Positions 1-64,000 of a DNA stretch of 64,000 nucleotides are shown in pieces (position 1 is the first letter of the stretch; every line of letters starts with the position of its first letter). The DNA lies in assembly GCA_963737065.1 (NCBI GenBank), contig CAVTRC010000001.1, forward strand, positions 1,856,001 through 1,920,000, in the 5' to 3' direction. The notes beneath the pieces are model-generated. The model did no database searches. It saw nothing but the letters and a program-made list of their open reading frames with translations, and was not told where the DNA came from. Both the position numbers and the translations under genes were made by a program. Origin of the DNA: Candidatus Eremiobacteria bacterium (lineage in GTDB: Bacteria > Vulcanimicrobiota > Vulcanimicrobiia > Vulcanimicrobiales > Vulcanimicrobiaceae).

Positions 1-1
1 G

Positions 2-235
2 ACCCAAAGGATCAAGCTCGATAAAGTGCCGCGCGACGTCGCGACGAAAATGGCCGCGGATCTCGAAAAAAAAATGCGCGAATACGCGGCGAACCTGCAG
101 TTCGAAAAGGCTGCGGCGCTGCGCGACGAACTCATCGAGCTGCGTAAACAGATCGGCGGAAACGAATCGCTGCTCTTCCAGGGAAAAGCACCGAAGATTT
201 TCGATACTGCGTTAAAAGAGTTAGTCAATCAATAA
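2..235 (+). CDS. uvrB: Excinuclease ABC subunit B, C-terminal fragment (5'-truncated by window)
   Basis: Frame is open from base 2. LEKKMREYAANLQFEKAAALRDEL is the C-terminal UVR coiled-coil motif. uvrA lies 3.5 kb downstream. Confidence 0.85.
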   Translation, partial: TQRIKLDKVPRDVATKMAADLEKKMREYAANLQFEKAAALRDELIELRKQIGGNESLLFQGKAPKIFDTALKELVNQ

Positions 236-312
236 CGCTGCCGAAAGTTCCCTTTCTTTGCGAGTGATAAGGGCCCGCCCGAATGAGCTGATTATCGTTC
301 CGGCAGGTACAA

Positions 313-444
313 ATGAGCGCGTTGCAAAGCTTGACGATCTACGTGTTCAAAATCACCTTCGAAAAAGCGCCCGCGCTCGATTTGATGTATACGCTCGATA
401 ACGGCCGAACAATCGCGGGCTTGCGTTTCGACTCCTCGTACTAG
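313..444 (+). pseudogene. Small ORF or gene remnant (43 aa)
   Basis: MSALQSLTIYVFKITFEKAPALDLMYTLDNGRTIAGLRFDSSY* looks protein-like and resembles the end of a DUF3887-type beta domain. An in-frame TGA at 289 precedes it. Confidence 0.3.
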
Positions 445-447
445 CGT

Positions 448-2898
448 ATGCGTCTAACGCTGAGAGAAACGCAACGCACGGATGCGATCGTCGTCCTCGA
501 AGCGACGCTTCCGCCGTCCGGAACTCCACAACGATTACGCTATCACACGCGAACGGGGGCATTGCTCCGCGTCGATGGCGTGGTTGCCGGAGCGTTCGAT
601 CGCGAGCATCACGATGTGCAACTCGACGCATCGGATAACGAGCGGCGGTTGGCGCTGGAAGTCGAACGCCGCGCGTTGCCGACGAACGGGCTGCCGTCGG
701 GCGACGGCATACGCTGGCGGCTGATGTTGGTGAATGCGTCGGAAGAGCCGCGGCGGTCAATGGAGGTCTCGCGAGAACGGAGCGGCGTGCCGCGCCCGCC
801 GCACGGCGATCTTATCCTGTGGGCGCACTCTCATCTCGACGTGGCATGGCTATGGAGCTACAGCGAAACACGGCGCAAAGCGATGCGAACGTTCGCAAAC
901 GCGCTCTCAATCGCGGAACGCGACCCTTCGTTCGTCTTCATGCAGAGCCAACCGCAGCTCTACGCGTTCGTCGAAAAAAGCGACGGCCGGTTTTTCGAGC
1001 GCGTTCGCGCCGCGGTGCGCGACGGCCGCTTCGATGCCCAACCGGCCGCGCTATGGGTCGAGCCCGACTGTAACGTGACGTCGGGCGAATCGCTGCTGCA
1101 CCAGATGCTTGCGGCGCACCGCTATTGCATCAAACGGTTTGGCGTCGAACCGTCGATCGCATGGCTCCCGGACACGTTCGGATTTCCGAATACGCTTCCG
1201 ACACTGCTCGCGCACGCGCGCATTCCGTACTTCGCGACGACGAAACTGCAATGGAACGACACGACCCGGTTCCCGTATCCCCAATTCGTGTGGGAAGGAC
1301 CGGATGGTTCGAAGATTGTGAGCGCATTGCTCGCGGCGTACGACGGCGGAGCCGATCCATCGCGAATCGCGACCGCGCGCGCTCGTTGCGAACCGTTGGT
1401 GATCGGCTATGGCGACGGCGGTGGTGGTCCGACGCTCGAACAAGTTCACGTTGCGGAACGCGACGGTGCTTGGCAAGCCCCGTCGGCGTGGTTTAATCTG
1501 CTCGAACGCGATGCGGCGGCGCTGCCGGTTCACCGCGACGAGCTCTATCTCGAGTATCATCGGGGCACGTACACGACGCACCACGACATCAAGGCCATCA
1601 ATGCCGAGCTGGAACGCTCACTTTGTGACGTCGAAGAGCGCGTTGCCTGGTGCGTGGCCGTCCGTGCGCCGCGTGACGTTGTCGACCGTCTGCGCGAACA
1701 ACTGCGAGAAGCGTGGGAAATCGTGCTGCGCAATCAGTTTCATGACGTCTTGCCCGGGACGTCTGTGGGTAGCGCGTACGTCGAATCGCTCGAAGACTAC
1801 GCGCGCGCCCTCGAACTGATCCGTTTTCTGCGCAGCTCGACCGAAGCGATGCTGCCGCGCGCATCGCGCCTTCAATCTGACCCCATCCCGGTCGATCCGG
1901 TCGTGGACGGCGAAGACGTAGTCTTCGACAACGGCATCGTGCGCGCGATTTTCTCGCAAAAAGGTGCATTACTTCACCTCGCCGTCGCCGGTGGACGGAA
2001 CGTCGTCGCGCAAGCGAACGTACTGGGCGCATACCGCGACCGGCCGAGGAAATGGGAAGCGTGGAATCTCGATGCGGGATACGAGCGTCATCGGTTGCGC
2101 GTGAATCCGGCCGGATTCGACACCAGCGACGGCACGCTCAACGTGCGATTCGACGTTGCGGGCTCCCCACTCACGATGCGCGTCTCGCTAGCGCGTGACG
2201 AGCCATTCGTGCGCGTCGATGCGGCAGTGGAATGGCGCGCCGATCGCGCGATTCTGCGTCTCGAAAATTGGTTGACCGTCGGCAGCGGCCGCGTGCGCTT
2301 CGGTGCGCCGCATGGCACGATCGAACGCGACATGGAAACGCGGACACCGGCGGGACGCGCGCGATATGAAGTTCCCGGACAGCGTTTCGCATCGGCCGGC
2401 GACGCCGGCTGCGGGGTCGCGATCTTCGCGCTCGACACGTATGGGTGGAGCGCGCGCGCGCTGCCGCGCGGCGGAATGCAGCTCGGCCATTCGTTGCTGC
2501 GCGCGCCGCGGTGGCCCGATCCGCAAGCCGACCGCGGCGAAGCGCGCCTGTCATGGGCGTTCGCACCCCACGCCGGCGCGACGATCGGTATGCTGGAACG
2601 GGCGTGGGAGCGTTTCGCGATGCCGCCGCGCGTGCGGCTCTTCACCTCGGAGGACGACGCCGTGCTGATTGCTGCGGTAAAGCCGGCTGACGACGGTGAC
2701 GGCGTCATCGTCCGCGTTCGCGAGTGCAACGGCGCGTCGCGTACCGTGCGCATCCGTTGCGGTGCACGCATGCGTACCGTGCGCAGCGTCGATGGGCTCG
2801 AACGTCCGTTGGAGCTTGCCGTTGCGGTCGAAGGCGAGGAGCTTGTTGCGACGATCGACGCGTACAGCTTGCGCAGCTTCCGGGTGCAATTTACTTGA
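448..2898 (+). CDS. GH38 alpha-mannosidase
   Basis: GH38 motifs HSHLDVAWLW, WLPDTFG, ELYLEYHRGTYT and NQFHDVLPG. Confidence 0.92.
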   Translation: MRLTLRETQRTDAIVVLEATLPPSGTPQRLRYHTRTGALLRVDGVVAGAFDREHHDVQLDASDNERRLALEVERRALPTNGLPSGDGIRWRLMLVNASEEPRRSMEVSRERSGVPRPPHGDLILWAHSHLDVAWLWSYSETRRKAMRTFANALSIAERDPSFVFMQSQPQLYAFVEKSDGRFFERVRAAVRDGRFDAQPAALWVEPDCNVTSGESLLHQMLAAHRYCIKRFGVEPSIAWLPDTFGFPNTLPTLLAHARIPYFATTKLQWNDTTRFPYPQFVWEGPDGSKIVSALLAAYDGGADPSRIATARARCEPLVIGYGDGGGGPTLEQVHVAERDGAWQAPSAWFNLLERDAAALPVHRDELYLEYHRGTYTTHHDIKAINAELERSLCDVEERVAWCVAVRAPRDVVDRLREQLREAWEIVLRNQFHDVLPGTSVGSAYVESLEDYARALELIRFLRSSTEAMLPRASRLQSDPIPVDPVVDGEDVVFDNGIVRAIFSQKGALLHLAVAGGRNVVAQANVLGAYRDRPRKWEAWNLDAGYERHRLRVNPAGFDTSDGTLNVRFDVAGSPLTMRVSLARDEPFVRVDAAVEWRADRAILRLENWLTVGSGRVRFGAPHGTIERDMETRTPAGRARYEVPGQRFASAGDAGCGVAIFALDTYGWSARALPRGGMQLGHSLLRAPRWPDPQADRGEARLSWAFAPHAGATIGMLERAWERFAMPPRVRLFTSEDDAVLIAAVKPADDGDGVIVRVRECNGASRTVRIRCGARMRTVRSVDGLERPLELAVAVEGEELVATIDAYSLRSFRVQFT

Positions 2899-3618
2899 CC
2901 GCGCGCAATCTCGAGGTCGCGTTGTTCGATCTGGACGACACGCTTCACGATGATACCGCGGCGTTCCACAGCGCGGCCGAACGAGTGGCGCGCGAAGTTG
3001 CGGCCGAACACGGCGTCGACGCGCTTGCACTCAAAGCAGCGTATATCGCCGAAGCGGAAGGCTTTTGGCATCGCCTGACCACCGACCAATTGAAGACGCG
3101 GCTCTCCGGCGTGCGGCAACAGTTATGGCGGGGCGCACTCGCCCGGTTCGGCATCGAAGATTTGGCGATTGCGAATCGAAGTGCCGAGCGGTATAACGAA
3201 TATCGTAAAAAATACTTCACCGTGTTCCCCGGCGCGATCGATGCGTTACGCACGCTTCGCGAACGCGGAATGAAGCTCGGCATTCTGACCAACGGATTCT
3301 CGGAAACGCATCGCGAGAAAATTGCGCTCCTGCAGATCGGCGAACTCTTCGACGCGATTTTCATTGCGGACGAAGTCGGTATGCTCAAACCCGACCCGCT
3401 GCTCTTCGCGCACGCATGCCGGCAACTCGGCGCTGCGCCGATGCACGGCGCGATGGTCGGCGACCGGTACGACCGCGACATTCGTGGTGCGCTCGACGCG
3501 GGATTGTATGCGGTGTGGCTCAACGTGCGCGATGAACGGATTCCGCGGCGATGCGCCGCACCCGGATGCGATCTGTCATTCGATCGTCGAAGTTCCCGCC
3601 GCGTTGTCGCGTCCATGA
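2895..3618 (+). CDS. HAD-superfamily hydrolase (YjjG-like), apparent frameshift near 3545
   Basis: FDLDDTL, LTNG, KPDP and VGDR motifs. The TTG start overlaps the mannosidase stop. The natural C-terminus (GDAPHPDAICHSIVEVPAALSRP*) is in another frame ending at 3618. Confidence 0.85.
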
Positions 3619-3760
3619 TGCGACAGCAGGAAACCGAGAGGCCGCTTAAGCGTGAATCCCAATCTCCGGCTTGCGCGGGTTACGAGCTTGTCCGACATTT
3701 CGAACAAAATTCAACGCGATCCACAATGACCACACTTTCACAACCTCCAAGAATGTTTGT

Positions 3761-6742
3761 ATGACAACCGGTCTCGACTCGATCGTTATTAAGGGTGCGC
3801 GCGAGCACAACTTAAAGAACATCGACCTTATCCTGCCCCGCAACCGCCTGATCGTCGTGACCGGCCTTTCGGGTTCCGGAAAGTCGTCGCTTGCCTTCGA
3901 TACCATCTATGCTGAAGGGCAACGCCGCTACGTCGAGTCGCTGTCCTCGTACGCGCGGCAGTTCCTCGGGCAAATGGAAAAGCCCGACGTCGATTACATC
4001 GAAGGCTTGTCGCCGGCGATTTCGATCGATCAGAAGTCGACGTCGCGCAATCCGCGCTCGACGGTCGGCACGGTGACGGAAATCTACGACTATCTCCGCC
4101 TGCTCTTCGCACGGATCGGCACGCCGCATTGCTACAACTGCGGCCGCGAGATCAGCTCGCAATCGAGCGAGCAGATCGTTGATTCGATTATGGAACTGCC
4201 GGAAGGCACGCGTCTGCAGCTGCTCGCGCCCCTCGTGCGCGGACGGAAAGGCGAATACACGAAGCTCTTCGAGGAAATTGCGAAGGAAGGCTTCGCGCGC
4301 GTTCGCGTCGACGGCGAAAGCAAAGAATTGCGCGAAAAGATTCCGCTCGACAAAAAACGCAAGCACACGATCGAAGTGATCGTCGATCGTCTTGTGATGA
4401 AGCCCGACGTCCGTAAGCGTCTGACGGATTCCATTGAAACCACGCTGCGTCTGTCGACCGGGATAGTCACGGTGCTCACCGACGAGAAAGAGTTGACGTT
4501 CAGCGAAGCGTTCGCGTGCGTCTATTGCGGCATTTCGTTCGAGGAGCTGGCGCCGCGTCTCTTTTCGTTCAATTCGCCGTACGGCGCGTGTCCCGCGTGC
4601 AGCGGCCTCGGTGAGAAGATCGAAATCGATCCGTGGAAAGTGATTCCCGATCGCACGAAGTCGATTGCGAATGGTGCAATCGTCCCGTGGAGCAAGAGCA
4701 TCGGCAGCGGGCGTTTTCCGTCGATGAATCCGTATTATCTGCAACAGCTCGAGCGCGTGTTGAAGAAGTATCGCGCGAAGATGACCACGCCGGTAGAAGA
4801 CTTCTCCGATGAAGTTCTCGACGTCGTACTCTACGGCACCGACCGCGAGCAGGATTTCGCGTTCACCTCGAAGGCCGGCAAAACGTGGGAGTACCGCTCG
4901 TCCTTCGAAGGCGTCATCAATAACTTGCAGCGCCGTTACAACGAAACATCGAGCGACTACGTCAAGGAAGACATCGAGAAGTACATGTCGGCCTCAACGT
5001 GTCCGGTGTGCAAAGGCGCGCGCCTGAAACCCGAAGCGCTCGCCGTCACCGTCGGCGAGATGAACATCGATCAGCTCACGCGGCTCTCGATCGAGAATTC
5101 CGAGCGATTTTTCCGCGAATTGCAGCTTACCGAACGTCAGGAGCAGATCGCGCACCAGATCGTCAAAGAGGTCCGCGCGCGGCTGGGTTTCCTGACAAAC
5201 GTCGGCCTCAACTACCTCACCCTTTCGCGTTCGGCGACGACACTCTCGGGCGGTGAATCGCAACGTATTCGTCTGGCGACGCAGATCGGCAGCGCACTCG
5301 TCGGCGTCTTGTACATTCTCGACGAACCATCGATCGGATTGCATCAACGCGACAACGATCGTCTGCTCGCGACGTTGAAGACGCTGCGCGATCTCGGGAA
5401 CACGCTCGTTGTGATCGAACACGACGAGGACACGATGCGCGTGGCCGACGTGGTCGTCGATATCGGTCCCGGCGCGGGCGCCGAAGGGGGCGAAGTGCTG
5501 ACGGTCGGGACGCTGGCCGACGTCGTGCGCAATTCAATTTCCGAAACGGGTGCCTATCTGTCGGGCCGCAAGTACATCCCGATTCCCAAGCGCCGGCGCG
5601 AACCGCGCGCGTGGCTCGAAGTGAAGAAGGCAACGGCGAACAACGTGCGCGGCGTCGACCTGAAGTTCCCAATCGGTGTCTTCACCGCGGTGACCGGCGT
5701 GAGCGGCAGCGGCAAATCCACGCTCGTCAATCAGGTGCTCGTGCGCGCGCTCAACCAGCATCTGCACGGTCAGCCCGCCGCCGGAACGTACGGAAGCGTC
5801 AAGGGCGCCGATCAGCTGGACAAGATGGTCGTCATCGATCAGTCGCCGATCGGCCGCACGCCGCGCTCGAATCCCGCCACGTACACCGGTGCGTTCGATC
5901 AAATTCGCGAGCTGTTTTCGCTCGTGCCCGAAGCAAAGATGCGCGGTTACACGCCGGGGCGCTTTTCGTTCAACGTGAAGGGCGGCCGCTGCGAATCGTG
6001 TCAGGGCGACGGCATCATCAAAATCGAGATGCACTTTTTGCCGGACGTCTACGTGCCGTGCGAGGTGTGCAAAGGCAAACGGTATAACGCGCAGACGCTT
6101 GAAGTTAAATACAAAGCCAAGACGATCGCCGACGTGCTCGAGATGCGCGTCGACGAAGCCGCGGAGCTCTTCGCCAATATTCCGCGCATTCACAACAAGC
6201 TCAAGACGATCTGCGAGGTCGGATTGGGCTACATCAAGATGGGCCAACCCGCAACGACGCTCTCGGGCGGTGAAGCGCAGCGCGTAAAACTCGCGACCGA
6301 ACTTTCACGCCGCTCGACGGGGCGTACGTTTTACGTGCTCGACGAGCCGACGACCGGTTTGCACTTCGCGGACATACACAAATTGCTCGAAGTTCTGCAG
6401 CGTCTTGTGGAGACGGGAAACTCGGTTCTCGTCATCGAGCACAACCTCGACGTGATCAAGACGGCGGACTATCTGATCGATCTCGGCCCGGAAGGCGGCG
6501 ATCGCGGCGGCACGGTCGTGGGAACGGGCACGCCGGAAGAACTCGCGCAGAACCGCGCGTCGTACACGGGAGCGTATCTGGTGCCCGTGCTCGCCGACGA
6601 ACGCGCGCACGGTCACCGTATCGTCGACGGCGCTGCGCTCGAACGGCTCGAACGCGAGAACCTCGCCGCGCTCGACGATCTCGCGAACGGTGACCGTCCT
6701 TCGACAGAGCTCAGGACAGGCTCCGTCGCCGTCGAAGCGTAG
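3761..6742 (+). CDS. uvrA: Excinuclease ABC subunit A
   Basis: [35 protein letters not shown], zinc fingers, two LSGGE signatures and [10 protein letters not shown]. Confidence 0.98.
6698..6719 (+). repeat. Short REP-like element, copy 1 (in uvrA C-terminal tail)
   Basis: CCTTCGACAGAGCTCAGGACAG, identical to 7429-7449 except for one extra G. Confidence 0.7.
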
Positions 6743-6751
6743 AGCTCGACA

Positions 6752-9126
<2,375 letters not shown>

Positions 9127-9202
9127 GTCCGAAGTCAGTAGGAGCTGCCTGCCTGCGTGACGCACATTGCTTCCTCGCCGCGGCTACGGGGGTGGAGTAG
9201 AA

Positions 9203-9607
9203 GTGGGACAAGCACTATCGGAAGTTGCGGGCTTGCACGCGCGGCTGCAACAACAAGCAGCAGCGTTGTTCTGCAGGCTCGATGAAGAAGGCACGCTGGT
9301 GCATGTTCCGTTTGAGCGGTTCGTCGATGCGGTGGACGTGCACGTACGGACCGATCTCACGATCGGCTACTCGGTATTTTTGCGTCATTCCAATGAGTCG
9401 GTACGGCGGATCGCCGAACGGGCGTTAGCGGATCGCGAAGTCTTTCCGCAGGAGTTCGAGTCGTTTTCGCGTCGTTGGCGCAATGCATCCGAAGAGCGCC
9501 TGCGCTCGCTCGAATTTCGGGAAGAGCTCGAAACGCTCGTGAGCCACCTGCTCAAGCGGATTCGCATCGAAAGGCGTTTGCTCTCGATGCTTTCACATGT
9601 AGCGTGA
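9203..9607 (+). CDS. Hypothetical helical protein, possibly hemerythrin-like
   Basis: GTG start after GGAG. Helical pattern with H...HVRTD...HLLKRIRIERRLL. Confidence 0.55.
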   Translation: MGQALSEVAGLHARLQQQAAALFCRLDEEGTLVHVPFERFVDAVDVHVRTDLTIGYSVFLRHSNESVRRIAERALADREVFPQEFESFSRRWRNASEERLRSLEFREELETLVSHLLKRIRIERRLLSMLSHVA

Positions 9608-11119
9608 GAGCGCGTCCGGTGGAGTCACTTCAGGAATCGCCGCGGCTAAATCGCGCGCAACGTCGCCTGCAATAACGCCGACTTTTCGCTTGCGCGCCGC
9701 ATACCGTCCCGCAAGTCCGTGCCAGTACGCGCCCGCACATGCGGCATCGATCACCGGCAGCCCTTGCGAGAGCAGCGTCGCGATCACGCCGGTCAGCACG
9801 TCTCCCGTTCCGGCCGTCGCAAGCGCGCTGGTTCCGGTCGGATTGATGTGCACGACCGATCCGTCATAGATCAGCGTATCGCTTCCTTTGAGCAGCGTCG
9901 TAACGCCAGTACGGTCGACGAATTCGCGTATGCGTTCGACGCGTTCGCCGGCACGGATCGTCCCCTTCCCAGACAGACGCGCAAATTCTCCCGCATGCGG
10001 CGTAACGACGCATCGTTTGTCGCGCAGCAAATCGAGATGTTTGCTGAAGTGAAAGAGCGCGCTCGCATCGAGAACGATCGGTAACGACACGCGTTCCACC
10101 AGGGATCGAATCATCGTTCCGGTCCAGTCGTCGAGACCGAGACCCGGACCGATTCCAATCGCGCTATTGCGCGACGCAATGCCGGCAAGGTCACTTGCCG
10201 CTTCATCCGCCGGCGAATCGGCGAACGTGACGACAACCTGCTCGACGAGGTGCGCGCGAAGAACGGGTGCTGCGTTGCGCGTCGTCGCGACGGTGACATA
10301 GCCCGCGCCGGCACGCGCTGCGCCGAGCGCGCACAACACTGCAGCACCGGGAAATTGCTCCGAACCGGCGACGAGAAGCGGTGCGCCGGCGCTGCGTTTG
10401 TCGGTATCCGGCCGGCGATGCGGAAGCAGCGCGAGAAACGCGTCGTTGTCGAGTGCGGCGAACGTTTTGGCGTTCGACGCGAGGATCTCGGGCGGGATGC
10501 CGATGTCACCGATCCATACTTCGCCGGCGCACTGCCGGCCGGGTTCGAGCAGCAGCCCGGGCTTGAGCGCGGCGAGCGTAACCGTCAGCGTTGCGCGAAC
10601 CGCATCGTCGCTGCGCGCGCCCGTGCCGGCGTCGACGCCGCTCGGCATGTCGATCGCAAGCACCGGGACACGTTCGCGATTCAGCGCCCGCGCGGCGGCG
10701 CGATACGCTTCGCCGATCGGAAGCCGCGCGCCGGTCCCGAAGAGTCCGTCGATTGCGAGCGCGGCCCCACTGAGCGCAGCGCGCGCACCGTCGTCGTCGG
10801 AGGGAAGAATGCGTTCGTCGACGCCCGCTCCTCGAGCGCGGCTTTGCGCGTCGGTCCTCGCAGCGGATCCGCCTCCCGACGTCGCAGCGTAGACAACGCG
10901 TTCGTACGATGCGGGCAATTCCGCAAGCGCCGCAAATGCGTCGCCGCCGTTGTTTCCCGGTCCGGCAAACGCGACGATGCACCCGCCTGCGGGAACGTGC
11001 TGTACGATCGCTTCGGCAATCCGCTTTCCGGCCGCGCGCATCAGCGCGACGTCGCTGCTCGCCGCGGCGGCTTGCGCATCGGCCGCGCGCATTTCGTCCG
11101 GCGTCAGCACGTACGTCAT
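9593..11119 (-). CDS. nnr: Bifunctional NAD(P)H-hydrate epimerase/dehydratase (YjeF)
   Basis: GPGNNGGD, DGLFGTG, DMPSG, GPGLG, TPHAGEF and ATAGTGDVLTG motifs. Confidence 0.95.
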   Translation of the reverse strand: MTYVLTPDEMRAADAQAAAASSDVALMRAAGKRIAEAIVQHVPAGGCIVAFAGPGNNGGDAFAALAELPASYERVVYAATSGGGSAARTDAQSRARGAGVDERILPSDDDGARAALSGAALAIDGLFGTGARLPIGEAYRAAARALNRERVPVLAIDMPSGVDAGTGARSDDAVRATLTVTLAALKPGLLLEPGRQCAGEVWIGDIGIPPEILASNAKTFAALDNDAFLALLPHRRPDTDKRSAGAPLLVAGSEQFPGAAVLCALGAARAGAGYVTVATTRNAAPVLRAHLVEQVVVTFADSPADEAASDLAGIASRNSAIGIGPGLGLDDWTGTMIRSLVERVSLPIVLDASALFHFSKHLDLLRDKRCVVTPHAGEFARLSGKGTIRAGERVERIREFVDRTGVTTLLKGSDTLIYDGSVVHINPTGTSALATAGTGDVLTGVIATLLSQGLPVIDAACAGAYWHGLAGRYAARKRKVGVIAGDVARDLAAAIPEVTPPDALSRYM

Positions 11120-11478
11120 GATTCGAGCACGACGACGGCGGCAGCCGTTGTTGCGGAATGGGTGATCGTCAGATGAATCGCGCGCACCGAACGGGCGGGC
11201 ACGAGCCGCTCGGCTTCGCCGTAGAGACGAATGATCGGTTTGCCGCTGCGTTCGTGCGATACGCCGACGAGTCGCCACGGAATCGCATGACCGAATGCTT
11301 TGCGCGTCGCTTCCTTCGCCGCAAAAAATCCCGCCAGACGTTCGGGCCAGTGACGCTTGCGCATCGCATAACGCATTTCTTCTTCCGTATAAATCTTGCG
11401 CGCGAACCACGCCAGGGGCCGTTCGTCGAATCGATATCGTTCGACCTCGGCGAGATCAATGCCGATCCCTACGATCAT
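11116..11478 (-). CDS. acpS: Holo-[acyl-carrier-protein] synthase
   Basis: MIVGIGIDL, FAAKEATRKA, SGKP and HLTITHS; usual position upstream of nnr. Confidence 0.95.
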   Translation of the reverse strand: MIVGIGIDLAEVERYRFDERPLAWFARKIYTEEEMRYAMRKRHWPERLAGFFAAKEATRKAFGHAIPWRLVGVSHERSGKPIIRLYGEAERLVPARSVRAIHLTITHSATTAAAVVVLES

Positions 11479-11541
11479 CCCTCGCCGTTCGCAGCGTTCG
11501 AGGAGTTTTCCGGCTGCACGCGTCGAAGGTGAGCGCCCGAG

Positions 11542-12084
11542 ATGGAATCCCGCATTCGCATCGTACCGATCAACACCGTCGATACCGCTTTTCTCGATCG
11601 TCTCGGACCGTGTCTCGAAGAACGCTTCCTTTCTACTGTCGACATCGAACGAGCGCTTGCGGTTCCGCGAACGGCCCTCAACTCCACACGTCAGCAACTG
11701 TTCCTTTCGACGCTCTTCGCGCGCGTGCGACGCGCGCATCCCGAAGGCGGAGCGGTCTTACTGACCCTCACCGATTTCGATCTGTACAAGACGTCGCATC
11801 GGTTCATCTACGGCGACGCTGATGAAACGCAAGCGATCGCGGCCGTGTCGTTGCACCGCCTGCGCTGCGAGTACTACGGCGAAGAGCCGGACGCAAACAT
11901 GCTTTTCCAACGGACGCTCAAAGAATGCGTTCACGAATTGGGTCACGCGTTCGGCTTGAAGCACTGCTACAACGCGCGCTGCGCGATGTACTACTCGAAT
12001 TCGATCTTCGAAACGGACAACAAGATGTCGCACTTCTGTGAGACCTGCGATCGCCGCATTGCCCGGGCGCGCAACGAACGCTGA
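11542..12084 (+). CDS. Archaemetzincin-family Zn metalloprotease (M54)
   Basis: KECVHELGHAFGLKHCYNARCAM...FCETC: HExxHxxGxxH plus the Cys4 pattern. Confidence 0.9.
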   Translation: MESRIRIVPINTVDTAFLDRLGPCLEERFLSTVDIERALAVPRTALNSTRQQLFLSTLFARVRRAHPEGGAVLLTLTDFDLYKTSHRFIYGDADETQAIAAVSLHRLRCEYYGEEPDANMLFQRTLKECVHELGHAFGLKHCYNARCAMYYSNSIFETDNKMSHFCETCDRRIARARNER

Positions 12085-12220
12085 CCGCGCCGGGCTCAGC
12101 GTAAAGGAGCAGGCGACCTAAAGCTAGACGCGATTTTAGCCGTAGACGGAAGAGGACGGCGGCGCGCACGCCCGGGTTTGAGCGCGCTGCAGTACGGTGC
12201 GTCATCCTGAAGGGAGCCTC

Positions 12221-13846
12221 GTGATCTCCGCCTACCTCGCCGGTCTCCGGGCGCGGCTTAGCTTGCCGGCCCGCCTCGCAGTCTCGGCGGTTGCAATTGC
12301 GCTCTGTACGGCGCTAGCGTGGTCCGCACCGGCTGCTCGGATTGAAGCGGTGTTGCTGGTCGTTATCGCGCTTGCCGCCGCCGTCGCCGGAGCGCAGTTC
12401 GGCGCGAGCACGGCGCTCATCGCCGGCATTGCGGAGTACGCGGCGCAAGCACAGCACGGCCACGGCGGGTACACGTCGCTCGCAATCGTCGTTATCGGGG
12501 GCGCGCTGCTGAGCGCGCTTTTCTACGGCGACGTGCCCGCGTCGCGCGCGGCATTATCGAAAGGCGAGCACAACGGCATCGCGTCGAGCAGTATCGCGGC
12601 GCTTGCCTCGGGCATCCGTGAAGTTTCACAAGGCGATTTCACCAAGAACATCGCGGTCAGCGATGCTGCGCTCCAAGAACTCGCGATCGCGCTCAACAAA
12701 CTGATTTTCGGCATGCGCGCATTTCTCGGAAAACTCCACGGCAATGCGAGCCATCTCGGTGGCGCCGGCAACGACCTGCGTACGACCGCGTCGACCGCGC
12801 TCGCCGTCATCGAAGGCGCGGCGGTCGCGCAGGGGCAACTCGACGAAGGCATCCAAGAACAGGCGCGCATCGTCGATGAAGCGACCTCGAAAGTCGTCGC
12901 GCTGACCGAGGCGATCTCGACGATTGCGGCAAGTGCGCAAGAACAGACGCGCAGCCTCGATCAAACCGCGCTCTCCGTCTCGAACATGGCGAGTTCAATC
13001 GAAGAAGTCGCCGCGCAAGTGGATTCCCTCTCGAACATCTCGACGGAGACGTCGCGCACGGCCGAACGCGGCGGGAGCGCGATCGGCACGATCGTCGACG
13101 GCATGCATACCATCCGCAACACGATCAACGATCTCGCCGAAGACATTCGTCAACTCGGCAACAACTCTGAGCAGATCGGCGACATCGTCAAAGTAATCGA
13201 CCGGATCGCAGAGCAGACGAATCTGCTCGCGCTCAACGCGGCAATCGAAGCGGCGCGCGCCGGCGAGCACGGGCGCGGCTTCGCCGTGGTTGCGAGCGAG
13301 ATCCGCAAACTCGCCGACGGCAGCGTTCAGGCGACGAAAGAAATTGCGGGACATATTACGTCGACGCAAGGCGTCATCGCCGAAGTCGTCGGCGCGATGG
13401 AACGCCTCACCGGTCGCGTTGAGGACAGTACGAGCAGCACCAATTCGGCGTCGGGCGCGCTACAAGAGATTGTTTCGGCCGTACAAACGACGAGCAGCCA
13501 AATCGGCGAGATCAGCGCGGTCACGCGTGCGATGAGCATGAATTCCTATCAAGTGATCCGTCAGATCGAAGAGATCACGAAATCGGTCGCGCTCAATTTA
13601 AAAGCGACGCAATCGATGACGCGCCAATCAGACGAAGTCAGCAAAGCGTTCTCCGACATTTCGTCTATTTCGCAGCAGAACGCATCGTCGGTCGAAGTTT
13701 TGACCTACGTCAACAAGGAAGTCACCGATGCCGCACAGCGCATGATGAGCTCAGTAGATCAAATGAATGCGCTCTCGGGCGAAATCGATGGCCGTCTCAA
13801 TAAATTCAAAGTGAGCGATACCGGCACGGAGGGGGTCAGCGCGTAA
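12221..13846 (+). CDS. Methyl-accepting chemotaxis protein with integral-membrane N-terminus
   Basis: [37 protein letters not shown] signalling hairpin, HAMP-like segment and about 4 N-terminal hydrophobic helices. Confidence 0.93.
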
Positions 13847-13847
13847 T

Positions 13848-15143
13848 ATGAGCTTGCGAGTACGCCTTTTAGGGACGATCATCGGTGCAATTCTCTTATG
13901 TTTTGTCGTTACGGTGATTGCGTCGCGCATCGAATTGAACAAGCAGCTGCGCCATCTCGGCGAAACGCAGGTCGCCAACGGCGGCGGTGCGTTCGGCGGA
14001 TACTGGGATTCACGCAAAGATCAGATCAAGTTGCTCGTTGCACAGGACGCGGTCAGCGACACGTTGCGTAAAGCGCTCCAGTCGCACAATGCCGGCGCGC
14101 TGCAAGATCAGCTTGCGAATGCGGCTCGTACGTCGGGCCTTTCGTTCTTGACGATCGTCGATACGGACGGCAACGTGATCGCTCGCGCAAACGGTCCGCA
14201 GCCCGGCGCGCTGAAGTCCAATCCGCTCATCGCGCGGGCGCTCACGGGCGAGACGGTCACCACCGCGACACTCCTCGATAAATCCGTGCTCGATGGCGAG
14301 GGCCTCGCGCCGCAGGCATCGACGACCGGCCAAGGTTTGGCGCTCGTCGCCGCTGCTCCGATCAGCGACCAAAACGAACGCACGATCGGCGCGATTTACG
14401 GCGGCATTTTGCTCAATCACTATTACGATCTCGTCGATGAAGCGACGCACGCGCTGGGCGGCGCCTCCGCATTGACGCAAAACGGCACGATCGTTGCGAG
14501 CACGATTCAACAGGCGGACGGCACGCGCACGGTCGACGTGCAGTCGCCGCCGGCGAGCGACGTGGTGAAGACGGGAACGCCATTCACGGGCGTCGACACG
14601 CAGGGTGGCACGGCATACCTCGTCCACATCGATCCCATTACCGACGATCAAAACCGCGTGGTTGGCGCGCGCTGGTACGGAACGCCGCTCTCGTCGATCG
14701 ATGCGATCATCAACAACACGACGACGACGCTGCTCGTCTGGGGCGCGATCGCTGCACTCCTCGCGCTGGCGCTCGCTATTCCGATCGTTCAGCGACTTTC
14801 GGAAACGCTCTCGAGCCGCAGCAATCAAGTTCGCAGCGCTGCGAACGAACTCGGTGTCGCGATCGTGGGCAGCGAAGTCTCCGGCGATCACGTTTCGATG
14901 ACGAAGGCCGCGGTGGAACGCATCGGCTCGCTCCTCGATGAGTTGGAAAACGAAAGCGGCCGGGGTGGGGAGAAGATCACCGAATTGAAGGCGGTCAACG
15001 CGGAACTGCACGGCGATATGATCGTCATCGATACGCTCTCGCAAGAAATGAGCAGCCGCATGCAACAAGCGGTCACGCGCGTTCACGAACTCAGCGACGT
15101 GGCCAAAGGCTTGGCCGAGCTCGTAACGGGAGAAGCGGGTTAA
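13848..15143 (+). CDS. Cache-domain membrane sensor with short coiled-coil tail
   Basis: TM - extracytoplasmic domain (FLTIVDTDGNVIARA; PITDDQNRVVGARWYG) - TM - about 110 aa helical tail. No recognisable output domain. Confidence 0.75.
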   Translation: MSLRVRLLGTIIGAILLCFVVTVIASRIELNKQLRHLGETQVANGGGAFGGYWDSRKDQIKLLVAQDAVSDTLRKALQSHNAGALQDQLANAARTSGLSFLTIVDTDGNVIARANGPQPGALKSNPLIARALTGETVTTATLLDKSVLDGEGLAPQASTTGQGLALVAAAPISDQNERTIGAIYGGILLNHYYDLVDEATHALGGASALTQNGTIVASTIQQADGTRTVDVQSPPASDVVKTGTPFTGVDTQGGTAYLVHIDPITDDQNRVVGARWYGTPLSSIDAIINNTTTTLLVWGAIAALLALALAIPIVQRLSETLSSRSNQVRSAANELGVAIVGSEVSGDHVSMTKAAVERIGSLLDELENESGRGGEKITELKAVNAELHGDMIVIDTLSQEMSSRMQQAVTRVHELSDVAKGLAELVTGEAG

Positions 15144-15152
15144 GCCGGCGCC

Positions 15153-15368
15153 ATGGCCGACGTCATCTTATTCTTCGGGAGTAATGCCGACACGATGATC
15201 GCCACAAAGGCGCTCAAGGATGCCGGCATTCCGGCCAAGATGATCCCTAAACCGTCGACGGTCAACGCTGCGTCGAACCTGTGTTTGACGATCGACGGCG
15301 GTGCTGAGTCGCACGCGAAGAGCGCGCTGACCGGAGCGGGCGTTTCGCTCGGCGGCGTCGTGAAATAG
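15153..15368 (+). CDS. DUF3343-like small protein
   Basis: FGSNADTMIATKALKDAGIPAKMIPKPSTVNAASNLCL pattern. Confidence 0.65.
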   Translation: MADVILFFGSNADTMIATKALKDAGIPAKMIPKPSTVNAASNLCLTIDGGAESHAKSALTGAGVSLGGVVK

Positions 15369-15403
15369 CAGGGCGTTGCCTCGGAAAAGGCAATGCTGTC
15401 TTC

Positions 15404-16927
15404 ATGTATCGACGCACGATGTTTGCCGCTGCGCTGATCGCGTTTGCGATCGCGGCGCCTTCCGTCGCGGCCACGAAGCCGCCCGCAGCACGACCCAAGC
15501 CGACGGCACCGAGCTCCGAGGACCGTGCGGTTGTGACCCGCCATCACATTGCCGTGAACGGAACGACGATCGCGTATACGGCAACCGCTGGAACATTGCT
15601 CGTCAAAGACGAGAAGGGTCAGCCGCAAGCGAGCATTTTTTACGTCGCGTACACCAAAGACGGCGTGAGTCCGAACGATCGTCCGGTGACGTTCTTGTAT
15701 AACGGCGGTCCGGGATGCGCGTCGTCGCCGTTGCACATGCTTGCCCTCGGACCTCGCCGCATCGTCGTGCAGAACGCGAAGCCGAACGACGGCGCGCCGT
15801 CGAAAATCGTCGACAACAACGACACGCTGCTGGATAAATCCGATCTTGTCTTCATCGATGCGCCGGGAACGGGATACAGCCGCGTCTTTCCGAAGGTCGA
15901 CCCGAAATCGATCTACGGCATCGATCAAGATGCTGCGGCATTCGCACAATTCATTCGCCGTTACGTCACGCTGAACGACCGGTGGAACTCGCCGAAGTTC
16001 TTGCTCGGCGAAAGCTACGGAACGCCGCGCAGCGCGGTGCTGGTCGATTACCTTCAAGGCCACGAAACAATGGCGATGAACGGCGTGGTGCTGCTGAGCT
16101 CCGTGCTCGACTTCGATACGATCGCGCCCGGGCCGGGCAACGACCTCGCGTACATCGCATACATTCCGACCGAAGCTGCGACGCATTGGTATCACGATAC
16201 ATCGGCAAACAAAGGCACGCTGCAGTCAACCGTCGATGCCGCGCGAGCATTTGCGAACGGTCCGTATGCAGCGGCGCTCCTGCAGGGCGACCGGCTTCCG
16301 CACGAACAGTTCGTGAAAGTTGCCGGCGAACTCGCTCACCTCACGGGACTCAGCCAACAATACGTCGAGCGCTCGGATTTGCGCGTGCAACCCCAACGAT
16401 TCGAGAAAGTGCTGCTCAGTGACGACGGCGAGCAGACGGGACGTCTTGATGCGCGCTACACGGGTTACGATCTCGATCAGACAGGCGACTCGGCGGAATA
16501 CGACCCGTCGGACAGCTACACGAGCCCGGCGCTGCAATCCGGATTCCTCTCATACGTTCGCAACGAGTTGAATTGGCACAGCGACGAAGCCTATCCGCAG
16601 TGCAACGACAAGATTTTTCCCGCGTGGGATTTCACGCGTAAATCGGTCTTCGGATGGCTCGCTCCCACGACGAGCGGCGATCTGCAAGACGCGATGACGG
16701 AAAACCCGCACTTGCGCGTCTTCGTCGGCGCGGGTTACTTCGACATGGCGACTCCCTTCGGTGCCGCGGAATGGACGTTCTCGCATCTCGGACTGCAGCC
16801 GGCGTTACGCTCGCACGTCACGTTCGGCTACTACGATTCGGGACATATGGTCTACCTGAATCCCGACGCGCGTTCAAAGTTTCACGCGGATCTCGACCGC
16901 TTCTACGACGCCACGCTCAGCCGGTAG
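15404..16927 (+). CDS. Secreted S10 serine carboxypeptidase
   Basis: Signal peptide; NGGPG, GESYG, GYFDMATP and SGHMVY motifs. Confidence 0.92.
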   Translation: MYRRTMFAAALIAFAIAAPSVAATKPPAARPKPTAPSSEDRAVVTRHHIAVNGTTIAYTATAGTLLVKDEKGQPQASIFYVAYTKDGVSPNDRPVTFLYNGGPGCASSPLHMLALGPRRIVVQNAKPNDGAPSKIVDNNDTLLDKSDLVFIDAPGTGYSRVFPKVDPKSIYGIDQDAAAFAQFIRRYVTLNDRWNSPKFLLGESYGTPRSAVLVDYLQGHETMAMNGVVLLSSVLDFDTIAPGPGNDLAYIAYIPTEAATHWYHDTSANKGTLQSTVDAARAFANGPYAAALLQGDRLPHEQFVKVAGELAHLTGLSQQYVERSDLRVQPQRFEKVLLSDDGEQTGRLDARYTGYDLDQTGDSAEYDPSDSYTSPALQSGFLSYVRNELNWHSDEAYPQCNDKIFPAWDFTRKSVFGWLAPTTSGDLQDAMTENPHLRVFVGAGYFDMATPFGAAEWTFSHLGLQPALRSHVTFGYYDSGHMVYLNPDARSKFHADLDRFYDATLSR

Positions 16928-16940
16928 TGAGCCGCCGGCG

Positions 16941-17723
16941 CTATCGCAGCGCACGCGCGTCGGCAAGTGATATCGCCTCTCTCGTTCCGTCGCGATGTTG
17001 CACGAATAATCCGCCGCCCGTAGCGAGCGCGAGCGCGGTAACGTCAATCGGTTCGGTTGCGCCGTCTTTAAGGATACGGTACGGCTTGCCGGGCAACCCG
17101 GCTTGCCGTTCCCAGACGCGCGCGATACGCGGCGGCATGTCGAGCGTCTCTTCCCACACTTCGTAGTTTAGCAGAACGTCGCGCAGCAACGGCGCACGAT
17201 CGACGTTCGGCGCAACGTCATCGGCGAATGCGGGCGGCGGAGTGATTTGCGTTTCGGCGCCGGGCGTGCGATGGACGTTGATGCCGACACCGGCCGCAAC
17301 CCACGCGCGATCGCCGACGACGCGCGAGATGCAAAGGATTCCGGCGATCTTTTTTCCGTCGAGAAGCAGATCGTTCGGCCACTGCAAATCCGCTTTCACG
17401 CCGTTGAGGACGAGCGCGCGGCGAACGCAGATGGCGACGCCAAAGGGAACGGCCCAAAGATGCGACGCAGGCATCGAACGCGGAAGAATCGTCGTCATGA
17501 GCAGTGATGAGCCCGACGGTGCAATCCACGATCGGCCCTTGCGACCGGCTCCTTGCGTCTGCACGCCGGCGACGAACGTGGTGCCGTACGCCGATTCATC
17601 ACCGAGCAACGGCGCAGCATTCGCATTCGTGCTTTCGGTCGATTCCGTATAGCGGATGTCGGAAAAACGCGTTCCGCGCAGTTCGTCGCTCACGCGTGCA
17701 TACGGTTGCCGGACCCCTGGCAT
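16941..17723 (-). CDS. birA: Biotin--[acetyl-CoA-carboxylase] ligase (no HTH)
   Basis: STESTN, QTQGAGRKGRSW and QWPNDLLLDGKKIAGIL. Confidence 0.92.
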   Translation of the reverse strand: MPGVRQPYARVSDELRGTRFSDIRYTESTESTNANAAPLLGDESAYGTTFVAGVQTQGAGRKGRSWIAPSGSSLLMTTILPRSMPASHLWAVPFGVAICVRRALVLNGVKADLQWPNDLLLDGKKIAGILCISRVVGDRAWVAAGVGINVHRTPGAETQITPPPAFADDVAPNVDRAPLLRDVLLNYEVWEETLDMPPRIARVWERQAGLPGKPYRILKDGATEPIDVTALALATGGGLFVQHRDGTREAISLADARALR

Positions 17724-17761
17724 AGGGGGACGTTGCGCGTGCGACGTAATCGGGGCCTGCT

Positions 17762-18217
17762 ATGGCATTAGAATCGACGCTCATTCTGTGTAAGCCGGAC
17801 GCGGTCTCGCGTTCCCTCGTCGGCGAAATCATCTCGCGCATCGAGCGGCGCGGATACGTCATCACCGCGATGAAGATGATGCAGTTGCCGGGCGACAAAG
17901 CGCGCGAACACTATGCGGAACACAAAGACAAGCCGTTCTTCGGCGATCTCGTGAGCTTCATCACGAGCGGACCGCTCGTCGCGATGGCGGTCGAAGGCGA
18001 AAATGCGGTGGAAGGGATGCGCCAGATGATCGGTGCGACCAATCCGCTCAGCGCTGCACCGGGCTCGCTTCGCGGCGACTTCGGGCAAACGATCGGTTTC
18101 AATCTCGTGCACGGTAGCGACAGTAAGGCGAGCGCTGAACGCGAGCTCAAGATTTTCTTCGAAGTCGGCGATTTCGTTTCGCGCAAGCACGATCTTGCGA
18201 AGTGGCTGGCGGATTAA
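17762..18217 (+). CDS. ndk: Nucleoside diphosphate kinase
   Basis: KPDAV, GATNP, PGSLRGDF and NLVHGSDS. Confidence 0.97.
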   Translation: MALESTLILCKPDAVSRSLVGEIISRIERRGYVITAMKMMQLPGDKAREHYAEHKDKPFFGDLVSFITSGPLVAMAVEGENAVEGMRQMIGATNPLSAAPGSLRGDFGQTIGFNLVHGSDSKASAERELKIFFEVGDFVSRKHDLAKWLAD

Positions 18218-19534
<1,317 letters not shown>

Positions 19535-19586
19535 ACGGGCCGCGCAAGCGGGTTCGGCGGCGTGTGCGCGCTCGCGCGCTCGGGCG

Positions 19587-20180
19587 ATGAAATGTGCGAT
19601 CGTACTGACCGCTTTTTCGATCGCATTTGGTATCGAAGAAGCAATCATCGTCGTGTATCTTCGTCATTTGCCGGGCGCGTATATGTCGCATGCGTTTGTA
19701 CTGGAAGGGTTTCGCGAGCTCGCCACGTTGTTCGTCATCGGTTCGATTGCATGGGTGGCCGCAGAAACCGTAGCGTTGCGTGCGCGCGCATTCTGCTTTG
19801 CGTTCGGCGCCTGGGACATCGTGTATTACATCGCACTGTGGAGACTGACCGGATTCCCGCGTATCACCGATGACGATGTTTTGTTTCTCATTCCGCGGCC
19901 GTGGATCGCGCCGGTATGGGCACCGGTGTCGTTTGCCGCCGTCCTGGTGCTCGTCGGTGTATTCGGCGTGTCACAGCGACGCGGTCTGCTGCTCGCTGTA
20001 GGGTTCGCAGGCGCGCTCGTGTCGTTTGTCTACCGAACGGCGTTTCATGTGCACGCGTATCCCGTGTGGCTTTTTGCGGTCTCGCTCGCACTTTCGATTG
20101 CGGCGCTTCCGTTTGAGACCGTGAACCTGCCGAGGATAGCGGCCGGGCGTCCAGAAAGCGTCCGCCGCCGGGGCCTGTAG
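19587..20180 (+). CDS. Hypothetical membrane protein
   Basis: Several TM helices; WDIVYY...DVLFLIPRPWIAPVWAP. The stop codon lies inside the tRNA 5' end. Confidence 0.7.
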   Translation: MKCAIVLTAFSIAFGIEEAIIVVYLRHLPGAYMSHAFVLEGFRELATLFVIGSIAWVAAETVALRARAFCFAFGAWDIVYYIALWRLTGFPRITDDDVLFLIPRPWIAPVWAPVSFAAVLVLVGVFGVSQRRGLLLAVGFAGALVSFVYRTAFHVHAYPVWLFAVSLALSIAALPFETVNLPRIAAGRPESVRRRGL

Positions 20181-20242
20181 CTCAGCGGTAGAGCGGCCGG
20201 CTCATAACTGGTTGCGCGTAGGTTCGAATCCTACCAGGCCCA
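20171..20242 (+). tRNA. tRNA with CAT anticodon, probably tRNA-Ile2 (lysidine); CCA not encoded
   Basis: Acceptor stem GGGCCTG/CAGGCCC, D arm TAGCTCAG, anticodon loop CTCATAA, T loop GGTTCGAATCC. The sequence resembles Ile2 tRNAs more than elongator or initiator Met. Confidence 0.9.
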
Positions 20243-20249
20243 AATGAGA

Positions 20250-20279
20250 TTGACACCCTGGCCGCAAACCGGCTAATCT
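20250..20279 (+). promoter_or_regulatory. Sigma70-type promoter for tRNA-Glu
   Basis: TTGACA (20250-55), 18-nt spacer, TAATCT (20274-79), about 20 nt upstream of the tRNA. Confidence 0.65.
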
Positions 20280-20300
20280 TCGGTGTTACCCCTGTCGCGC

Positions 20301-20375
20301 GGCGCCATCGTCTATCGGTTAGGACATCGCCCTTTCAAGGCGGAAAGACGGGTTCGATTCCCGTTGGCGCTACCA
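20301..20375 (+). tRNA. tRNA-Glu(TTC)
   Basis: Acceptor stem GGCGCCA/TGGCGCT, anticodon loop CTTTCAA, GGTTCGATTCCC, encoded CCA. Confidence 0.95.
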
Positions 20376-20404
20376 ACTCCGGCCCGCTTTGCGCGCGTTT
20401 TCGC

Positions 20405-20726
20405 TCGTGCAGTCTACGTGCGGCGATCGCTGATGGGTGCTATCGTCGTCAGCATCGGCTTCAGACCGCATCGTTTCTGCGAAGGCTTTGCCAGGTTTTT
20501 CAGTTTACGAACTTCAGCGCTTCGTTGTCGCGCGTGAGGTTCGCAACGATAGGTTTACGCCGTGCGTCTCGTCCTCGACTGCGCGCATCCGCGCCACGTC
20601 GTTGGTACGCCTGCCGTCGTACTTCGCCATCCAGGTGCGTAACGGGTTGCGGCTGACGCCGTGCCGGCCGGCTATCTCCTTGCAGTTACCGCCGGCTTTG
20701 TACGTTTAAATGATCGCGATGATCTC
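20405..20726 (-). mobile_element. Decayed IS3-family transposase (orfA and start of orfB)
   Basis: Minus strand reads EIIAII*TYKAGGNCKEIAGRHGVSRNPLRTWMAKY...RMRAVEDE, then after a frameshift ARRKPIVANLTRDNEALK. This is the IS3 OrfA HTH plus leucine zipper, interrupted by stops. Confidence 0.75.
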
Positions 20727-20878
20727 AACGAGGATCGGCTAATCGAATTGTTCCTAGAAATCGCGGAGCTTCTTGATGCTGCGCGCTGCGAGTATCACGT
20801 CGTTATGCGCGCCGGAACGGATGACCTAGTGTTCGAGTGACATATGCCTATTACGACCCCGCTACACGCGTTGATAAG

Positions 20879-21445
20879 TTACGCGATCAAATTGCGCGTT
20901 CGATCGAGCGCTAATACTAGGCGAACTGCGTCTTCGCTGACCCGGTCGGTGGAAACGACGCGGAGCGGCGGCCGAGCACCGGCGAAATACGGCTTTCCGC
21001 GGCCAAGCACCAGCGGCCGGTAGTAGAGGTGATACTCGTCGATTAACGCGCGGTCGGTGAGGCTTCCCGCGAGCTCAGGACCGGCCACGGAGATTTGGCC
21101 GTCGACCTTCTCCTTCATGTTGCGCACGAATGCTTCGATGTCGCGATTGACAAGCGTGGCGTTGGCGCCGACTGACTTCAGAGTGCTTGAGACGACCCAT
21201 TTGGGATGCGCACGCCACGCGACTGCGAAGTCGTGTTCGAGGGCATTCCATTCCGACCGATCCTCATCCCAATAGCGCATCACTTCATACATGCGGCGCC
21301 CATAGAAACAGCCAGCTAACCTGCGCTCAAGATTGGTAAATTGACGGAAAAGTTCCGCACTGGGTGGGAACCACTCCAGCTCACCTTGCTCGCTAGCCAC
21401 ATATCCGTCGAGCGACAGATTCATCGCAAAAATCAGTTGTCCCAT
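20879..21445 (-). CDS. Dihydrofolate reductase / RibD C-terminal family protein
   Basis: MNLSLDGYV, GRRMYEVMRYW, PKWVVSSTL and LIDEYHLYYRPLVLGRGKPYF. Confidence 0.9.
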   Translation of the reverse strand: MGQLIFAMNLSLDGYVASEQGELEWFPPSAELFRQFTNLERRLAGCFYGRRMYEVMRYWDEDRSEWNALEHDFAVAWRAHPKWVVSSTLKSVGANATLVNRDIEAFVRNMKEKVDGQISVAGPELAGSLTDRALIDEYHLYYRPLVLGRGKPYFAGARPPLRVVSTDRVSEDAVRLVLALDRTRNLIA

Positions 21446-21826
21446 CTCAAGACTCGGTATTCGCGAGCGCTTCCAAAGGTCTGCCTGTGAGGCATAGCGT
21501 CCTGCGCTCCTCAACAACAAGGCTTCAACGGACATGAAGAGCTTCAGCGCAGGCTCGCTCCAATCGAACCTATCGACAATAATTTCCAAGGCGTGCAGAT
21601 TCGTTCTTAAAAAAGAAGGCGAGACGGTGAATATGACGTTAGTTTCAATGCTCGCGGCCGTGCCTTCTGTACACGTGCGGCTAATTTGAGTGGAAACAGG
21701 GACGTAAGCAGCTCTGAAGCAGCTCGTGTTCTGCTGTTTGCGATCTCGCGCGCACCGAAAGCGCTCGAAAAGGCTCTTCGGGATGACGCTACGAGATGAT
21801 GGCGAGCGGCTTGGCCGTCGATCGCC

Positions 21827-21883
21827 TCGGTCGGCGATGCATACGACAACGCGATGTGCGAAAGCTTTAATGCAACGGTTTAA
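21827..21883 (+). mobile_element. IS3-family integrase-core remnant
   Basis: Translates SVGDAYDNAMCESFNATV*, the conserved DNAxxESF motif of IS3 OrfB. Confidence 0.7.
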
Positions 21884-21927
21884 CTCATCGCGGCATCATC
21901 TACGCTGTTCGGGTACAGTAGCTAACG

Positions 21928-23694
21928 ATGAGTGGGACATTTCGGACCGCAATCGTTCTAGCCGCACTTGGTGCGGTTGCTTTAGGCTGTTACGACGTCG
22001 CGAATCCCTATCGCCCAGGCCAAATCGGGTTCGACGGCGCGACGCTCGCCTATGGTAATGAACGGTTTGAGACGATCTACCCTAACGCCGCCGCTGATCG
22101 GGCCGGCATTCGCAAGGGCGATATCCTACTCGTCGATTCGCTTTCTTCGAAACAGCAATTCAATCTAGCGATGCGGCGCGCGGGTCAGCCGCTTGATCTG
22201 CCGATTTTGCGTGAAGGCAAGCGTCTAAATTTTCACATCACCGCAGAAACAACCGAAAATTTCCGCCCGGTAGAAACGGGACCGTTCGAGCTGCTCTTGT
22301 TACTCGTCTTCGCGGCGACCGGCTCGCTCGTTGCCTTACGCGGCGCTGCGCGTCCAGAGGTACGTGCACTGGCGGTGTTATTTGTTGCATGGGCGTGGTC
22401 GATCGCTCTGACGTGGCTGTTCGACGTGGCGCCGACACCGCAACTCGCATTCGTCGGTGCCGTTGGAGCCGGCGGGAGCCTCGCAAACGCCACACCAGCG
22501 ACCGCCGGCGTAGTAGAAGCGTTCGTTGCGTACAGCCTGCTGACGTTCGTAGGGCATTTTCCGCCGACGCAATCTCGAGTTCGAACCGCTATTGCGTCAA
22601 GTGCGGTGCCAATCGCCGTACTCGTTCTCATCGTGGCGTTGTGGAGTGATATTTCAGTTTTCCATGGCAGCTTGCAACTCTTTGAAATTCGTGGAATTGC
22701 ATCGTATAGCTGGATTGGTGCCGTCCTCGCAGTCGGGCTCGTACCACTGTTGGTTTTGATTGGCGCTATTGATGGCCTCGTGCATGTTGACGAAAACCAC
22801 AGAATGCAAATGCGCTGGGTCGGCACCGCAATGATCATTAGTGCGGTACCGGCGTTTTACTCGTTCGGTTTTTTGGTTTACGGGGGCTCTACCCCACCGC
22901 TTGTTACTTGGTTAAGGGTTCTGAGCGACGTACCGTTTTTGCTGATCGCCTACGCCATCTTGCGTCACCGGATCGTCGATATCAGTATCGTGATCAGTCG
23001 CGCGGCGATCTTTGCGATTGTATCGGCCACCGTCGTCGTACTCGTAATCGTGTTGGAATGGGTTCTCGGGCAGATCTTGGCTCGCGGCGTTGGCGCAGAG
23101 ACAAGCAAAGGTGTGACAGGGGAGGCATTACGGCTTGCTGTAGCGGTCGCTGTCGGCTTGTCGGCCGTTCCAATTCTTCGACTTGTCGAGCGTTGGCTTA
23201 ATGCCATCTTTTTCGGGAAGCGCGTGCAAGCTCTAGCCGAGCTGCGACGCTTTGCCCTAGAGGCAGACGCAGTTACGGATAGCGGGTCGCTTCTTACCCT
23301 GGCCTGCGATTCAATGCGCGACAATAGCGACGCTCGGTTCGCCGCAATTTACATGGCGCGAAACGGCGGTTACGTTCGAGTGCGCAGTTCGGACAATTTC
23401 CCGCCGTTAGTATTAGACCAAGACGACGCCGCAATCGTCCGGCTCCGTCGTTGGAAGGAACCTTTTGAAATGATTGCCGGCGCGCACGCCCTGAGTGAAG
23501 CGCTAATGCTCCCTATGACGATCGGCGGCTCGTTACTCGGCGTACTGGTTTGCGGCCCGAAACGCGAGCGCGTTCACTACCTTAAGGAAGAGATCGAAGC
23601 GCTCGCGTTAGTGGCCCACCGCGTCGGCACGGCCTCGTACGTTTTGCAGCACGGCGAGTGTCACGCCGTAAACACGCCGATAAGTTTAAGATGA
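21928..23694 (+). CDS. Membrane protein with PDZ-like N-terminus, multiple TM helices and C-terminal GAF-like domain
   Basis: AADRAGIRKGDILL (PDZ), about 9-10 TM helices, LMLPMTIGGSLLGVLVCGPK...YLKEEIEALALVAHRVG (GAF). Confidence 0.75.
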   Translation: MSGTFRTAIVLAALGAVALGCYDVANPYRPGQIGFDGATLAYGNERFETIYPNAAADRAGIRKGDILLVDSLSSKQQFNLAMRRAGQPLDLPILREGKRLNFHITAETTENFRPVETGPFELLLLLVFAATGSLVALRGAARPEVRALAVLFVAWAWSIALTWLFDVAPTPQLAFVGAVGAGGSLANATPATAGVVEAFVAYSLLTFVGHFPPTQSRVRTAIASSAVPIAVLVLIVALWSDISVFHGSLQLFEIRGIASYSWIGAVLAVGLVPLLVLIGAIDGLVHVDENHRMQMRWVGTAMIISAVPAFYSFGFLVYGGSTPPLVTWLRVLSDVPFLLIAYAILRHRIVDISIVISRAAIFAIVSATVVVLVIVLEWVLGQILARGVGAETSKGVTGEALRLAVAVAVGLSAVPILRLVERWLNAIFFGKRVQALAELRRFALEADAVTDSGSLLTLACDSMRDNSDARFAAIYMARNGGYVRVRSSDNFPPLVLDQDDAAIVRLRRWKEPFEMIAGAHALSEALMLPMTIGGSLLGVLVCGPKRERVHYLKEEIEALALVAHRVGTASYVLQHGECHAVNTPISLR

Positions 23695-23747
23695 AACCAC
23701 TTTACGATACGGCGTTCGACGTACGCGCTTAGCGTCAAGACGACTGT

Positions 23748-24485
23748 GTGAATAAGCTGTTGATCGGCACGGCGGGATGGTCGGTTCCCGTTTCTTTCGC
23801 GGAACGGTTTCCCGGGGACGGGTCTCACTTGGAACGCTATGCACGCGTCATGACGGCGGCGGAAATTAACTCATCGTTCCATCGGCCGCACCGGCGTTCT
23901 ACCTACGAGCGCTGGGCGTCGGCCGTGCCGCCGAACTTTTTGTTCTCCGTGAAGATTCCGAAAGTGATCTCGCACGAAAAGCGCTGCGTCGACTGCGCGG
24001 ATGAGTTGCAACAATTTCTCGGTGAGAGCGCGGGGCTCGGAAACAAACGCCACCTATTGCTGCTGCAGCTGCCGCCGAGTTTTCAATTCGAAGAGGCACG
24101 GATGGATCGCTTTTTCGCGCTCTGTCACGCTGCAGAGGCGCCGCCGGTCGTGTGTGAGCCGCGTCACGCTTCGTGGTTTACGCCGGAAGCTGATGCGTTG
24201 TTGCGCACGTGGCGCGTCGCACGCGTGGGCGCCGACCCCGCGCGCGCGGCCGGAGCCGAGACGCCGGGTGGCTGGACGGGAATCACTTACGTTCGAATGC
24301 ACGGTACGCCGCGCGTCTACTATTCGTCGTATTCCGACGAGACTCTTGACGGTATCGCTTCGATGCTATCAATGGCGCCGAACGAAGCGTGGTGCATCTT
24401 CGATAATACAGCCTCTGGGGCAGCAGCCGGTGATGCGTTGAGGCTCCGTTCGCGTTTGAGCATTTCCGGTCGACATGAACATTAG
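23748..24485 (+). CDS. DUF72 family protein
   Basis: IGTAGWS, EINSSFHR, LLQLPPS, EPRHASW, YVRMHG and WCIFDN. Confidence 0.92.
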   Translation: MNKLLIGTAGWSVPVSFAERFPGDGSHLERYARVMTAAEINSSFHRPHRRSTYERWASAVPPNFLFSVKIPKVISHEKRCVDCADELQQFLGESAGLGNKRHLLLLQLPPSFQFEEARMDRFFALCHAAEAPPVVCEPRHASWFTPEADALLRTWRVARVGADPARAAGAETPGGWTGITYVRMHGTPRVYYSSYSDETLDGIASMLSMAPNEAWCIFDNTASGAAAGDALRLRSRLSISGRHEH

Positions 24486-24922
24486 CGCGACAGCAGCCGT
24501 TTCAATATGCGCGGAATTTTCGCTGCGACGGGCGTTAGTTCGGGTGCGATGCGGCCTTGCCATGCGCATCGGCATCGACTAGTCCGAAAGTTCAATCGTT
24601 GCGTCGGGCGCAGCACGCTCTACTCTTGTGCGGCCGCCAATGAAAAACGCGTCGCCCGTAGAGTAAATAGTGCACGGTCGTACGCTCGCGCAGCTCTTCG
24701 AAATCCGCGCGGTACACGTCTGGGTTGCACGGCGAGGGAAGTGCGAATACTAACACGTTGAGGGTTTCTTCGCGCGAACGATCAATCCCGAGTCGACCCG
24801 TGAGCATGGGTACGTCGGCGGTAAACGTGCATAGATGTGTCTCTGCAATTCCTAATGGGTGTTGGGACTATTGTACGGTTAGGAGTTATGTGTGCGCACG
24901 GTTACCTGGGTAAGATGTAAGC

Positions 24923-25897
24923 ATGCTGCGCTTCTTTGCAATACTTCTTGTTGGCGCGATGACCTTGGGGGCTGCGCCGCGGTACGTCGGTAATCTTACT
25001 GAAGGCGCCTTGACGGGCGCGCTGTCATCGACAACGGCGCTCCAGAACGCGTTTCAGGATCATGCCTCTCTTTTGCATTCCGCCGTTTCAAAAATCGGCC
25101 TTTCAGATAGCGAATGGCGCGAACTCTCCTACGCAGTGGCTGCGGATAACGTGAGGTGGTCGACCCTGCCCACGCGACTGGATGCGATGTCGGGCCAGTA
25201 TGGCGGACGAGCATTCGTCGTCCGCAACATCCGCATTCGTTCCAATGTGCGTGGGTGGCGCGTGAACCTCGCCAGAGCGACCGTCTATATTCCACGAGAC
25301 TGCGGCAACGTGTCCGTCGTGTGGTCGCATCCGAATGCGAAAACGCACGCCACGCCTCATACACCCCGTGTGCTCTACGTTCCGAACACGCCGGCGCCAA
25401 CGGTGTCATCGGCTCCGGATACGGCAGCACCGTCGATTCCTCAGGCGCAGGATGCGCCAGTTCCCACACCGGCGCCGGCACCTAATAAATGGAAGGGCGC
25501 GCGGCAATGGATCATCGGTTTAATCGCGTTCGGCGTTGTTGACTATGCGTGCAACAAATGGGCCAATCGCCCAGTGGCGTGTCTTGGTCACCACGTGTAT
25601 TTACAGGCGAAACCACGTGCAACTGCAACGCCGCAACCAATCTCCGCCAAGCCCACGAGCCCTCCCGCAACGCCGTCGCCGTCACCAGCGAAACCGTCGC
25701 CCGTTCCATCACCGATTCCCACGAGCATCCCGACCGCGAAGCCGACACATGCGCCGACGCCCGTTCCGACGATTGCGCCGACTCCCGTCCCGACATCACG
25801 GCCGTGCGGATGCCATACGCCGAAACCAACGCCACCGCCGCCCACTCCAACACCGTCGCCGATAAGTTGCTCTCCGTCACCGATGGCGAAGCCGTAA
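24923..25897 (+). CDS. Exported Pro/Thr-rich hypothetical protein
   Basis: Signal peptide, globular domain ending in IPRDCGNVS, Pro-rich linker, hydrophobic segment and a PTP-repeat tail. Confidence 0.7.
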   Translation: MLRFFAILLVGAMTLGAAPRYVGNLTEGALTGALSSTTALQNAFQDHASLLHSAVSKIGLSDSEWRELSYAVAADNVRWSTLPTRLDAMSGQYGGRAFVVRNIRIRSNVRGWRVNLARATVYIPRDCGNVSVVWSHPNAKTHATPHTPRVLYVPNTPAPTVSSAPDTAAPSIPQAQDAPVPTPAPAPNKWKGARQWIIGLIAFGVVDYACNKWANRPVACLGHHVYLQAKPRATATPQPISAKPTSPPATPSPSPAKPSPVPSPIPTSIPTAKPTHAPTPVPTIAPTPVPTSRPCGCHTPKPTPPPPTPTPSPISCSPSPMAKP

Positions 25898-25916
25898 AAG
25901 ACGACCAGGCGCTATG

Positions 25917-25947
25917 AACAAAAGCCCCGTTTTGCGGGGCTTTTGTT
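25917..25947. terminator. Bidirectional intrinsic terminator
   Basis: AACAAAAGCCCCG-TTTTG-CGGGGCTTTTGTT: 13-bp perfect stem with A/T tails, between convergent genes. Confidence 0.9.
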
Positions 25948-25995
25948 TACGCTGACGCGCTGCGGCTCCGTTCCGGTGCATGCCTGCGTCAACGC

Positions 25996-27621
25996 TTAGT
26001 AGTCGCGCCAGAGCATCGCCGAAATCGTGCCTTCATCTTGGAACACGCCGATCAGGTCCGCAATAGAGCTGATCGGAACGTTATTGACAACGAGTTGGTA
26101 GATCAGATGTTTGCCGCTCTTCGTCGTGATGTAGCCGCCAAAAGCTTGGCCTTTGAGCATCATCTCGCCCGACCGCGACGCGCCGACAAATGTGCCGGTC
26201 TTTGCGTGAACCTCTCCTGCAGCGCCCGCAAGCGTCGGATCTTTTTCAAAGTCTTTGATTGAGGCAAGTGAACCGTCCACGGCGAGAATCGGGAGGTCGT
26301 CGTATAGCGTAGAAAAAGCGGCGCGCCTTTGCATCTCCGCCAGCATCTGCGTCACTGCACCGCTGGTCGCCGTCGTACTTCCGCCGCCGCTGCCGTCGAC
26401 GAAATGATAGTCGCCGGCCGGGATACCAAAGCGCGTAGCGAGATTTTTGCGTTCCACTGCGAGCGCGGCCGGCATGCTGTGTACGCCGCGCGTCACGCCG
26501 AAGAGCACAATGCTCGTATCCGCGCCGATATTATAGCTGATCTTGAGAATGAGTTTGGCATCTTGCGCGTACGTCATTCCGTGCAACGTCGCAACGTTGT
26601 TGCTTTTGCTGTACGCGACGCTGGACGGCAACAGTTTTGTAGGATTCGGTTTCACCACCGGTGCGGCCACCGTTACGCCGGCGTTGCGCAACGATTCAAT
26701 GAACACCGTGCGAGCGTAGCTCGAAGGTTCCGTTATGCGAACTGTCCGCACCAACGTACCGGTGCCGGTCAGCGGAGGCTTGAAACCGACAGGCAGTGAG
26801 CCGTCGATCGTCGCCGTGCATCCCACTTGTCCGATGCACGTTGGGTAGCGGGAATCGATCCGTATGTCCTCACTCGATTTTAGCGCGCCGTTCGTCACGC
26901 CGTTCTTAATCCCAAGCGCGGCGGAAACGGGCCGATGCGTTAGCGCGGTCTTCGCGCCGACGTCCGCGCCTGGCGTGATCGTCACGTCAACGACATCGTC
27001 ATTGACGAAGATTGGACGCACGTCGAACTCATCGCGGAAGTTGAACGGCTTGAACAAGCGATCGTCGACGATAACGTCGCCGTCGACCCGGGTGATACCC
27101 GCGGCTTTGACGGCGCGCGAGAGCCGCTCGTAGCCGGCAAGCGGATTGGGCTTCGTCAGTATCGCGTTGCCGAGGCTATCGGCCTCATTATGATCCCAAT
27201 TACTGACCGCGATCGATCCATCCGGGTTTGTGCGGCCGCCCATCGTGAGATCGCCCGACGCAACGATAATGAGATTTCCGTGCAATACCGTGCCGTTAAC
27301 GTTGCCGATGCGGTACACGTGCGTATCGTAACGATGATCGGGCCCGACTGCGTCGAGGAGTTGACCGACGCTGAATACCTTGCGAACCGAACCAATGAAA
27401 AATTTTCGCTCGGGATGGACGTCGATGAGAACCTTCGACCCATCCAAAACGCGCAGCCCCCACGTCGCGTTCTTGTAGAGCGGCTTAGCGAAGATCTTCT
27501 GGATGTCTGCCGGCACCGGTATGGGCGCCGAGGGCCGCACAGCGCTCGACGCCGTCGCGCTCGTGACAAGCGCGATCGACGCGAACGCAATAGCATAGGC
27601 AGACAATCTCTTCCCAATCAC
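25996..27621 (-). CDS. D-Ala-D-Ala carboxypeptidase/endopeptidase (peptidase S13, DacB-like)
   Basis: Signal peptide; SVRK (SxxK), SYN (SxN), DGSG and AKTGT. Confidence 0.88.
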   Translation of the reverse strand: MIGKRLSAYAIAFASIALVTSATASSAVRPSAPIPVPADIQKIFAKPLYKNATWGLRVLDGSKVLIDVHPERKFFIGSVRKVFSVGQLLDAVGPDHRYDTHVYRIGNVNGTVLHGNLIIVASGDLTMGGRTNPDGSIAVSNWDHNEADSLGNAILTKPNPLAGYERLSRAVKAAGITRVDGDVIVDDRLFKPFNFRDEFDVRPIFVNDDVVDVTITPGADVGAKTALTHRPVSAALGIKNGVTNGALKSSEDIRIDSRYPTCIGQVGCTATIDGSLPVGFKPPLTGTGTLVRTVRITEPSSYARTVFIESLRNAGVTVAAPVVKPNPTKLLPSSVAYSKSNNVATLHGMTYAQDAKLILKISYNIGADTSIVLFGVTRGVHSMPAALAVERKNLATRFGIPAGDYHFVDGSGGGSTTATSGAVTQMLAEMQRRAAFSTLYDDLPILAVDGSLASIKDFEKDPTLAGAAGEVHAKTGTFVGASRSGEMMLKGQAFGGYITTKSGKHLIYQLVVNNVPISSIADLIGVFQDEGTISAMLWRDY

Positions 27622-27639
27622 GATCTAGGCCTTTCTTTC

Positions 27640-29319
27640 TTATCGCGACGCTTCGATGTAGCGATCGATTTCCGTCATAACGAGGGTCAGCGGCATGCCG
27701 CCGTTGGAGACGATGCGGTCGTGGAACGTGCGAACGTCGAACTTAGCGCCGAGCGCTGCGTGCGCCTTTTCGCGAAGTTCGGCGAACGTTAGCGATCCCA
27801 GCTTGTAGGCAAGAGCTTGGGCCGGGAGATCGGTCGCGTAACGCGGCAGTTCGCTTGCGATCTCGGTCTGCGACATCAGCGTGTTGTCACGTAGAAACGC
27901 AGCTGCCTTATCGTAACTCCAGCCGAGCGCGTTCATTCCCGTGTCGACGACGAGCCGTGAAGAGATGAAGATATCGAGTGCGTGACGCCCGTACAGATCG
28001 TAGGGGTCGTCGTACGCGCCGTACTCTTTGCCGAGATCGGCGGCGTATTCCGCATAGCCTTCGTGGTATGCGGCGATATACGTGGAAATCGCGTGAAATG
28101 CGCGGAAGCGTGGAAGTTTCTCGTTTTCGCGCGCGACGTTAATCTCATAGTGATGCCCGGGGACCAGCTCGTGAAGGGCGAGTGATGCAAGACTAAGCAA
28201 CGATCGCTCCGAGAGATTCGAACCGTTGAAGAGATAATATCCGGTCTCGCCGGTTTTCGCGCCCGGATGGTAGTACCCGAACGTCATCCCGGCCTCGAGG
28301 TCTTGCGGCAAACGCTTCGCGCCGAACGGGGCTTGTTGTCGGCGAGCAAAGAACGTGTCGAGCGCGTCGTAACCGATCTTCGCGAATCGTTCCAACTTCT
28401 CGCCGATCTGCTCCGGCGACTGCGGAACGAAGCGCGGGTCGGTGCGCAGTTGCGCATGAAATTGCGCGGCGGTGCCGGTGAAGCCCAGTTGCGCGCGAAC
28501 GTCGGCCATCGCTTCGCGCAAATCCGCAACGACCTGCAGGCCGCGTTCGTGAATCTGTTCCGGCGTTAAATCGGTCGTCGTGTTATCACGAACACAATAG
28601 CGATAGTGTTGTGCGCCGCCCGGCAAATCCGACTGGCCCCATCCTTCGGAACATGCGGCAGCGTACGGACCTTCGAGATATTCCACGAGCGCAGCGATCG
28701 CGGGGGCGACGTGCTCGCGCAACACGTCGTCCGTTCCGGCCGGTGGCCGGCCGCTTTTGGCAAGAAACGGGCTGTTGTCGGTTGACATCGCAGCGCGATG
28801 GGTCGCGACGATCGGCGCCAGGACGCGGCGCGGCAAGACGATGCCCCGCTGCACCTGCCCTTCGAGTTTCGTCTTAGCTGCGCGCGCGTAAGCGCCGACA
28901 TCGCGCAGTACGGCAAAGTAACGCTCGCGGGCCGCGTTATCGTCGGTGGAAAGCGCCCGAAAAATCAGCTGAAACGCGGAAGGAAAGCAGCGATACGGTG
29001 TGACGGTGATGACGTGCCAATAGTGTTGCGTCGCTTCCAGTCTGCGACCGATAGCATGTCGCAGCACCGCAAGCGAAAGGCGATCCTGACCATCCATCGC
29101 CGCCTCATCGATCGTGTCGAGTCGCGCGAGCGCCGTGCGGCACCACTGGGCGGCTTCTTCGTTGAGCTCTTCGGTTTCCGGTGCGATGCCGGAGATCGGC
29201 ATGCCTTGCCCGGCACGGTAGATCGCGGTGAATGCAGCTCCGCGAAGCGGCCCGTGTTCGTCGCTATTCGTCGCCTCGTACGCATCGATCGCTTGTTGTA
29301 TCGTCTGCATCTGCGTCAT
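27640..29319 (-). CDS. DUF885 family protein
   Basis: LHELVPGHH, EGYAEYA, RLVVDTG, PAQALAYKLG and FDVRTFHD. Start position uncertain. Confidence 0.9.
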   Translation of the reverse strand: MTQMQTIQQAIDAYEATNSDEHGPLRGAAFTAIYRAGQGMPISGIAPETEELNEEAAQWCRTALARLDTIDEAAMDGQDRLSLAVLRHAIGRRLEATQHYWHVITVTPYRCFPSAFQLIFRALSTDDNAARERYFAVLRDVGAYARAAKTKLEGQVQRGIVLPRRVLAPIVATHRAAMSTDNSPFLAKSGRPPAGTDDVLREHVAPAIAALVEYLEGPYAAACSEGWGQSDLPGGAQHYRYCVRDNTTTDLTPEQIHERGLQVVADLREAMADVRAQLGFTGTAAQFHAQLRTDPRFVPQSPEQIGEKLERFAKIGYDALDTFFARRQQAPFGAKRLPQDLEAGMTFGYYHPGAKTGETGYYLFNGSNLSERSLLSLASLALHELVPGHHYEINVARENEKLPRFRAFHAISTYIAAYHEGYAEYAADLGKEYGAYDDPYDLYGRHALDIFISSRLVVDTGMNALGWSYDKAAAFLRDNTLMSQTEIASELPRYATDLPAQALAYKLGSLTFAELREKAHAALGAKFDVRTFHDRIVSNGGMPLTLVMTEIDRYIEASR

Positions 29320-29419
29320 GTTAGGCCTCGGACCGGCAATCACCGCCAACATGAGGCGCGAAAATGCTTTTTGCGCCGTCGCGGGCATATTTTATGGGCG
29401 AATGTTGAAATACACGCCG

Positions 29420-30793
29420 ATGACGTCCGGCGTAAACCGCATTCGCCTCCTCAATTACTCGTTACCTGTTGTAGCGATAGAGTTTGTCATCTATCCGGTT
29501 CTCGCTATACTTCCGTCGTTCTACGCAAACATCAGCGGCGGCAAACTTGCGTCGTATGCCACGGCGATCCTCATCTCGCGTCTGGTTTATTCGTGCAGCG
29601 GGCCAATCGTCGGCTATTTGAGCGACCGCTTCGCGACGCGGTGGGGACGGCGTAAGCCGTGGATGATCGCCGGTACGGTCGTCGAGGTGATCAGCGTCTA
29701 TTTGGTGTTTGTGCCGCCGTCGAACGCAGGACCGGATTACTTCGCATGGACGGCGGCGCTTGCGCTCTTCGGTTTTAGCATGATCGACGTTCCCTATATT
29801 GCGTGGGGCAGCGAAATCACGCGCGACTATGCGAGGCGCTCGCTCATCGCGTCCTATAGAGCCGTCTTCGCTGTTTTCGGTCAGGTCGTGTTCCTCGCGT
29901 TGCCGCTGCTGCCGGCCTTCGGAGGCAGCGATCTGCTCCAGCCGGCGACGATCGCGCATCTCGGTTTTGTCGCGATGGTTTTGCTGGTTGTGACGATGAG
30001 CATTGCGCTCGTCTGGGGGCCGCGAGCAGAGGCTGAGAATGCTGCGCCGGCGGAAGCGCCCGTGCTTCGTCTCCTGGCCGACATGGCGCGTAACGTGCCG
30101 ATGCTCTACCTCACGGGAGCTACCGTGTTCACGTTCCTGGCATACTGCGTGCAACTGACGATTGCGTTACAGTTCATGTCATCGCTTGGATTTGCGAAAA
30201 CGTTCGCACCGCTGACCCTCGTTGGATTGCTCGTCTCGATCGTCAGCGTGCCGCTGTGGGAGTCAATTAGCAGGCGCATCGGCAAGCATAAGAGCTGGGC
30301 GGTGACGCTGGTAATCTCGTTCGTTGGTTTGGGCGCCTATTTCGTCATCGTGCCCATTTTCGGAACGTTCGGGGCGCTTGTGGCCTCGTCGCTCATCGTG
30401 GCGCTTCCATCGGCGTTTTACACCGCTTCGTTGCCGTACTCGATCATGGGCGACGTTATCGACTATGACGAGTTGAAGACCGGCTCAAATCGCTCGGCAA
30501 ACTATTCGGCCGTCATCCTGCTCGTGATTCGGCTACAGGTCGCTATCGGCGGTGCGATCGCATTCTTCGTTCTTGGCGCGATGCGATTCGATGTACATCT
30601 TGTAAATTCGCATGTCATGCAGCCGGCGATGTTCGTTGCGTACTTCCTTTTGCCGGGCCTGTTCTTGCTGCTTGCCATCGCATGCATCTGGCGATTCCCA
30701 ATCGATGCTCGACGCGCAGCGATCATTCGTAAGCGGCTCGAGGGCACCCATCGTGCGAGCGGCTACGAGCGCCGTGCCTCGCCGGCCCGATAA
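29420..30793 (+). CDS. MFS transporter, GPH/MelB-like
   Basis: GYLSDRFATRWGRRKPW, PYIAWGSEI and MGDVIDYDELKTG; about 12 TM helices. Confidence 0.9.
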   Translation: MTSGVNRIRLLNYSLPVVAIEFVIYPVLAILPSFYANISGGKLASYATAILISRLVYSCSGPIVGYLSDRFATRWGRRKPWMIAGTVVEVISVYLVFVPPSNAGPDYFAWTAALALFGFSMIDVPYIAWGSEITRDYARRSLIASYRAVFAVFGQVVFLALPLLPAFGGSDLLQPATIAHLGFVAMVLLVVTMSIALVWGPRAEAENAAPAEAPVLRLLADMARNVPMLYLTGATVFTFLAYCVQLTIALQFMSSLGFAKTFAPLTLVGLLVSIVSVPLWESISRRIGKHKSWAVTLVISFVGLGAYFVIVPIFGTFGALVASSLIVALPSAFYTASLPYSIMGDVIDYDELKTGSNRSANYSAVILLVIRLQVAIGGAIAFFVLGAMRFDVHLVNSHVMQPAMFVAYFLLPGLFLLLAIACIWRFPIDARRAAIIRKRLEGTHRASGYERRASPAR

Positions 30794-31026
30794 CGGTAAA
30801 CGATCCGGCCTTTCGTCAGGTCGTACGGCGAGACTTCCACGTCTACACGATCACCGGGAAGAATTTTGATTCGATGCCGACGCAAACGTCCGGCGATGTG
30901 CGCGAGAATGACGTGGCCGTTGTCGAGTTCGACCGAGAAGGTAGTGCTCGGAAACACCTGCTTGATGCTGCCGAACAATTCGAGCGGCGCCTCGCGGTTG
31001 TCTTCAGCAGGCTTGACTTTTGGCAT
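30763..31026 (-). CDS. infA: Translation initiation factor IF-1 (stand-alone copy)
   Basis: VELDNGHVILAHIAGRLRRHRIKILPGDRVDVEVSPYDLTKGRIVYR. Confidence 0.92.
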   Translation of the reverse strand: MPKVKPAEDNREAPLELFGSIKQVFPSTTFSVELDNGHVILAHIAGRLRRHRIKILPGDRVDVEVSPYDLTKGRIVYRYRAGEARRS

Positions 31027-31270
31027 ACGCTGACTGGCGTTGCGGTTGCGCGTTGCGATAATGAAGCTCCTTGATCGCTCTAGCGGTAGAGCGTTGGAAA
31101 GTGGCGCGGAATCCCGTGGGGTCCGAGCGCGGCGAACGGAGCATCTCATGAAACTGCCCCTCGTGCAAGGGTAAACCCGTCGGTGGCGCGGAAAGCTCGC
31201 CGGTTTGCGTCGCCGGCGACTGCGCTTGAGGATCGGCGCGGGTAGGATGCTCAGAGAGGTAGTATGCACG

Positions 31271-31522
31271 ATGAACGACACGTCTCGCCAGCTGCGCTAC
31301 GCACTCGGCACGCTGTGCGAACGCTACAATTCGATGATCGCCGACAAAGACACGGTTGATTTCCGGCTTGGTTCTCACGCAGAATACGACGAGACGGTCG
31401 ACCATATCGACGCAGAAGAAGTGTACGTCCGCGAATCCGGCAGTATCAGCGACGATCTACGAAGCCTGATCGTAGAGATGATCGACGTGGCGCAACGCAT
31501 TCGCACGATCGAAGGCTTTTGA
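31271..31522 (+). CDS. Small acidic hypothetical protein
   Basis: ATG after AGAGG; 83 aa with protein-like composition. Confidence 0.6.
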   Translation: MNDTSRQLRYALGTLCERYNSMIADKDTVDFRLGSHAEYDETVDHIDAEEVYVRESGSISDDLRSLIVEMIDVAQRIRTIEGF

Positions 31523-31556
31523 AAACTTATTGACATATACGGCGGCACATTTTCAG

Positions 31557-32351
31557 TTACGTCATTCGACTCGAGCCGTGAAGCTCGTGTTCGAGCGCCT
31601 GCAGTTCAGCACCGCCGGCCATGAGACGTATCAGGTTCTCCAGCGGAATTTCGGAACGAGCGGCATCGAGTTCCACGCGGCCGAGGGCGAGCACGACGAA
31701 ACGATCGCCCACCAAGTACGCATGGTGTGGGTTGTGGCTAATAAAAATCACGGCCAGTCCTGCGTCGCGCGCGGCAGAGATATATTTCAGGACGACGCCT
31801 GACTGCTTGATGCCGAGCGCCGCCGTCGGCTCATCCAGTATCACAACCCGTGCGCCGAAATAGATCGCTCGCGCAATGGCTATAACTTGCATTTCGCCGC
31901 CGGAGAGTTTGCCGACCGGCGCGTCGATATCCGCGAGATGGATTCCCATCTTCTCGAGTTCCTCGGACGCGATGCGGCGCATTGCCTCGATGTCGAGCCT
32001 GCGAAACGGCCCCCAGCCAGTTGTCAACTCGGAGCCCAGAAAGAAATTTCGCCAGACGGGCATGAGCGCCACGAGCGCGAGATCTTGATAGACGGTCGCG
32101 ATACCGAACGCTTTGGCCTCGCGAGGAGACGACAGACGAACTTCAGCCCCGTCGACGCATAAGACGCCCGTGTCATGCGGATGCAAACCAGAGACGATCT
32201 TGATTAACGTTGATTTCCCTGCGCCGTTGTCTCCAAGGATGCAGGTAACTTCTCCACGCCTCACCGTTAAACTGACGCCATCAAGCGCGCGAACGTTCCC
32301 GTAATATTTGCAGAGATCGGTCAGCTTAACGATTGCGGCCGGCGCGCTCAT
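31557..32351 (-). CDS. Sugar (inositol-type) ABC transporter ATP-binding protein
   Basis: GDNGAGKSTL, LSGGE and LDEPTAALG. Confidence 0.93.
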   Translation of the reverse strand: MSAPAAIVKLTDLCKYYGNVRALDGVSLTVRRGEVTCILGDNGAGKSTLIKIVSGLHPHDTGVLCVDGAEVRLSSPREAKAFGIATVYQDLALVALMPVWRNFFLGSELTTGWGPFRRLDIEAMRRIASEELEKMGIHLADIDAPVGKLSGGEMQVIAIARAIYFGARVVILDEPTAALGIKQSGVVLKYISAARDAGLAVIFISHNPHHAYLVGDRFVVLALGRVELDAARSEIPLENLIRLMAGGAELQALEHELHGSSRMT

Positions 32352-33391
32352 TTGCGGTCCACCTGATAGCGCACGAGCATGTTTACGAGCGTCGCGAGTA
32401 ATAGCATCGCGCCGAGAAAGAATTTAAACCAATCGGGATTCCAACCGGCATACACGACACCTTGGCTCACGACGCCGAAGATCAGCGCGCCTATTGCGGC
32501 GCCGATGACGGAGCCATAGCCACCGGTCAATAGACAACCGCCGACCACGGCGGCCACAATGTATTCCAGTTCGAGGCCCACGCCGCCGCCGGATTGCACG
32601 GTGTTGTAGGCAAACAGCTGATGCATGCCGGCGATCCACGCGCAGAATCCGACGGTCATAAAAAGCGCGACTTTCATTCGCTTGACCGGAACACCGGCCG
32701 CGCGCGCGCTTGCCGCATTACCACCGACCGCAAATACCCAGTTGCCGGCTGTCGTCCTTAGGAGGACCCACGTGCCTAACGCTACAAGGGCGAGCCACCA
32801 TATGATGCTGACGTTTACGTCTACGCCGCCGAACGTAAGCGTCGATGCGAAAAACGCCTTCGCCGAATCAAATCCCGCCATGTTCGAGATGTCGTTCGTA
32901 GCGACGTTCCCGCTTATAAGGCGCGTGATCGCAAGATTTATGCCTTGAAGCATGAGAAACGTCCCGAGCGTTACCAAAAAACTTGGTAAGCCGGTACGAA
33001 TCAGCATCCAGCCATTGAACGCGCCGATGGCGAGGGAAAGCGCCAAGCCGACAGCGACGCCGATCCACACGTTGGCATTGAATTGATACGCGAACATCGA
33101 TGCGCACAAGGCCGAAGTGATAACCGCGACGCCCGCGGAAAGATCGAATTCACCGCCGATCATAAGCAGTGCTACGCCGACCGCCATGATGCCGAGCGTG
33201 CCACTTTGGTAGAGCACGGTGCTGATGGACGCAGGATGGCGAATTGCGGGCGCAGTGATTCCAAAAAAGATAATTACCGCGACGGCTCCGATCAGCGAGC
33301 CGACTTCCGGTCTTGCAAGAAAGGTCCGAACAGCAGAACGGTGAGCTGACCGTTTGCGAAGCGGCGCGGACGGTGCAGCGGTCGAATTCAT
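32348..33391 (-). CDS. Sugar (inositol-type) ABC transporter permease
   Basis: GGEFDLSAG, AVGGNAASARAAGV and VVGGCLLTGGYGS. Confidence 0.93.
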   Translation of the reverse strand: MNSTAAPSAPLRKRSAHRSAVRTFLARPEVGSLIGAVAVIIFFGITAPAIRHPASISTVLYQSGTLGIMAVGVALLMIGGEFDLSAGVAVITSALCASMFAYQFNANVWIGVAVGLALSLAIGAFNGWMLIRTGLPSFLVTLGTFLMLQGINLAITRLISGNVATNDISNMAGFDSAKAFFASTLTFGGVDVNVSIIWWLALVALGTWVLLRTTAGNWVFAVGGNAASARAAGVPVKRMKVALFMTVGFCAWIAGMHQLFAYNTVQSGGGVGLELEYIVAAVVGGCLLTGGYGSVIGAAIGALIFGVVSQGVVYAGWNPDWFKFFLGAMLLLATLVNMLVRYQVDRK

Positions 33392-34347
33392 CGCGTCCCC
33401 TTCTCCGCGAACCGTGCAATCGCGCTGATGTTATGCGAGTCGATGAATGCTGGACCGGTAAGTATCGGTTGGCCGCCACCAATCACGTCGCCGTTGGTTA
33501 CCAACAGCCACAGCGCATCGACCGCTTCGTAGCCCTGTAGGTACGGCTGCTGGTCGATGGCCCAACGGACGCTTCCGTGTTGAATCGCCGCGACGAGTTG
33601 TTTGTTCGTGTCGAACGTGACGATTCTCGCGCCGCTGCGTGCAGCCTGTCCTGCGTCAACTGCAGTAAGCGCGATGGGCGCACCGAGCGTCACAATATAG
33701 TCGATACTCGGGTCCTGTTGAAGCTTCGCGGTAATCGTCGAACGGACGGACGGCATGTCCGCGCCGTTGACGTAAATTTTCTCGCTGCGCCCCTTCGTAA
33801 GACCATCTTGCACGCCCTGGCATCGTGCTTCCAGTTGAACCTGTCCCTGCGATTGAATCACGCAAAGCACATGCCTAGCGCCTTCACGGCTCAACCGCGT
33901 GCCGGCTGCGCGCCCGGCGAGCAGTTCGTCTTGTCCGATGTACATCGGGATGCCGAGCCGCTTCCATGCGCCAAAGCCGGCGTTGAACGCGATAACCGCA
34001 ATGCCCGCGGCTTGTGCGCGCCTGACGGCGCTTCCTAGTGCGTCGGGCGTCGCAAGGGTCAGCGCTATGCCGTCCACATGCTGATCGATCGCATTCTGAA
34101 CGAGCACAGCTTGCCCGTTAGCGTTCTGGTCGTTGGAATAGATAAGATCCACGTTGTCATTCGCAGCTGCCGCTTCCGCGCCGCGCCGGATGATGTCCCA
34201 GAACGTGTCTCCCGGAGGTTGGTGCGTAATCATCGCGATTCTCAGGCGAGGCGCGTTGACCGCGCCACCGGGCCGTCCGCGCGCGCCTCCCGTGCTGCTA
34301 CAACCGAATAACAGCAACAAACAAACCACGGCGGCGACATGTTTCAT
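33388..34347 (-). CDS. Sugar (inositol-type) ABC transporter substrate-binding lipoprotein
   Basis: Lipobox LFGC; DTFWDIIRRGAE and DQQPYLQGY. Confidence 0.92.
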   Translation of the reverse strand: MKHVAAVVCLLLLFGCSSTGGARGRPGGAVNAPRLRIAMITHQPPGDTFWDIIRRGAEAAAANDNVDLIYSNDQNANGQAVLVQNAIDQHVDGIALTLATPDALGSAVRRAQAAGIAVIAFNAGFGAWKRLGIPMYIGQDELLAGRAAGTRLSREGARHVLCVIQSQGQVQLEARCQGVQDGLTKGRSEKIYVNGADMPSVRSTITAKLQQDPSIDYIVTLGAPIALTAVDAGQAARSGARIVTFDTNKQLVAAIQHGSVRWAIDQQPYLQGYEAVDALWLLVTNGDVIGGGQPILTGPAFIDSHNISAIARFAEKGTR

Positions 34348-35420
34348 GTCGCAACGCCCACGTATTTCAGCACGGCGTCTCCAAATTTGCTCGTTGTGAG
34401 CGGTGAGTCGCTTGCGCGCGCAATATCGGACGTTCGCAAACCGTCACACACGACGCGTTCTACTGCGTATTCTATGCGTGATGCGGACGCATCATCGTTC
34501 AGACTGTATCGCAGCAGTAGCGCGGCAGAAAGAATCGCTCCGATTGGATTCGCGATGCCTCGTCCGGCGATGTCCGGAGCCGTGCCGCCGATCGGCTCGT
34601 ACAGTCCGAACGTTCCCCCTTGCGGACCCGCCCGGACGCTCGCGCTCGGCAAGTTGCCGATTGAGCCGCTGAGAATCGCAGCTTCGTCGGATAGAATATC
34701 GCCGAACATGTTTTCTGTAACGATAACGTCGAAATCGCGCGGCCTGCGCACGAGTTGCATCGAAGCGTTATCGACAAGAAGGTGAGTCAATTCGACGCTC
34801 GGATACTCGCGTGCGACTTCGTTGACGACCTCCCGCCAGAGCCGAGACGTCGCCAAGATGTTATATTTGTCGACGGAGGTAACGTGCTTACGCCGTTGCA
34901 TCGCAAGGTCGAAGGCGACCCGTGCAACGCGCTCCACTTCCTCTTCGCTGTATGACATCGTGTCGACCGCGCATCGCTTGCCTGCGGCATCGACTCTGCG
35001 TTCTTTGGGCCTACCGAAATAGATGCCTCCCGTCAGCTCGCGCACGACGATAAGATCCAAACCCTCTACGAGTTCCGTACGAAGGCTTGACGATCGTTCG
35101 AGTCCTGAGTACACGCGCACCGGACGAAGATTCGCGAAGAGTTCGTAATCATAGCGCAATTCGAACAGCGCGGCTTCTGGACGACGCTCGAAGTCAACAC
35201 CATCGAACAGCGGGTCTCCGACAGATCCGAAAAGAATTGCATCGCTACGTCTGCATAGCGCATCGGTGTCGCTCGGAAGTGGCGGAAGCCCCATGCGAAG
35301 CGCGGCCGCACCAACGGGCGCTTCAACACATTCGATGTCCGGGCGCACGCGCTGCAAAACGCGCACAGCCTCCGCCACGATTTCGGGGCCAATTCCATCT
35401 CCGGGCAACACGGCAATCAT
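34344..35420 (-). CDS. 3-isopropylmalate dehydrogenase-family beta-decarboxylating dehydrogenase (LeuB-like; proposed D-malate dehydrogenase)
   Basis: GDGIGPE, FANLRP, RELTGGIYFG, NMFGDILSDEA and APDIAG. Overlaps the transketolase and ABC genes by 4 bp each. Confidence 0.9.
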   Translation of the reverse strand: MIAVLPGDGIGPEIVAEAVRVLQRVRPDIECVEAPVGAAALRMGLPPLPSDTDALCRRSDAILFGSVGDPLFDGVDFERRPEAALFELRYDYELFANLRPVRVYSGLERSSSLRTELVEGLDLIVVRELTGGIYFGRPKERRVDAAGKRCAVDTMSYSEEEVERVARVAFDLAMQRRKHVTSVDKYNILATSRLWREVVNEVAREYPSVELTHLLVDNASMQLVRRPRDFDVIVTENMFGDILSDEAAILSGSIGNLPSASVRAGPQGGTFGLYEPIGGTAPDIAGRGIANPIGAILSAALLLRYSLNDDASASRIEYAVERVVCDGLRTSDIARASDSPLTTSKFGDAVLKYVGVAT

Positions 35421-36346
35421 ACGGTAGCGACCATATTCCGCACGCGTTGCGCGATGTGTTCGGCACTGAGGCCGTACTTGCGCAACAATTCATCATTAGG
35501 ACCGCTCTCGCCGTCGACGTCCATCAATCCGATACGCTCGATATGTGCCGGATAACGCTCGGCGAGCACCTCGGCTACGGCACCTCCGAGTCCGCCGTAT
35601 ATCGAGTGCTCCTCGCACGTGAGCAATCGCGGGATTGAGCGCGCGAATCGCACGACGGCTTCGGCATCGAGGGGTTTGATCGTCGGAACGTGCAGCACGG
35701 CAACGTGCACGCCTTCCTGCGAGAGCATTTCCGCCGCTTGAAGCGAGCGCACCGTCTGCCCGCCGGTTGCAATGATCCCCACGTCGCGGCCTTCCCGCAG
35801 CACACGGGTCCGGCCGATCGAGAAACCGTCATGTGGATTTGTCGCCGACGCAACCGGGTCGCGTAACAAGCGCATGTAGACCGGGCCATCATACGCTGTC
35901 GCTGCGACAATAGCTGCGCGCGCCTCGTGCGCGTCACACGGAGCTACGACCAGCATATGCGGTAGACTTCGCATGATTGCTATGTCGTTTACCACTTGAT
36001 GTGTCTTACCAGTGTATCCGGTTAAAATGCCGCTGTAGTGCGCCGCCAGCTTCACATTTAGGCGCGGCTGCGCCACGACGACGCGAACCTGATCCAGATC
36101 TCGTGTCGCCAAGAACGCTGCGAAGGAGCTAACCCACGGAATGAGTCCAGCCGTTGCCATTCCAGCCGCCACGCCAATCAGATTTTGTTCGGCGATCCCA
36201 AGCATGTAGAACGATTCGGGCGCGCGTAAGGCGACTTGGTCGGCCTTGGTGGAGTTCGCGAGATCGCCGTCTAGCACTACGACCCGCCGATCGGTCTTAC
36301 ATAGATCGACCAGTGTATTTCCGAACACGTCGCGCTGCGCGTTCAT
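35417..36346 (-). CDS. Transketolase, C-terminal subunit (pyrimidine-binding + C domain)
   Basis: GIAEQNL, THQ, GPVYMRL, TIKPLD and EEHSIYGGLG. Confidence 0.93.
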   Translation of the reverse strand: MNAQRDVFGNTLVDLCKTDRRVVVLDGDLANSTKADQVALRAPESFYMLGIAEQNLIGVAAGMATAGLIPWVSSFAAFLATRDLDQVRVVVAQPRLNVKLAAHYSGILTGYTGKTHQVVNDIAIMRSLPHMLVVAPCDAHEARAAIVAATAYDGPVYMRLLRDPVASATNPHDGFSIGRTRVLREGRDVGIIATGGQTVRSLQAAEMLSQEGVHVAVLHVPTIKPLDAEAVVRFARSIPRLLTCEEHSIYGGLGGAVAEVLAERYPAHIERIGLMDVDGESGPNDELLRKYGLSAEHIAQRVRNMVATV

Positions 36347-37176
36347 GTCAGCTCGGCCAACGCGCGCGACACTTCGTCGGCCGACAGCGGCCGCGAGTGC
36401 CACGTGAGGTCATTCTCCATGAAGGAGACGCCTTTGCCCTTGACCGTCGATGCGATGATCATCGAAGGTAAGCCGCGTTGCGATGACGCGCGTTTGCAGG
36501 CATCGACGAACGCGTCAATATCGTGCCCGTCGCATTCAATGACGTTCCAGCCGAACGCTTCCCATTTCGAGCGCGGATTCGGCGCCGGATCGCGTCGCAC
36601 CATCGAAGCATATCCCTCGTCCGTCGCCCAGCCGTACTGCTGCAGGCGATTCCAGTCGAGAATTGCTGTCAAGTTGTCCAGACTGTAGCGAGCTGCTGTA
36701 AACGCCGCTTCCCACACTTGTCCTTCTTGTGTTTCACCGTCTCCGAGCATGACCCACGTTCGATAGCCTTTGCCCAAACGGCGGCCGGCAAGCGCCATTC
36801 CAATGCCGGGCGACAGCCCTTGACCGAGCGATCCCGTCGACATATCGAGCCCCGGAAGCTTGCTCATGTCAGGATGGCCTTGCAGACGTGAGTCGATCGC
36901 ATCGAACGTTTCAAGCTCGACAACCGGAAAGTAACCGCGCAGTGCAAGCGTTGCATACAAGCCAATAGCACAGTGGCCTTTTGAAAGAATGAATCGATCG
37001 CGATCGGGGCCGTAGGGCTGTGCTGGATCGATATTAAGTACGTCGAAGTACAGCGCCGCAAGCATGTCGGCTGCTGAAAGCGCGCCGCCGATATGACCTG
37101 CGCCGGCGAAATGCACGGCCTGCAAGACCTCGCGTCGTATCCGGTTGCCGATATCCTGGAGCGTTTGCGCATTCAT
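36343..37176 (-). CDS. Transketolase, N-terminal ThDP-binding subunit
   Basis: GHIGG, DRFILSKGH, LQGHP, STGSLGQG, GDGETQEGQVWEA...DWN and TVKGKGV. Confidence 0.94.
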   Translation of the reverse strand: MNAQTLQDIGNRIRREVLQAVHFAGAGHIGGALSAADMLAALYFDVLNIDPAQPYGPDRDRFILSKGHCAIGLYATLALRGYFPVVELETFDAIDSRLQGHPDMSKLPGLDMSTGSLGQGLSPGIGMALAGRRLGKGYRTWVMLGDGETQEGQVWEAAFTAARYSLDNLTAILDWNRLQQYGWATDEGYASMVRRDPAPNPRSKWEAFGWNVIECDGHDIDAFVDACKRASSQRGLPSMIIASTVKGKGVSFMENDLTWHSRPLSADEVSRALAELT

Positions 37177-38051
37177 AATTGAAACCGCTCGCGCAGGTAC
37201 TCGCGGTTCGCTTTGGCGCAGGCGAACGGTTCGCGCGGTGCATCTTGCTCTACTATGATCCAGCCATCATAATGAGCCTCGCGGAGCGCGTCGACGATGC
37301 TGGGAATCGATACGACGCCCGTTCCCAATTCGACGAACATCCCAATACGGACGGCTTCAACGAAATCAAGACGCTCGCTCCGAACGCGTTCCAGCGTCGC
37401 GCCGTCGATGTCTTTGAGATGCACGTACCCGATTCGCGTTCGATAGTCGCTGAAAAGTTGCTCGGGATCCGAGCCGCCGTACGCGATATGGCCGGTGTCC
37501 GGGCATAGCATGAGGAGTGCAGGATCGGTGAGCTCGCACAATCGGTCGATTTCCTCGCGCGTTTCGACGTACGTGCCGACGTGCGGATGAAAAACGGCAC
37601 TCATCCCACGCTGCTGCAACGCGTCGCCGATGCGGTGTAACCCTTCGGCCATCGTCCGCCAAGCGCGCTCGCCCAGCATATCGTCGCGGCGGGCGCGCCC
37701 GGCGACGCGAATGCGTTCTGGTGATACTTCATCGGAAAGGATCAATACATGCGAGCCGACGCTCTGCAAACGGTCGGCGACGCGTATGCTGCTCGCTAAC
37801 GCGGCTTCATGATTTGCTTCGTCACGCACGTTAACCGCATGAAACGATGCAGCCGGCGCGAGATCGCGGGCGCGCAGCTCGCGTGCAATTGCGTGTGAGT
37901 CGTTTGGGAAATTATAGCTGATTTCCGTGCCTTCGTACCCGGCCTGCGCCATTTCGTCGAGCATCTGCTCGAAGCTCGGCGTACGGACCCACGTGTAGAG
38001 TGGATCAAAGCCCCAGTTCACGGAAGCAGTCCCAATGCGCATCGTGTTCAC
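37173..38051 (-). CDS. iolE: myo-inosose-2 dehydratase (IolE family TIM barrel)
   Basis: IGTASVNWG, FHPHVGTYVET, DTGH, HLKD and VEQD; inositol gene context. Confidence 0.78.
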   Translation of the reverse strand: MNTMRIGTASVNWGFDPLYTWVRTPSFEQMLDEMAQAGYEGTEISYNFPNDSHAIARELRARDLAPAASFHAVNVRDEANHEAALASSIRVADRLQSVGSHVLILSDEVSPERIRVAGRARRDDMLGERAWRTMAEGLHRIGDALQQRGMSAVFHPHVGTYVETREEIDRLCELTDPALLMLCPDTGHIAYGGSDPEQLFSDYRTRIGYVHLKDIDGATLERVRSERLDFVEAVRIGMFVELGTGVVSIPSIVDALREAHYDGWIIVEQDAPREPFACAKANREYLRERFQL

Positions 38052-38857
38052 CACGCCCACCCTTGTCGAATCCATTCATGCTGCGGATCAAACGTCATGT
38101 GATAGATGTGTTTGGGGCCGGCCAAGACATTCAAATAGTAAATGGCATATTCAGGAGCCGCTGCACAAACGTGATATCCGCGCGGAACGAGGACGATGTC
38201 GCGGTCGCGCGCAGCAATCGTCTCGTCGACGTCGCCTTCCGCCGTGTACACGCGCTGAAACGCAAAACCACACTCAGGTCGCGCTCGATAATAGTACAAT
38301 TCTTCGAGTGCCGATTCGTGCGGCGGATCGTCCTTGTCGTGCTTGTGTGGCGGATAGCTGGACCAATGTCCAGGTGGTGTGAGAACCTCTGTGATAAAGA
38401 GCGTTGATGCCGCCTCTGGGTCCATCAAAATGTCGTAGATGCGGCGCGATGCATTTCCCGTTCCACGATCGTGGGCGTCGGTTTCGTTCAGCGCAATCAG
38501 CCGTGCTGCGTGCGTGCCGCGCGCTTGTGCCGAGCAGATCGCGATCTCGCAGTCGCCACGCGCGCTCAACTTGTACGCCGTTGTTTGCGGAAGATACACG
38601 GCTTGTGGAGGGCCGTCGAACGGAGAGCGCCGTTCGCCGACGCGCTGCCAAGATGCGTGATCGCTCGTCACGTCGGCGGTTCCCTCGATAAACACGAGAA
38701 CCGCTTCATTGCCGCCCGTTTCCGCGGAGTATGAGCTGCCCTTCGCGAGCCGGACGATTTTAAAGTCTATGTACTTCCAGTCGTCGCCGTGTGGTGCGAC
38801 GGAGGCGATGACTCGGTCATCCGTACCGCGGGATCGCACGAGGAGGCTGCTTGTCAC
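38048..38857 (-). CDS. iolB: 5-deoxy-glucuronate isomerase
   Basis: EVLTPPGHWSSYPPHKHD, LEELYYYR, FQRVY, VPRGYH and YYLNVLAGP. Confidence 0.93.
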   Translation of the reverse strand: MTSSLLVRSRGTDDRVIASVAPHGDDWKYIDFKIVRLAKGSSYSAETGGNEAVLVFIEGTADVTSDHASWQRVGERRSPFDGPPQAVYLPQTTAYKLSARGDCEIAICSAQARGTHAARLIALNETDAHDRGTGNASRRIYDILMDPEAASTLFITEVLTPPGHWSSYPPHKHDKDDPPHESALEELYYYRARPECGFAFQRVYTAEGDVDETIAARDRDIVLVPRGYHVCAAAPEYAIYYLNVLAGPKHIYHMTFDPQHEWIRQGWAW

Positions 38858-38860
38858 CGT

Positions 38861-39877
38861 CTACGCGGCCTCGATGTCGGCCATTTTTACGGCGCAGCCG
38901 CTTTCCCGCGATTGATCCGCGGCGACTGCGATGCGCAGCGCTTCCAAAGCGTCGCGGCCGCCGACACGTGGACGTCCGTCCGCAGCAACGACGTCGATGA
39001 AGTCTTCGATTTCCGCGCGGTATGCATCCGAGAATCGTGTGAGAAACGAGTCGGTTTGGCGCGTTGCAAACGACGCGCCTAAGACGCGGCCGTTCTGCAT
39101 TTGCTCTGCGCCGGTCAGCAGTATCCCACGCGATCCATGGATCTCCGTGCGCACGTCATAGCCGTAGATCGCTTCACGCGATACATCCACAACCGCGATG
39201 GCACCGTTCGAGAAACGCAGCAACGCAACCGCCGTATCGACGTCGCCCGCTTCGCCGATCTCCCGTGCAATGGTCGCGCTTCCGGTCGCCGTTACCTCGA
39301 CGACTTCCGCGGGCTCGAGCAGCCAGCGCGCCGCATCGAAATCGTGAATCATCTGGTCTTTGAATTGACCTCCGCTCGTGGGAATGTACGCGATCGGCGG
39401 AAGGCAGCGATCGCGGCTGACGAGGCGAAGAAAACGGATGTCACCCACGGCGCCCGATCCGATAGCGTTGCGTGCGCTCAAAAAATCTCGATCAAAGCGG
39501 CGTTGAAAACCGATCTGCAGAATTACGCCCGCCTCCTCGCATGCGAGTATTGAGTTCAACGTCGCGCCGATATCGAGCGATATCGGCTTCTCGCAAAAAA
39601 TGTGCTTGCCGGCCGTCGCAGCGCTTGCGATCAGTTCTGCATGCGTCGGACTCGACGTCGCAATGACCACGGCGTCGATGTCGCGATCCCGCAAGAACGC
39701 TTCGATACTGTCCGCTTTGCCTTTGCCCATCGACGAAACGAGGCGCTGCGCAGCATCGCGATCGACATCGGCAACGCCTGCGAGCTCTGCTCGCGGGCTG
39801 AGCGATACCGCACGCGCGTGCGCTGCGCCCATGCGTCCTGCACCGAACACTGCAATGACAGGCCGCCCGCCGCGCAC
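38861..39877 (-). CDS. iolG: Inositol 2-dehydrogenase (Gfo/Idh/MocA)
   Basis: GAGRMG, CEKPI, GFQRRFD, SGGQFKDQMIHDFD and YGYDVRTE. Confidence 0.85.
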   Translation of the reverse strand: MRGGRPVIAVFGAGRMGAAHARAVSLSPRAELAGVADVDRDAAQRLVSSMGKGKADSIEAFLRDRDIDAVVIATSSPTHAELIASAATAGKHIFCEKPISLDIGATLNSILACEEAGVILQIGFQRRFDRDFLSARNAIGSGAVGDIRFLRLVSRDRCLPPIAYIPTSGGQFKDQMIHDFDAARWLLEPAEVVEVTATGSATIAREIGEAGDVDTAVALLRFSNGAIAVVDVSREAIYGYDVRTEIHGSRGILLTGAEQMQNGRVLGASFATRQTDSFLTRFSDAYRAEIEDFIDVVAADGRPRVGGRDALEALRIAVAADQSRESGCAVKMADIEAA

Positions 39878-41685
39878 TACGTCAGCGCCTCTTGCGTGCG
39901 CGCAGCTTCATACTCGGCGCGCTTTTCACCGTGGTAAGCGGGAACCGTGACGTCCCACCATCCGGTCGTCGTGAGTCCGCTCTCGGGCAACTCGCGGCTG
40001 CACAATGCTTCGACGACCGCTGGACGCTCCGACGCGAAGGCACGCCGCAGCGCATCTGCGAGCTGCGCCGGTTCCTCAACGCGCTCTGCATGGCAGCCGA
40101 AACCTTCCGCAATCTGCGCTAGATTAGCGGAGAACGGGCTGCCGTCGCGCTTCTTGAAGTTCGTTGCGATAACGCGATCTGGGCCAAACTGCAACGTCTG
40201 CAAATTCTTGATGCACTCCCAGCCGTAGTTATTCATTACGAGGAAGACGGCCGGTACATCGTATTGCGCAGCCATCGCCAATTCCTGAACCGTCTGCAGA
40301 AAGCTGCCGTCGCCGACGATTGCGAGCACTTGCCGGTTCGGCGCCGCCAGTTTGGCACCGATTGCACCTGGCACCTCAAAGCCCATCGCCGAAAATCCGC
40401 CCGGCGTGATGTGCTGACGGCTTCCGTACACGGGAAACTCGGTGAATACTTGGCTTTGCGGATTGCCTGCGCCGGTAACTACAATCCCGTCGCGTTCGAG
40501 AACCTGCCGCGCGACAACAAGCGCTCGGGAGATCGTCATCGGATTGGCGTTGCTCTCTCGCATCGGTCGCAACGCTTCTTGCCACTCGTTCTTCAGGCTC
40601 TGAATGCGCTCGAAATACGCAGTAGAGCGGTACGCCCGCGGAGCCGACAACTCGTGCAGCGACGACAGCAAATCGTCGAGCGTGGCGCGTGCATCACCGA
40701 CGATGCCGACTTCTACCGGATAGTTCTTGCCGATCTCATACGGGTCGAGATCGATTTGTATGAGTTTTGTCGGTGGAATGTTGAAGGTGATCCCGCGCCT
40801 AAATGAAGATGTGGTGCGGTCCGTGAACCGGCAGCCGACCGCGAGCACGACGTCAGCTTCGCGCGCTAGCGTGTTGCCGGAAATCGAGCCGAGGTCGCCG
40901 CAGGGCCAAGCATACAGATCGTGGTCCTCGGGTATCGCGCCTTTTCCCATCCATGTAACCGTCACGGGGGCGCCTAGAAACTCCGCCAGTAGCCGCAGCG
41001 CCGGCTCGGCGCTCGACGAGATCACGCCGCCGCCCGCCAAAATCATGGGACGCTCTGCGCTCAACAGCAGCTGTGCCGCCTCCTCCACCGCCTTTGGATC
41101 GCCGTGCGAACGGCCGCGCGGGCGGCGTGCGACGGGATCCGGGAGTGCGTCGATCTCTGCGAATTCGGCTTGCACATCCATTGGGATATCGATGTGTGCG
41201 GGCCCACGCCGCCCCTCGAGCATGACGTTGAACGCAAGATGCAATACGTTGGGCAGCTGATCTACTCGACTGGGCTGCCACCACCGTTTGACGATGGGCT
41301 CCATCAGCCGCGGAAAGTTGGCCCAGTGCGTGCGTTCGAGTTCTTGCAGCACGCCGCGTCCGCGCATGTACGTGTGAACCGAACCGGTGAGAAGAAGCAA
41401 CGGCATCGAATCGACGTAGGCGCACGCCACGCCCATTGCGGTATTTACTGCACCCGGCCCGATGGACGTGAAAACGCCGCACGGTTTAGCGGCGACGCGG
41501 TAATACGCGTCCGCCATGTGCGCTGCGCCTTGCTCGTGAATCGCTTGGATTACCGCGATATCATCGCGCCTGTCGACGAATGCATCGAGGAGTGCGGTAA
41601 TGCCGTGACCGGGAACGCCAAACACCATCGGCACGCCTTCTCGGATGAGATATTCTGCGACGATTTGCCCCCCGGTCATTCGCAT
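39877..41685 (-). CDS. iolD: ThDP-dependent enzyme, IolD-like trihydroxycyclohexanedione acylhydrolase
   Basis: PGHG, HEQGAAHMA, TSIGPGAVN, VLQELE and GDGSF...MNN ThDP motif; first enzyme gene of the iol operon. Confidence 0.72.
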   Translation of the reverse strand: MRMTGGQIVAEYLIREGVPMVFGVPGHGITALLDAFVDRRDDIAVIQAIHEQGAAHMADAYYRVAAKPCGVFTSIGPGAVNTAMGVACAYVDSMPLLLLTGSVHTYMRGRGVLQELERTHWANFPRLMEPIVKRWWQPSRVDQLPNVLHLAFNVMLEGRRGPAHIDIPMDVQAEFAEIDALPDPVARRPRGRSHGDPKAVEEAAQLLLSAERPMILAGGGVISSSAEPALRLLAEFLGAPVTVTWMGKGAIPEDHDLYAWPCGDLGSISGNTLAREADVVLAVGCRFTDRTTSSFRRGITFNIPPTKLIQIDLDPYEIGKNYPVEVGIVGDARATLDDLLSSLHELSAPRAYRSTAYFERIQSLKNEWQEALRPMRESNANPMTISRALVVARQVLERDGIVVTGAGNPQSQVFTEFPVYGSRQHITPGGFSAMGFEVPGAIGAKLAAPNRQVLAIVGDGSFLQTVQELAMAAQYDVPAVFLVMNNYGWECIKNLQTLQFGPDRVIATNFKKRDGSPFSANLAQIAEGFGCHAERVEEPAQLADALRRAFASERPAVVEALCSRELPESGLTTTGWWDVTVPAYHGEKRAEYEAARTQEALT

Positions 41686-41700
41686 CTGTCGTCTACCTCT

Positions 41701-42489
41701 CTATGTAAGCGCGCCGGCCGCGGCCTGGACGTATCCGAGTTGCGCGGAGATGGTTTGTGCCGCAGCGCAAATGCAAAGCGCGACGTCGGGGATGCGGTCG
41801 CGCGTGAGGCGTACGGCGGGCGAAGAGATTCCAAACGACGCGATCACAAGGCCGGTGTGGTCCCTCACGGGCGCGGCGATGCAGCGAACACCGGGATGCA
41901 GCTCCTCTTCATCGACGGCGTACCCGACGCGACGCACGCGCGCTAAGTCTTTGTCCAACTCGTCGACGCTCGTCATGGTATGCGGCGTAAACCGCCTCAG
42001 CGGGGACGTCCCAAGGAGTTCGACTAATTGAACGTATGTGAAGTCGGTAAGCAGCGCTTTGCCGATCGCCGTACAGTACAGCGGTTCCGCGGTGCCGATC
42101 GTAGTCTCTACGCGCAAAATGCCCGTAGCAGATTGCGCTGCGACGGAGACTGCAGATTGCCGTTCGCGAACCGCAACATGCGTGTTTTCGCCCGTCTCGA
42201 GAGCAATCTCTCGCAAATGCGACTGCGCTATCTCCACGACGCTGAGCCGGCGCAGCAGGGCTGACGCAATCTCCAGGATGCCGTATCCGACGGAATACTT
42301 TTTCGTCTCGCTATGCTGCATGGCGAACCCGTGAGTTTCTAAGGTCGCAAGCAGCCGGTACGCGGTGCTCGGATCGACGTTCAGCCGTTCCGCAATTTCG
42401 GTGACGCCGGCACCTGCCGGCTGCTCGGCGAGCAAACGCAAGATGTTCAAGCCTCGTGACAACGAGTTGATGAGAGTGGGACCAGCCAT
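41701..42489 (-). CDS. IclR family transcriptional regulator
   Basis: SLSRGLNIL..GVTEIAERLNVDPSTAYRLLATL, CTAIGKALL and GYAVDEEELHPGVRCIAAPV. Confidence 0.94.
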   Translation of the reverse strand: MAGPTLINSLSRGLNILRLLAEQPAGAGVTEIAERLNVDPSTAYRLLATLETHGFAMQHSETKKYSVGYGILEIASALLRRLSVVEIAQSHLREIALETGENTHVAVRERQSAVSVAAQSATGILRVETTIGTAEPLYCTAIGKALLTDFTYVQLVELLGTSPLRRFTPHTMTSVDELDKDLARVRRVGYAVDEEELHPGVRCIAAPVRDHTGLVIASFGISSPAVRLTRDRIPDVALCICAAAQTISAQLGYVQAAAGALT

Positions 42490-42492
42490 TCT

Positions 42493-42601
42493 TTCAATGT
42501 GGCATCTTATTGCACTATCGTCAAGGAGCGCTCTCATACGAAGCTAGGTCTCTCGATAATTATGCAAGGCCATTGACAATTTTGCAATTGCATGGGTGAA
42601 T
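42493..42601. promoter_or_regulatory. AT-rich divergent promoter region with palindromes (candidate IclR operators)
   Basis: TTGACA at 42573, palindrome TGCAATTGCA at 42583-92, ATAATTAT at 42556-63, and TTCAAT-N10-ATTGCA at 42493-514. Confidence 0.45.
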
Positions 42602-42639
42602 GATTCCCGTAGCCCGCTTCCAGGGCGGAGGTACGACTG

Positions 42640-45345
42640 ATGGACACTTGCAGCAGAATCTGCTCGCGTACCGCTCTTCTCGCGATCTTTTTCGTTGCGC
42701 CGGCGCTGATTTGCGCGCCGGTCAGCGCGCAGACGGCAAACTCGCCCGTCAGCGCGCAGACGCCAAACTCGCCCAAATATACGATAAGCGGCACGGTCGT
42801 TGACCAGCAGAGCTCCTTGCCGATTTCCGACGCTCGTCTAACGCTCGTCGAAGGAAACGCAACGATCGCTACAACGCGCTCGGATATATCCGGCGCGTTC
42901 AAGTTCCCCGCGGTTTCCCCGGCACTATACAACATTCTCATCACTGCCGCGGGACATGAGAGCGGGCGTTCTGACGATATTGCGCTCGCGGGCGGTCCCG
43001 CGACCGTTTCGCTCGTACTCGCACCAAGTACGACGGCGAATACCGGAAACTCACTCAAAACGATCGCACACGTCACGACTCGTGCGGGCGGCCTACAAAC
43101 CACGACGACGATTCAGCAGCAAATCGACCCGAACATTATCCAAAACCAAGGGAACCTGCGCGTGGCGGAATCCCTCGGCAAATTGCCGGGCGTAAACATG
43201 GTGGGGTCGGACTCGGCAATCGGCGACGACATTTCGGTCGACATTCGCGGATTAAAGCCTAGTGAGACGCAAGTATTGCTTGACGGGCATCCGATCGGAC
43301 CGATCGGTGTGTATCCTGCGCGCATCGGCGGCGGAACCGGCGGCTACGACTATCAGGTTTCACCGACCTTCGCGCTGCAGAACATTCAAGTCGTGTATGG
43401 TTCCGGTGCTACGGGACTGTACGGCGTCGATGCGGTAGGCGGCGCGGTCGATTTCCAGACGCTGAACCCGTCACTTCGCCCATCAGGCACGCTGAAGATC
43501 GGTACAGGGATGCTCGGTAAACAACTTTCGGCCGTGCAGACAGCGGGCACGTCGGGGAAGTTTGCCTGGGTTCTGCTGCACGGCGTCACCGGTGCTTACG
43601 GTAATTTCCCTGGCGCTGTTATTCCGCAAACCGGCCTTCGGGGGACGGACTTTACGTCTGCGACATACAGCGGCGTCACGTACTGGGTTGGCGGCGACTA
43701 CGTTCTGCGCAACGATCTCGGCAAGATACAGTATGCGTTCTCACCTGCCACCACGCTAAGTTTTACCGGATATTCAGCCACGTCGCGCGACGATAAGACG
43801 GGCGAAGGTGACAACGACTTCATCACGCCGGACTATGCGACCTATCAAGCGCAGCAGAACACAAACTGCAGCACGCCTTCCGGTGTAGCGGGTATTAAGG
43901 TTATGGTCGACTCCGGGAGCGCGTGCTACACGCCGCAACAGTATGGGCAAGGCGCGAGCGGACCAGCGGGCGGCGGCCCTGGCGCCTTTCAAGCCCTGGC
44001 GAATCAAGATTACCATGCGCGACTGACTACAAGCGCGGGTCGTAATCAAATCGTGCTGGATTCGTACATTGACAACTACAGCCAGAACCGCGAACGCCCG
44101 GAGTCGTTTGTCAACGGTCCGCTGTCGATATTGAACGTGACGTATCGTTCGATCGGCTCACTGCTTAGCGACGACATCGCCTTTTCAAAGAACGACGTGG
44201 GATTCGGCGCGTTCTCAATGCGTCAGTATACGAACGGCCAAAATATCAGCGGCACAAACGTGATCCCGCATGCTCCGATATTCGATAAACTGGACAGCTT
44301 CTTCGTGCGCGACGTATACGAGCCGGGCGGCCACTTATCGTTTTTCTTGAATTCGTGGCTGAAACACTCGAACGTCGGCGGCAATTCGTTCGATCCTCGT
44401 TTGTCGATCATATACCGGCCGACGTTGTCGGACGTATTTCGACTCACCGGGGGGAAATCGTCCGCGGATCCGGCCCCGCTCGCTCCACAGCTGACCGGTA
44501 TCGGAGGCATCACTCCGGGCAACTGCAAGCTAATTTCTGTAGGCGAAGCGCAGTCTCCGAACGAACTGCCCGAACGCGCAAGCGACCTAGAAGCATCATA
44601 CGCGCACCATTTCACGGCGGATACCAACATACAGTTGGTTGCGTATGATACGAATGAAATAAACACGATTTTCCAAGGACAAGAACCCGCCGCCGACTTC
44701 CTGGACTTCATAAATCAGGCCGGCGCGAACTACCTGCCTAGCGTGTTTGCGAAGATAACACAGCTTTGTCCTAGCTTCCAACCGCCGAATCCCGGCCCGA
44801 CGATCGCGAATCTCGTCGTCAACACCAATTTGAACCTCGCTCGTGAGCGCGCTCGCGGACTGGAGTTGAGCGGCCGCATGCGAATCACCCCGCATCTCGC
44901 AATCGACGGCTACTATGATCTGCAGTCTGCCATGATTTTCGACGCGCCTCAATCCCTCTTGACCAGTAACGTGACGCTGATAAACGGCTCGCAACTTCCG
45001 GAGATTCCGCTTCATAAGTTCGGACTCGCAGTCGACATTACGAACACTCATGGCGCAGAAATCTATATTGACTACACGCATCTCGATAGTAACAACTCGT
45101 TCAATCGCCCCGCCTTCGGATGGGCCGACGCAATGTTGACGCAGAGCGTATCCAAGCAATTGTCCTTGAATCTCGGCATCACTAACGTGTTCAATTCTGC
45201 AGTCGACAACTACGGACGGATCGGCTGGGGAGTATACGTACCGGAAAATGAATACGGAACAGATGCAAACGCTCTCGCGCAAGGGACAGAGCGCTTCGGT
45301 CTTTTGCCGACGGCCGTAACGTTTTCGCTGACTGAAAAATTCTGA
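42640..45345 (+). CDS. TonB-dependent receptor with N-terminal carboxypeptidase-regulatory-like domain
   Basis: Signal peptide; ISGTVVD domain; plug (LGKLPGV, IRG, VLLDGHP, YGVDAVGGAVDF); GITNVFN; terminal F. Confidence 0.9.
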   Translation: MDTCSRICSRTALLAIFFVAPALICAPVSAQTANSPVSAQTPNSPKYTISGTVVDQQSSLPISDARLTLVEGNATIATTRSDISGAFKFPAVSPALYNILITAAGHESGRSDDIALAGGPATVSLVLAPSTTANTGNSLKTIAHVTTRAGGLQTTTTIQQQIDPNIIQNQGNLRVAESLGKLPGVNMVGSDSAIGDDISVDIRGLKPSETQVLLDGHPIGPIGVYPARIGGGTGGYDYQVSPTFALQNIQVVYGSGATGLYGVDAVGGAVDFQTLNPSLRPSGTLKIGTGMLGKQLSAVQTAGTSGKFAWVLLHGVTGAYGNFPGAVIPQTGLRGTDFTSATYSGVTYWVGGDYVLRNDLGKIQYAFSPATTLSFTGYSATSRDDKTGEGDNDFITPDYATYQAQQNTNCSTPSGVAGIKVMVDSGSACYTPQQYGQGASGPAGGGPGAFQALANQDYHARLTTSAGRNQIVLDSYIDNYSQNRERPESFVNGPLSILNVTYRSIGSLLSDDIAFSKNDVGFGAFSMRQYTNGQNISGTNVIPHAPIFDKLDSFFVRDVYEPGGHLSFFLNSWLKHSNVGGNSFDPRLSIIYRPTLSDVFRLTGGKSSADPAPLAPQLTGIGGITPGNCKLISVGEAQSPNELPERASDLEASYAHHFTADTNIQLVAYDTNEINTIFQGQEPAADFLDFINQAGANYLPSVFAKITQLCPSFQPPNPGPTIANLVVNTNLNLARERARGLELSGRMRITPHLAIDGYYDLQSAMIFDAPQSLLTSNVTLINGSQLPEIPLHKFGLAVDITNTHGAEIYIDYTHLDSNNSFNRPAFGWADAMLTQSVSKQLSLNLGITNVFNSAVDNYGRIGWGVYVPENEYGTDANALAQGTERFGLLPTAVTFSLTEKF
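42718..42771 (+). repeat. 27-bp tandem duplication (PVSAQTANS/PVSAQTPNS)
   Basis: Two near-identical 27-nt units at the signal peptide cleavage region. Confidence 0.8.
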
Positions 45346-47040
45346 TGCGATGGGTGTACGTCTCGCTGGCCGCGACGCTCAGCGTCGCGGCCGCCTTCCT
45401 TTTCCCGCCAAGCGCGACACCGTCGCCGAACCCCGCGCAGGTCACGCTCGTTCGCCAACGCATCAAACACGTTTTTATCATCTACCAAGAAAACGAGTCG
45501 TTTGACCATTACTTCGGCAGCTACCCGGGTGCCGACAACCTTGCAACGATATCGGCTGCGTTTCATGGCTTCCGTCAGTACGATCCAATCGCGCGCGCGT
45601 GGACGACGCCGTTTCGGATAACGGATCCGGACGTCGAAAGCCCGGATCATTCGAGACGCGCACTTATCGCTAAAATGCACGGTGGGAAAATGGACCGGTA
45701 CGTCGCGGTTCAGGAACAATCATCGGCGAAAGATGGCTATACGTCGGCAGATCAGGAGCGGCTGGGACAGACTCACGATGTCCTATTACGACTGCGACAC
45801 GATACCGTTTTTATGGAAATACGCTCGCGCATTCACGCTTTGGGATCACTTCTTTCAAGCCATGACCGCGCCGTCCACGCCTGGCAACATCGAAGTAATC
45901 GCTGCGCAGAGCGGACAGACGCAAGCCGCTCGCGATTCACACCTTGTCGTTGCAAAGGACGGCTCGGGTGCCGGCGTGCCAGTCGAAAACAGCATGGATC
46001 CTCCGTTTGGTCCGTATCCGGGACCCGCTCCGGCTAAAACACAGATCGTGCAGCGGTATGCCACGGTGATGCTCACGCTCAACGGCCGCGACAATGTTAA
46101 AGCACGCGTCGACCTGCGCGGCGTTCGCGAAGACGTGCACGAGCTTGCCGAAAGTGGAAGAATGTCCGTTCCGTGGGGATGGTATCAGGAAGGATACAAC
46201 GGTCCCGAACGACGAGCACTAAAAGGATACTCGGCGCACCACAACGCGTTGCAGTACTTTGCGTACTTGCGGCATAATGACGTCTTTTGGAATCACGTGT
46301 ATCCGTTAAAGGATCTATTGCGCGCAGTGCGCGGCGGCACGTTGCCGCATCGCGGCGCTTTTTACATCAAAGGTGGAAACCTTAACCGCTTCGGATGGCG
46401 CCCTGCAAACCGTTCGCCGTTCATCCAGCGCAACTTTCTCGGCGACGATGACCATCCGGGAACAGGCGACTCGGATCGACAAGTTGCCGAGTCGTTCGTG
46501 GCTACGTTTGTTAACGCTGTTGCGCGAAGCCGGTACTGGAATGATTCGGCTATTATTATTACGTGGGACGATTCCGGTGGGTTTTTCGACCACGCTCCGT
46601 CCCCGAGTTTCGAACGTTGCTGGGACGGCTATCCATGTGGCGACGGTCCACGAGTGCCGCTCATCGTGATTTCACCGTTCGCGCGGTCGCATGCGGTTGT
46701 TCACGACAGCGCGGACACTGCATCAGTCGTGCGCTTTCTCGAAACAGTGTTCAGTCTTTCCCCGCTCGCAACGCTCCCGAACGAGCGGCGCTTCATGCCG
46801 GAGGGGCCGCGCGACACAAACGCGCGCTTATCTAACTTATTGTCAGCGTTCGATCGGGAACGCCTTACGGCGAAACGACCGGCTATTCCAGCGGCGGCGG
46901 CGATCGTACCTGATGCGGTTGTCGATCGTTTCCCGGCAGCGATGAATTGCAGCAGCCTCGGCATACGGCCACAGCGCATCCCCGGCAGGAATACGCCACC
47001 GGCTGGTTTCCATGGCCTGCCGAAGCAATTGCTCCCATAA
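45345..47040 (+). CDS. Exported phosphoesterase (phospholipase C / acid phosphatase AcpA family), frameshift near 45768
   Basis: IKHVFIIYQENESFDHYFG in the first frame; LWDHFFQA, DDHPG, ITWDDSGGFFDH and GPRVPLIVISPFA in the second. Confidence 0.85.
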
Positions 47041-47054
47041 CGAGGACCTACTTC

Positions 47055-48446
47055 ATGAGCACCATCGCTTCGGCGAACGTGATCACGACCGTAAACCCTG
47101 CAACTGGGTCACCTCTTTCCGAATACGAGGTCAACGGGGCAGCCGAGATCGATAAGCGGCTCGACGCCGCGCATGACGCGTTCATGGAATGGCGAAATAC
47201 TCCAATGGAGACGCGTCAAGCGCTGTTGCAGGCCCTGGCCGCGCATTTCCGCGCAAAGCGTTCGGAATACGGGCGGTTGATCACCCTTGAGATGGGAAAG
47301 GCGATCATCGAATCGGAAGCCGAAATTGAGAAATGCGCCTGGGCCTGCGAATACTATGCGGCGAACGCGCCGACGCAGGTTGCACCCGAAGCTATCTCAA
47401 CGGCGGCCGTTCGCAGTTATTCCGCATACCGCCCGCTGGGCGTAGTCCTTGCGATTATGCCGTGGAATTTTCCGTTCTTCCAAGTCGTTCGGTTTGCCGT
47501 TCCGGCTATCGCAGTGGGAAACGCCGCGGTGTTAAAGCACGCCGCCAATGTAACGGGCTGCGCCTTGGCGCTCCAGCAAGCATTTGAATATGCCGGCTTT
47601 CCTCGTCGGCTTTTCACCACTCTCGTCATTCGGGCGAATCAAGTCGCATCGATCATCGCCGACCAGCGGATTGCAGCCGTAACGTTTACGGGAAGCGACG
47701 GCGCGGGATCCGACGTTGCGGCGGTAGCGGGTAAGCACGTAAAAAAGAGCGTCCTCGAGCTTGGCGGATCCGACGCATTTATCGTTCTCGCGGACGCGGA
47801 TGTGGAGACGGCGGCGAAGACCGCCGTGCGCGCGCGTTTTCAAAATTGCGGGCAAAGCTGTATCGCGGCGAAGCGCTTCATCGTCCATGACTCGGTACAC
47901 GAGTCGTTCTGCGAGCGATTCGTTCACTACGCGCGGGAGATCGTGGTTGGCGATCCACTGGAACGCGCCACAACAATGGGCCCGCTAGCGCGACCTGATT
48001 TGGTCGACGAGTTGCAGCGGCAAGTTTCCGTGTCTCTGTCGCTCGGTGCAACGGCCGTCCTTGGCGGTACGCGTATACCTGGCGCGGGCGCGTTTTACGA
48101 GCCCACCATTCTGAAAGGCGTTCTGCCGGATATGCCCGTTTCCCGGGAAGAGACGTTCGGTCCGGCTGCGGCGGTCCTTAAAGCACGCGATGAAAACGAG
48201 GCGGTTGATCTGGCCAATGCATCGGTATTCGGATTAGGAAATAGCGTTTGGAGTCGCGATCTCGACCGCGCCGAGCGGATCGCCGCGCGCTTGCAATCCG
48301 GCCTGGTCTTCGTCAACAGCATGACCGCGTCCGACCCGCGTTTGCCGTTCGGCGGAGTGAAGCGCAGCGGCTATGGGCGCGAGCTCGCGCAGTTCGGCAT
48401 ACGCGAATTTGCAAATGTACAAACCGTTTCCGTCGCCGGCTCATAA
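47055..48446 (+). CDS. NAD(P)-dependent aldehyde dehydrogenase, Sad/succinate-semialdehyde dehydrogenase type
   Basis: IMPWNFPF, LKHA, FTGS, LELGGSD, NCGQSCIAAKRF, EETFGP and PFGGVKRSGYGREL. Confidence 0.92.
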   Translation: MSTIASANVITTVNPATGSPLSEYEVNGAAEIDKRLDAAHDAFMEWRNTPMETRQALLQALAAHFRAKRSEYGRLITLEMGKAIIESEAEIEKCAWACEYYAANAPTQVAPEAISTAAVRSYSAYRPLGVVLAIMPWNFPFFQVVRFAVPAIAVGNAAVLKHAANVTGCALALQQAFEYAGFPRRLFTTLVIRANQVASIIADQRIAAVTFTGSDGAGSDVAAVAGKHVKKSVLELGGSDAFIVLADADVETAAKTAVRARFQNCGQSCIAAKRFIVHDSVHESFCERFVHYAREIVVGDPLERATTMGPLARPDLVDELQRQVSVSLSLGATAVLGGTRIPGAGAFYEPTILKGVLPDMPVSREETFGPAAAVLKARDENEAVDLANASVFGLGNSVWSRDLDRAERIAARLQSGLVFVNSMTASDPRLPFGGVKRSGYGRELAQFGIREFANVQTVSVAGS

Positions 48447-48600
48447 AGAGGTGGTGCGCGTGACGAACGCCGCCAACCGCATCGCCGTGCAGTAAACGGG
48501 ACGTTGACGCGCGTGACAAGCAGCCGCTTTCTATGGATAAACGGGCGCAACCGCGTATACTTTGTAGGTGTCGCGACGTTAGATCACGGAAGGCTTTCGC

Positions 48601-50067
48601 ATGAAGACGCTGTTTCTGAGTCCGCCATCGTTCGATGGCTTCGATGGTGGCGCGGGCGCGCGTTATCAAGCGAAGCGCGAAGTGACGTCATTTTGGTATC
48701 CGACGTGGCTCGCGCAGCCGGCAGCGCTCGTGCCCGGGAGCAAACTCGTCGATGCGCCGCCGCACGGGCAGAACGTCGACGACGTGCTCGCGATTGCCAA
48801 GGATTACGAGTTGGTGATCATGCATACGAGCACGCCGTCGATTCGTAATGATGTCGAATGCGCGCGCCGGCTCAAGGAGCAGAACCCTCGCGTCAAGGTC
48901 GGCTTCATCGGCGCGCACGTCGCCGTACTTCCGGAAGAAACACTGCGTGAATACGAAATCATCGACTTCGTGTGCCGTAACGAATTCGACTACACGTGTA
49001 AGGAACTCGCCGAAGGCCGTCCGTGGAACGAGATTCTCGGCCTCTCATATCGTGACGGAAACGGCGAGTTGCAGCGAACGCAGGAGCGTCCGCAGATTGC
49101 CGATTGGGATGCGATGCCGTGCGTCTTGCCCACGTATGCCGAGCACCTCGACGTAACGAAATACTATAACGGATATCTGCTGCATCCGTACGTGTCGTGG
49201 TACACGGGCCGCGGTTGTACCGCAAAGTGCACGTTCTGTCTCTGGCCGCAAACGATCGGCGGTCACAAATTTCGCCACAAGAGTCCCGAGGCGGTCGGTC
49301 GCGATCTCGACGAAGCGAACGCGATCTTCGGCTCGAGAGTGCGCGAGTACATGTTCGACGATGATACGCTGACCAACGAAAAAGGGTACGCCATCGAACT
49401 CAGCAAGCACATGAAGCGGCTGAATCTGAGTTGGGCGTGCAACGCGCGCGCGCACGTGGACTACGATACGCTCAAGATTCTGCGCGACAATAACTTGCGC
49501 GTGCTGCTCGTCGGCTTCGAGTCCGGCAATCAAGAGATTCTCTACCGTATCAAAAAGGGACTGAAGCTCGACATGGCGCGGCAGTTCATGAAGAACTGCC
49601 ACAAGCTCGGGATCAAAGTCCACGGAACGTTCATCATCGGCTTGCCGGTCGATACGCCGGAAACGGTTCGTGAAACGATTGAGTTTGCAAAGGAACTCGA
49701 CCCGCACACCATTCAGGTATCGATCGCCTCGCCGTATCCGGGGACGGAACTCTACAATCAAGCGCTGGCAAATGGCTGGTTCGCGCGCGACCGTTTAGTG
49801 TCGGAAGGCGGCATTCAAACATCCACGCTTTCATACGAGACGTTATCGACGGCCGAAATAGAAGACGCGGTTGAACGGATGTATCGCGAGTTCTATTTCC
49901 GGCCGAAGAAAATCGCGAAGATCGTTGCTGAAATGGTCACTAGCCGTCAGATGCTCGTTCGCCGCCTGCGCGAGGGCGGAGAGTTTTTCAACTACTTGCG
50001 CGAGCGGCGGGTACAAGCGGGTCAACGACGGACGGAGGGAATACAGAATGCCGCTCACGGAGTTTGA
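48601..50067 (+). CDS. hpnJ: Hopanoid biosynthesis-associated radical SAM protein
   Basis: MKTLFLSPPSFDGFDGGAGARYQAKRE..SFWYPTWLAQPAA and CTAKCTFCLWPQT. Confidence 0.92.
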   Translation: MKTLFLSPPSFDGFDGGAGARYQAKREVTSFWYPTWLAQPAALVPGSKLVDAPPHGQNVDDVLAIAKDYELVIMHTSTPSIRNDVECARRLKEQNPRVKVGFIGAHVAVLPEETLREYEIIDFVCRNEFDYTCKELAEGRPWNEILGLSYRDGNGELQRTQERPQIADWDAMPCVLPTYAEHLDVTKYYNGYLLHPYVSWYTGRGCTAKCTFCLWPQTIGGHKFRHKSPEAVGRDLDEANAIFGSRVREYMFDDDTLTNEKGYAIELSKHMKRLNLSWACNARAHVDYDTLKILRDNNLRVLLVGFESGNQEILYRIKKGLKLDMARQFMKNCHKLGIKVHGTFIIGLPVDTPETVRETIEFAKELDPHTIQVSIASPYPGTELYNQALANGWFARDRLVSEGGIQTSTLSYETLSTAEIEDAVERMYREFYFRPKKIAKIVAEMVTSRQMLVRRLREGGEFFNYLRERRVQAGQRRTEGIQNAAHGV

Positions 50068-50329
50068 ATCGAAAGAAGCGTTGCGTAAGGCCACCGATTG
50101 GCTAAAGGTATCGGACTTACCGGGAAGCACCGCGGCGTGCGAAGGGATCGCCAACGTCATACCGCTCGTCATCATGGGAGAAATCACGCCCGGCGATCTT
50201 GACGAATTAGCGTCGATCATCGAAGGGCAAGGTCAATCATTTCGTGACACGAACGTCCCGGCCGAGCTGCATGTGCAGCAACTCAAAGAAGCGATTTCGG
50301 CCGCCTTCGACCACGTGAAGAACGGCTGA
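50048..50329 (+). CDS. Hypothetical protein (93 aa)
   Basis: ATG after GGAGG; protein-like composition. Confidence 0.6.
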   Translation: MPLTEFESKEALRKATDWLKVSDLPGSTAACEGIANVIPLVIMGEITPGDLDELASIIEGQGQSFRDTNVPAELHVQQLKEAISAAFDHVKNG

Positions 50330-50349
50330 CAAGCGAACCACGCGCCGCG

Positions 50350-51190
50350 ATGTCGCACGATGAATTCGTACTCCTCGCCGCAGCCTACTTGCGCGTACCG
50401 AGCCGCCGGCTGCGAGCGCTTGCGCGTGCGCAGGAACGCGATCTGAGCGACTGGATCGCGGGCGATTCGTCACGTAAGGTTTCGCACGCGCGCCATCAAG
50501 CCCGCGAGGCGGTGCAGCGACTGCAGCGGCTGCATGCGAAAGTCATAACGATCGCCGATCCATCGTATCCGGCGGGATTGCTCGATCTCGAAGATCCGCC
50601 GGCGTTTCTCTGTGTGCGCGGCAGCATACCGAGCGACGGAATCGCGATTATCGGAAGCAGGACGCCGCCCGCGCCGGCCGCAGAATTCGCTCGTGCGCTT
50701 TGCGGCAATATGCGGCACGACGGTTGTAAGCGGTTTGGCGTTGGGAATCGATGCGGCCGCGCACAGAGGTGCGATGGACGGCGGAGCGTCGACGATCGCC
50801 TATGTCGGCACGGGGCTCGGCATAACGTATCCGCCCGAGCATCGAGCGCTCGAGGACGAGATTGTTGCGCGTGGTGGCGCGATTGCGAGCGAACGGCTTC
50901 CGGACGAACCGTTGACCAAATGGTCGCTCATTCATCGCGATCGACTACAAGCAGCGCACGCGCGAGCGACGGTGTTGATCGCAAGCGAAGTCGACGGCGG
51001 CGCAATGCAAACGATGCGCTTTGCAAAGGACTTGGGGCGCCCGCGCTTTGTGCTTGATGCAAGCGGCGCAAACGGATACACGGGCAACGCACGCGCGCGT
51101 GCTGACGGAGCGATTCCGATCCCATTCGATGTCGACGCGGCAGTAAAAACCATAGAGTCGTCGATCTTCTACACTACGCCCGGCGCGTAA
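50350..51190 (+). CDS. dprA: DprA/Smf-like DNA processing protein, frameshift near 50710
   Basis: YPAGLLDLEDPPAFLCVRG and IAIIGSR, then VVSGLALGIDAAAHRGA and RDRLQA in a second frame. Confidence 0.82.
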
Positions 51191-51212
51191 ACTGGTTCGT
51201 ACGGAATAATTG

Positions 51213-52359
51213 ATGCCTGCAGTCGACGTCGTCGTTATTGGTCTTGGCGGAATGGGAAGCGCCGCGCTTGCGAATCTGGCGCTACGCGGTGCTTCAGCGA
51301 TCGGGATCGAGCAGTTTACACGCGGCCATCTGCTCGGTTCGTCGAGCGGCAAGTCGCGGATGATTCGGAAAGCGTACTTCGAACACGCGAACTATATCCC
51401 GCTGCTTTTGCGCGCGTACGATGCTTGGGATGCGTTAGAGCAGCGAACCGGGATTCCAATTTTTCGCAAAACGTCGGTTTTATTGGCCGGTCCTGAGGAT
51501 AGCCGCATTGATTCGCGGCTCAGCGAACAGCGCGAAAGCGCACGACCTTCCGGTAGATACGTTGAGCGCGTCCGATATTCGAACGCGTTTCCCGATGCTC
51601 CGTCCGCTCGACGATGAAGTCGGGCTCCTCGAGCGCGACGGCGGGTTCATTATGCCGGAGGCCGCGATCGAAGGATACCTTCGCATTGCTGAAGAGCATG
51701 GAGCGCGGATGCTCTTCGATTCGCAGGTTACCGGGTGGGCTGGCGGTACGGATTCGACGTTGAACGTGCAACTCGCCGACGGCGCGCCGGTAGCTGCGTC
51801 GCGGCTTCTCGTATGCGCGGGGCCGTGGTGGACGACGTTTCCGGATGACGCGATGCCGGTTCGGCTGCAGCGAAACGTTCAGCTCTGGTTCCGTGCTTCA
51901 TCTCCGGCGTTCTTCATTGGACGATGTCCGGCGTTTATGCTCGATCGCGCGGGTTTGCCGCATTCGCTGTATGGTTTTCCGGACTACGGAGCCGGTGTGA
52001 AAGCCGCGTTTCACGGGTTTGGTGAAACCGTCGACACGCCGAAAGACGTTGACCGCGCAGTACACCCGAGCGATGTCGAGCCCGTTCGGGATGCGTTGAC
52101 TGCATGGATGCCCGGAAGCGCCGCTAAGTGCATCGAGGGCAGAGTGTGCCTGTACGAATTAACGCCCGATCGGGACTTCGTCATCGGAACGCATCCGAAC
52201 GATTCCCGCGTTATCGTCGCGGGCGGCTTTTCGGGACATGGTTTCAAATTTGCGTCCGTTCTGGGCGAAGTGCTCGCCGATCTTGCGCTCGATGGCGGAA
52301 CTCGATACGATATCGACTTTCTCTCGCCACGCCGCTTCCACGGGCAGGCCGTGCGATAG
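51213..52359 (+). CDS. N-methyl-L-tryptophan/sarcosine oxidase family flavoenzyme (SolA-like), frameshift near 51505
   Basis: GLGGMGSA, GSSSGKSRMIRKAYFE, CLYELTPDRDF and GFSGHGFKF. Confidence 0.88.
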
Positions 52360-52369
52360 TACGCGAACG

Positions 52370-52825
52370 CTAGGGAATCGGCACCCCTCTCTCTTGCGCG
52401 CCCGGCAAGACCGCGGTTCGGAGAAATTCCAGCGCGTTTGCGGCTATTTCGACGGCAGGCGTCGTGCGCAGCAATTCCACTTCTTGCGACTTCGTGGCGC
52501 GAGCTTCACGCGTGAATGCGTGGTGCGCAAACGTCGCGGGAAGGTGTTCGGCGCCTACCGAGAATCGGCCGGCTCGTGCGGCAACGATCTGCACGTCGAG
52601 GTTGCGCAGGTCGAGGCAGCTGCAATAGTAGAGATTCTGTTCATCGAGCTCGCGGATCCATGCTCGGTGCGGATCCACCGAGATGAAATGGCGAAGAGCA
52701 CCGATCAACGCGAGAAACATGCCAAAATGGTACTGGAAGTCCTCGCGTGACCCGGCCACTTCAGCGTCGCGCATTGCGTCCACGGCGTGTTGCGCCCACC
52801 GCAGCTTTTGGTTCGTCGCTGACAT
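52370..52825 (-). CDS. Hypothetical protein
   Basis: MSATNQKLRWAQHAVDAMRDAE...DLRNLDV; fills the gap between its neighbours. Confidence 0.55.
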   Translation of the reverse strand: MSATNQKLRWAQHAVDAMRDAEVAGSREDFQYHFGMFLALIGALRHFISVDPHRAWIRELDEQNLYYCSCLDLRNLDVQIVAARAGRFSVGAEHLPATFAHHAFTREARATKSQEVELLRTTPAVEIAANALEFLRTAVLPGAQERGVPIP

Positions 52826-52849
52826 CACATCTTCAGTATAATCAGACCC

Positions 52850-54176
52850 ATGGCACAGGATCCAAGCGATCCGCACGCGAGCAGCCGGGTCGTACCGGTG
52901 TGGCGGATCCGGGACTTCCATGACGACGACCTCGATGGTGCAATTCGCCTGCTGGAAGAATCGCGTGATACCGACGCGCAGCCGGTCGTTTCGTTGGACG
53001 AGGTCGTGGTTGCCGTCCGCAGCGGTCAGCCCGCGCTCGTTGCGCGGGTTGGACGCGATCTCGTAGCAACGGTCGTTAGTAGCGGTCACCGGTGAGCGCG
53101 CGTGGATACTGCGGCTTGCGATCGATCCAGGATGGCGAAAGCGCGGCCTTGGCAGCGCGCTTCTCACGCATTTGGAGCGCCGCTTGGTGAGTCTCGGCGT
53201 GCGGCGGTTCTACGCGCTGCTACCGCAAGGCGAAGTCGGAACCTCCGCGTTTACCAACTGCGGATTCGTCGCGCGAAACAGCGTCGTGTTATTCGAACGC
53301 ACTGCACCGCTCGCGCCCGCCGAGGTCAGCATCTTAGAGCGGCTCGGCGGGCAGATTTTTCCTCGCGGCGGATGGACCGACGTGGCCGGAATGGATCGTG
53401 AGAAGCAGCTTATCGAAAGCCGCGTTGTGCTTCCGCTGGAACGGACGAGAGACGCCGACCGCTTCGGCGTGCATCCGCCGCGGGCGATCGTCTTGTTCGG
53501 TCCGCCCGGGACTGGAAAGACGACGTTTGCGAAAGCAATCGCGTCGCGATTAGGCTGGCCGTTCGTCGAGATTTTCCCGTCGCGCCTCGCAGCAGACTCC
53601 GCTCTCGGTCTTGCCGCAGCATTGCGTGACACGTTTGCGCAGTTAGAGACGCTCGATCGCGTCGTTCTCTTTATCGACGAAGTCGAAGAGATCGCGCCGG
53701 CACGCGACGGACAAGTATTTTCGCCGGTGCACGCGGTGACGAACGAATTGCTCAAACTTTTGCCGGTCTTCCGCGAGCGGGATCAGCGACTGATGGTATG
53801 TGCCACAAACTCCGTACGTTCGCTCGACGCCGCGTTTTTGCGCCCGGGACGCTTCGACTACGTATTGCCGATCGGCCCACCCGACGCGGTTGCGCGTAAC
53901 ACCATGTGGCGCCGCTTTATCCCGGCCGCCGCGGCGAGCGTCGACATCGATGCCATGGTCGCCGCAAGCGAACTGTTCACGCCGGCCGATATTGCGTTTG
54001 CCGCACGAAAGGCGGCGCACGCGGCGTTTGAACGATATGTCAACGACGCCGGTGCGCCGGATTCGACGGTAACGACTGAAGACTATTTGGAAGCGATCAG
54101 GATGACGCGCCCAACGTTGACCTCAACGATGGTCGAGGCGTTTAACGCGGATATTGAAAGCTTCGCGCGTCTATAG
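52850..54176 (+). CDS. GNAT acetyltransferase - AAA+ ATPase fusion, frameshift near 53080
   Basis: WRIRDFHDDDLD; AWILRLAIDPGWRKRGLGSALL (GNAT motif A); GPPGTGKT, LFIDEVEE and FLRPGRFD. Confidence 0.85.
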
Positions 54177-54200
54177 TGTGCGCCCGATAGCGATTGTCGG

Positions 54201-54558
54201 TTACGGATTACCTGTTGACTGAGTATCGGAGCTCAGCGGACTGTCCGAATCTTTGTCGCCGCCAGCGTGCATCACTCGGATGTCGCCTCCATACCGTTCA
54301 AGAATCGCCAAAATCTCCGTTCCGTGTGCGGGATCCTGAACGGTTAAGACCGAGCCCTCGTTGTACGGACCCGAGTCCGAACCGATAAGCTTGTTGAGTG
54401 CGTCCATCGTGTCTTCTTTACCGGTCTCTAAAGTTTGAAGGACGATGGCGGAGTTCGGCACTCCAGCGTTCAGCAATTCCTGCTGCGCGTTCTTTTGCGT
54501 TGTCGTCGTTCTTAAAATACGCGGTGAGCCGACCCGAAATGTAACTCGTAGAATCCAT
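54201..54558 (-). CDS. Hypothetical protein, frameshift near 54493
   Basis: MDSTSYISGRLTAYFKNDDNAK joins NAQQELLNAGVP...ILERYGGDI across frames. Confidence 0.55.
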
Positions 54559-54662
54559 TGCGTGGCCTCCAAATCGTGTGATGTGCTCGTTTCCGAACCG
54601 AACTAACCTAAAACGTGATTGGTCCCCTCGGGCGCAACCGATAGCACGGTTGGAATTGACGG

Positions 54663-56425
54663 CTACCAGCCCACCGCTTCGCCATCCTTGCCGAAGTCCG
54701 ATCCTGCCGCATATGCACCGTCGGGAAGGACCATGATCGCTTGATATCCGCCGAGCGGCGCGCGCGTGACGCGCTTCACATGGTGCCCCATCGCGCTCGA
54801 GCTTTTCGCCCAGCAGATCGTAAAGCGGGGACTCGAGCATGAGCGTGTTCGAGACTTGGTCGTGACGGAAGCGCGCGATGTCGCCCGCCTCTTGTACGTT
54901 AGCGTGAAGATCGATCAGATCGACGAGCACCTGTTCGTGGCCCTGCGCCTGCATATCGCCGCCCATCAAACCGATCGTTGCGTACGGTTTGCCGTCGCGC
55001 ATGACGAACCCCGCGCATAGCGTGTTGAACGGACGCTTGTGCGGCGCAATGACGTTCGGACTCTTTGGATCCAGCGTGAAGAGACCTCCGCGATTGTGCA
55101 AGATGAATCCGTATTGCGGTACCGTAATGCCCGAGCCGAAACCGTCGTAGTTGCTGTTGACGAATGAGACCATGTTGCCGAAGCCGTCGGCGGTCGAGAG
55201 CACGATGGTGTCACCCGCACCGCCCGGCTCACCGCGCGGTTGCGTATCGGATGCGTGTGCCGGGTCGATCTTCGCGCATTGCGTTGCAGCGTAACCGTTC
55301 GAAAGCGAGGCGCGCGAGCGGAACGCGTTCACGGTCCGGGTCCGCGTTATACCGGTAGAGATCCGCATACGCAAGCTTTTTTGCTTCGACGAGCAGATGC
55401 CAATACAACGGATTGGCGGGGCCGAGTGACGCGAGGCTTCCGCCCGACGCGAGTTTCGGAACGCATTGCGCGAGGATATTGAGCGATTCGTTGGTCGCGA
55501 ATCCCTGCGAAGGCGGTGGCAGCTCCAGCACCTCGTATCCATGGTAGCTGGTGCGGACGGGATCGCGCCAAACGCCGTGATACGCTGCGAGATCGGCGAG
55601 CGTCATCGTACCGCCGAGCGCGCGCGATTTTGCTACGATCGCGCGTGCAATCTCGCCGGTATAAAACGCATTCCTTCCGCCTTCGCCGAGCAGCGTGAGC
55701 GCGCGAGCGAGCCGCGGATTGCGAAAGATCTGGCCCTCGCGCGGCGGCTTTCCGTCGATATACCACGTTGCGACGGAATCCGGATCGAGCGCTGTACAAC
55801 AACCGCGAAGCGGAAGTGCATTGGGGAGAATCCAGTCGTGCGCGATCCGTTCGGAAACAGGGAAACCGTTTGCGGCATAATCCACTGCGGGCGCGAGCAC
55901 GCGTGAGAGCGGCATCGTTCCATAGCGGCGCACGAGCTCGTCCCACCCCCATGCTGCGCCCGGAACCGTAACTTCCGTAATGCCGCCCGACGGCATGCCC
56001 GATCCCGGTCCAAAGTTTTTCGGATCGTACCGATAGCCGAGCGCGTTCATGTGCGCGAGTGTCTCGCCGCTCGGTGCAATACCGCTCGCGTCCAGCACGT
56101 GAACCGCGTGTTCTTTCGCGATGTACACGATTGCGAAAAGATCGCCGCCGAATCCGACGTTCATCGGTTCGGTTACATTGAGCGTTGCAGCGGTCGCGAC
56201 GGCGGCATCGATCGCGTTGCCGCCTTGCATCAAGATACGCAAACCCGCTTGCGCCGCTAGCGGTTGGCTCGTTGTCACGATGCCGTTGCGCGCCATGACC
56301 GGCGAACGGCTTTGCGGGAGCCAACCCTCCGCGCGATCGCCGCGCACGGCATCGTTGGCCGCGGCGGTGAGCGCAAAAATCGCAGCAATTGCGGCCGCGA
56401 TGTGAATGCGTGCGGTCATGCGCAA
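54663..56425 (-). CDS. ggt: Gamma-glutamyltransferase family protein, several frameshifts
   Basis: GGNAIDAAVA, TVPG, LPPPSQG, DTIVLSTADGFGN, KRPFNTL, GLMGGDMQAQGH and GSDFGKDGEAVGW*. Confidence 0.88.
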
Positions 56426-56480
56426 TTATAGCGCGGATGCCGCCGGTGAAATAACGAGCAATCGCCCGGCTTGAAATCCT

Positions 56481-58725
56481 CTATACCGCTGTATGCATTG
56501 TCGGCCGCGCAGTAGGCCGCGCGGCCGGCTTTTCTTCGGCAGGCCGAGACTCGGGTTTCGCGGCGGGATGCTCCGGCGCAACTGGCGCAGCTTTCGGCGG
56601 AGCTTCGTGCACGGCGGGTTTCGGCGGCGCAGCTTCGTGCACGGCGGGTTTCGGCGGCGCAGCTTCGTGCACGACGGGTTTCGGCGGCGCCGCTTCGTGC
56701 ACGATGGGTTTCGGCGGCGCAGCTTCATGCACGACGGGTTTCGGCGGCGCAGCTTCATGCACAACGGGCTTCGGCGGAGCAGCTTCGTGCACGACGGGTT
56801 TCGGCGGAGCAGCTTCGTGCACGACGGGTTTCGGCGGAGCAGCTTCGTGCACGACGGGTTTCGGCGGAGCAGCTTCGTGCACGACCGGTTTCGTTGCCGT
56901 CGCGGGGTGCGATTCATGCTTTGGTTCTGCGACGGGTGCGGCATGTTTCACCGGCGCCGCAACGTGTTTACAGGCGCGGCTTCATGCACGACCGGTTTTG
57001 TTGCCGTCGCCGGGTGCGATTCATGCTTCGGTTCTGCGACGGGCGCTGCATGTTTCACGGGCGCCGCTTCGTGTTTCACCGGCGCTTCGTGTTTCACGGG
57101 TGCTTCATGTTTTACTGTAGTGGTGGGTGATACGGGTTTCATCGTCGCGACATGGACTTGCGCGTGCTTGACCGGATGGTACACGGGGTGCGAGGCGACG
57201 CGGCGTTGCGGCGGCGGAACGACTTTCGGCTTCGCGATCGCAATTTCTTTGAGTCGCGCTTGCTGTTGCGCGAACGACGCATGTACCGGCGGCGCTTTCG
57301 CGGTAAAGCGCGCGGCGGTGAACGTGTGCACTAACGAAACGGGATGGCTCACGACGCGCGTTCTGGAGTAGTGCAAGTTCGCCGTTGTGGGAACCACCGG
57401 AACGCAGCCGCGAATCAAGTATACGCGGTGGAGCTGCGCCGCACGGATCGATCTGTAGCGTGAGTAGTTGCCGGCGCGCCACGCGTTTACCGGAATCACC
57501 GTCATTCCGCCCGGGTAACGCGCGTTCGTGTAGTAATTGTAGATGTTCGTAACGGTTGGAACGGTGCTCAGTTCCGTCTGCGGATAGGTATAGTTCGGGC
57601 CGTACCACGGTTGATATTGCTCGCCCGGCGCAAGCGGAATCCATCCGATCTGCGTATTGTCTGCATACGGGCCGCTAAGACCGCCGAATCCGTTGAGCAG
57701 CCCTCCGAGGTCGACGCCCGAGCCGCCGCCTAAGAAGAACGAAACGACGGCCGGCAACCACGCCGAAGCGAGCGCGTTCGACGATGTTTGATCTTCGTAG
57801 CCCGGCGGCTGCCATAACCATCCGCCGTAGCTCGCATTGTTGAACCACGTTCCGTAATGCGTTACGGGATAACCGTACGGGGCATTGTCGACCCACGTGT
57901 AACCGGAACCCGGTTCCCACACCCACTGGCCGTTCTGATACGGCGCGAAATTGTTTTGCATTTGGTTGTTCGGCGCCCACGCCCACCCGTATCCGGGAAC
58001 GTCCTGCCACGCTCCGTAATTCGAAAGGTTCGTGTAGCCGGCAAGCTGCGGCGCAAGATACGGATTCGCGTTGTATGCCGATGCAAGTGCCTGATCGCGC
58101 GACATATTGAATTGATCGAAGGAATCGAACGCAATCGCCCCCCGTGCGGAGATGGATGGATTCGAATACGGACCGTACGCGACGAGCGTCGTTCCCGGTG
58201 TGAGCGTTTGCGAACCGTTACCCGTGCTGACCGTTGCCGATCCACTGCGCACGGTGACCGCGGTCTGTCCATTGCCACTAACCGAAACACGGCAGTCGCC
58301 GCTCGTGTTCGGACGAACGGTGAGCGAAGGCGTGTCGATCTGTGCGCCGCCGTCCGTTCCTTGCAACTCCGCTAAGTCCACCGTTCCGGCGCCGAGTTGC
58401 GTTTCGCGCGAACCGGGATTGAGATTTACGAAACGAACCTGCGAATCGGACAGCCAGACGCAGCATCGACGTGCCGTCGAACTGCACTTCGGCGCTTGAT
58501 CCGCGGCCCCGTCGAAAGGTAGTCCCCGGCGACGACGGGCGCATTGATCGTCGCGCCGGCCTGCGTTCCGCTGTCGCCGCGCACGATGACGACATTGCCG
58601 TTCGCTACGCTGACGTCGGCAACGCCCGGATTGTAGTTCTGCGCGAGAGCCGCAGGGCTGTGAAGCATTGTGAGCGCCGCGGCGGCGGCCGCTGCGAGAG
58701 TTGCAAGTTGCTGGAATCGTTTCAT
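56481..58725 (-). CDS. Exported FecR/DUF6600-type protein with Pro/His-rich repetitive tail, frameshifts near 58490 and 56965
   Basis: Signal peptide; INAPVVAGDYLSTG; YGAWQDVPGYGWAWAP..PYQNGQWVW..GYTWV..THYGTW; GWIPLAPGE. Confidence 0.78.
56595..56891 (-). repeat. Ten tandem 30-bp coding repeats (KPVVHEAAPP)
   Basis: Unit TTTCGGCGG(C/A)GCAGCTTCGTGCACGACGGG on the + strand; the last unit is 27 bp. No spacers. Confidence 0.95.
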
Positions 58726-58874
58726 GGTATTCGCACCTCCGGGTTACAGCGGCGTTCGCCGCCACGGTCGACGCTTGAACGCATACCTTCCTGATGGTTC
58801 ACGTCCCCAAGCGTCATCACTCGTGAGTAGAACGAAACGAACCGCAGATAAATTCGCAGCAAGCGTGGCCCCGG

Positions 58875-60185
58875 ATGGAGAAGCACGCGCCGATGCAACG
58901 ACGCATGTCCGCGACGCTGAAGGCCTTCGAACGGCCGTTTTGGGTCGCGAACGTTAGCGAAATCTTCGAGCGCCTCTCGTACTACGCGGTGTTTTCGACG
59001 CTGGCGCTTTATCTGAATCAAACCCTCGGATTTCCGAGCGCGCAGGCCGCCGCGCTGAGCGGCATCTTCGGCGGCGCCGTTTGGGTGATGGCGATCTTCG
59101 GCGGCGCTCTTGCGGATCGTATCGGCTTCCGGCGCGCGCTTTCGTCCGCCTATTTTATCCTCACGTGCGCGTACTTCTTGGTCGGCTCGATCGGCGCGCC
59201 GTGGCTTGCGCCGGTTCGCGCGGTCGTTCCGCTGGCGTGGGTCGCCGGCATCATACTGTTCTTGCCGGCGCTCGGCGTTGCACTCGTGAAACCATCAGTC
59301 GTCGGTACGACCGCGCGTGCGTCGACCGAGAACGTTCGTTCCGTCGGATACGCGATTTATTATACGATGGTCAATATCGGAAGCACGCTCGGCCCGTTTT
59401 TGGCCGGGTGGCTGCACTCGCGATTCCCGGCGCAAGATGTGTTTTTGATCGCGGCATGCAGCGTATTTCTAATGTTCATCGTCGTGCTCGCATTCTTTCG
59501 CGAACCGCGAACCGGCGCGGCGACGTCTTCGAAATCACTTGCACGGACCGGCCGAGATTTCGTTACCGTCCTGCGCAATGGTCGTTTCGTGCTGTTTTTG
59601 TTGATTTTTTCCGGCTACTGGATCGTGTACTGGCAACAATATCTGATCTTACCGATTTATCTCAATCAGTACGTCGACAAACACGCGAATACGGCGCTCA
59701 TTCTCATTACGGATCCGTTGATCGTCATTACGCTCACGGTTGCCATCAACACCGTTACGCGAGCGATGCGCCCGTTCCAGGCGCTCGTCGTCGGAGCGCT
59801 GATCACGTCGGTTGCGTGGCTGTTGATTCCCGCTCACCCCAGCGTGTTGATGGCGGTGCTCAGCCTCGCGGTCGTTGCAATCGGCGAGATCATCCAATCG
59901 CCGCGATACTACGAGTACATTTCGCGCCTCGCGCCCGAAGGGCAGCAAGGCACCTACATGGGCTTTGCGTTTCTTCCCATCGGCATCGGCTCGCTCGTCG
60001 GCGGATGGTTCGGCGGTACGCTGCTCTCGCGTTTCGGCGAGGCGTCGCACCAGCCCGGTACGGTTTGGTTCGTCATAACGGCGGTGGGCCTGGTAACGAC
60101 GCTACTGTTGTGGTTGTACGACCGGTACGCCGTCCCGACGCGCGCGCCGCAAATATCGCCGGCGACCGAACGCGTTGTGCCGTAA
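58875..60185 (+). CDS. MFS transporter, POT/peptide-like
   Basis: EIFERLSYY, GGALADRIG, YYTMVNIGS and APEGQQGTYMG. Confidence 0.88.
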   Translation: MEKHAPMQRRMSATLKAFERPFWVANVSEIFERLSYYAVFSTLALYLNQTLGFPSAQAAALSGIFGGAVWVMAIFGGALADRIGFRRALSSAYFILTCAYFLVGSIGAPWLAPVRAVVPLAWVAGIILFLPALGVALVKPSVVGTTARASTENVRSVGYAIYYTMVNIGSTLGPFLAGWLHSRFPAQDVFLIAACSVFLMFIVVLAFFREPRTGAATSSKSLARTGRDFVTVLRNGRFVLFLLIFSGYWIVYWQQYLILPIYLNQYVDKHANTALILITDPLIVITLTVAINTVTRAMRPFQALVVGALITSVAWLLIPAHPSVLMAVLSLAVVAIGEIIQSPRYYEYISRLAPEGQQGTYMGFAFLPIGIGSLVGGWFGGTLLSRFGEASHQPGTVWFVITAVGLVTTLLLWLYDRYAVPTRAPQISPATERVVP

Positions 60186-60242
60186 CGCCGAATGTCTTTC
60201 AACGTCGTGTCAATCCGAACCGCCGTGCATGATTCTTTCGGC

Positions 60243-60297
60243 CGGTCCAGCCGCAGGCGTATATGCAATGGTGCTGTTTATACCTGCGGCTGGGCCG
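60243..60297. terminator. Long hairpin between convergent genes
   Basis: CGGTCCAGCCGCAGG...CCTGCGGCTGGGCCG 15-bp stem (one G-U), extendable by GTATA/TATAC. No U-tract. Confidence 0.55.
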
Positions 60298-60303
60298 TGA
60301 ACC

Positions 60304-60915
60304 TCAGCAACTGAGATAACCGTTGCGGTTGTTGATTGGGTTTCCTTGACAGCGGTTGACGTCGAGCGTCGAGTAAATCCGGTTGCCGTTAGGCGCGGTG
60401 CACGACGCCGAGAGCGTCGATCCGTTCATACGTGCATTCACGCAGCTTTGTTGATACGATCCGCCCGGCAGGCCGTATCCGTAGTTCCCGCCGTTGTAAC
60501 GCCCGTTGTTGTATCCGGACTGATCATTGCCGTTCCAGTGACGATGATGGTGGTGATCGTCGTTGTCGTTGTCATTGTCTCGATCGCGGTCACGTCCGTA
60601 TCCGTTGCCGTTGTTATAGCCGTTACCGTTGTTATAGCCGTTGTTGTAACCGTTGCCGTTGCAGTTCAGACGGCCGTTGATATTGGCAATGTCGCCGCGG
60701 CAGCCGTTCACGTTCAGTGACGAATAGATGCGCTGCCCGTTCGCTGCAGTGCACGACGCTGAGAGGGTGCCCCCGCGCATACGGAGATTGTTGCAGCTTT
60801 GTTGATACGAGCCGGGCGGCACGTTGTTATAGCCGTACTGCTGCGCGCTCGCCGTGACGATTGAGCCTGCGGCTAAGCCGATCGCAAGCGCGAGGCCGGT
60901 CATGGTTCGGTGCAT
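60304..60915 (-). CDS. Secreted protein with two cyanovirin-N-like (CVNH-type) repeats
   Basis: Signal peptide; two copies of [40 protein letters not shown]...NxNGxLxC. Confidence 0.75.
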
Positions 60916-61005
60916 TGCTCACCTCTGGGTAGAGTGCTGTTAGTTGCGAGGCTCCACATCCGAAACGAGGCTCACCATGCGAAAGTTCCCGTTCGCTCCA
61001 GCGTC

Positions 61006-62174
61006 TCAAACGCACCGGCGAACGAGATACGAACGGTCGAGTGCGGCGACGTCGTGGCAGCCTAGAAGCTTCATCGTGCGCACGATATCCGAGCGAAGAA
61101 TGTCGATTGCTTTCGCGACGCCTGCTTCGCCCGCTGCAGCAAGTCCGTATGCGTACGCGCGGCCGACGAATACAGCGCGCGCGCCGATGCAGAGCGCTTT
61201 CACGACGTCGCTGCCGCGCCGTATTCCGCCGTCCATCAACACGTCGATGCGATCGCCGACGGCAGCAATGACTTCCGGAAGCAGATGCAGCGTCGCCGGG
61301 AACGCCGTCGAGCTGGCGGCCGCCGTGATTCGAGACGACGATTGCATCCGCACCGCATTCCACTGCGCGGTGCGCATCATCCGATGATTGCACGCCCTTC
61401 ACGACGATCGGTCCGTTCCAGTTGGCCTTGATCCATTCGAGATCGTTCCAACTGCACGCTCGACTCTCCGAGCGCCGATGCCGCATCTTCATATGGCATC
61501 GGTCCGTTCTGAGCACGACGTTCGGGAAACGCATCATCCCGCCGTCGCGAAAGAAATCCAAAACCCAGCGAGGCCTCCTCAAGAGTTGCCCGCAGTACGG
61601 CAACATCGCAAACGGTTTTCCGGTGGACAATTGCTTTCGCACCATTGCGCACATCGCGTTCGCGCAAGCCGGCCACCGCCGTATCGATCGTTACGACGAG
61701 CGCTTCGAACCGCCGCGGCACGCGCGCGTGCGATCGCGGACGGCCGCAACGTCGCGTCCACCGACGAGATAGAGCTGATACCAAGCTGGTCCGCGCGTCG
61801 ACGCTTTGACGTCCTCCAGCGCGCAGCCGGAAAGCGTCGAGAGCACGTAGCCCGTTCCGGCTCTACCGGCGGCGCGCGCCGCGGCGCACTCGCCGCGCGG
61901 ATAAAACATCCGACTGCTTCCCAGCGGTGCGAGAATGAACGGCAGGTCGAACGTTCTGCCGAGCACCGTCGTACGCAGATTGCACGGCCGCATTTGCGAC
62001 GGCCGAGCGCGGACGAAATTGCATGTCTTCGAACGCTTGTACATTGCGGCGCATCGTGATTTCGGCGTCGGCGCCGCCGTCGATGTAATCGAAGACGACG
62101 CGCGGAAGACGGCGACGCGCGAGCGCTCGCAAATCGCCGATGATTACGGCATCGTCGAGGCGTCGAAGTGCCAT
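61006..62174 (-). CDS. FMN-dependent alpha-hydroxy acid oxidase/dehydrogenase (LldD-like), multiple frameshifts
   Basis: [42 protein letters not shown] and [14 protein letters not shown] spread across frames. Confidence 0.85.
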
Positions 62175-62229
62175 CGCACCGTCATTCGACGCGCATGGAC
62201 GTCGTCCGTCAATTGCGAAGAGGACAGAG

Positions 62230-62496
62230 ATGAAAAGGCCGCACGATATCGGCGGATCGCAGGATTCGGCTCGATCGAGCGCCAGCCGGGCGATGAAGCG
62301 CCATTTCATCACGAATGGGAGGCGCGCGTCTTCGCGCTCAACCGCTTCTTTTTGAAACGCGGGACGTACACGCTCGACGAGTTTCGGACGCGATCGAGCG
62401 CATGGATCCACAGCAGTACCGCGCGGCATCGTATTACGAACGATGGCTGACCGCGATCGAAACGCTGCTCGCGGAAAAGGGCGTATGTACGGTGAC
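62230..62496 (+). CDS. Nitrile hydratase beta N-terminal-like subunit (ScnB-like), frameshifted
   Basis: HDIGG, FHHEWEARVFAL, DEFR, IERMDPQQY and YYERWLTAIETLLAEKG. Confidence 0.78.
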
Positions 62497-62765
62497 GTTT
62501 TCGGCCGGCACGCGCGTCCGGACGCGCGAGCAGCGGACGCGATGGCGGGCATACGCGTCTACCGCATTACCTGGAAAACGCGCATGGTGTCGTCGTGAGC
62601 TCTTAGGATCGTTCCCGCTACCCGACGATATCGCCGCGCGTAGCCGCAGCCGCGCATAAGCGCGCTGTATACCGTGGCATTTCGTTCATCATCGATCTTT
62701 CCCGGTGACGAGCGGGGACGATTTGCGCCGATCTGTTCGAAGAGTATCTGGAGGCGGAATCATGA
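62493..62765 (+). CDS. Nitrile hydratase beta C-terminal SH3-like subunit/domain (ScnA-like), frameshifted
   Basis: FSAGTRVR, GHTRLPHYL...GVV, FPLPD, LYTVAF and ADLFEEYLE. Confidence 0.72.
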
Positions 62766-63361
62766 GCGTTCATGAGCACGATCACGAGCGAAGTGCAGCC
62801 GTATCGAAGCGAGTGAAATCGCTCGTCGCGAGCCTCGAGCGCGAAGGAATTACCACCGAAGCGGAACTCGATAATCTCGTCGAATTCTTTCTATCATCCG
62901 CGCATCCCGGAAAACGGCTACGCGATCGTCGCGCGCGCTTGGACGGACCGCGAGTTCAAAGCGCGCTTACTGGACGATGCGAACGCGGCAATTCGCTCGA
63001 TGGGTATCGATCTCACCCAGTGGGCGGACGTAAACTGCGCGTCGTCGAAAACACCGGCGAGAATCACAATCTCATCGTTTGCACGTTGTGTTCGTGTTAT
63101 CCGATCGCGTTGCTCGGTCCATCGCCCGGCTGGTACAAGAGTTTGGAGTATCGCGCGCGCGCCGTACGCGAACCGCGCAAGGTGCTCGAAGAGTTCGGAT
63201 TGACGTTGCCGGCGCAGACGCGGATCACCGTTTGGGATAGCACGGCCGAAGCGCGGTACATGGTCTTGCCGATGCGGCCGGCGGGAACGGAAGCGTACGG
63301 CGAACGCGAACTCGCTGCGCTCGTAACGCGCAACGGCTTGATCGGAACCGCGGCGCTGTAG
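62762..63361 (+). CDS. Cobalt-type nitrile hydratase alpha-family subunit, compensating frameshifts at about 62910-63030
   Basis: IVARAWTDREFKARLL in an alternate frame; VCTLCSCYP metal site; WYKS..YRARAVREPR; DSTAEARYMVLPMRP. Confidence 0.88.
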   Translation: MSVHEHDHERSAAVSKRVKSLVASLEREGITTEAELDNLVEFFLSSAHPGKRLRDRRARLDGPRVQSALTGRCERGNSLDGYRSHPVGGRKLRVVENTGENHNLIVCTLCSCYPIALLGPSPGWYKSLEYRARAVREPRKVLEEFGLTLPAQTRITVWDSTAEARYMVLPMRPAGTEAYGERELAALVTRNGLIGTAAL

Positions 63362-64000
63362 CCCGTCGTTGGCGTAGTCGAGCTCTTCGAGTTCGAGCAA
63401 TCGCGCTTCCCATTCCGTAACGGCTTGCGCGCTGCGCGCCGTGACCGCTTCGCGTTCCGCCGCTAGTTCGTTCACGCGCGCGCGATTGTCGTAGAACGCG
63501 GGATCGGAGAAAAGCGCGTCGATTTCCGCCTTGCGCGCGTCGAGCTTTTCGATCTCGCGTTCGAGCCGTGCCACCTGCGTTTCGAGCTTCGAGCGCATCT
63601 TTAGCGGCGTCAGCGTCGAGGTTTTCTCGCGTTTCGGTAGAACGCGCGCCTCGATCTTCACCCGCTCGCGCTCGCGCGCTTGCGCTTCGTACGCTTCGTA
63701 TCCGCCGTCGAGGATGCCCCACGATCCGTCTTCGATCCACAGCACGCGATCGCACAGCGCGTTCAAGAAGTATCGGTCGTGCGAGACGGCGACGATCGTT
63801 CCCTCGTATTCCGCGAGGACCGATTCGAGCGCTTCGCGGCTTTCGACATCGAGATCGTTCGTCGGTTCGTCGAGAAGCAGAATATCGGCCGCGCGCGCCA
63901 TCAGACATGCGAGCATGATGCGCCGCCGCTCGCCGCCCGAGAACGCGTGGATCGGCTTATCCCCCTCATCGCCGCTGATGCGCATGCGCCCGAGCAATCC
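63360..64000 (-). CDS. ABC-F family ATPase, C-terminal part (5'-truncated; true stop uncertain)
   Basis: FSGGERRR, LLLDEPTNDLD, VSHDRYFL and a Uup-like C-terminal coiled coil. Confidence 0.88.

Follow-up and report, generated by a model that had tools for sequence, protein, structure and literature searches.

The operon described here, from an uncultured soil bacterium, joins genes of myo-inositol catabolism to a split transketolase. We propose, with a probability of about 0.65 and judging from the sequence, a route in which the transketolase would convert 2-deoxy-5-keto-D-gluconate (DKG) to malic semialdehyde, which would then be oxidized to D-malate and pyruvate. Canonical myo-inositol catabolism, of the Bacillus subtilis type, uses IolG, IolE, IolD, IolB, IolC, IolJ and IolA, and in this established pathway DKG is the product of IolB. 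No description of a kinase-free transketolase route for inositol was found in the literature searched.

The operon would belong to an IclR-controlled inositol regulon in which the lower branch is replaced. Myo-inositol would be supplied by the outer-membrane receptor, the phosphoesterase and the ABC system. Family assignments suggest that IolG, IolE, IolD* (a member of an IolD sister family) and IolB would produce DKG, the step of IolD* being assigned from position and motifs. Unphosphorylated DKG would serve as the ketol donor for the split transketolase, which would release (R)-malic semialdehyde; the acceptor of the C2 unit would be G3P, E4P or R5P, an aldose phosphate from the pentose phosphate pool. 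Oxidation of the semialdehyde to D-malate would fall to a Sad-type dehydrogenase, whether the one encoded in the co-regulated arm or a generic enzyme, and the recruited LeuB copy would decarboxylate D-malate to pyruvate. The initial annotation had claimed that no ATP is spent; this applies to the operon's own steps but not overall, since regeneration of the aldose-phosphate acceptor is also required.

Organization of the locus and the upper pathway

In the window (the whole stretch of 64 000 nucleotides analysed), the minus-strand operon has the order iclR-iolD*-iolG-iolB-iolE-tktN-tktC-leuB-SBP-permease-ATPase, where SBP is the solute-binding protein. The intergenic gaps, from iclR through the ATPase gene, are 15, -1, 3, -28, -4, -4, -4, -4, -4 and -4 bp. 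A TonB-dependent receptor, a phosphoesterase and a Sad-type aldehyde dehydrogenase (ALDH) form the plus-strand divergent arm. The tightly coupled iclR-to-ABC operon and its divergent arm are as first annotated, with all genes in place. Family scores are written as score/curated cut-off, the first figure being that of the protein.

31557..32351, minus: sugar ABC transporter ATPase (PF00005)
32348..33391, minus: sugar ABC permease (PF02653)
33388..34347, minus: solute-binding protein, probably for myo-inositol (PDB 4RU1)
34344..35420, minus: second LeuB-family beta-decarboxylating dehydrogenase of the genome, proposed to act on D-malate (TIGR00169, 440/353)
35417..36346, minus: transketolase C-terminal subunit, tktC, 309 aa (E. 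coli TktA alignment; PDB 6YAJ/6YAK)
36343..37176, minus: transketolase N-terminal subunit, tktN (catalytic His matches to E. coli)
37173..38075, minus: IolE-like inosose dehydratase (TIGR04379, 214/290)
38048..38857, minus: IolB, 5-deoxyglucuronate isomerase (TIGR04378, 301/205)
38861..39877, minus: IolG-like inositol 2-dehydrogenase (TIGR04380, 352/355)
39877..41685, minus: IolD*, ThDP enzyme of an IolD sister family in the IolD position (TIGR04377, 332/715)
41701..42489, minus: IclR-family regulator, ATG start at 42489 (PF01614, PF09339; start from relatives)
42510..42524, minus: predicted operator/-35 element of 15 bp, conserved, oriented toward the iol operon
42573..42587, plus: predicted repeat of the 15-bp element, oriented toward the divergent arm
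42640..45345, plus: TonB-dependent receptor (PF07715, PF13620)
45345..47040, plus: phosphoesterase-family gene, two frames (PF04185)
47055..48446, plus: ALDH of Sad type, resembling succinate-semialdehyde dehydrogenase and proposed to oxidize malic semialdehyde (best PDB match E. coli Sad)

The phosphoesterase gene is present, but not as a single intact frame: it is broken near 45,770, and it forms one frame in a relative.

The operon core and its order are found in 17/17 iolB-bearing genomes of the bacterium's own class (the operon genomes), and an inverted pair of the 15-bp sites lies upstream in all 17. This predicted back-to-back operator, conserved in sequence, ties the iol operon to the divergent arm. 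No strong copy of it was found upstream of any other gene in the genome; a generic promoter scan gave 1 site versus 0.5 expected and was uninformative.

The locus resembles the canonical iol pathway in its IolG, IolE and IolB homologues, its ThDP ring-hydrolase-like gene and its inositol-type ABC transporter. It differs in that the IolD sister family replaces IolD, that transketolase, LeuB and Sad are added, and that the genome lacks IolC and class II aldolase and carries its IolA-type gene unlinked. IolB scores above the curated cut-off (301/205). IolG (352/355) and IolE (214/290) fall below theirs; for each, the best family and the best PDB match are those of its own family; the best PDB matches of the operon IolE are IolE proteins. 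The gene first labelled iolD does not encode a canonical IolD. Its product scores below the IolD cut-off (332/715, versus 861–963 for canonical IolDs), with which it shares 28–30% identity and the motifs GHG, SIGPGA, LQxxE and WWD, and it is assigned to a divergent sister family. The IolD* copies of different operons are 78–91% identical to one another, and the nearest relatives outside the operons lie in non-iol clusters (hisD-like/GMC), one of them near iolM. The solute-binding protein matches PDB 4RU1 with an E-value of 1.6e-118 (next match 2.7e-16); PMC10747050 describes 4RU1 in one passage as a verified transporter of myo-inositol.

The low scores of IolD* and IolE, and the hisD-like/GMC and iolM surroundings of the IolD* relatives, would also suit another cyclitol or stereoisomer, or a different ring opening by IolD*, with a related 5-keto-aldonate as transketolase donor and a lower module of the same kind. 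We consider this improbable, given that IolB passes its cut-off, that the solute-binding protein is nearest to a myo-inositol binder and that in Bacilli the same transketolase subfamily accompanies canonical IolD, IolE and IolG.

Search for a kinase and an aldolase

The absence of iolC and iolJ from the locus extends to the whole source genome (95% complete, 2 contigs). The best IolC model score genome-wide is 39/300 bits, and PfkB proteins are represented solely by the heptose kinase HldE. In tblastn searches of the genome with single-protein queries, E. coli GatY and FbaA retrieved no class II aldolase, and no LacD/DeoC-like or IolC-fusion match was obtained. The genome has one class I aldolase and no transaldolase-like homologue beyond the housekeeping Tal. 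As initially annotated, iolA/mmsA is outside the locus, but an IolA/MmsA-type gene (664 bits) does exist elsewhere in the genome, inside an aminotransferase/amino-acid-permease operon.

DKG might instead be converted to a triose and malonate semialdehyde by an unlinked kinase and aldolase, or by a promiscuous class I aldolase, the transketolase and LeuB being accessory. The class I aldolase is consistent with this, as are MmsA scores above cut-off in 15/17 operon genomes and the presence in some Chloroflexota of the transketolase alongside IolC-like or transaldolase-like genes. MmsA, however, lies in an amine operon and is also carried by non-operon genomes; HldE is the only PfkB protein; the aldolase searches retrieved neither class II, LacD/DeoC-like nor IolC-fusion proteins, and Tal is the only transaldolase-like homologue; no other gene is preceded by a strong operator; and two further transketolases, of the ordinary kind, are already encoded in the genome. 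This explanation thus appears quite unlikely. A phosphoketolase was considered for the fate of xylulose 5-phosphate and dropped, as there is no PF09364 match.

The transketolase and the fate of its C4 product

The transketolase fold and the catalytic residues His26/66/100/261/473 and Glu411 are all present in the two subunits. His28/68/101/260 of TktN correspond to E. coli H26/66/100/261, and Arg5, Ser32, Glu53, His116 and Arg162 of TktC are retained relative to E. coli TktA. In the TktA alignment, Tyr104, Tyr111, Thr112 and Lys114 of TktC correspond to H461, E468, D469 and P471. The sugar-phosphate pocket thus keeps R358, S385 and R520 but has Tyr for H461 and Thr for D469, and by this alignment it is rebuilt relative to E. 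coli; in the predicted TktC model, pLDDT is under 50 at 107–109 and 115–119, exactly the pocket loop. Both remaining transketolases of the genome retain His461/Asp469. Among the 120 best TktC homologues, 118 have Tyr461 and Thr469; position 471 is Lys in 117 and Arg in 1, and 2 fall outside the pattern. The Tyr/Lys clade has a support of 1.0 in a tree of 131 sequences, in which iol neighbours occur at 0/60 collapsed canonical-motif leaves.

The loss of Asp469 and the gain of a lysine may make room for the donor carboxylate, and the retained Arg/Ser/Arg may still bind the phosphorylated acceptor. Asp469 normally binds a donor hydroxyl. D469T is not an obvious fit for DKG, because DKG keeps that hydroxyl; it would better suit a donor lacking it, and some relatives of this transketolase adjoin 5-ketogluconate-type enzymes, both of which favour the other-substrate explanation considered above.

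Split transketolases are known from the sulfoquinovose sulfo-transketolase (SqwGH) and apiose (AptAB) pathways. The present system is set apart from these by its gene content: no sulfoquinovose or apiose pathway gene was found in the locus, every gene being assigned to other families. The Carboxydothermus hydrogenoformans split transketolase (PDB 6YAK/6YAJ) is similar in its two genes, its fold (TM about 0.9) and its catalytic His/Glu, but 6YAK retains His461 and the GEDG motif.

By analogy, both halves of the proposed chemistry have published precedent. Cleavage of 5-keto-D-gluconate by transketolase to tartaric semialdehyde, followed by a semialdehyde dehydrogenase, has been proposed for tartrate synthesis in grape, and the engineered E. 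coli variant R358I/H461S/R520Q performs the cleavage (PMC12016104, PMC11066805). D469T makes transketolase accept carboxylated and non-hydroxylated aldehydes (PMC5073344, PMC3657141). The 5-keto-D-gluconate route and the one proposed here share the bond to be cleaved, the lack of phosphate on the 5-keto-aldonate donor, an altered H461 and an ensuing semialdehyde oxidation; the former, however, involves an engineered single-chain TktA or a plant hypothesis, and the latter a natural split subfamily with a proposed 2-deoxy donor and a catabolic role. For the second half, conversion of malic semialdehyde to D-malate and then to pyruvate and CO2 was reconstituted in the L-carnitine catabolism of Acinetobacter baumannii, where an ALDH of the SSADH family works together with a beta-decarboxylating dehydrogenase (PMC11353897). 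There the semialdehyde arises from CntAB; here a Sad-type and a LeuB-type enzyme would carry out the two steps.

The operon LeuB was assigned to the correct family (TIGR00169, 440/353) and retains the catalytic Arg/Tyr/Lys/Asp, but it is not a DmlA/TtuC enzyme: it fails the tartrate/D-malate dehydrogenase model TIGR02089 (222/470) and is a paralogue of the genome's other LeuB (66% identity). The operon copies cluster together. In one family (f3), the operon-type LeuB occurs only as the operon copy (5/5) and is missing in 2/2 non-operon genomes; a different LeuB adjoins leuCD. The genome lacks IlvC, and LeuA above cut-off, which together with its place inside the iol operon speaks against a function of this second copy in leucine synthesis. 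LeuB reportedly supports growth on D-malate, in work attributed to Khan et al. 2020. In genome G012 an in-frame stop interrupts the operon leuB, which is truncated in G017. Two candidate markers were dropped. Phe86 and Ile188 (Leu and Val in E. coli LeuB) are not diagnostic of the operon copy, because non-operon LeuB copies have both and Phe86 also occurs in 5/18 ilvC-positive genomes; Gly in place of His in the NAD loop is also found in E. coli LeuB.

The best PDB match of the ALDH is E. coli Sad (E 3e-129); the A. baumannii malic semialdehyde dehydrogenase 8S33 gives E 2e-82. The ALDH is at the locus, as annotated, but is a cluster member in only 9/17 operon genomes. Orthologues (at least 59% identity) occur in these 9 and in 2/17 other genomes. 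Among the 8 operon genomes without an orthologue, 6 have a generic Sad at 49–55%, and no Sad-type match was found in the other 2, both fragmented.

With the transketolase step as proposed, the C4 product might be handled otherwise, with LeuB using a hydroxy acid other than D-malate, or directly an intermediate further up the pathway, and with an ALDH that is incidental. The 9/17 distribution of the ALDH and the score of the operon LeuB as an ordinary IPMDH are in keeping with this; moreover, LeuB is absent from Chloroflexota and Bacilli iol-tkt clusters, one of which, in Bacilli, is followed by thiolase, CoA-transferase, SDR and lactonase genes. Against it, all 9 ALDH orthologues lie in the operator-linked divergent arm, a generic Sad occurs in 6 of the remaining 8 genomes, and an ALDH and a tartrate/D-malate dehydrogenase are again paired with this transketolase in Bacilli. 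We assign this possibility a small but appreciable probability and prefer oxidation to D-malate and pyruvate.

Distribution in other genomes

The predicted association of tkt and leuB with iol genes in other genomes is borne out in 17/17 of the class's iolB-bearing genomes. IolC scores above cut-off in 0/17 of these (best 171 bits) versus 13/13 iolB genomes of other classes, the 17-versus-13 split being a single phylogenetic contrast; no tkt was found in the 11 iol loci examined of those 13. The anti-correlation with iolC stands in this contrast but fails in some Chloroflexota, where the transketolase lies beside IolC-like kinases adjoining iolB (260 bits in G422, 256 bits in G527). In other Chloroflexota it lies beside LacD-like aldolase or transaldolase-like genes; the transketolase is therefore not always their replacement.

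The subfamily occurs in iol clusters of Chloroflexota (with canonical IolD), Bacilli (with canonical IolD, IolE and IolG) and Curtobacterium, where the plasmid cluster adjoins a succinate-semialdehyde dehydrogenase. Two Bacilli with such a cluster have no IolC (182 and 186 bits). Iol genes are absent from 27/38 atypical Chloroflexota transketolase loci examined. In three Bacilli loci the transketolase is found with an ALDH, a tartrate/D-malate dehydrogenase above cut-off, two idonate-dehydrogenase-like genes and a TRAP transporter; here a different decarboxylating dehydrogenase is recruited to the same module.

There is perhaps an even chance that the Tyr461, Lys471, Asp469-lacking split subfamily is natural, widespread and specialized for non-phosphorylated 5-keto-aldonic acids. 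It would anchor a kinase-free module of ketol cleavage, semialdehyde oxidation and beta-decarboxylation, attached below the opening of the inositol ring in the present operon, via D-malate, and below idonate/gluconate oxidation in Bacilli, via tartrate or D-malate. If so, bacteria would possess in this module their own version of the 5-ketogluconate-to-tartrate step that has long been proposed, and the conversion of 5-ketogluconate to tartrate could be tested with a wild-type enzyme. Engineers aiming at tartrate and at carboxylated aldehydes have sought just such a transketolase, one that cleaves 5-keto acids, through H461, D469 and R520 mutations; here it would occur naturally. Because iolC/iolJ serve as the markers for predicting inositol use, carriers of the transketolase branch, which span at least four phyla, would be scored as incomplete or unable. 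Among cultured bacteria, the subfamily is carried by Curtobacterium sp. MCJR17_020, on plasmid P20 with iol genes, and, in other contexts, by Paenibacillus thalictri and Salinicoccus sp. YB14-2.

A conserved inositol operon lacking the canonical kinase and aldolase

The window lies at C1:1,856,001-1,920,000 of the 3.08-Mb source assembly G000, which is 95% complete. The tightly coupled operon of the initial annotation stands: 11 consecutive minus-strand genes run from iclR to an ABC transporter ATPase gene, spaced by 15 to -28 bp. IolB and LeuB pass the curated cut-offs of their family models; IolG (352 bits/cut-off 355), IolE (214/290) and the ThDP enzyme in the iolD position, here IolD* (332/715), score below them. 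The closest structure to the binding protein is 4RU1 (E 1.6e-118), described as that of a verified myo-inositol transporter (PMC10747050). The divergent arm comprises:

plus strand, TonB-dependent receptor (TBDR)
45345-47040, plus strand, phosphoesterase, in two frames with a break near 45,770
plus strand, Sad-type aldehyde dehydrogenase (ALDH)

The split of the phosphoesterase may be an assembly error, frameshifts being common in the assemblies of relatives. Several relatives carry 3' of a phosphoesterase gene a conserved beta-propeller-like gene of about 305 codons that is absent from the window:

L209, 7963-8880, beta-propeller-like gene
L210, 7718-8635, beta-propeller-like gene
L211, 9702-10610, beta-propeller-like gene
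L084, 13824-14744, beta-propeller-like gene

A glycoside-cation symporter gene (29228-30793, opposite strand), beside a DUF885 gene, adjoins the end of the operon.

The short intergenic region holds two inverted copies of TTGAC-N5-(T/C)GCAA, a pair present in each of the 17 upstream regions. In a matrix built from these sites, the two in the window rank first genome-wide, a circular result as both were used in building it; the next best score (19.7) falls within coding sequence, no strong site lies upstream of any other gene in the G000 scan, and no score in a shuffled megabase reached 17. Given the shared inverted sites and the absence of other strong ones, the two arms probably form a single regulon.

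The absence of iolC and iolJ extends from the locus to the whole genome, with the proviso that about 5% of it may be missing from the assembly, which bears on all such absences in G000. The best IolC model score is 39 bits (cut-off 300) and the sole PfkB protein is HldE. GatY and FbaA queries recovered no class II aldolase, FbaB recovered one class I aldolase, LacD/DeoC-like and IolC-fusion queries matched nothing, and a transaldolase-like query matched only the housekeeping Tal. The claim that iolA/mmsA is missing holds for the locus, but MmsA is encoded elsewhere, within an aminotransferase/permease operon.

The iolD assignment fits gene position and the GHG, SIGPGA, LQxxE and WWD motifs common to IolD* and canonical IolD, but not score or similarity: operon copies of IolD* share 78-91% identity with one another and 28-30% with canonical IolD. 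From its position beside IolE and IolB, we infer that IolD* hydrolyses the ring. Outside relatives (47-60% identity) lie with HisD-like genes in four of the five records opened, and three of these four also carry a GMC oxidoreductase; in the remaining record the relative lies near iolM. The HisD-like association occurs on plasmids of Rhizobium, Priestia, Shinella and Arthrobacter (L203, L204, L206, L208).

IolB is matched in 29 of 301 genomes of the phylum, G017 being added from a separate search. The order iclR-iolD*-iolG-iolB-iolE-tktN-tktC-leuB is kept in all 17 IolB-bearing genomes of the window's own class, although the operon of G200 is spread over two contigs and leuB is truncated in G017 and contains a stop in G012. 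IolC exceeds its cut-off in none of these 17 genomes versus 13 of 13 from other classes, a split that is one phylogenetic contrast only and thus not a statistic. Among 11 loci fetched from those 13 genomes, several ended by contig edges, tkt is absent and iolC is present in 10. The window system is a real, conserved and probably co-regulated variant of inositol catabolism, and, with no IolC or IolJ found and the IolD-position protein below its cut-off, it lies outside the canonical pathway.

The transketolase and its proposed substrate

Aligned with Escherichia coli TktA, the window transketolase (TK), whose closest relatives are labelled Eremiobacteraeota, keeps all catalytic His and Glu residues as well as R358, S385 and R520; H461, E468, D469 and P471 are replaced by Y, Y, T and K. 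Two further transketolases of G000 have His461 and Asp469 intact, and 118 of the best 120 homologs of the window enzyme have Tyr461 and Thr469. A tree was built from 131 concatenated sequences, after removal of duplicates and of loci with no long match to either subunit; in it the Tyr/Lys clade has support of 1.0, and none of the 60 collapsed canonical leaves has iol neighbours. One row of the alignment and tree (L005) comes from the unpublished genome G312; the unpublished G036, G014, G973, G241 and G283 enter the tallies, and the conclusions are independent of all unpublished genomes.

By CIP reasoning, we take 2-deoxy-5-keto-D-gluconate (DKG) to be (3R,4S), the same as D-xylulose at both centres; by the same reasoning, its cleavage would leave (R)-malic semialdehyde. 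The loss of Asp469 is a difficulty for DKG as donor, because this residue normally binds a donor hydroxyl that DKG retains. The TK substitutions H461S and D469T are reported to increase activity towards aldehydes that are non-phosphorylated, non-hydroxylated or carboxylated (PMC3657141, PMC5073344), and TktA R358I/H461S/R520Q to convert 5-keto-D-gluconate, of which DKG is the 2-deoxy form, to tartaric semialdehyde (PMC12016104, PMC11066805). We favour, with a probability of roughly two in three, a transketolase that acts on 5-keto acids and feeds the known malic-semialdehyde route. Full-text searches covering few subscription papers gave, in titles and abstract openings, no description of DKG cleavage by transketolase or of this operon.

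The proposed yield of three NAD(P)H with no ATP spent is correct for the operon's own steps, but the acceptor has to be regenerated: through TK/Tal, phosphofructokinase (PFK) and aldolase this would, by our arithmetic, consume two ATP or PPi for every three inositols. Alternatively, the C2 unit can be oxidised by way of the oxidative pentose phosphate route. G000 has a PFK-like gene, and no phosphoketolase was found in it.

LeuB and the aldehyde dehydrogenase

LeuB can reportedly support growth on D-malate. G000 encodes a second LeuB, 66% identical to the operon copy. Leucine synthesis does not account for two copies, since G000 has no detected IlvC and no LeuA over cut-off; IlvC occurs in 62 of 151 family genomes. 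Leu-type genes nevertheless lie at three separate sites in G000 (homocitrate/isopropylmalate-synthase-like, LeuCD-like and LeuB):

L146, 5279-6679, leu-type gene
L147, 2230-4017, leu-type gene
L135, 1501-2583, leu-type gene

Operon LeuB copies cluster in the tree (support 0.999 in family f1, 0.946 in f3 and 0.92 joined), and in f3 the operon type is confined to the operon, a different type accompanying leuCD. Operon LeuB has Phe86 and Ile188 where the E. coli enzyme has Leu and Val; of the 18 genomes with ilvC, 13 have Leu/Val, and all six ilvC-negative genomes have Phe/Ile, a sequence pattern that is suggestive and confounded by kinship. An ALDH ortholog (at least 59% identity) is present in 9 of 17 operon genomes versus 2 of 17 others, and all nine lie within the TBDR arm, two of them across a contig break. 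The two lower steps of the malic-semialdehyde route are reported as reconstituted for carnitine in A. baumannii (PMC11353897).

Related transketolases in other phyla

The genome scan yielded, among 80 loci, four from Chloroflexota with iolD/iolE beside tkt; IolD is canonical in all three of these that were scanned, and IolC over cut-off was found for none. TK matches (44 in total) occur in 35 of 251 genomes of the surveyed class, the unpublished G471 and G424 included. Tyr461 is present in 38 of 40 fetched loci, 11 of the 38 with iol genes and 27 without. No IolC exceeds the cut-off in the 14 genomes tested; four have kinases scoring 227-260 bits, two of which adjoin iolB inside the TK cluster. 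Transaldolase-like genes flank iolB in several loci. Because such kinases and transaldolase-like genes accompany TK, strict replacement by TK is disfavoured.

The transaldolase-like genes (26-30% identical to housekeeping Tal) adjoin iolB or lie in an iol cluster (L157-L162, L168, L171, L200), sometimes together with an atypical TK. A large Chloroflexota TK subclade (L175-L198; motif variants such as GQTGMSH) is accompanied by GntR, ALDH and branched-chain-type ABC genes, without iol.

In Bacilli, TK matches occur in 40 of 401 genomes, and 7 of 20 fetched loci (top scores plus a hand-picked spread) have the atypical motif. Two loci read iolG-iolD-iolE-tktN-tktC in genomes without IolC, one running on to iolB and the other stopping at a contig edge. 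Downstream of one Bacilli iol-tkt operon (L229, 573-6092), lactonase, SDR, CoA-transferase and thiolase genes possibly provide an alternative fate for the C4 product. Three loci without iol combine TK with ALDH, a tartrate dehydrogenase over cut-off, two Zn-dehydrogenases with idonate 5-dehydrogenase among their matches, a TRAP transporter and PFK:

L224, 5856-16905, TK, ALDH, tartrate dehydrogenase and PFK
L226, 115-10200, TK, ALDH, tartrate dehydrogenase and PFK
L227, 8889-19198, TK, ALDH, tartrate dehydrogenase and PFK

L011 and L006 likewise lack iol genes and hold a TK of the subfamily together with a TRAP transporter, an ALDH and two genes resembling idonate dehydrogenase. The non-iol TK/ALDH/TRAP loci are a candidate catabolic operon from 5-keto-aldonate to tartrate. 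One atypical Bacilli TK adjoins a 5-keto-L-gluconate-epimerase-like gene (276/300, below cut-off), and another TK relative is followed by a gluconate-5-dehydrogenase-like gene (229/279, below cut-off). A Curtobacterium plasmid carries iolG-iolB-iolD-SSADH-iclR-iclR-tktN-tktC with a 1-PFK-like kinase. Other subfamily members immediately follow a PTS EIIC gene of the ascorbate/galactitol family (L007, L009, L166).

Follow-up and report, generated by a model that had tools for sequence, protein, structure and literature searches.

Split transketolase and LeuB-type dehydrogenase genes within an inositol-type operon of a Candidatus Eremiobacteria bacterium suggest a variant cyclitol pathway

Canonical myo-inositol catabolism, as in Bacillus subtilis and Salmonella, proceeds through IolG, IolE, IolD, IolB, IolC, IolJ and IolA. 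In the IolM/N/O route of Thermotoga maritima, a second oxidation and a hydrolysis lead to 5-keto-L-gluconate. The sulfo-transketolase pathway for sulfoquinovose and the transketolase-dependent apiose pathways use a split transketolase in place of a kinase/aldolase pair and pass a C2 unit into pentose-phosphate metabolism. A transketolase donor must have its ketol-side C1 hydroxyl free. The canonical inositol pathway is outlined in the accessible portion of a 2022 survey (PMC9430895), according to which 810 of the 1,024 genomes having three clustered core genes carried the missing fourth one at a distance of over 10 kb. In the lower part of L-carnitine catabolism in Acinetobacter baumannii, as described in the available excerpt of PMC11353897, malic semialdehyde is oxidised to D-malate by an SSADH-like aldehyde dehydrogenase (ALDH; PDB 8S33), and D-malate is converted to pyruvate and CO2 by a DmlA orthologue. 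The conversion of 5-keto-D-gluconate to tartaric semialdehyde by transketolase is credited to Salusjarvi 2004 in the accessible text of PMC12016104, where an E. coli TktA engineered to cleave 5-keto-D-gluconate carries R358I/H461S/R520Q.

In the 64-kb stretch of DNA analysed here (the window), a minus-strand operon running from 42537 to 31557 encodes an IclR regulator, a ThDP enzyme, IolG, IolB, IolE, both subunits of a split transketolase (TktN and TktC), a LeuB-like dehydrogenase and a three-gene ABC transporter (Table 1). The order, strands and coordinates were as claimed in the preliminary description, and the tight coupling is real, since the intergenic junctions measured -61 to +15 nt in longest-ORF coordinates. 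The divergent plus-strand arm of TonB receptor, phosphoesterase and ALDH also had the claimed order and strand, but the phosphoesterase gene was found to carry a single frameshift that interrupts it somewhere from about 45763 to 45842. Residues 16-185 of the intact 631-aa phosphoesterase of a related locus, L002, correspond to 45366-45842 of the window, and residues 160-625 to 45763-47025 in another frame. The first ALDH residue matched by Pfam is number 44, which puts the probable true start near 47070. The claimed absence of the iolC kinase, iolJ aldolase and iolA held: no PfkB kinase, class II aldolase, IolA-type or further Aldedh gene was found in the window, neither among a first set of 20 ORFs nor among the 33 remaining non-overlapping ones of 90 aa or more. 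The initial observation was thus partly confirmed.

Table 1. Features of the operon and its divergent arm (junction, distance to the following operon gene in nt)
Feature	Coordinates	Strand	Evidence	Junction
IclR-family regulator, operon gene 1	41701..42537	-	Pfam IclR_C 4.3e-42, HTH_IclR 1.8e-17	+15
ThDP enzyme, acetolactate-synthase-like superfamily	39877..41685	-	all three TPP_enzyme domains	-1
IolG-like inositol 2-dehydrogenase	38861..39877	-	TIGR04380 352.1 (cut-off 355); GFO_IDH_MocA domains	+3
IolB, 5-deoxy-glucuronate isomerase	38048..38857	-	TIGR04378 301.1 (cut-off 205); KduI/IolB 4.9e-91	-28
IolE-like inosose dehydratase	37173..38075	-	TIGR04379 213.7 (cut-off 290); AP_endonuc_2	-4
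TktN, N-terminal ThDP-binding subunit of split transketolase	36343..37176	-	Transketolase_N 1.6e-50	-61
TktC, C-terminal Pyr + C subunit of split transketolase	35417..36403	-	Transket_pyr, Transketolase_C	-4
LeuB-type beta-decarboxylating dehydrogenase	34344..35420	-	TIGR00169 439.8 (cut-off 353.2); TTC 222 (cut-off 470)	-4
ABC binding protein	33388..34347	-	Peripla_BP_4	-4
ABC permease	32348..33391	-	BPD_transp_2	-4
ABC ATPase	31557..32351	-	ABC_tran	
TonB-dependent outer-membrane receptor	42640..45345	+	Plug, CarboxypepD_reg domains	
Phosphoesterase PF04185 (phospholipase C/acid phosphatase family)	45345..47040	+	two ORFs, each part of PF04185	
SSADH-type aldehyde dehydrogenase	46947..48446	+	Aldedh 1.2e-134	

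The operon shares with the canonical pathway IolG, IolE, IolB, a ThDP-dependent ring opening and a similar transporter/regulator arrangement, and differs from it in the split transketolase and LeuB-type dehydrogenase, in the lack of IolC, IolJ and IolA over 64 kb, and in the ThDP enzyme. The label iolD given earlier to the gene of this enzyme had to be dropped. Canonical IolD identity is ruled out by a score of 332 bits against the NCBIfam IolD cut-off of 715; acetolactate synthase (ALS) models scored higher (best 393 bits, under the cut-off), and no model's cut-off was met. The protein is 28-30% identical to canonical IolD of other loci and 80% identical to its counterparts in the three closest loci (L001, L002 and L009). 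Its top PDB match was BbmA (245 bits), with cyclohexane-1,2-dione hydrolase at 197 bits, and relatives of 58-60% identity on Rhizobium and Ensifer plasmids have hisD-like and GMC oxidoreductase genes as neighbours instead of iol genes. The ring-opening function is presumed from gene position alone.

On balance, we judge it narrowly probable that the operon serves a variant catabolism of myo-inositol, or a close cyclitol, the direct basis being gene content, order, cross-genome conservation, family assignments and active-site differences. IolG, IolE, the non-canonical ThDP ring-opening enzyme and IolB would produce 2-deoxy-5-keto-D-gluconate (DKG). Instead of phosphorylation by IolC and aldol cleavage by IolJ, the specialised split transketolase would use unphosphorylated DKG as ketol donor and move C6-C5 onto an aldose phosphate, giving a pentose, hexose or heptose phosphate and (R)-3-hydroxy-4-oxobutanoate (malic semialdehyde). 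This would be oxidised to D-malate by an SSADH-type ALDH, either the neighbouring one or a housekeeping enzyme, and D-malate would undergo oxidative decarboxylation to pyruvate and CO2 by the LeuB-type paralogue. All substrate assignments are inferred, as are the part of IolD ascribed to the ThDP enzyme and the identity of the ALDH. The stereochemical argument made earlier was borne out when re-derived by hand: DKG has the configuration of a D-threo ketose, and oxidation of the C4 product gives D-malate.

A literature search for a transketolase-based, kinase-free inositol route found no prior description. As in the sulfoquinovose and apiose pathways, a split transketolase would replace kinase and aldolase and deliver a C2 unit to pentose-phosphate metabolism, but the donor here would be a carboxylate ketose, not a sulfonate or branched ketose. 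The Thermotoga route likewise bypasses IolC and IolJ, but is not known to include the IolE/IolB deoxy route or a transketolase. With the carnitine route, as far as the available excerpt describes it (PMC11353897), the proposed pathway shares 3-hydroxy-4-oxobutanoate, D-malate, pyruvate and CO2, as well as the SSADH-like ALDH and Iso_dh beta-decarboxylating dehydrogenase superfamilies; the source of the semialdehyde would be DKG cleaved by transketolase instead of the carnitine monooxygenase reaction, the dehydrogenase of the window is of LeuB type and no DmlA orthologue, and the ALDH of the window resembles Sad/YneI (435 bits to E. coli Sad, 8qmq, its top PDB match; 281 bits to the A. baumannii enzyme, 8S33).

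TktN retains His26, His66, His100 and His261 (E. coli numbering throughout). TktC, whose top PDB match was the split transketolase of C. hydrogenoformans (6YAJ, 281 bits), carries H461Y, E468Y, D469T and P471K and retains R358, S385, H473 and R520. Transketolases with H461Y, D469T and P471K that keep the catalytic His residues, R358, S385 and R520 were termed class B, a non-canonical type to which the window enzyme belongs. Like the engineered TktA in the accessible text of PMC12016104, the window enzyme has residue 461 changed and is proposed to cut an unphosphorylated 5-keto-aldonate at C4-C5, with an SSADH-type enzyme then oxidising the C4 semialdehyde; unlike it, the window enzyme is natural, keeps R358 and R520, has D469 also changed, and would act on the 2-deoxy analogue.

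Related transketolase loci were examined in other genomes (80, out of at least 599 candidates). The association recurred: in nine of the 80, from several phyla, the split transketolase lies amid iolB/iolD/iolG genes (three Eremiobacterota-type MAGs, Paenibacillus validus, two Chloroflexota, a Sphaerobacteraceae, a Thermaceae and a Microbacterium). All nine transketolases are class B, and iol linkage was seen in 9/39 class-B against 0/37 canonical loci (Fisher p = 0.002, phylogeny ignored). The iol-linked transketolases do not form a single clade, the tree forcing at least four label changes. In L001, L002 and L009 the order from IclR through ThDP enzyme, IolG, IolB, IolE, TktN and TktC to the LeuB-like gene is identical to that of the window (53-80% identity), with IclR orthologues (58-62%) at the equivalent position, and relatives of the TonB receptor (49-57%) are present. 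In six more loci (L008, L021, L028, L034, L037 and L057) the transketolase lies amid canonical iol genes; two of their IolD proteins were scored, at 997 and 914 bits against the cut-off of 715. IolB is present in the window and all nine loci, which counts for the proposed route because IolB makes the ketose that transketolase needs. In L021 a transaldolase/FSA gene adjoins IolB, which fits a pathway delivering sugar phosphates.

An unlikely alternative is that the canonical pathway operates, with iolC, iolJ and iolA elsewhere in the genome, and that the transketolase and LeuB-like enzyme form a side branch, for example for another cyclitol, by-product salvage or pentose phosphate rebalancing. 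The absence of iolC and iolJ covers the 64-kb window, and a missing core gene was often distant in the accessible part of the 2022 survey (PMC9430895). No PfkB kinase or aldolase was found in the DNA around eight of the nine iol-linked loci, but in L037 the transketolase is paired with an IolC-like kinase (258 against a cut-off of 300) and a DeoC/LacD aldolase, so transketolase and kinase are not strict alternatives. It speaks against a side branch that the transketolase genes are embedded in the iol operons, those of the window overlapping their neighbours by 4 nt. Moreover, the ketol-side C1 hydroxyl of DKG 6-phosphate is not free, and this compound could not serve as a transketolase donor once IolC had acted.

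It is rather improbable that the substrate is something other than myo-inositol and the intermediate something other than DKG, so that the non-canonical ThDP enzyme, the IolB-like isomerase and the transketolase would process a different keto-acid or cyclitol derivative, perhaps entering through the TonB receptor and phosphoesterase as an inositol phosphate or the head group of a lipid, and another C4 acid would reach the LeuB-like enzyme. IolG and IolE score under their cut-offs, the ThDP enzyme does not pass the IolD model, and numerous sugar or sugar-acid clusters of other kinds contain class-B transketolases; in L011 and L016 they accompany idonate-dehydrogenase-like enzymes, an SSADH-type ALDH and tartrate dehydrogenase, with no iol genes. 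Yet IolB is above its equivalog cut-off, the iol sets of the six other loci are fully canonical, and the model closest to the ABC binding protein is that of a rhizopine (inositol-derivative) binding protein (165 against a cut-off of 420).

The window ALDH (539.5 against NF006915, cut-off 730) is a candidate malic semialdehyde dehydrogenase, weakly linked to the cluster. Its membership, claimed earlier, was not conserved, as no ALDH was found within 10 kb of the cluster in the three closest loci. An in-cluster ALDH was seen in the window and L008 only, the two being 32% identical; that of L008 is of SSADH/lactaldehyde type, and the methylmalonate-semialdehyde (IolA) model was not among its best 25 models.

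The LeuB-like enzyme is proposed to act as a decarboxylating D-malate dehydrogenase, D-malate specificity being inferred. The window protein passed the true LeuB model and not the tartrate/DmlA model (top PDB match IPMDH 3u1h, 396 bits). The D-malate step proposed earlier is independently supported by the Thermaceae locus L028, where a tartrate/D-malate-type dehydrogenase (TIGR02089 502, cut-off 470; top PDB match 3FLK, 359 bits) lies between IolE and TktN. Therefore, two Iso_dh subfamilies have been recruited to iol-transketolase clusters. By tblastn, an Iso_dh gene lay within 10 kb of 7/39 class-B but 0/37 class-A loci. Orthologues of the window protein (66-68% identity) follow TktC in L001, L002 and L009. 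It belongs to paralogue group G1, of which 22/23 members found on contigs of 10 kb or longer lie on a contig equal in length to one that carries a relative of TktN or the ThDP enzyme, against 0/35 for the sister group G2 of the same phylum (p = 4e-15). That these are housekeeping pentose-phosphate and leucine-biosynthesis enzymes, in the operon by chance, is very improbable, for although the LeuB equivalog score, the public naming of relatives as 3-isopropylmalate dehydrogenase and the 64-81% transketolase identity across phyla would suit it, the identical insertion is retained in four genomes, the transketolase lacks His461 and Asp469 and has its relatives in catabolic, not pentose-phosphate, clusters, G2 never occurs on cluster contigs, and L028 has another Iso_dh subfamily in the corresponding position.

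The comparative evidence, drawn from sequence, favours the proposed transketolase route, and the interpretation first put forward is partly supported. If true, the ATP-spending kinase and the aldolase steps of inositol catabolism would be replaced by a two-part transketolase and a malate-type dehydrogenase.

The genes between 42537 and 31557 of the window form a minus-strand array of 11 head-to-tail genes, and the junctions from IclR to the ATPase measure +15, -1, +3, -28, -4, -61, -4, -4, -4 and -4 nt in longest-ORF coordinates. This order, and the receptor, phosphoesterase and aldehyde dehydrogenase (ALDH) genes that diverge from it, were found as stated in the preliminary description. No operon boundaries were set by the promoter and terminator scan, since its counts in the window (10 promoters, 10 terminators) were not above those of shuffled sequence (7.0 and 20.4).

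Genes of the inositol operon and its surroundings in the window
Feature	Coordinates	Strand	Remark
IclR regulator	41701-42537	-	
Three-domain ThDP enzyme	39877-41685	-	
IolG-like dehydrogenase	38861-39877	-	
IolB	38048-38857	-	
IolE-like dehydratase	37173-38075	-	
TktN, transketolase N-terminal subunit	36343-37176	-	
TktC, transketolase C-terminal subunit	35417-36403	-	
LeuB-type dehydrogenase	34344-35420	-	
Sugar-type ABC binding protein	33388-34347	-	
ABC permease	32348-33391	-	
ABC ATPase	31557-32351	-	
TonB-dependent receptor	42640-45345		divergent from operon
PF04185 phosphoesterase, two frames	45345-47040		divergent from operon
Aldehyde dehydrogenase	46947-48446		divergent from operon
Hopanoid gene hpnJ	48601-50067		next after the ALDH

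The claimed absence of iolC, iolJ and iolA/mmsA from the locus was borne out, as neither a PfkB kinase (IolC), a class II aldolase (IolJ) nor IolA/MmsA was found among the 53 non-overlapping ORFs of the 64-kb window, and the sole ALDH among these ORFs is of the succinate semialdehyde dehydrogenase (SSADH) type. The Transketolase_N, Transket_pyr and Transketolase_C domains are spread over two adjacent genes, for which the best PDB match was a split transketolase (6YAJ, 281 bits). Upper-pathway enzymes were recognised with varying scores: IolB passed TIGR04378 (301.1, cut-off 205), IolG fell just below the cut-off of TIGR04380 (352.1 bits, cut-off 355), and IolE reached 213.7 on TIGR04379 (cut-off 290), which was still its best model over the full length. 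The IolE of a Thermaceae locus (L028), neighbour of a canonical IolD, likewise scores just 228.5 on this model. The ABC ATPase has one nucleotide-binding domain in 264 aa and matches only the first half of sugar ABC ATPase models of roughly 500 aa; relatives 54-55% identical are found in the iol clusters of L028 and of a Chloroflexi locus (L021).

The divergent arm was present, with the correction that its phosphoesterase is frameshifted between about 45763 and 45842, as judged against an intact relative of 631 residues beside a related cluster (L002). Phosphoesterase and TonB receptor may serve in the release of inositol from phosphorylated or lipid-bound forms. Just past the receptor stop, within the 5'-terminal part of the phosphoesterase ORF, a 12-bp GC-rich hairpin is followed by a T-rich run (45367-45393), which could be a terminator, an attenuator, or simply a stretch coding for an Ala-rich signal peptide. 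Elsewhere in the window an FMN-dependent dehydrogenase gene seems split (ORFs 60827-61654 and 61863-62552) and a gamma-glutamyltranspeptidase ORF (55229-56425) matches its 512-position profile from position 2 to 285 only, so that several window genes look broken, by sequencing errors or as pseudogenes.

The ThDP enzyme had been named iolD, and this identity did not hold. It failed the IolD model TIGR04377 (332.4 bits, cut-off 715) and was outscored there by acetolactate synthase models (393 bits), with no model reaching its cut-off, and it shares 28-30% identity with the canonical IolDs of other loci. The closest solved structures were BbmA, acetolactate synthases and glyoxylate carboligase; cyclohexane-1,2-dione hydrolase gave 197 bits, and neither it nor IolD stood out in the PDB search. 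An IolD role is thus suggested only by the position of the gene. In a search of plasmids the enzyme matched 39 records; of its three nearest matches two were looked at, and both had non-iol surroundings. TktC matched 3 records. On Rhizobium and Ensifer plasmids (L081:8570-11788 and L082:8619-11788), relatives of the ThDP enzyme, 58-60% identical, lie directly after a hisD-like dehydrogenase gene and near a GMC oxidoreductase, with iol genes absent.

The association of transketolase with iol genes was followed in other genomes. For this, 24 TktN relatives were aligned with the window protein and one genome per species was scanned; at least 599 stretches matched the alignment. Of these, the 80 best-matching loci were taken together with 10 kb on either side, and their content was read by tblastn with the window proteins and by Pfam/NCBIfam ORF scans. 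A split transketolase lies among iol genes in 9 of these best 80 loci. In three metagenome-assembled genomes (L001, L002 and L009) the order is identical to that of the window, from IclR through the ThDP enzyme, IolG, IolB, IolE, TktN and TktC to the LeuB-like gene, and the ThDP enzyme is 80% identical to that of the window; the ABC transporter is divergent and upstream, with a TonB receptor beyond. Two of the three are labelled Eremiobacterota, and the third, labelled 'proteobacterium', nevertheless groups with them on the tree.

Other loci carrying a split transketolase among iol genes
Locus	Source	Gene content
L008	Paenibacillus validus NBRC 15382	ALDH, IolG, IolD, TktN, TktC, IolB, TIM-barrel protein, ABC, IolG, LacI
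L021	Chloroflexi	IolB, transaldolase/FSA, IolD, IolE, TktN, TktC, IolG, ABC
L028	Thermaceae	ABC, IolD, IolE, Iso_dh, TktN, TktC, IolG, IolB, DeoR
L034	Sphaerobacteraceae	IolE, TktN, TktC, IolG, IolB, IolD; contig ends upstream
L037	Chloroflexota	split transketolase, iol genes, IolC-like PfkB kinase, DeoC/LacD aldolase
L057	Microbacterium	iol genes, IclR, two tandem transketolase pairs

The ketose-forming enzyme IolB is found in all nine loci as in the window, and IolD is canonical in the two loci tested, Paenibacillus and Thermaceae (997 and 914 bits, cut-off 715). Pfam/NCBIfam scans detected a class II aldolase in none of the nine. A PfkB kinase occurs in one, the Chloroflexota locus, where it is IolC-like (258, cut-off 300). 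The association thus recurs, but this locus pairs the transketolase with a kinase and is a genuine counter-example to strict kinase replacement. It also carries a DegT/DnrJ-type aminotransferase between IolD and the kinase (L037:2778-4016), which may belong to aminocyclitol metabolism. In the Chloroflexi locus a gene of the transaldolase/FSA family directly follows IolB (L021:3880-4911), consistent with recycling of the sugar phosphates made by transketolase. The tandem pairs of Microbacterium (L057:9965-13693) stand beside the iol genes, and Paenibacillus has a second split pair about 8 kb upstream (L008:1-1869).

The TktC proteins of 79 loci were aligned and referenced to E. coli K-12 TktA. 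Canonical loci (37/79) have His461 and Glu468-Asp469, whereas 39 loci, here termed class B, have Tyr461, a variable residue 468, Thr469 (rarely Ser or Ala) and mostly Lys471; three loci belong to neither class. The window enzyme has Tyr for His461 and Thr for Asp469 of the canonical substrate channel. In an alignment of 13 sequences with TktA (10 class B and 3 canonical, window included), His26, His66, His100, His261, Arg358, Asp381, Ser385, His473 and Arg520 were kept in all. All nine iol-linked loci are among the 39 of class B and none among the 37 canonical ones (Fisher p = 0.002, kinship ignored). Class B is a single clade on the tree (support 99), and the iol-linked rows force at least four label changes, so that recruitment to iol clusters was repeated. 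The class-B relatives that lack iol neighbours belong to further clusters for the breakdown of sugars or sugar acids, which carry lactonases, GFO/SDR dehydrogenases, enolase-superfamily dehydratases and TRAP or ABC transporters; cluster scans showed no pentose-phosphate genes beside them. An aromatic residue at 468, in 6 of 9 iol-linked but 1 of 30 other class-B loci, is taken as a lead only, the six falling in just two clades; the exception (L017) lacks iol genes and instead encodes a lactonase, an aminotransferase and a transporter of the peptide type.

Transketolase donors require the D-threo configuration. Viewed from its ketol end, 2-deoxy-5-keto-D-gluconate (DKG) has the C3' hydroxyl to the left and C4' to the right in Fischer projection, that is, the configuration of a D-threo donor. 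Cleavage would leave OHC-CHOH-CH2-COO-, malic semialdehyde (3-hydroxy-4-oxobutanoate), with the hydroxyl set so that oxidation would give D-(R)-malate; independent reasoning thus led to the stereochemistry proposed before. DKG phosphorylated by IolC could not be used as donor because the ketol hydroxyl is blocked. Cleavage of a related ketose has been engineered: E. coli TktA R358I/H461S/R520Q cleaves C4-C5 of 5-keto-D-gluconate to give tartaric semialdehyde (PMC12016104), and residue 461 is changed both in this variant and in class B. For the two following steps, proven biochemistry exists in the L-carnitine degradation of A. baumannii, where an SSADH-like ALDH (PDB 8S33) oxidises malic semialdehyde enantiospecifically to D-malate and a DmlA-orthologous decarboxylating dehydrogenase converts D-malate to pyruvate (PMC11353897).

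The ALDH step is the weakest link of the proposed route, due to poor conservation of the gene with the cluster. Although an SSADH-type ALDH does lie beside the window operon, after the broken phosphoesterase, none was found within 10 kb of the cluster in L001, L002 or L009. The window enzyme matched E. coli Sad best in the PDB (8qmq, 435 bits), and NF006915 was its top NCBIfam model (539, cut-off 730). The A. baumannii enzyme 8S33, whose substrate residues are Arg166, Arg284 and Ser447, ranked 11 with 281 bits, behind nearer matches to Sad-type SSADHs. The ALDH within the Paenibacillus cluster is of the SSADH/lactaldehyde type, with no IolA-type model among its 25 best models, and is just 32% identical to that of the window. 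A housekeeping SSADH could serve in place of the window ALDH, as was proposed by Salusjarvi et al. for tartaric semialdehyde in E. coli (cited in PMC12016104).

The dehydrogenase had been assigned broadly to the LeuB/tartrate/DmlA family. The window enzyme proved to be of LeuB rather than DmlA type: it passed the LeuB equivalog TIGR00169 (439.8, cut-off 353.2) and failed the tartrate/D-malate dehydrogenase model TIGR02089 (222.4, cut-off 470.4), and its best PDB matches were isopropylmalate dehydrogenases (3u1h, 396 bits, vs 161 bits for 3FLK). The tartrate/D-malate type does occur in the Thermaceae cluster, between IolE and TktN, with the Pseudomonas putida tartrate dehydrogenase/decarboxylase 3FLK as best solved relative (359 bits); TIGR02089 was reached by this enzyme (502) and by those of two Bacillaceae loci, L011 (542) and L016 (577). 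Two subfamilies of one beta-decarboxylating superfamily thus hold equivalent positions in iol-transketolase clusters, as would be expected of enzymes that share a substrate with a D-malate core. In tblastn searches, an Iso_dh gene lies within 10 kb in 7 of 39 class-B loci (L001, L002, L009, L028, L011, L016 and L042) and in none of 37 canonical loci.

No leu genes were found in the window ORFs. The best 120 homologues of the LeuB-like protein, 66-80% identical, fall by loop motif into two groups, G1 (n = 51, with the window protein) and G2 (n = 69), a sister group in the same phylum. For those homologues whose contigs reach 10 kb, and with equal contig size as proxy for contig identity, 22 of 23 G1 members apparently share a contig with a TktN or ThDP-enzyme relative, against 0 of 35 in G2 (Fisher p = 4e-15). 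This distribution argues that the operon gene is a dedicated paralogue and not the ordinary LeuB of the phylum. The loop motif 'ALF' ('GLL' in canonical LeuBs) was rejected as an iol-specific signature, as it is present in 118 of the best 120 homologues, G2 included.

Class-B split transketolase clusters without iol genes were observed in Psychrobacillus (L011:2646-15040) and Lysinibacillus (L016:2627-13900). Each carries a TRAP transporter, a LacI regulator, two idonate-5-dehydrogenase-like Zn-dehydrogenases, an SSADH-subfamily ALDH (640 and 666 bits, cut-off 646), a kinase of the PPi-phosphofructokinase family and a tartrate dehydrogenase (593 and 616 bits, cut-off 501). From their gene content, these clusters look like the lower module of the iol clusters joined to a source of 5-keto-aldonate, and are candidates for a natural pathway in which 5-keto-aldonate is turned, via a semialdehyde, into tartrate or D-malate. 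These gene sets strengthen the reading of class-B transketolases as enzymes that cleave carboxylate ketoses.

A 2022 survey of 193,757 genomes took iolB, iolC, iolD and iolE as core genes and ascribed a missing fourth core gene to incomplete assemblies or frameshifts; the phrase 'alternative pathway' is absent from its text, and full-text matching showed no 'transketolase' there (PMC9430895). Within the full text of 8.1 million PMC papers and 0.36 million bioRxiv preprints, which leaves subscription journals and supplements aside, no transketolase tied to inositol or DKG catabolism was found, in line with the earlier remark that no description of the route was known. The original interpretation is thus partly supported, the observation standing with three corrections (the iolD identity, the phosphoesterase frameshift and the type of the LeuB-like enzyme). 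Replacement of the kinase/aldolase pair by transketolase and the D-malate-type oxidative decarboxylation are each well supported by independent genomic evidence, and the kinase-free transketolase pathway as originally stated is slightly favoured over its being wrong. A wider proposal is more tentative, and taken as a whole we would put it somewhat short of even chances: that class-B split transketolases are a large unrecognised class specialised for unphosphorylated 5-keto-aldonates; that with an SSADH-type ALDH and an Iso_dh decarboxylating dehydrogenase they make up a portable, ATP-free lower module; that this module was joined at least four times to inositol catabolism and, in Bacillaceae, separately to catabolism of the idonate/5-ketogluconate type; and that the window lineage adds a ThDP enzyme for ring opening that is new and not an IolD.

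In soil and gut, inositol derived from phytate and lipids is a major source of carbon, and genome surveys count an organism as an inositol user when iolC is present. If the pathway is true, one ATP would be saved per inositol, and the products would be pyruvate and a sugar-phosphate C2 unit, not DHAP and acetyl-CoA. Class-B enzymes would then be natural transketolases for carboxylate ketoses, a property that engineers now obtain by mutating the same residues. The pathway can be tested in carriers that can be cultured, for instance Paenibacillus validus NBRC 15382, and metabolic predictions would change for Eremiobacterota, Chloroflexota, Thermaceae, Paenibacillus and Microbacterium.
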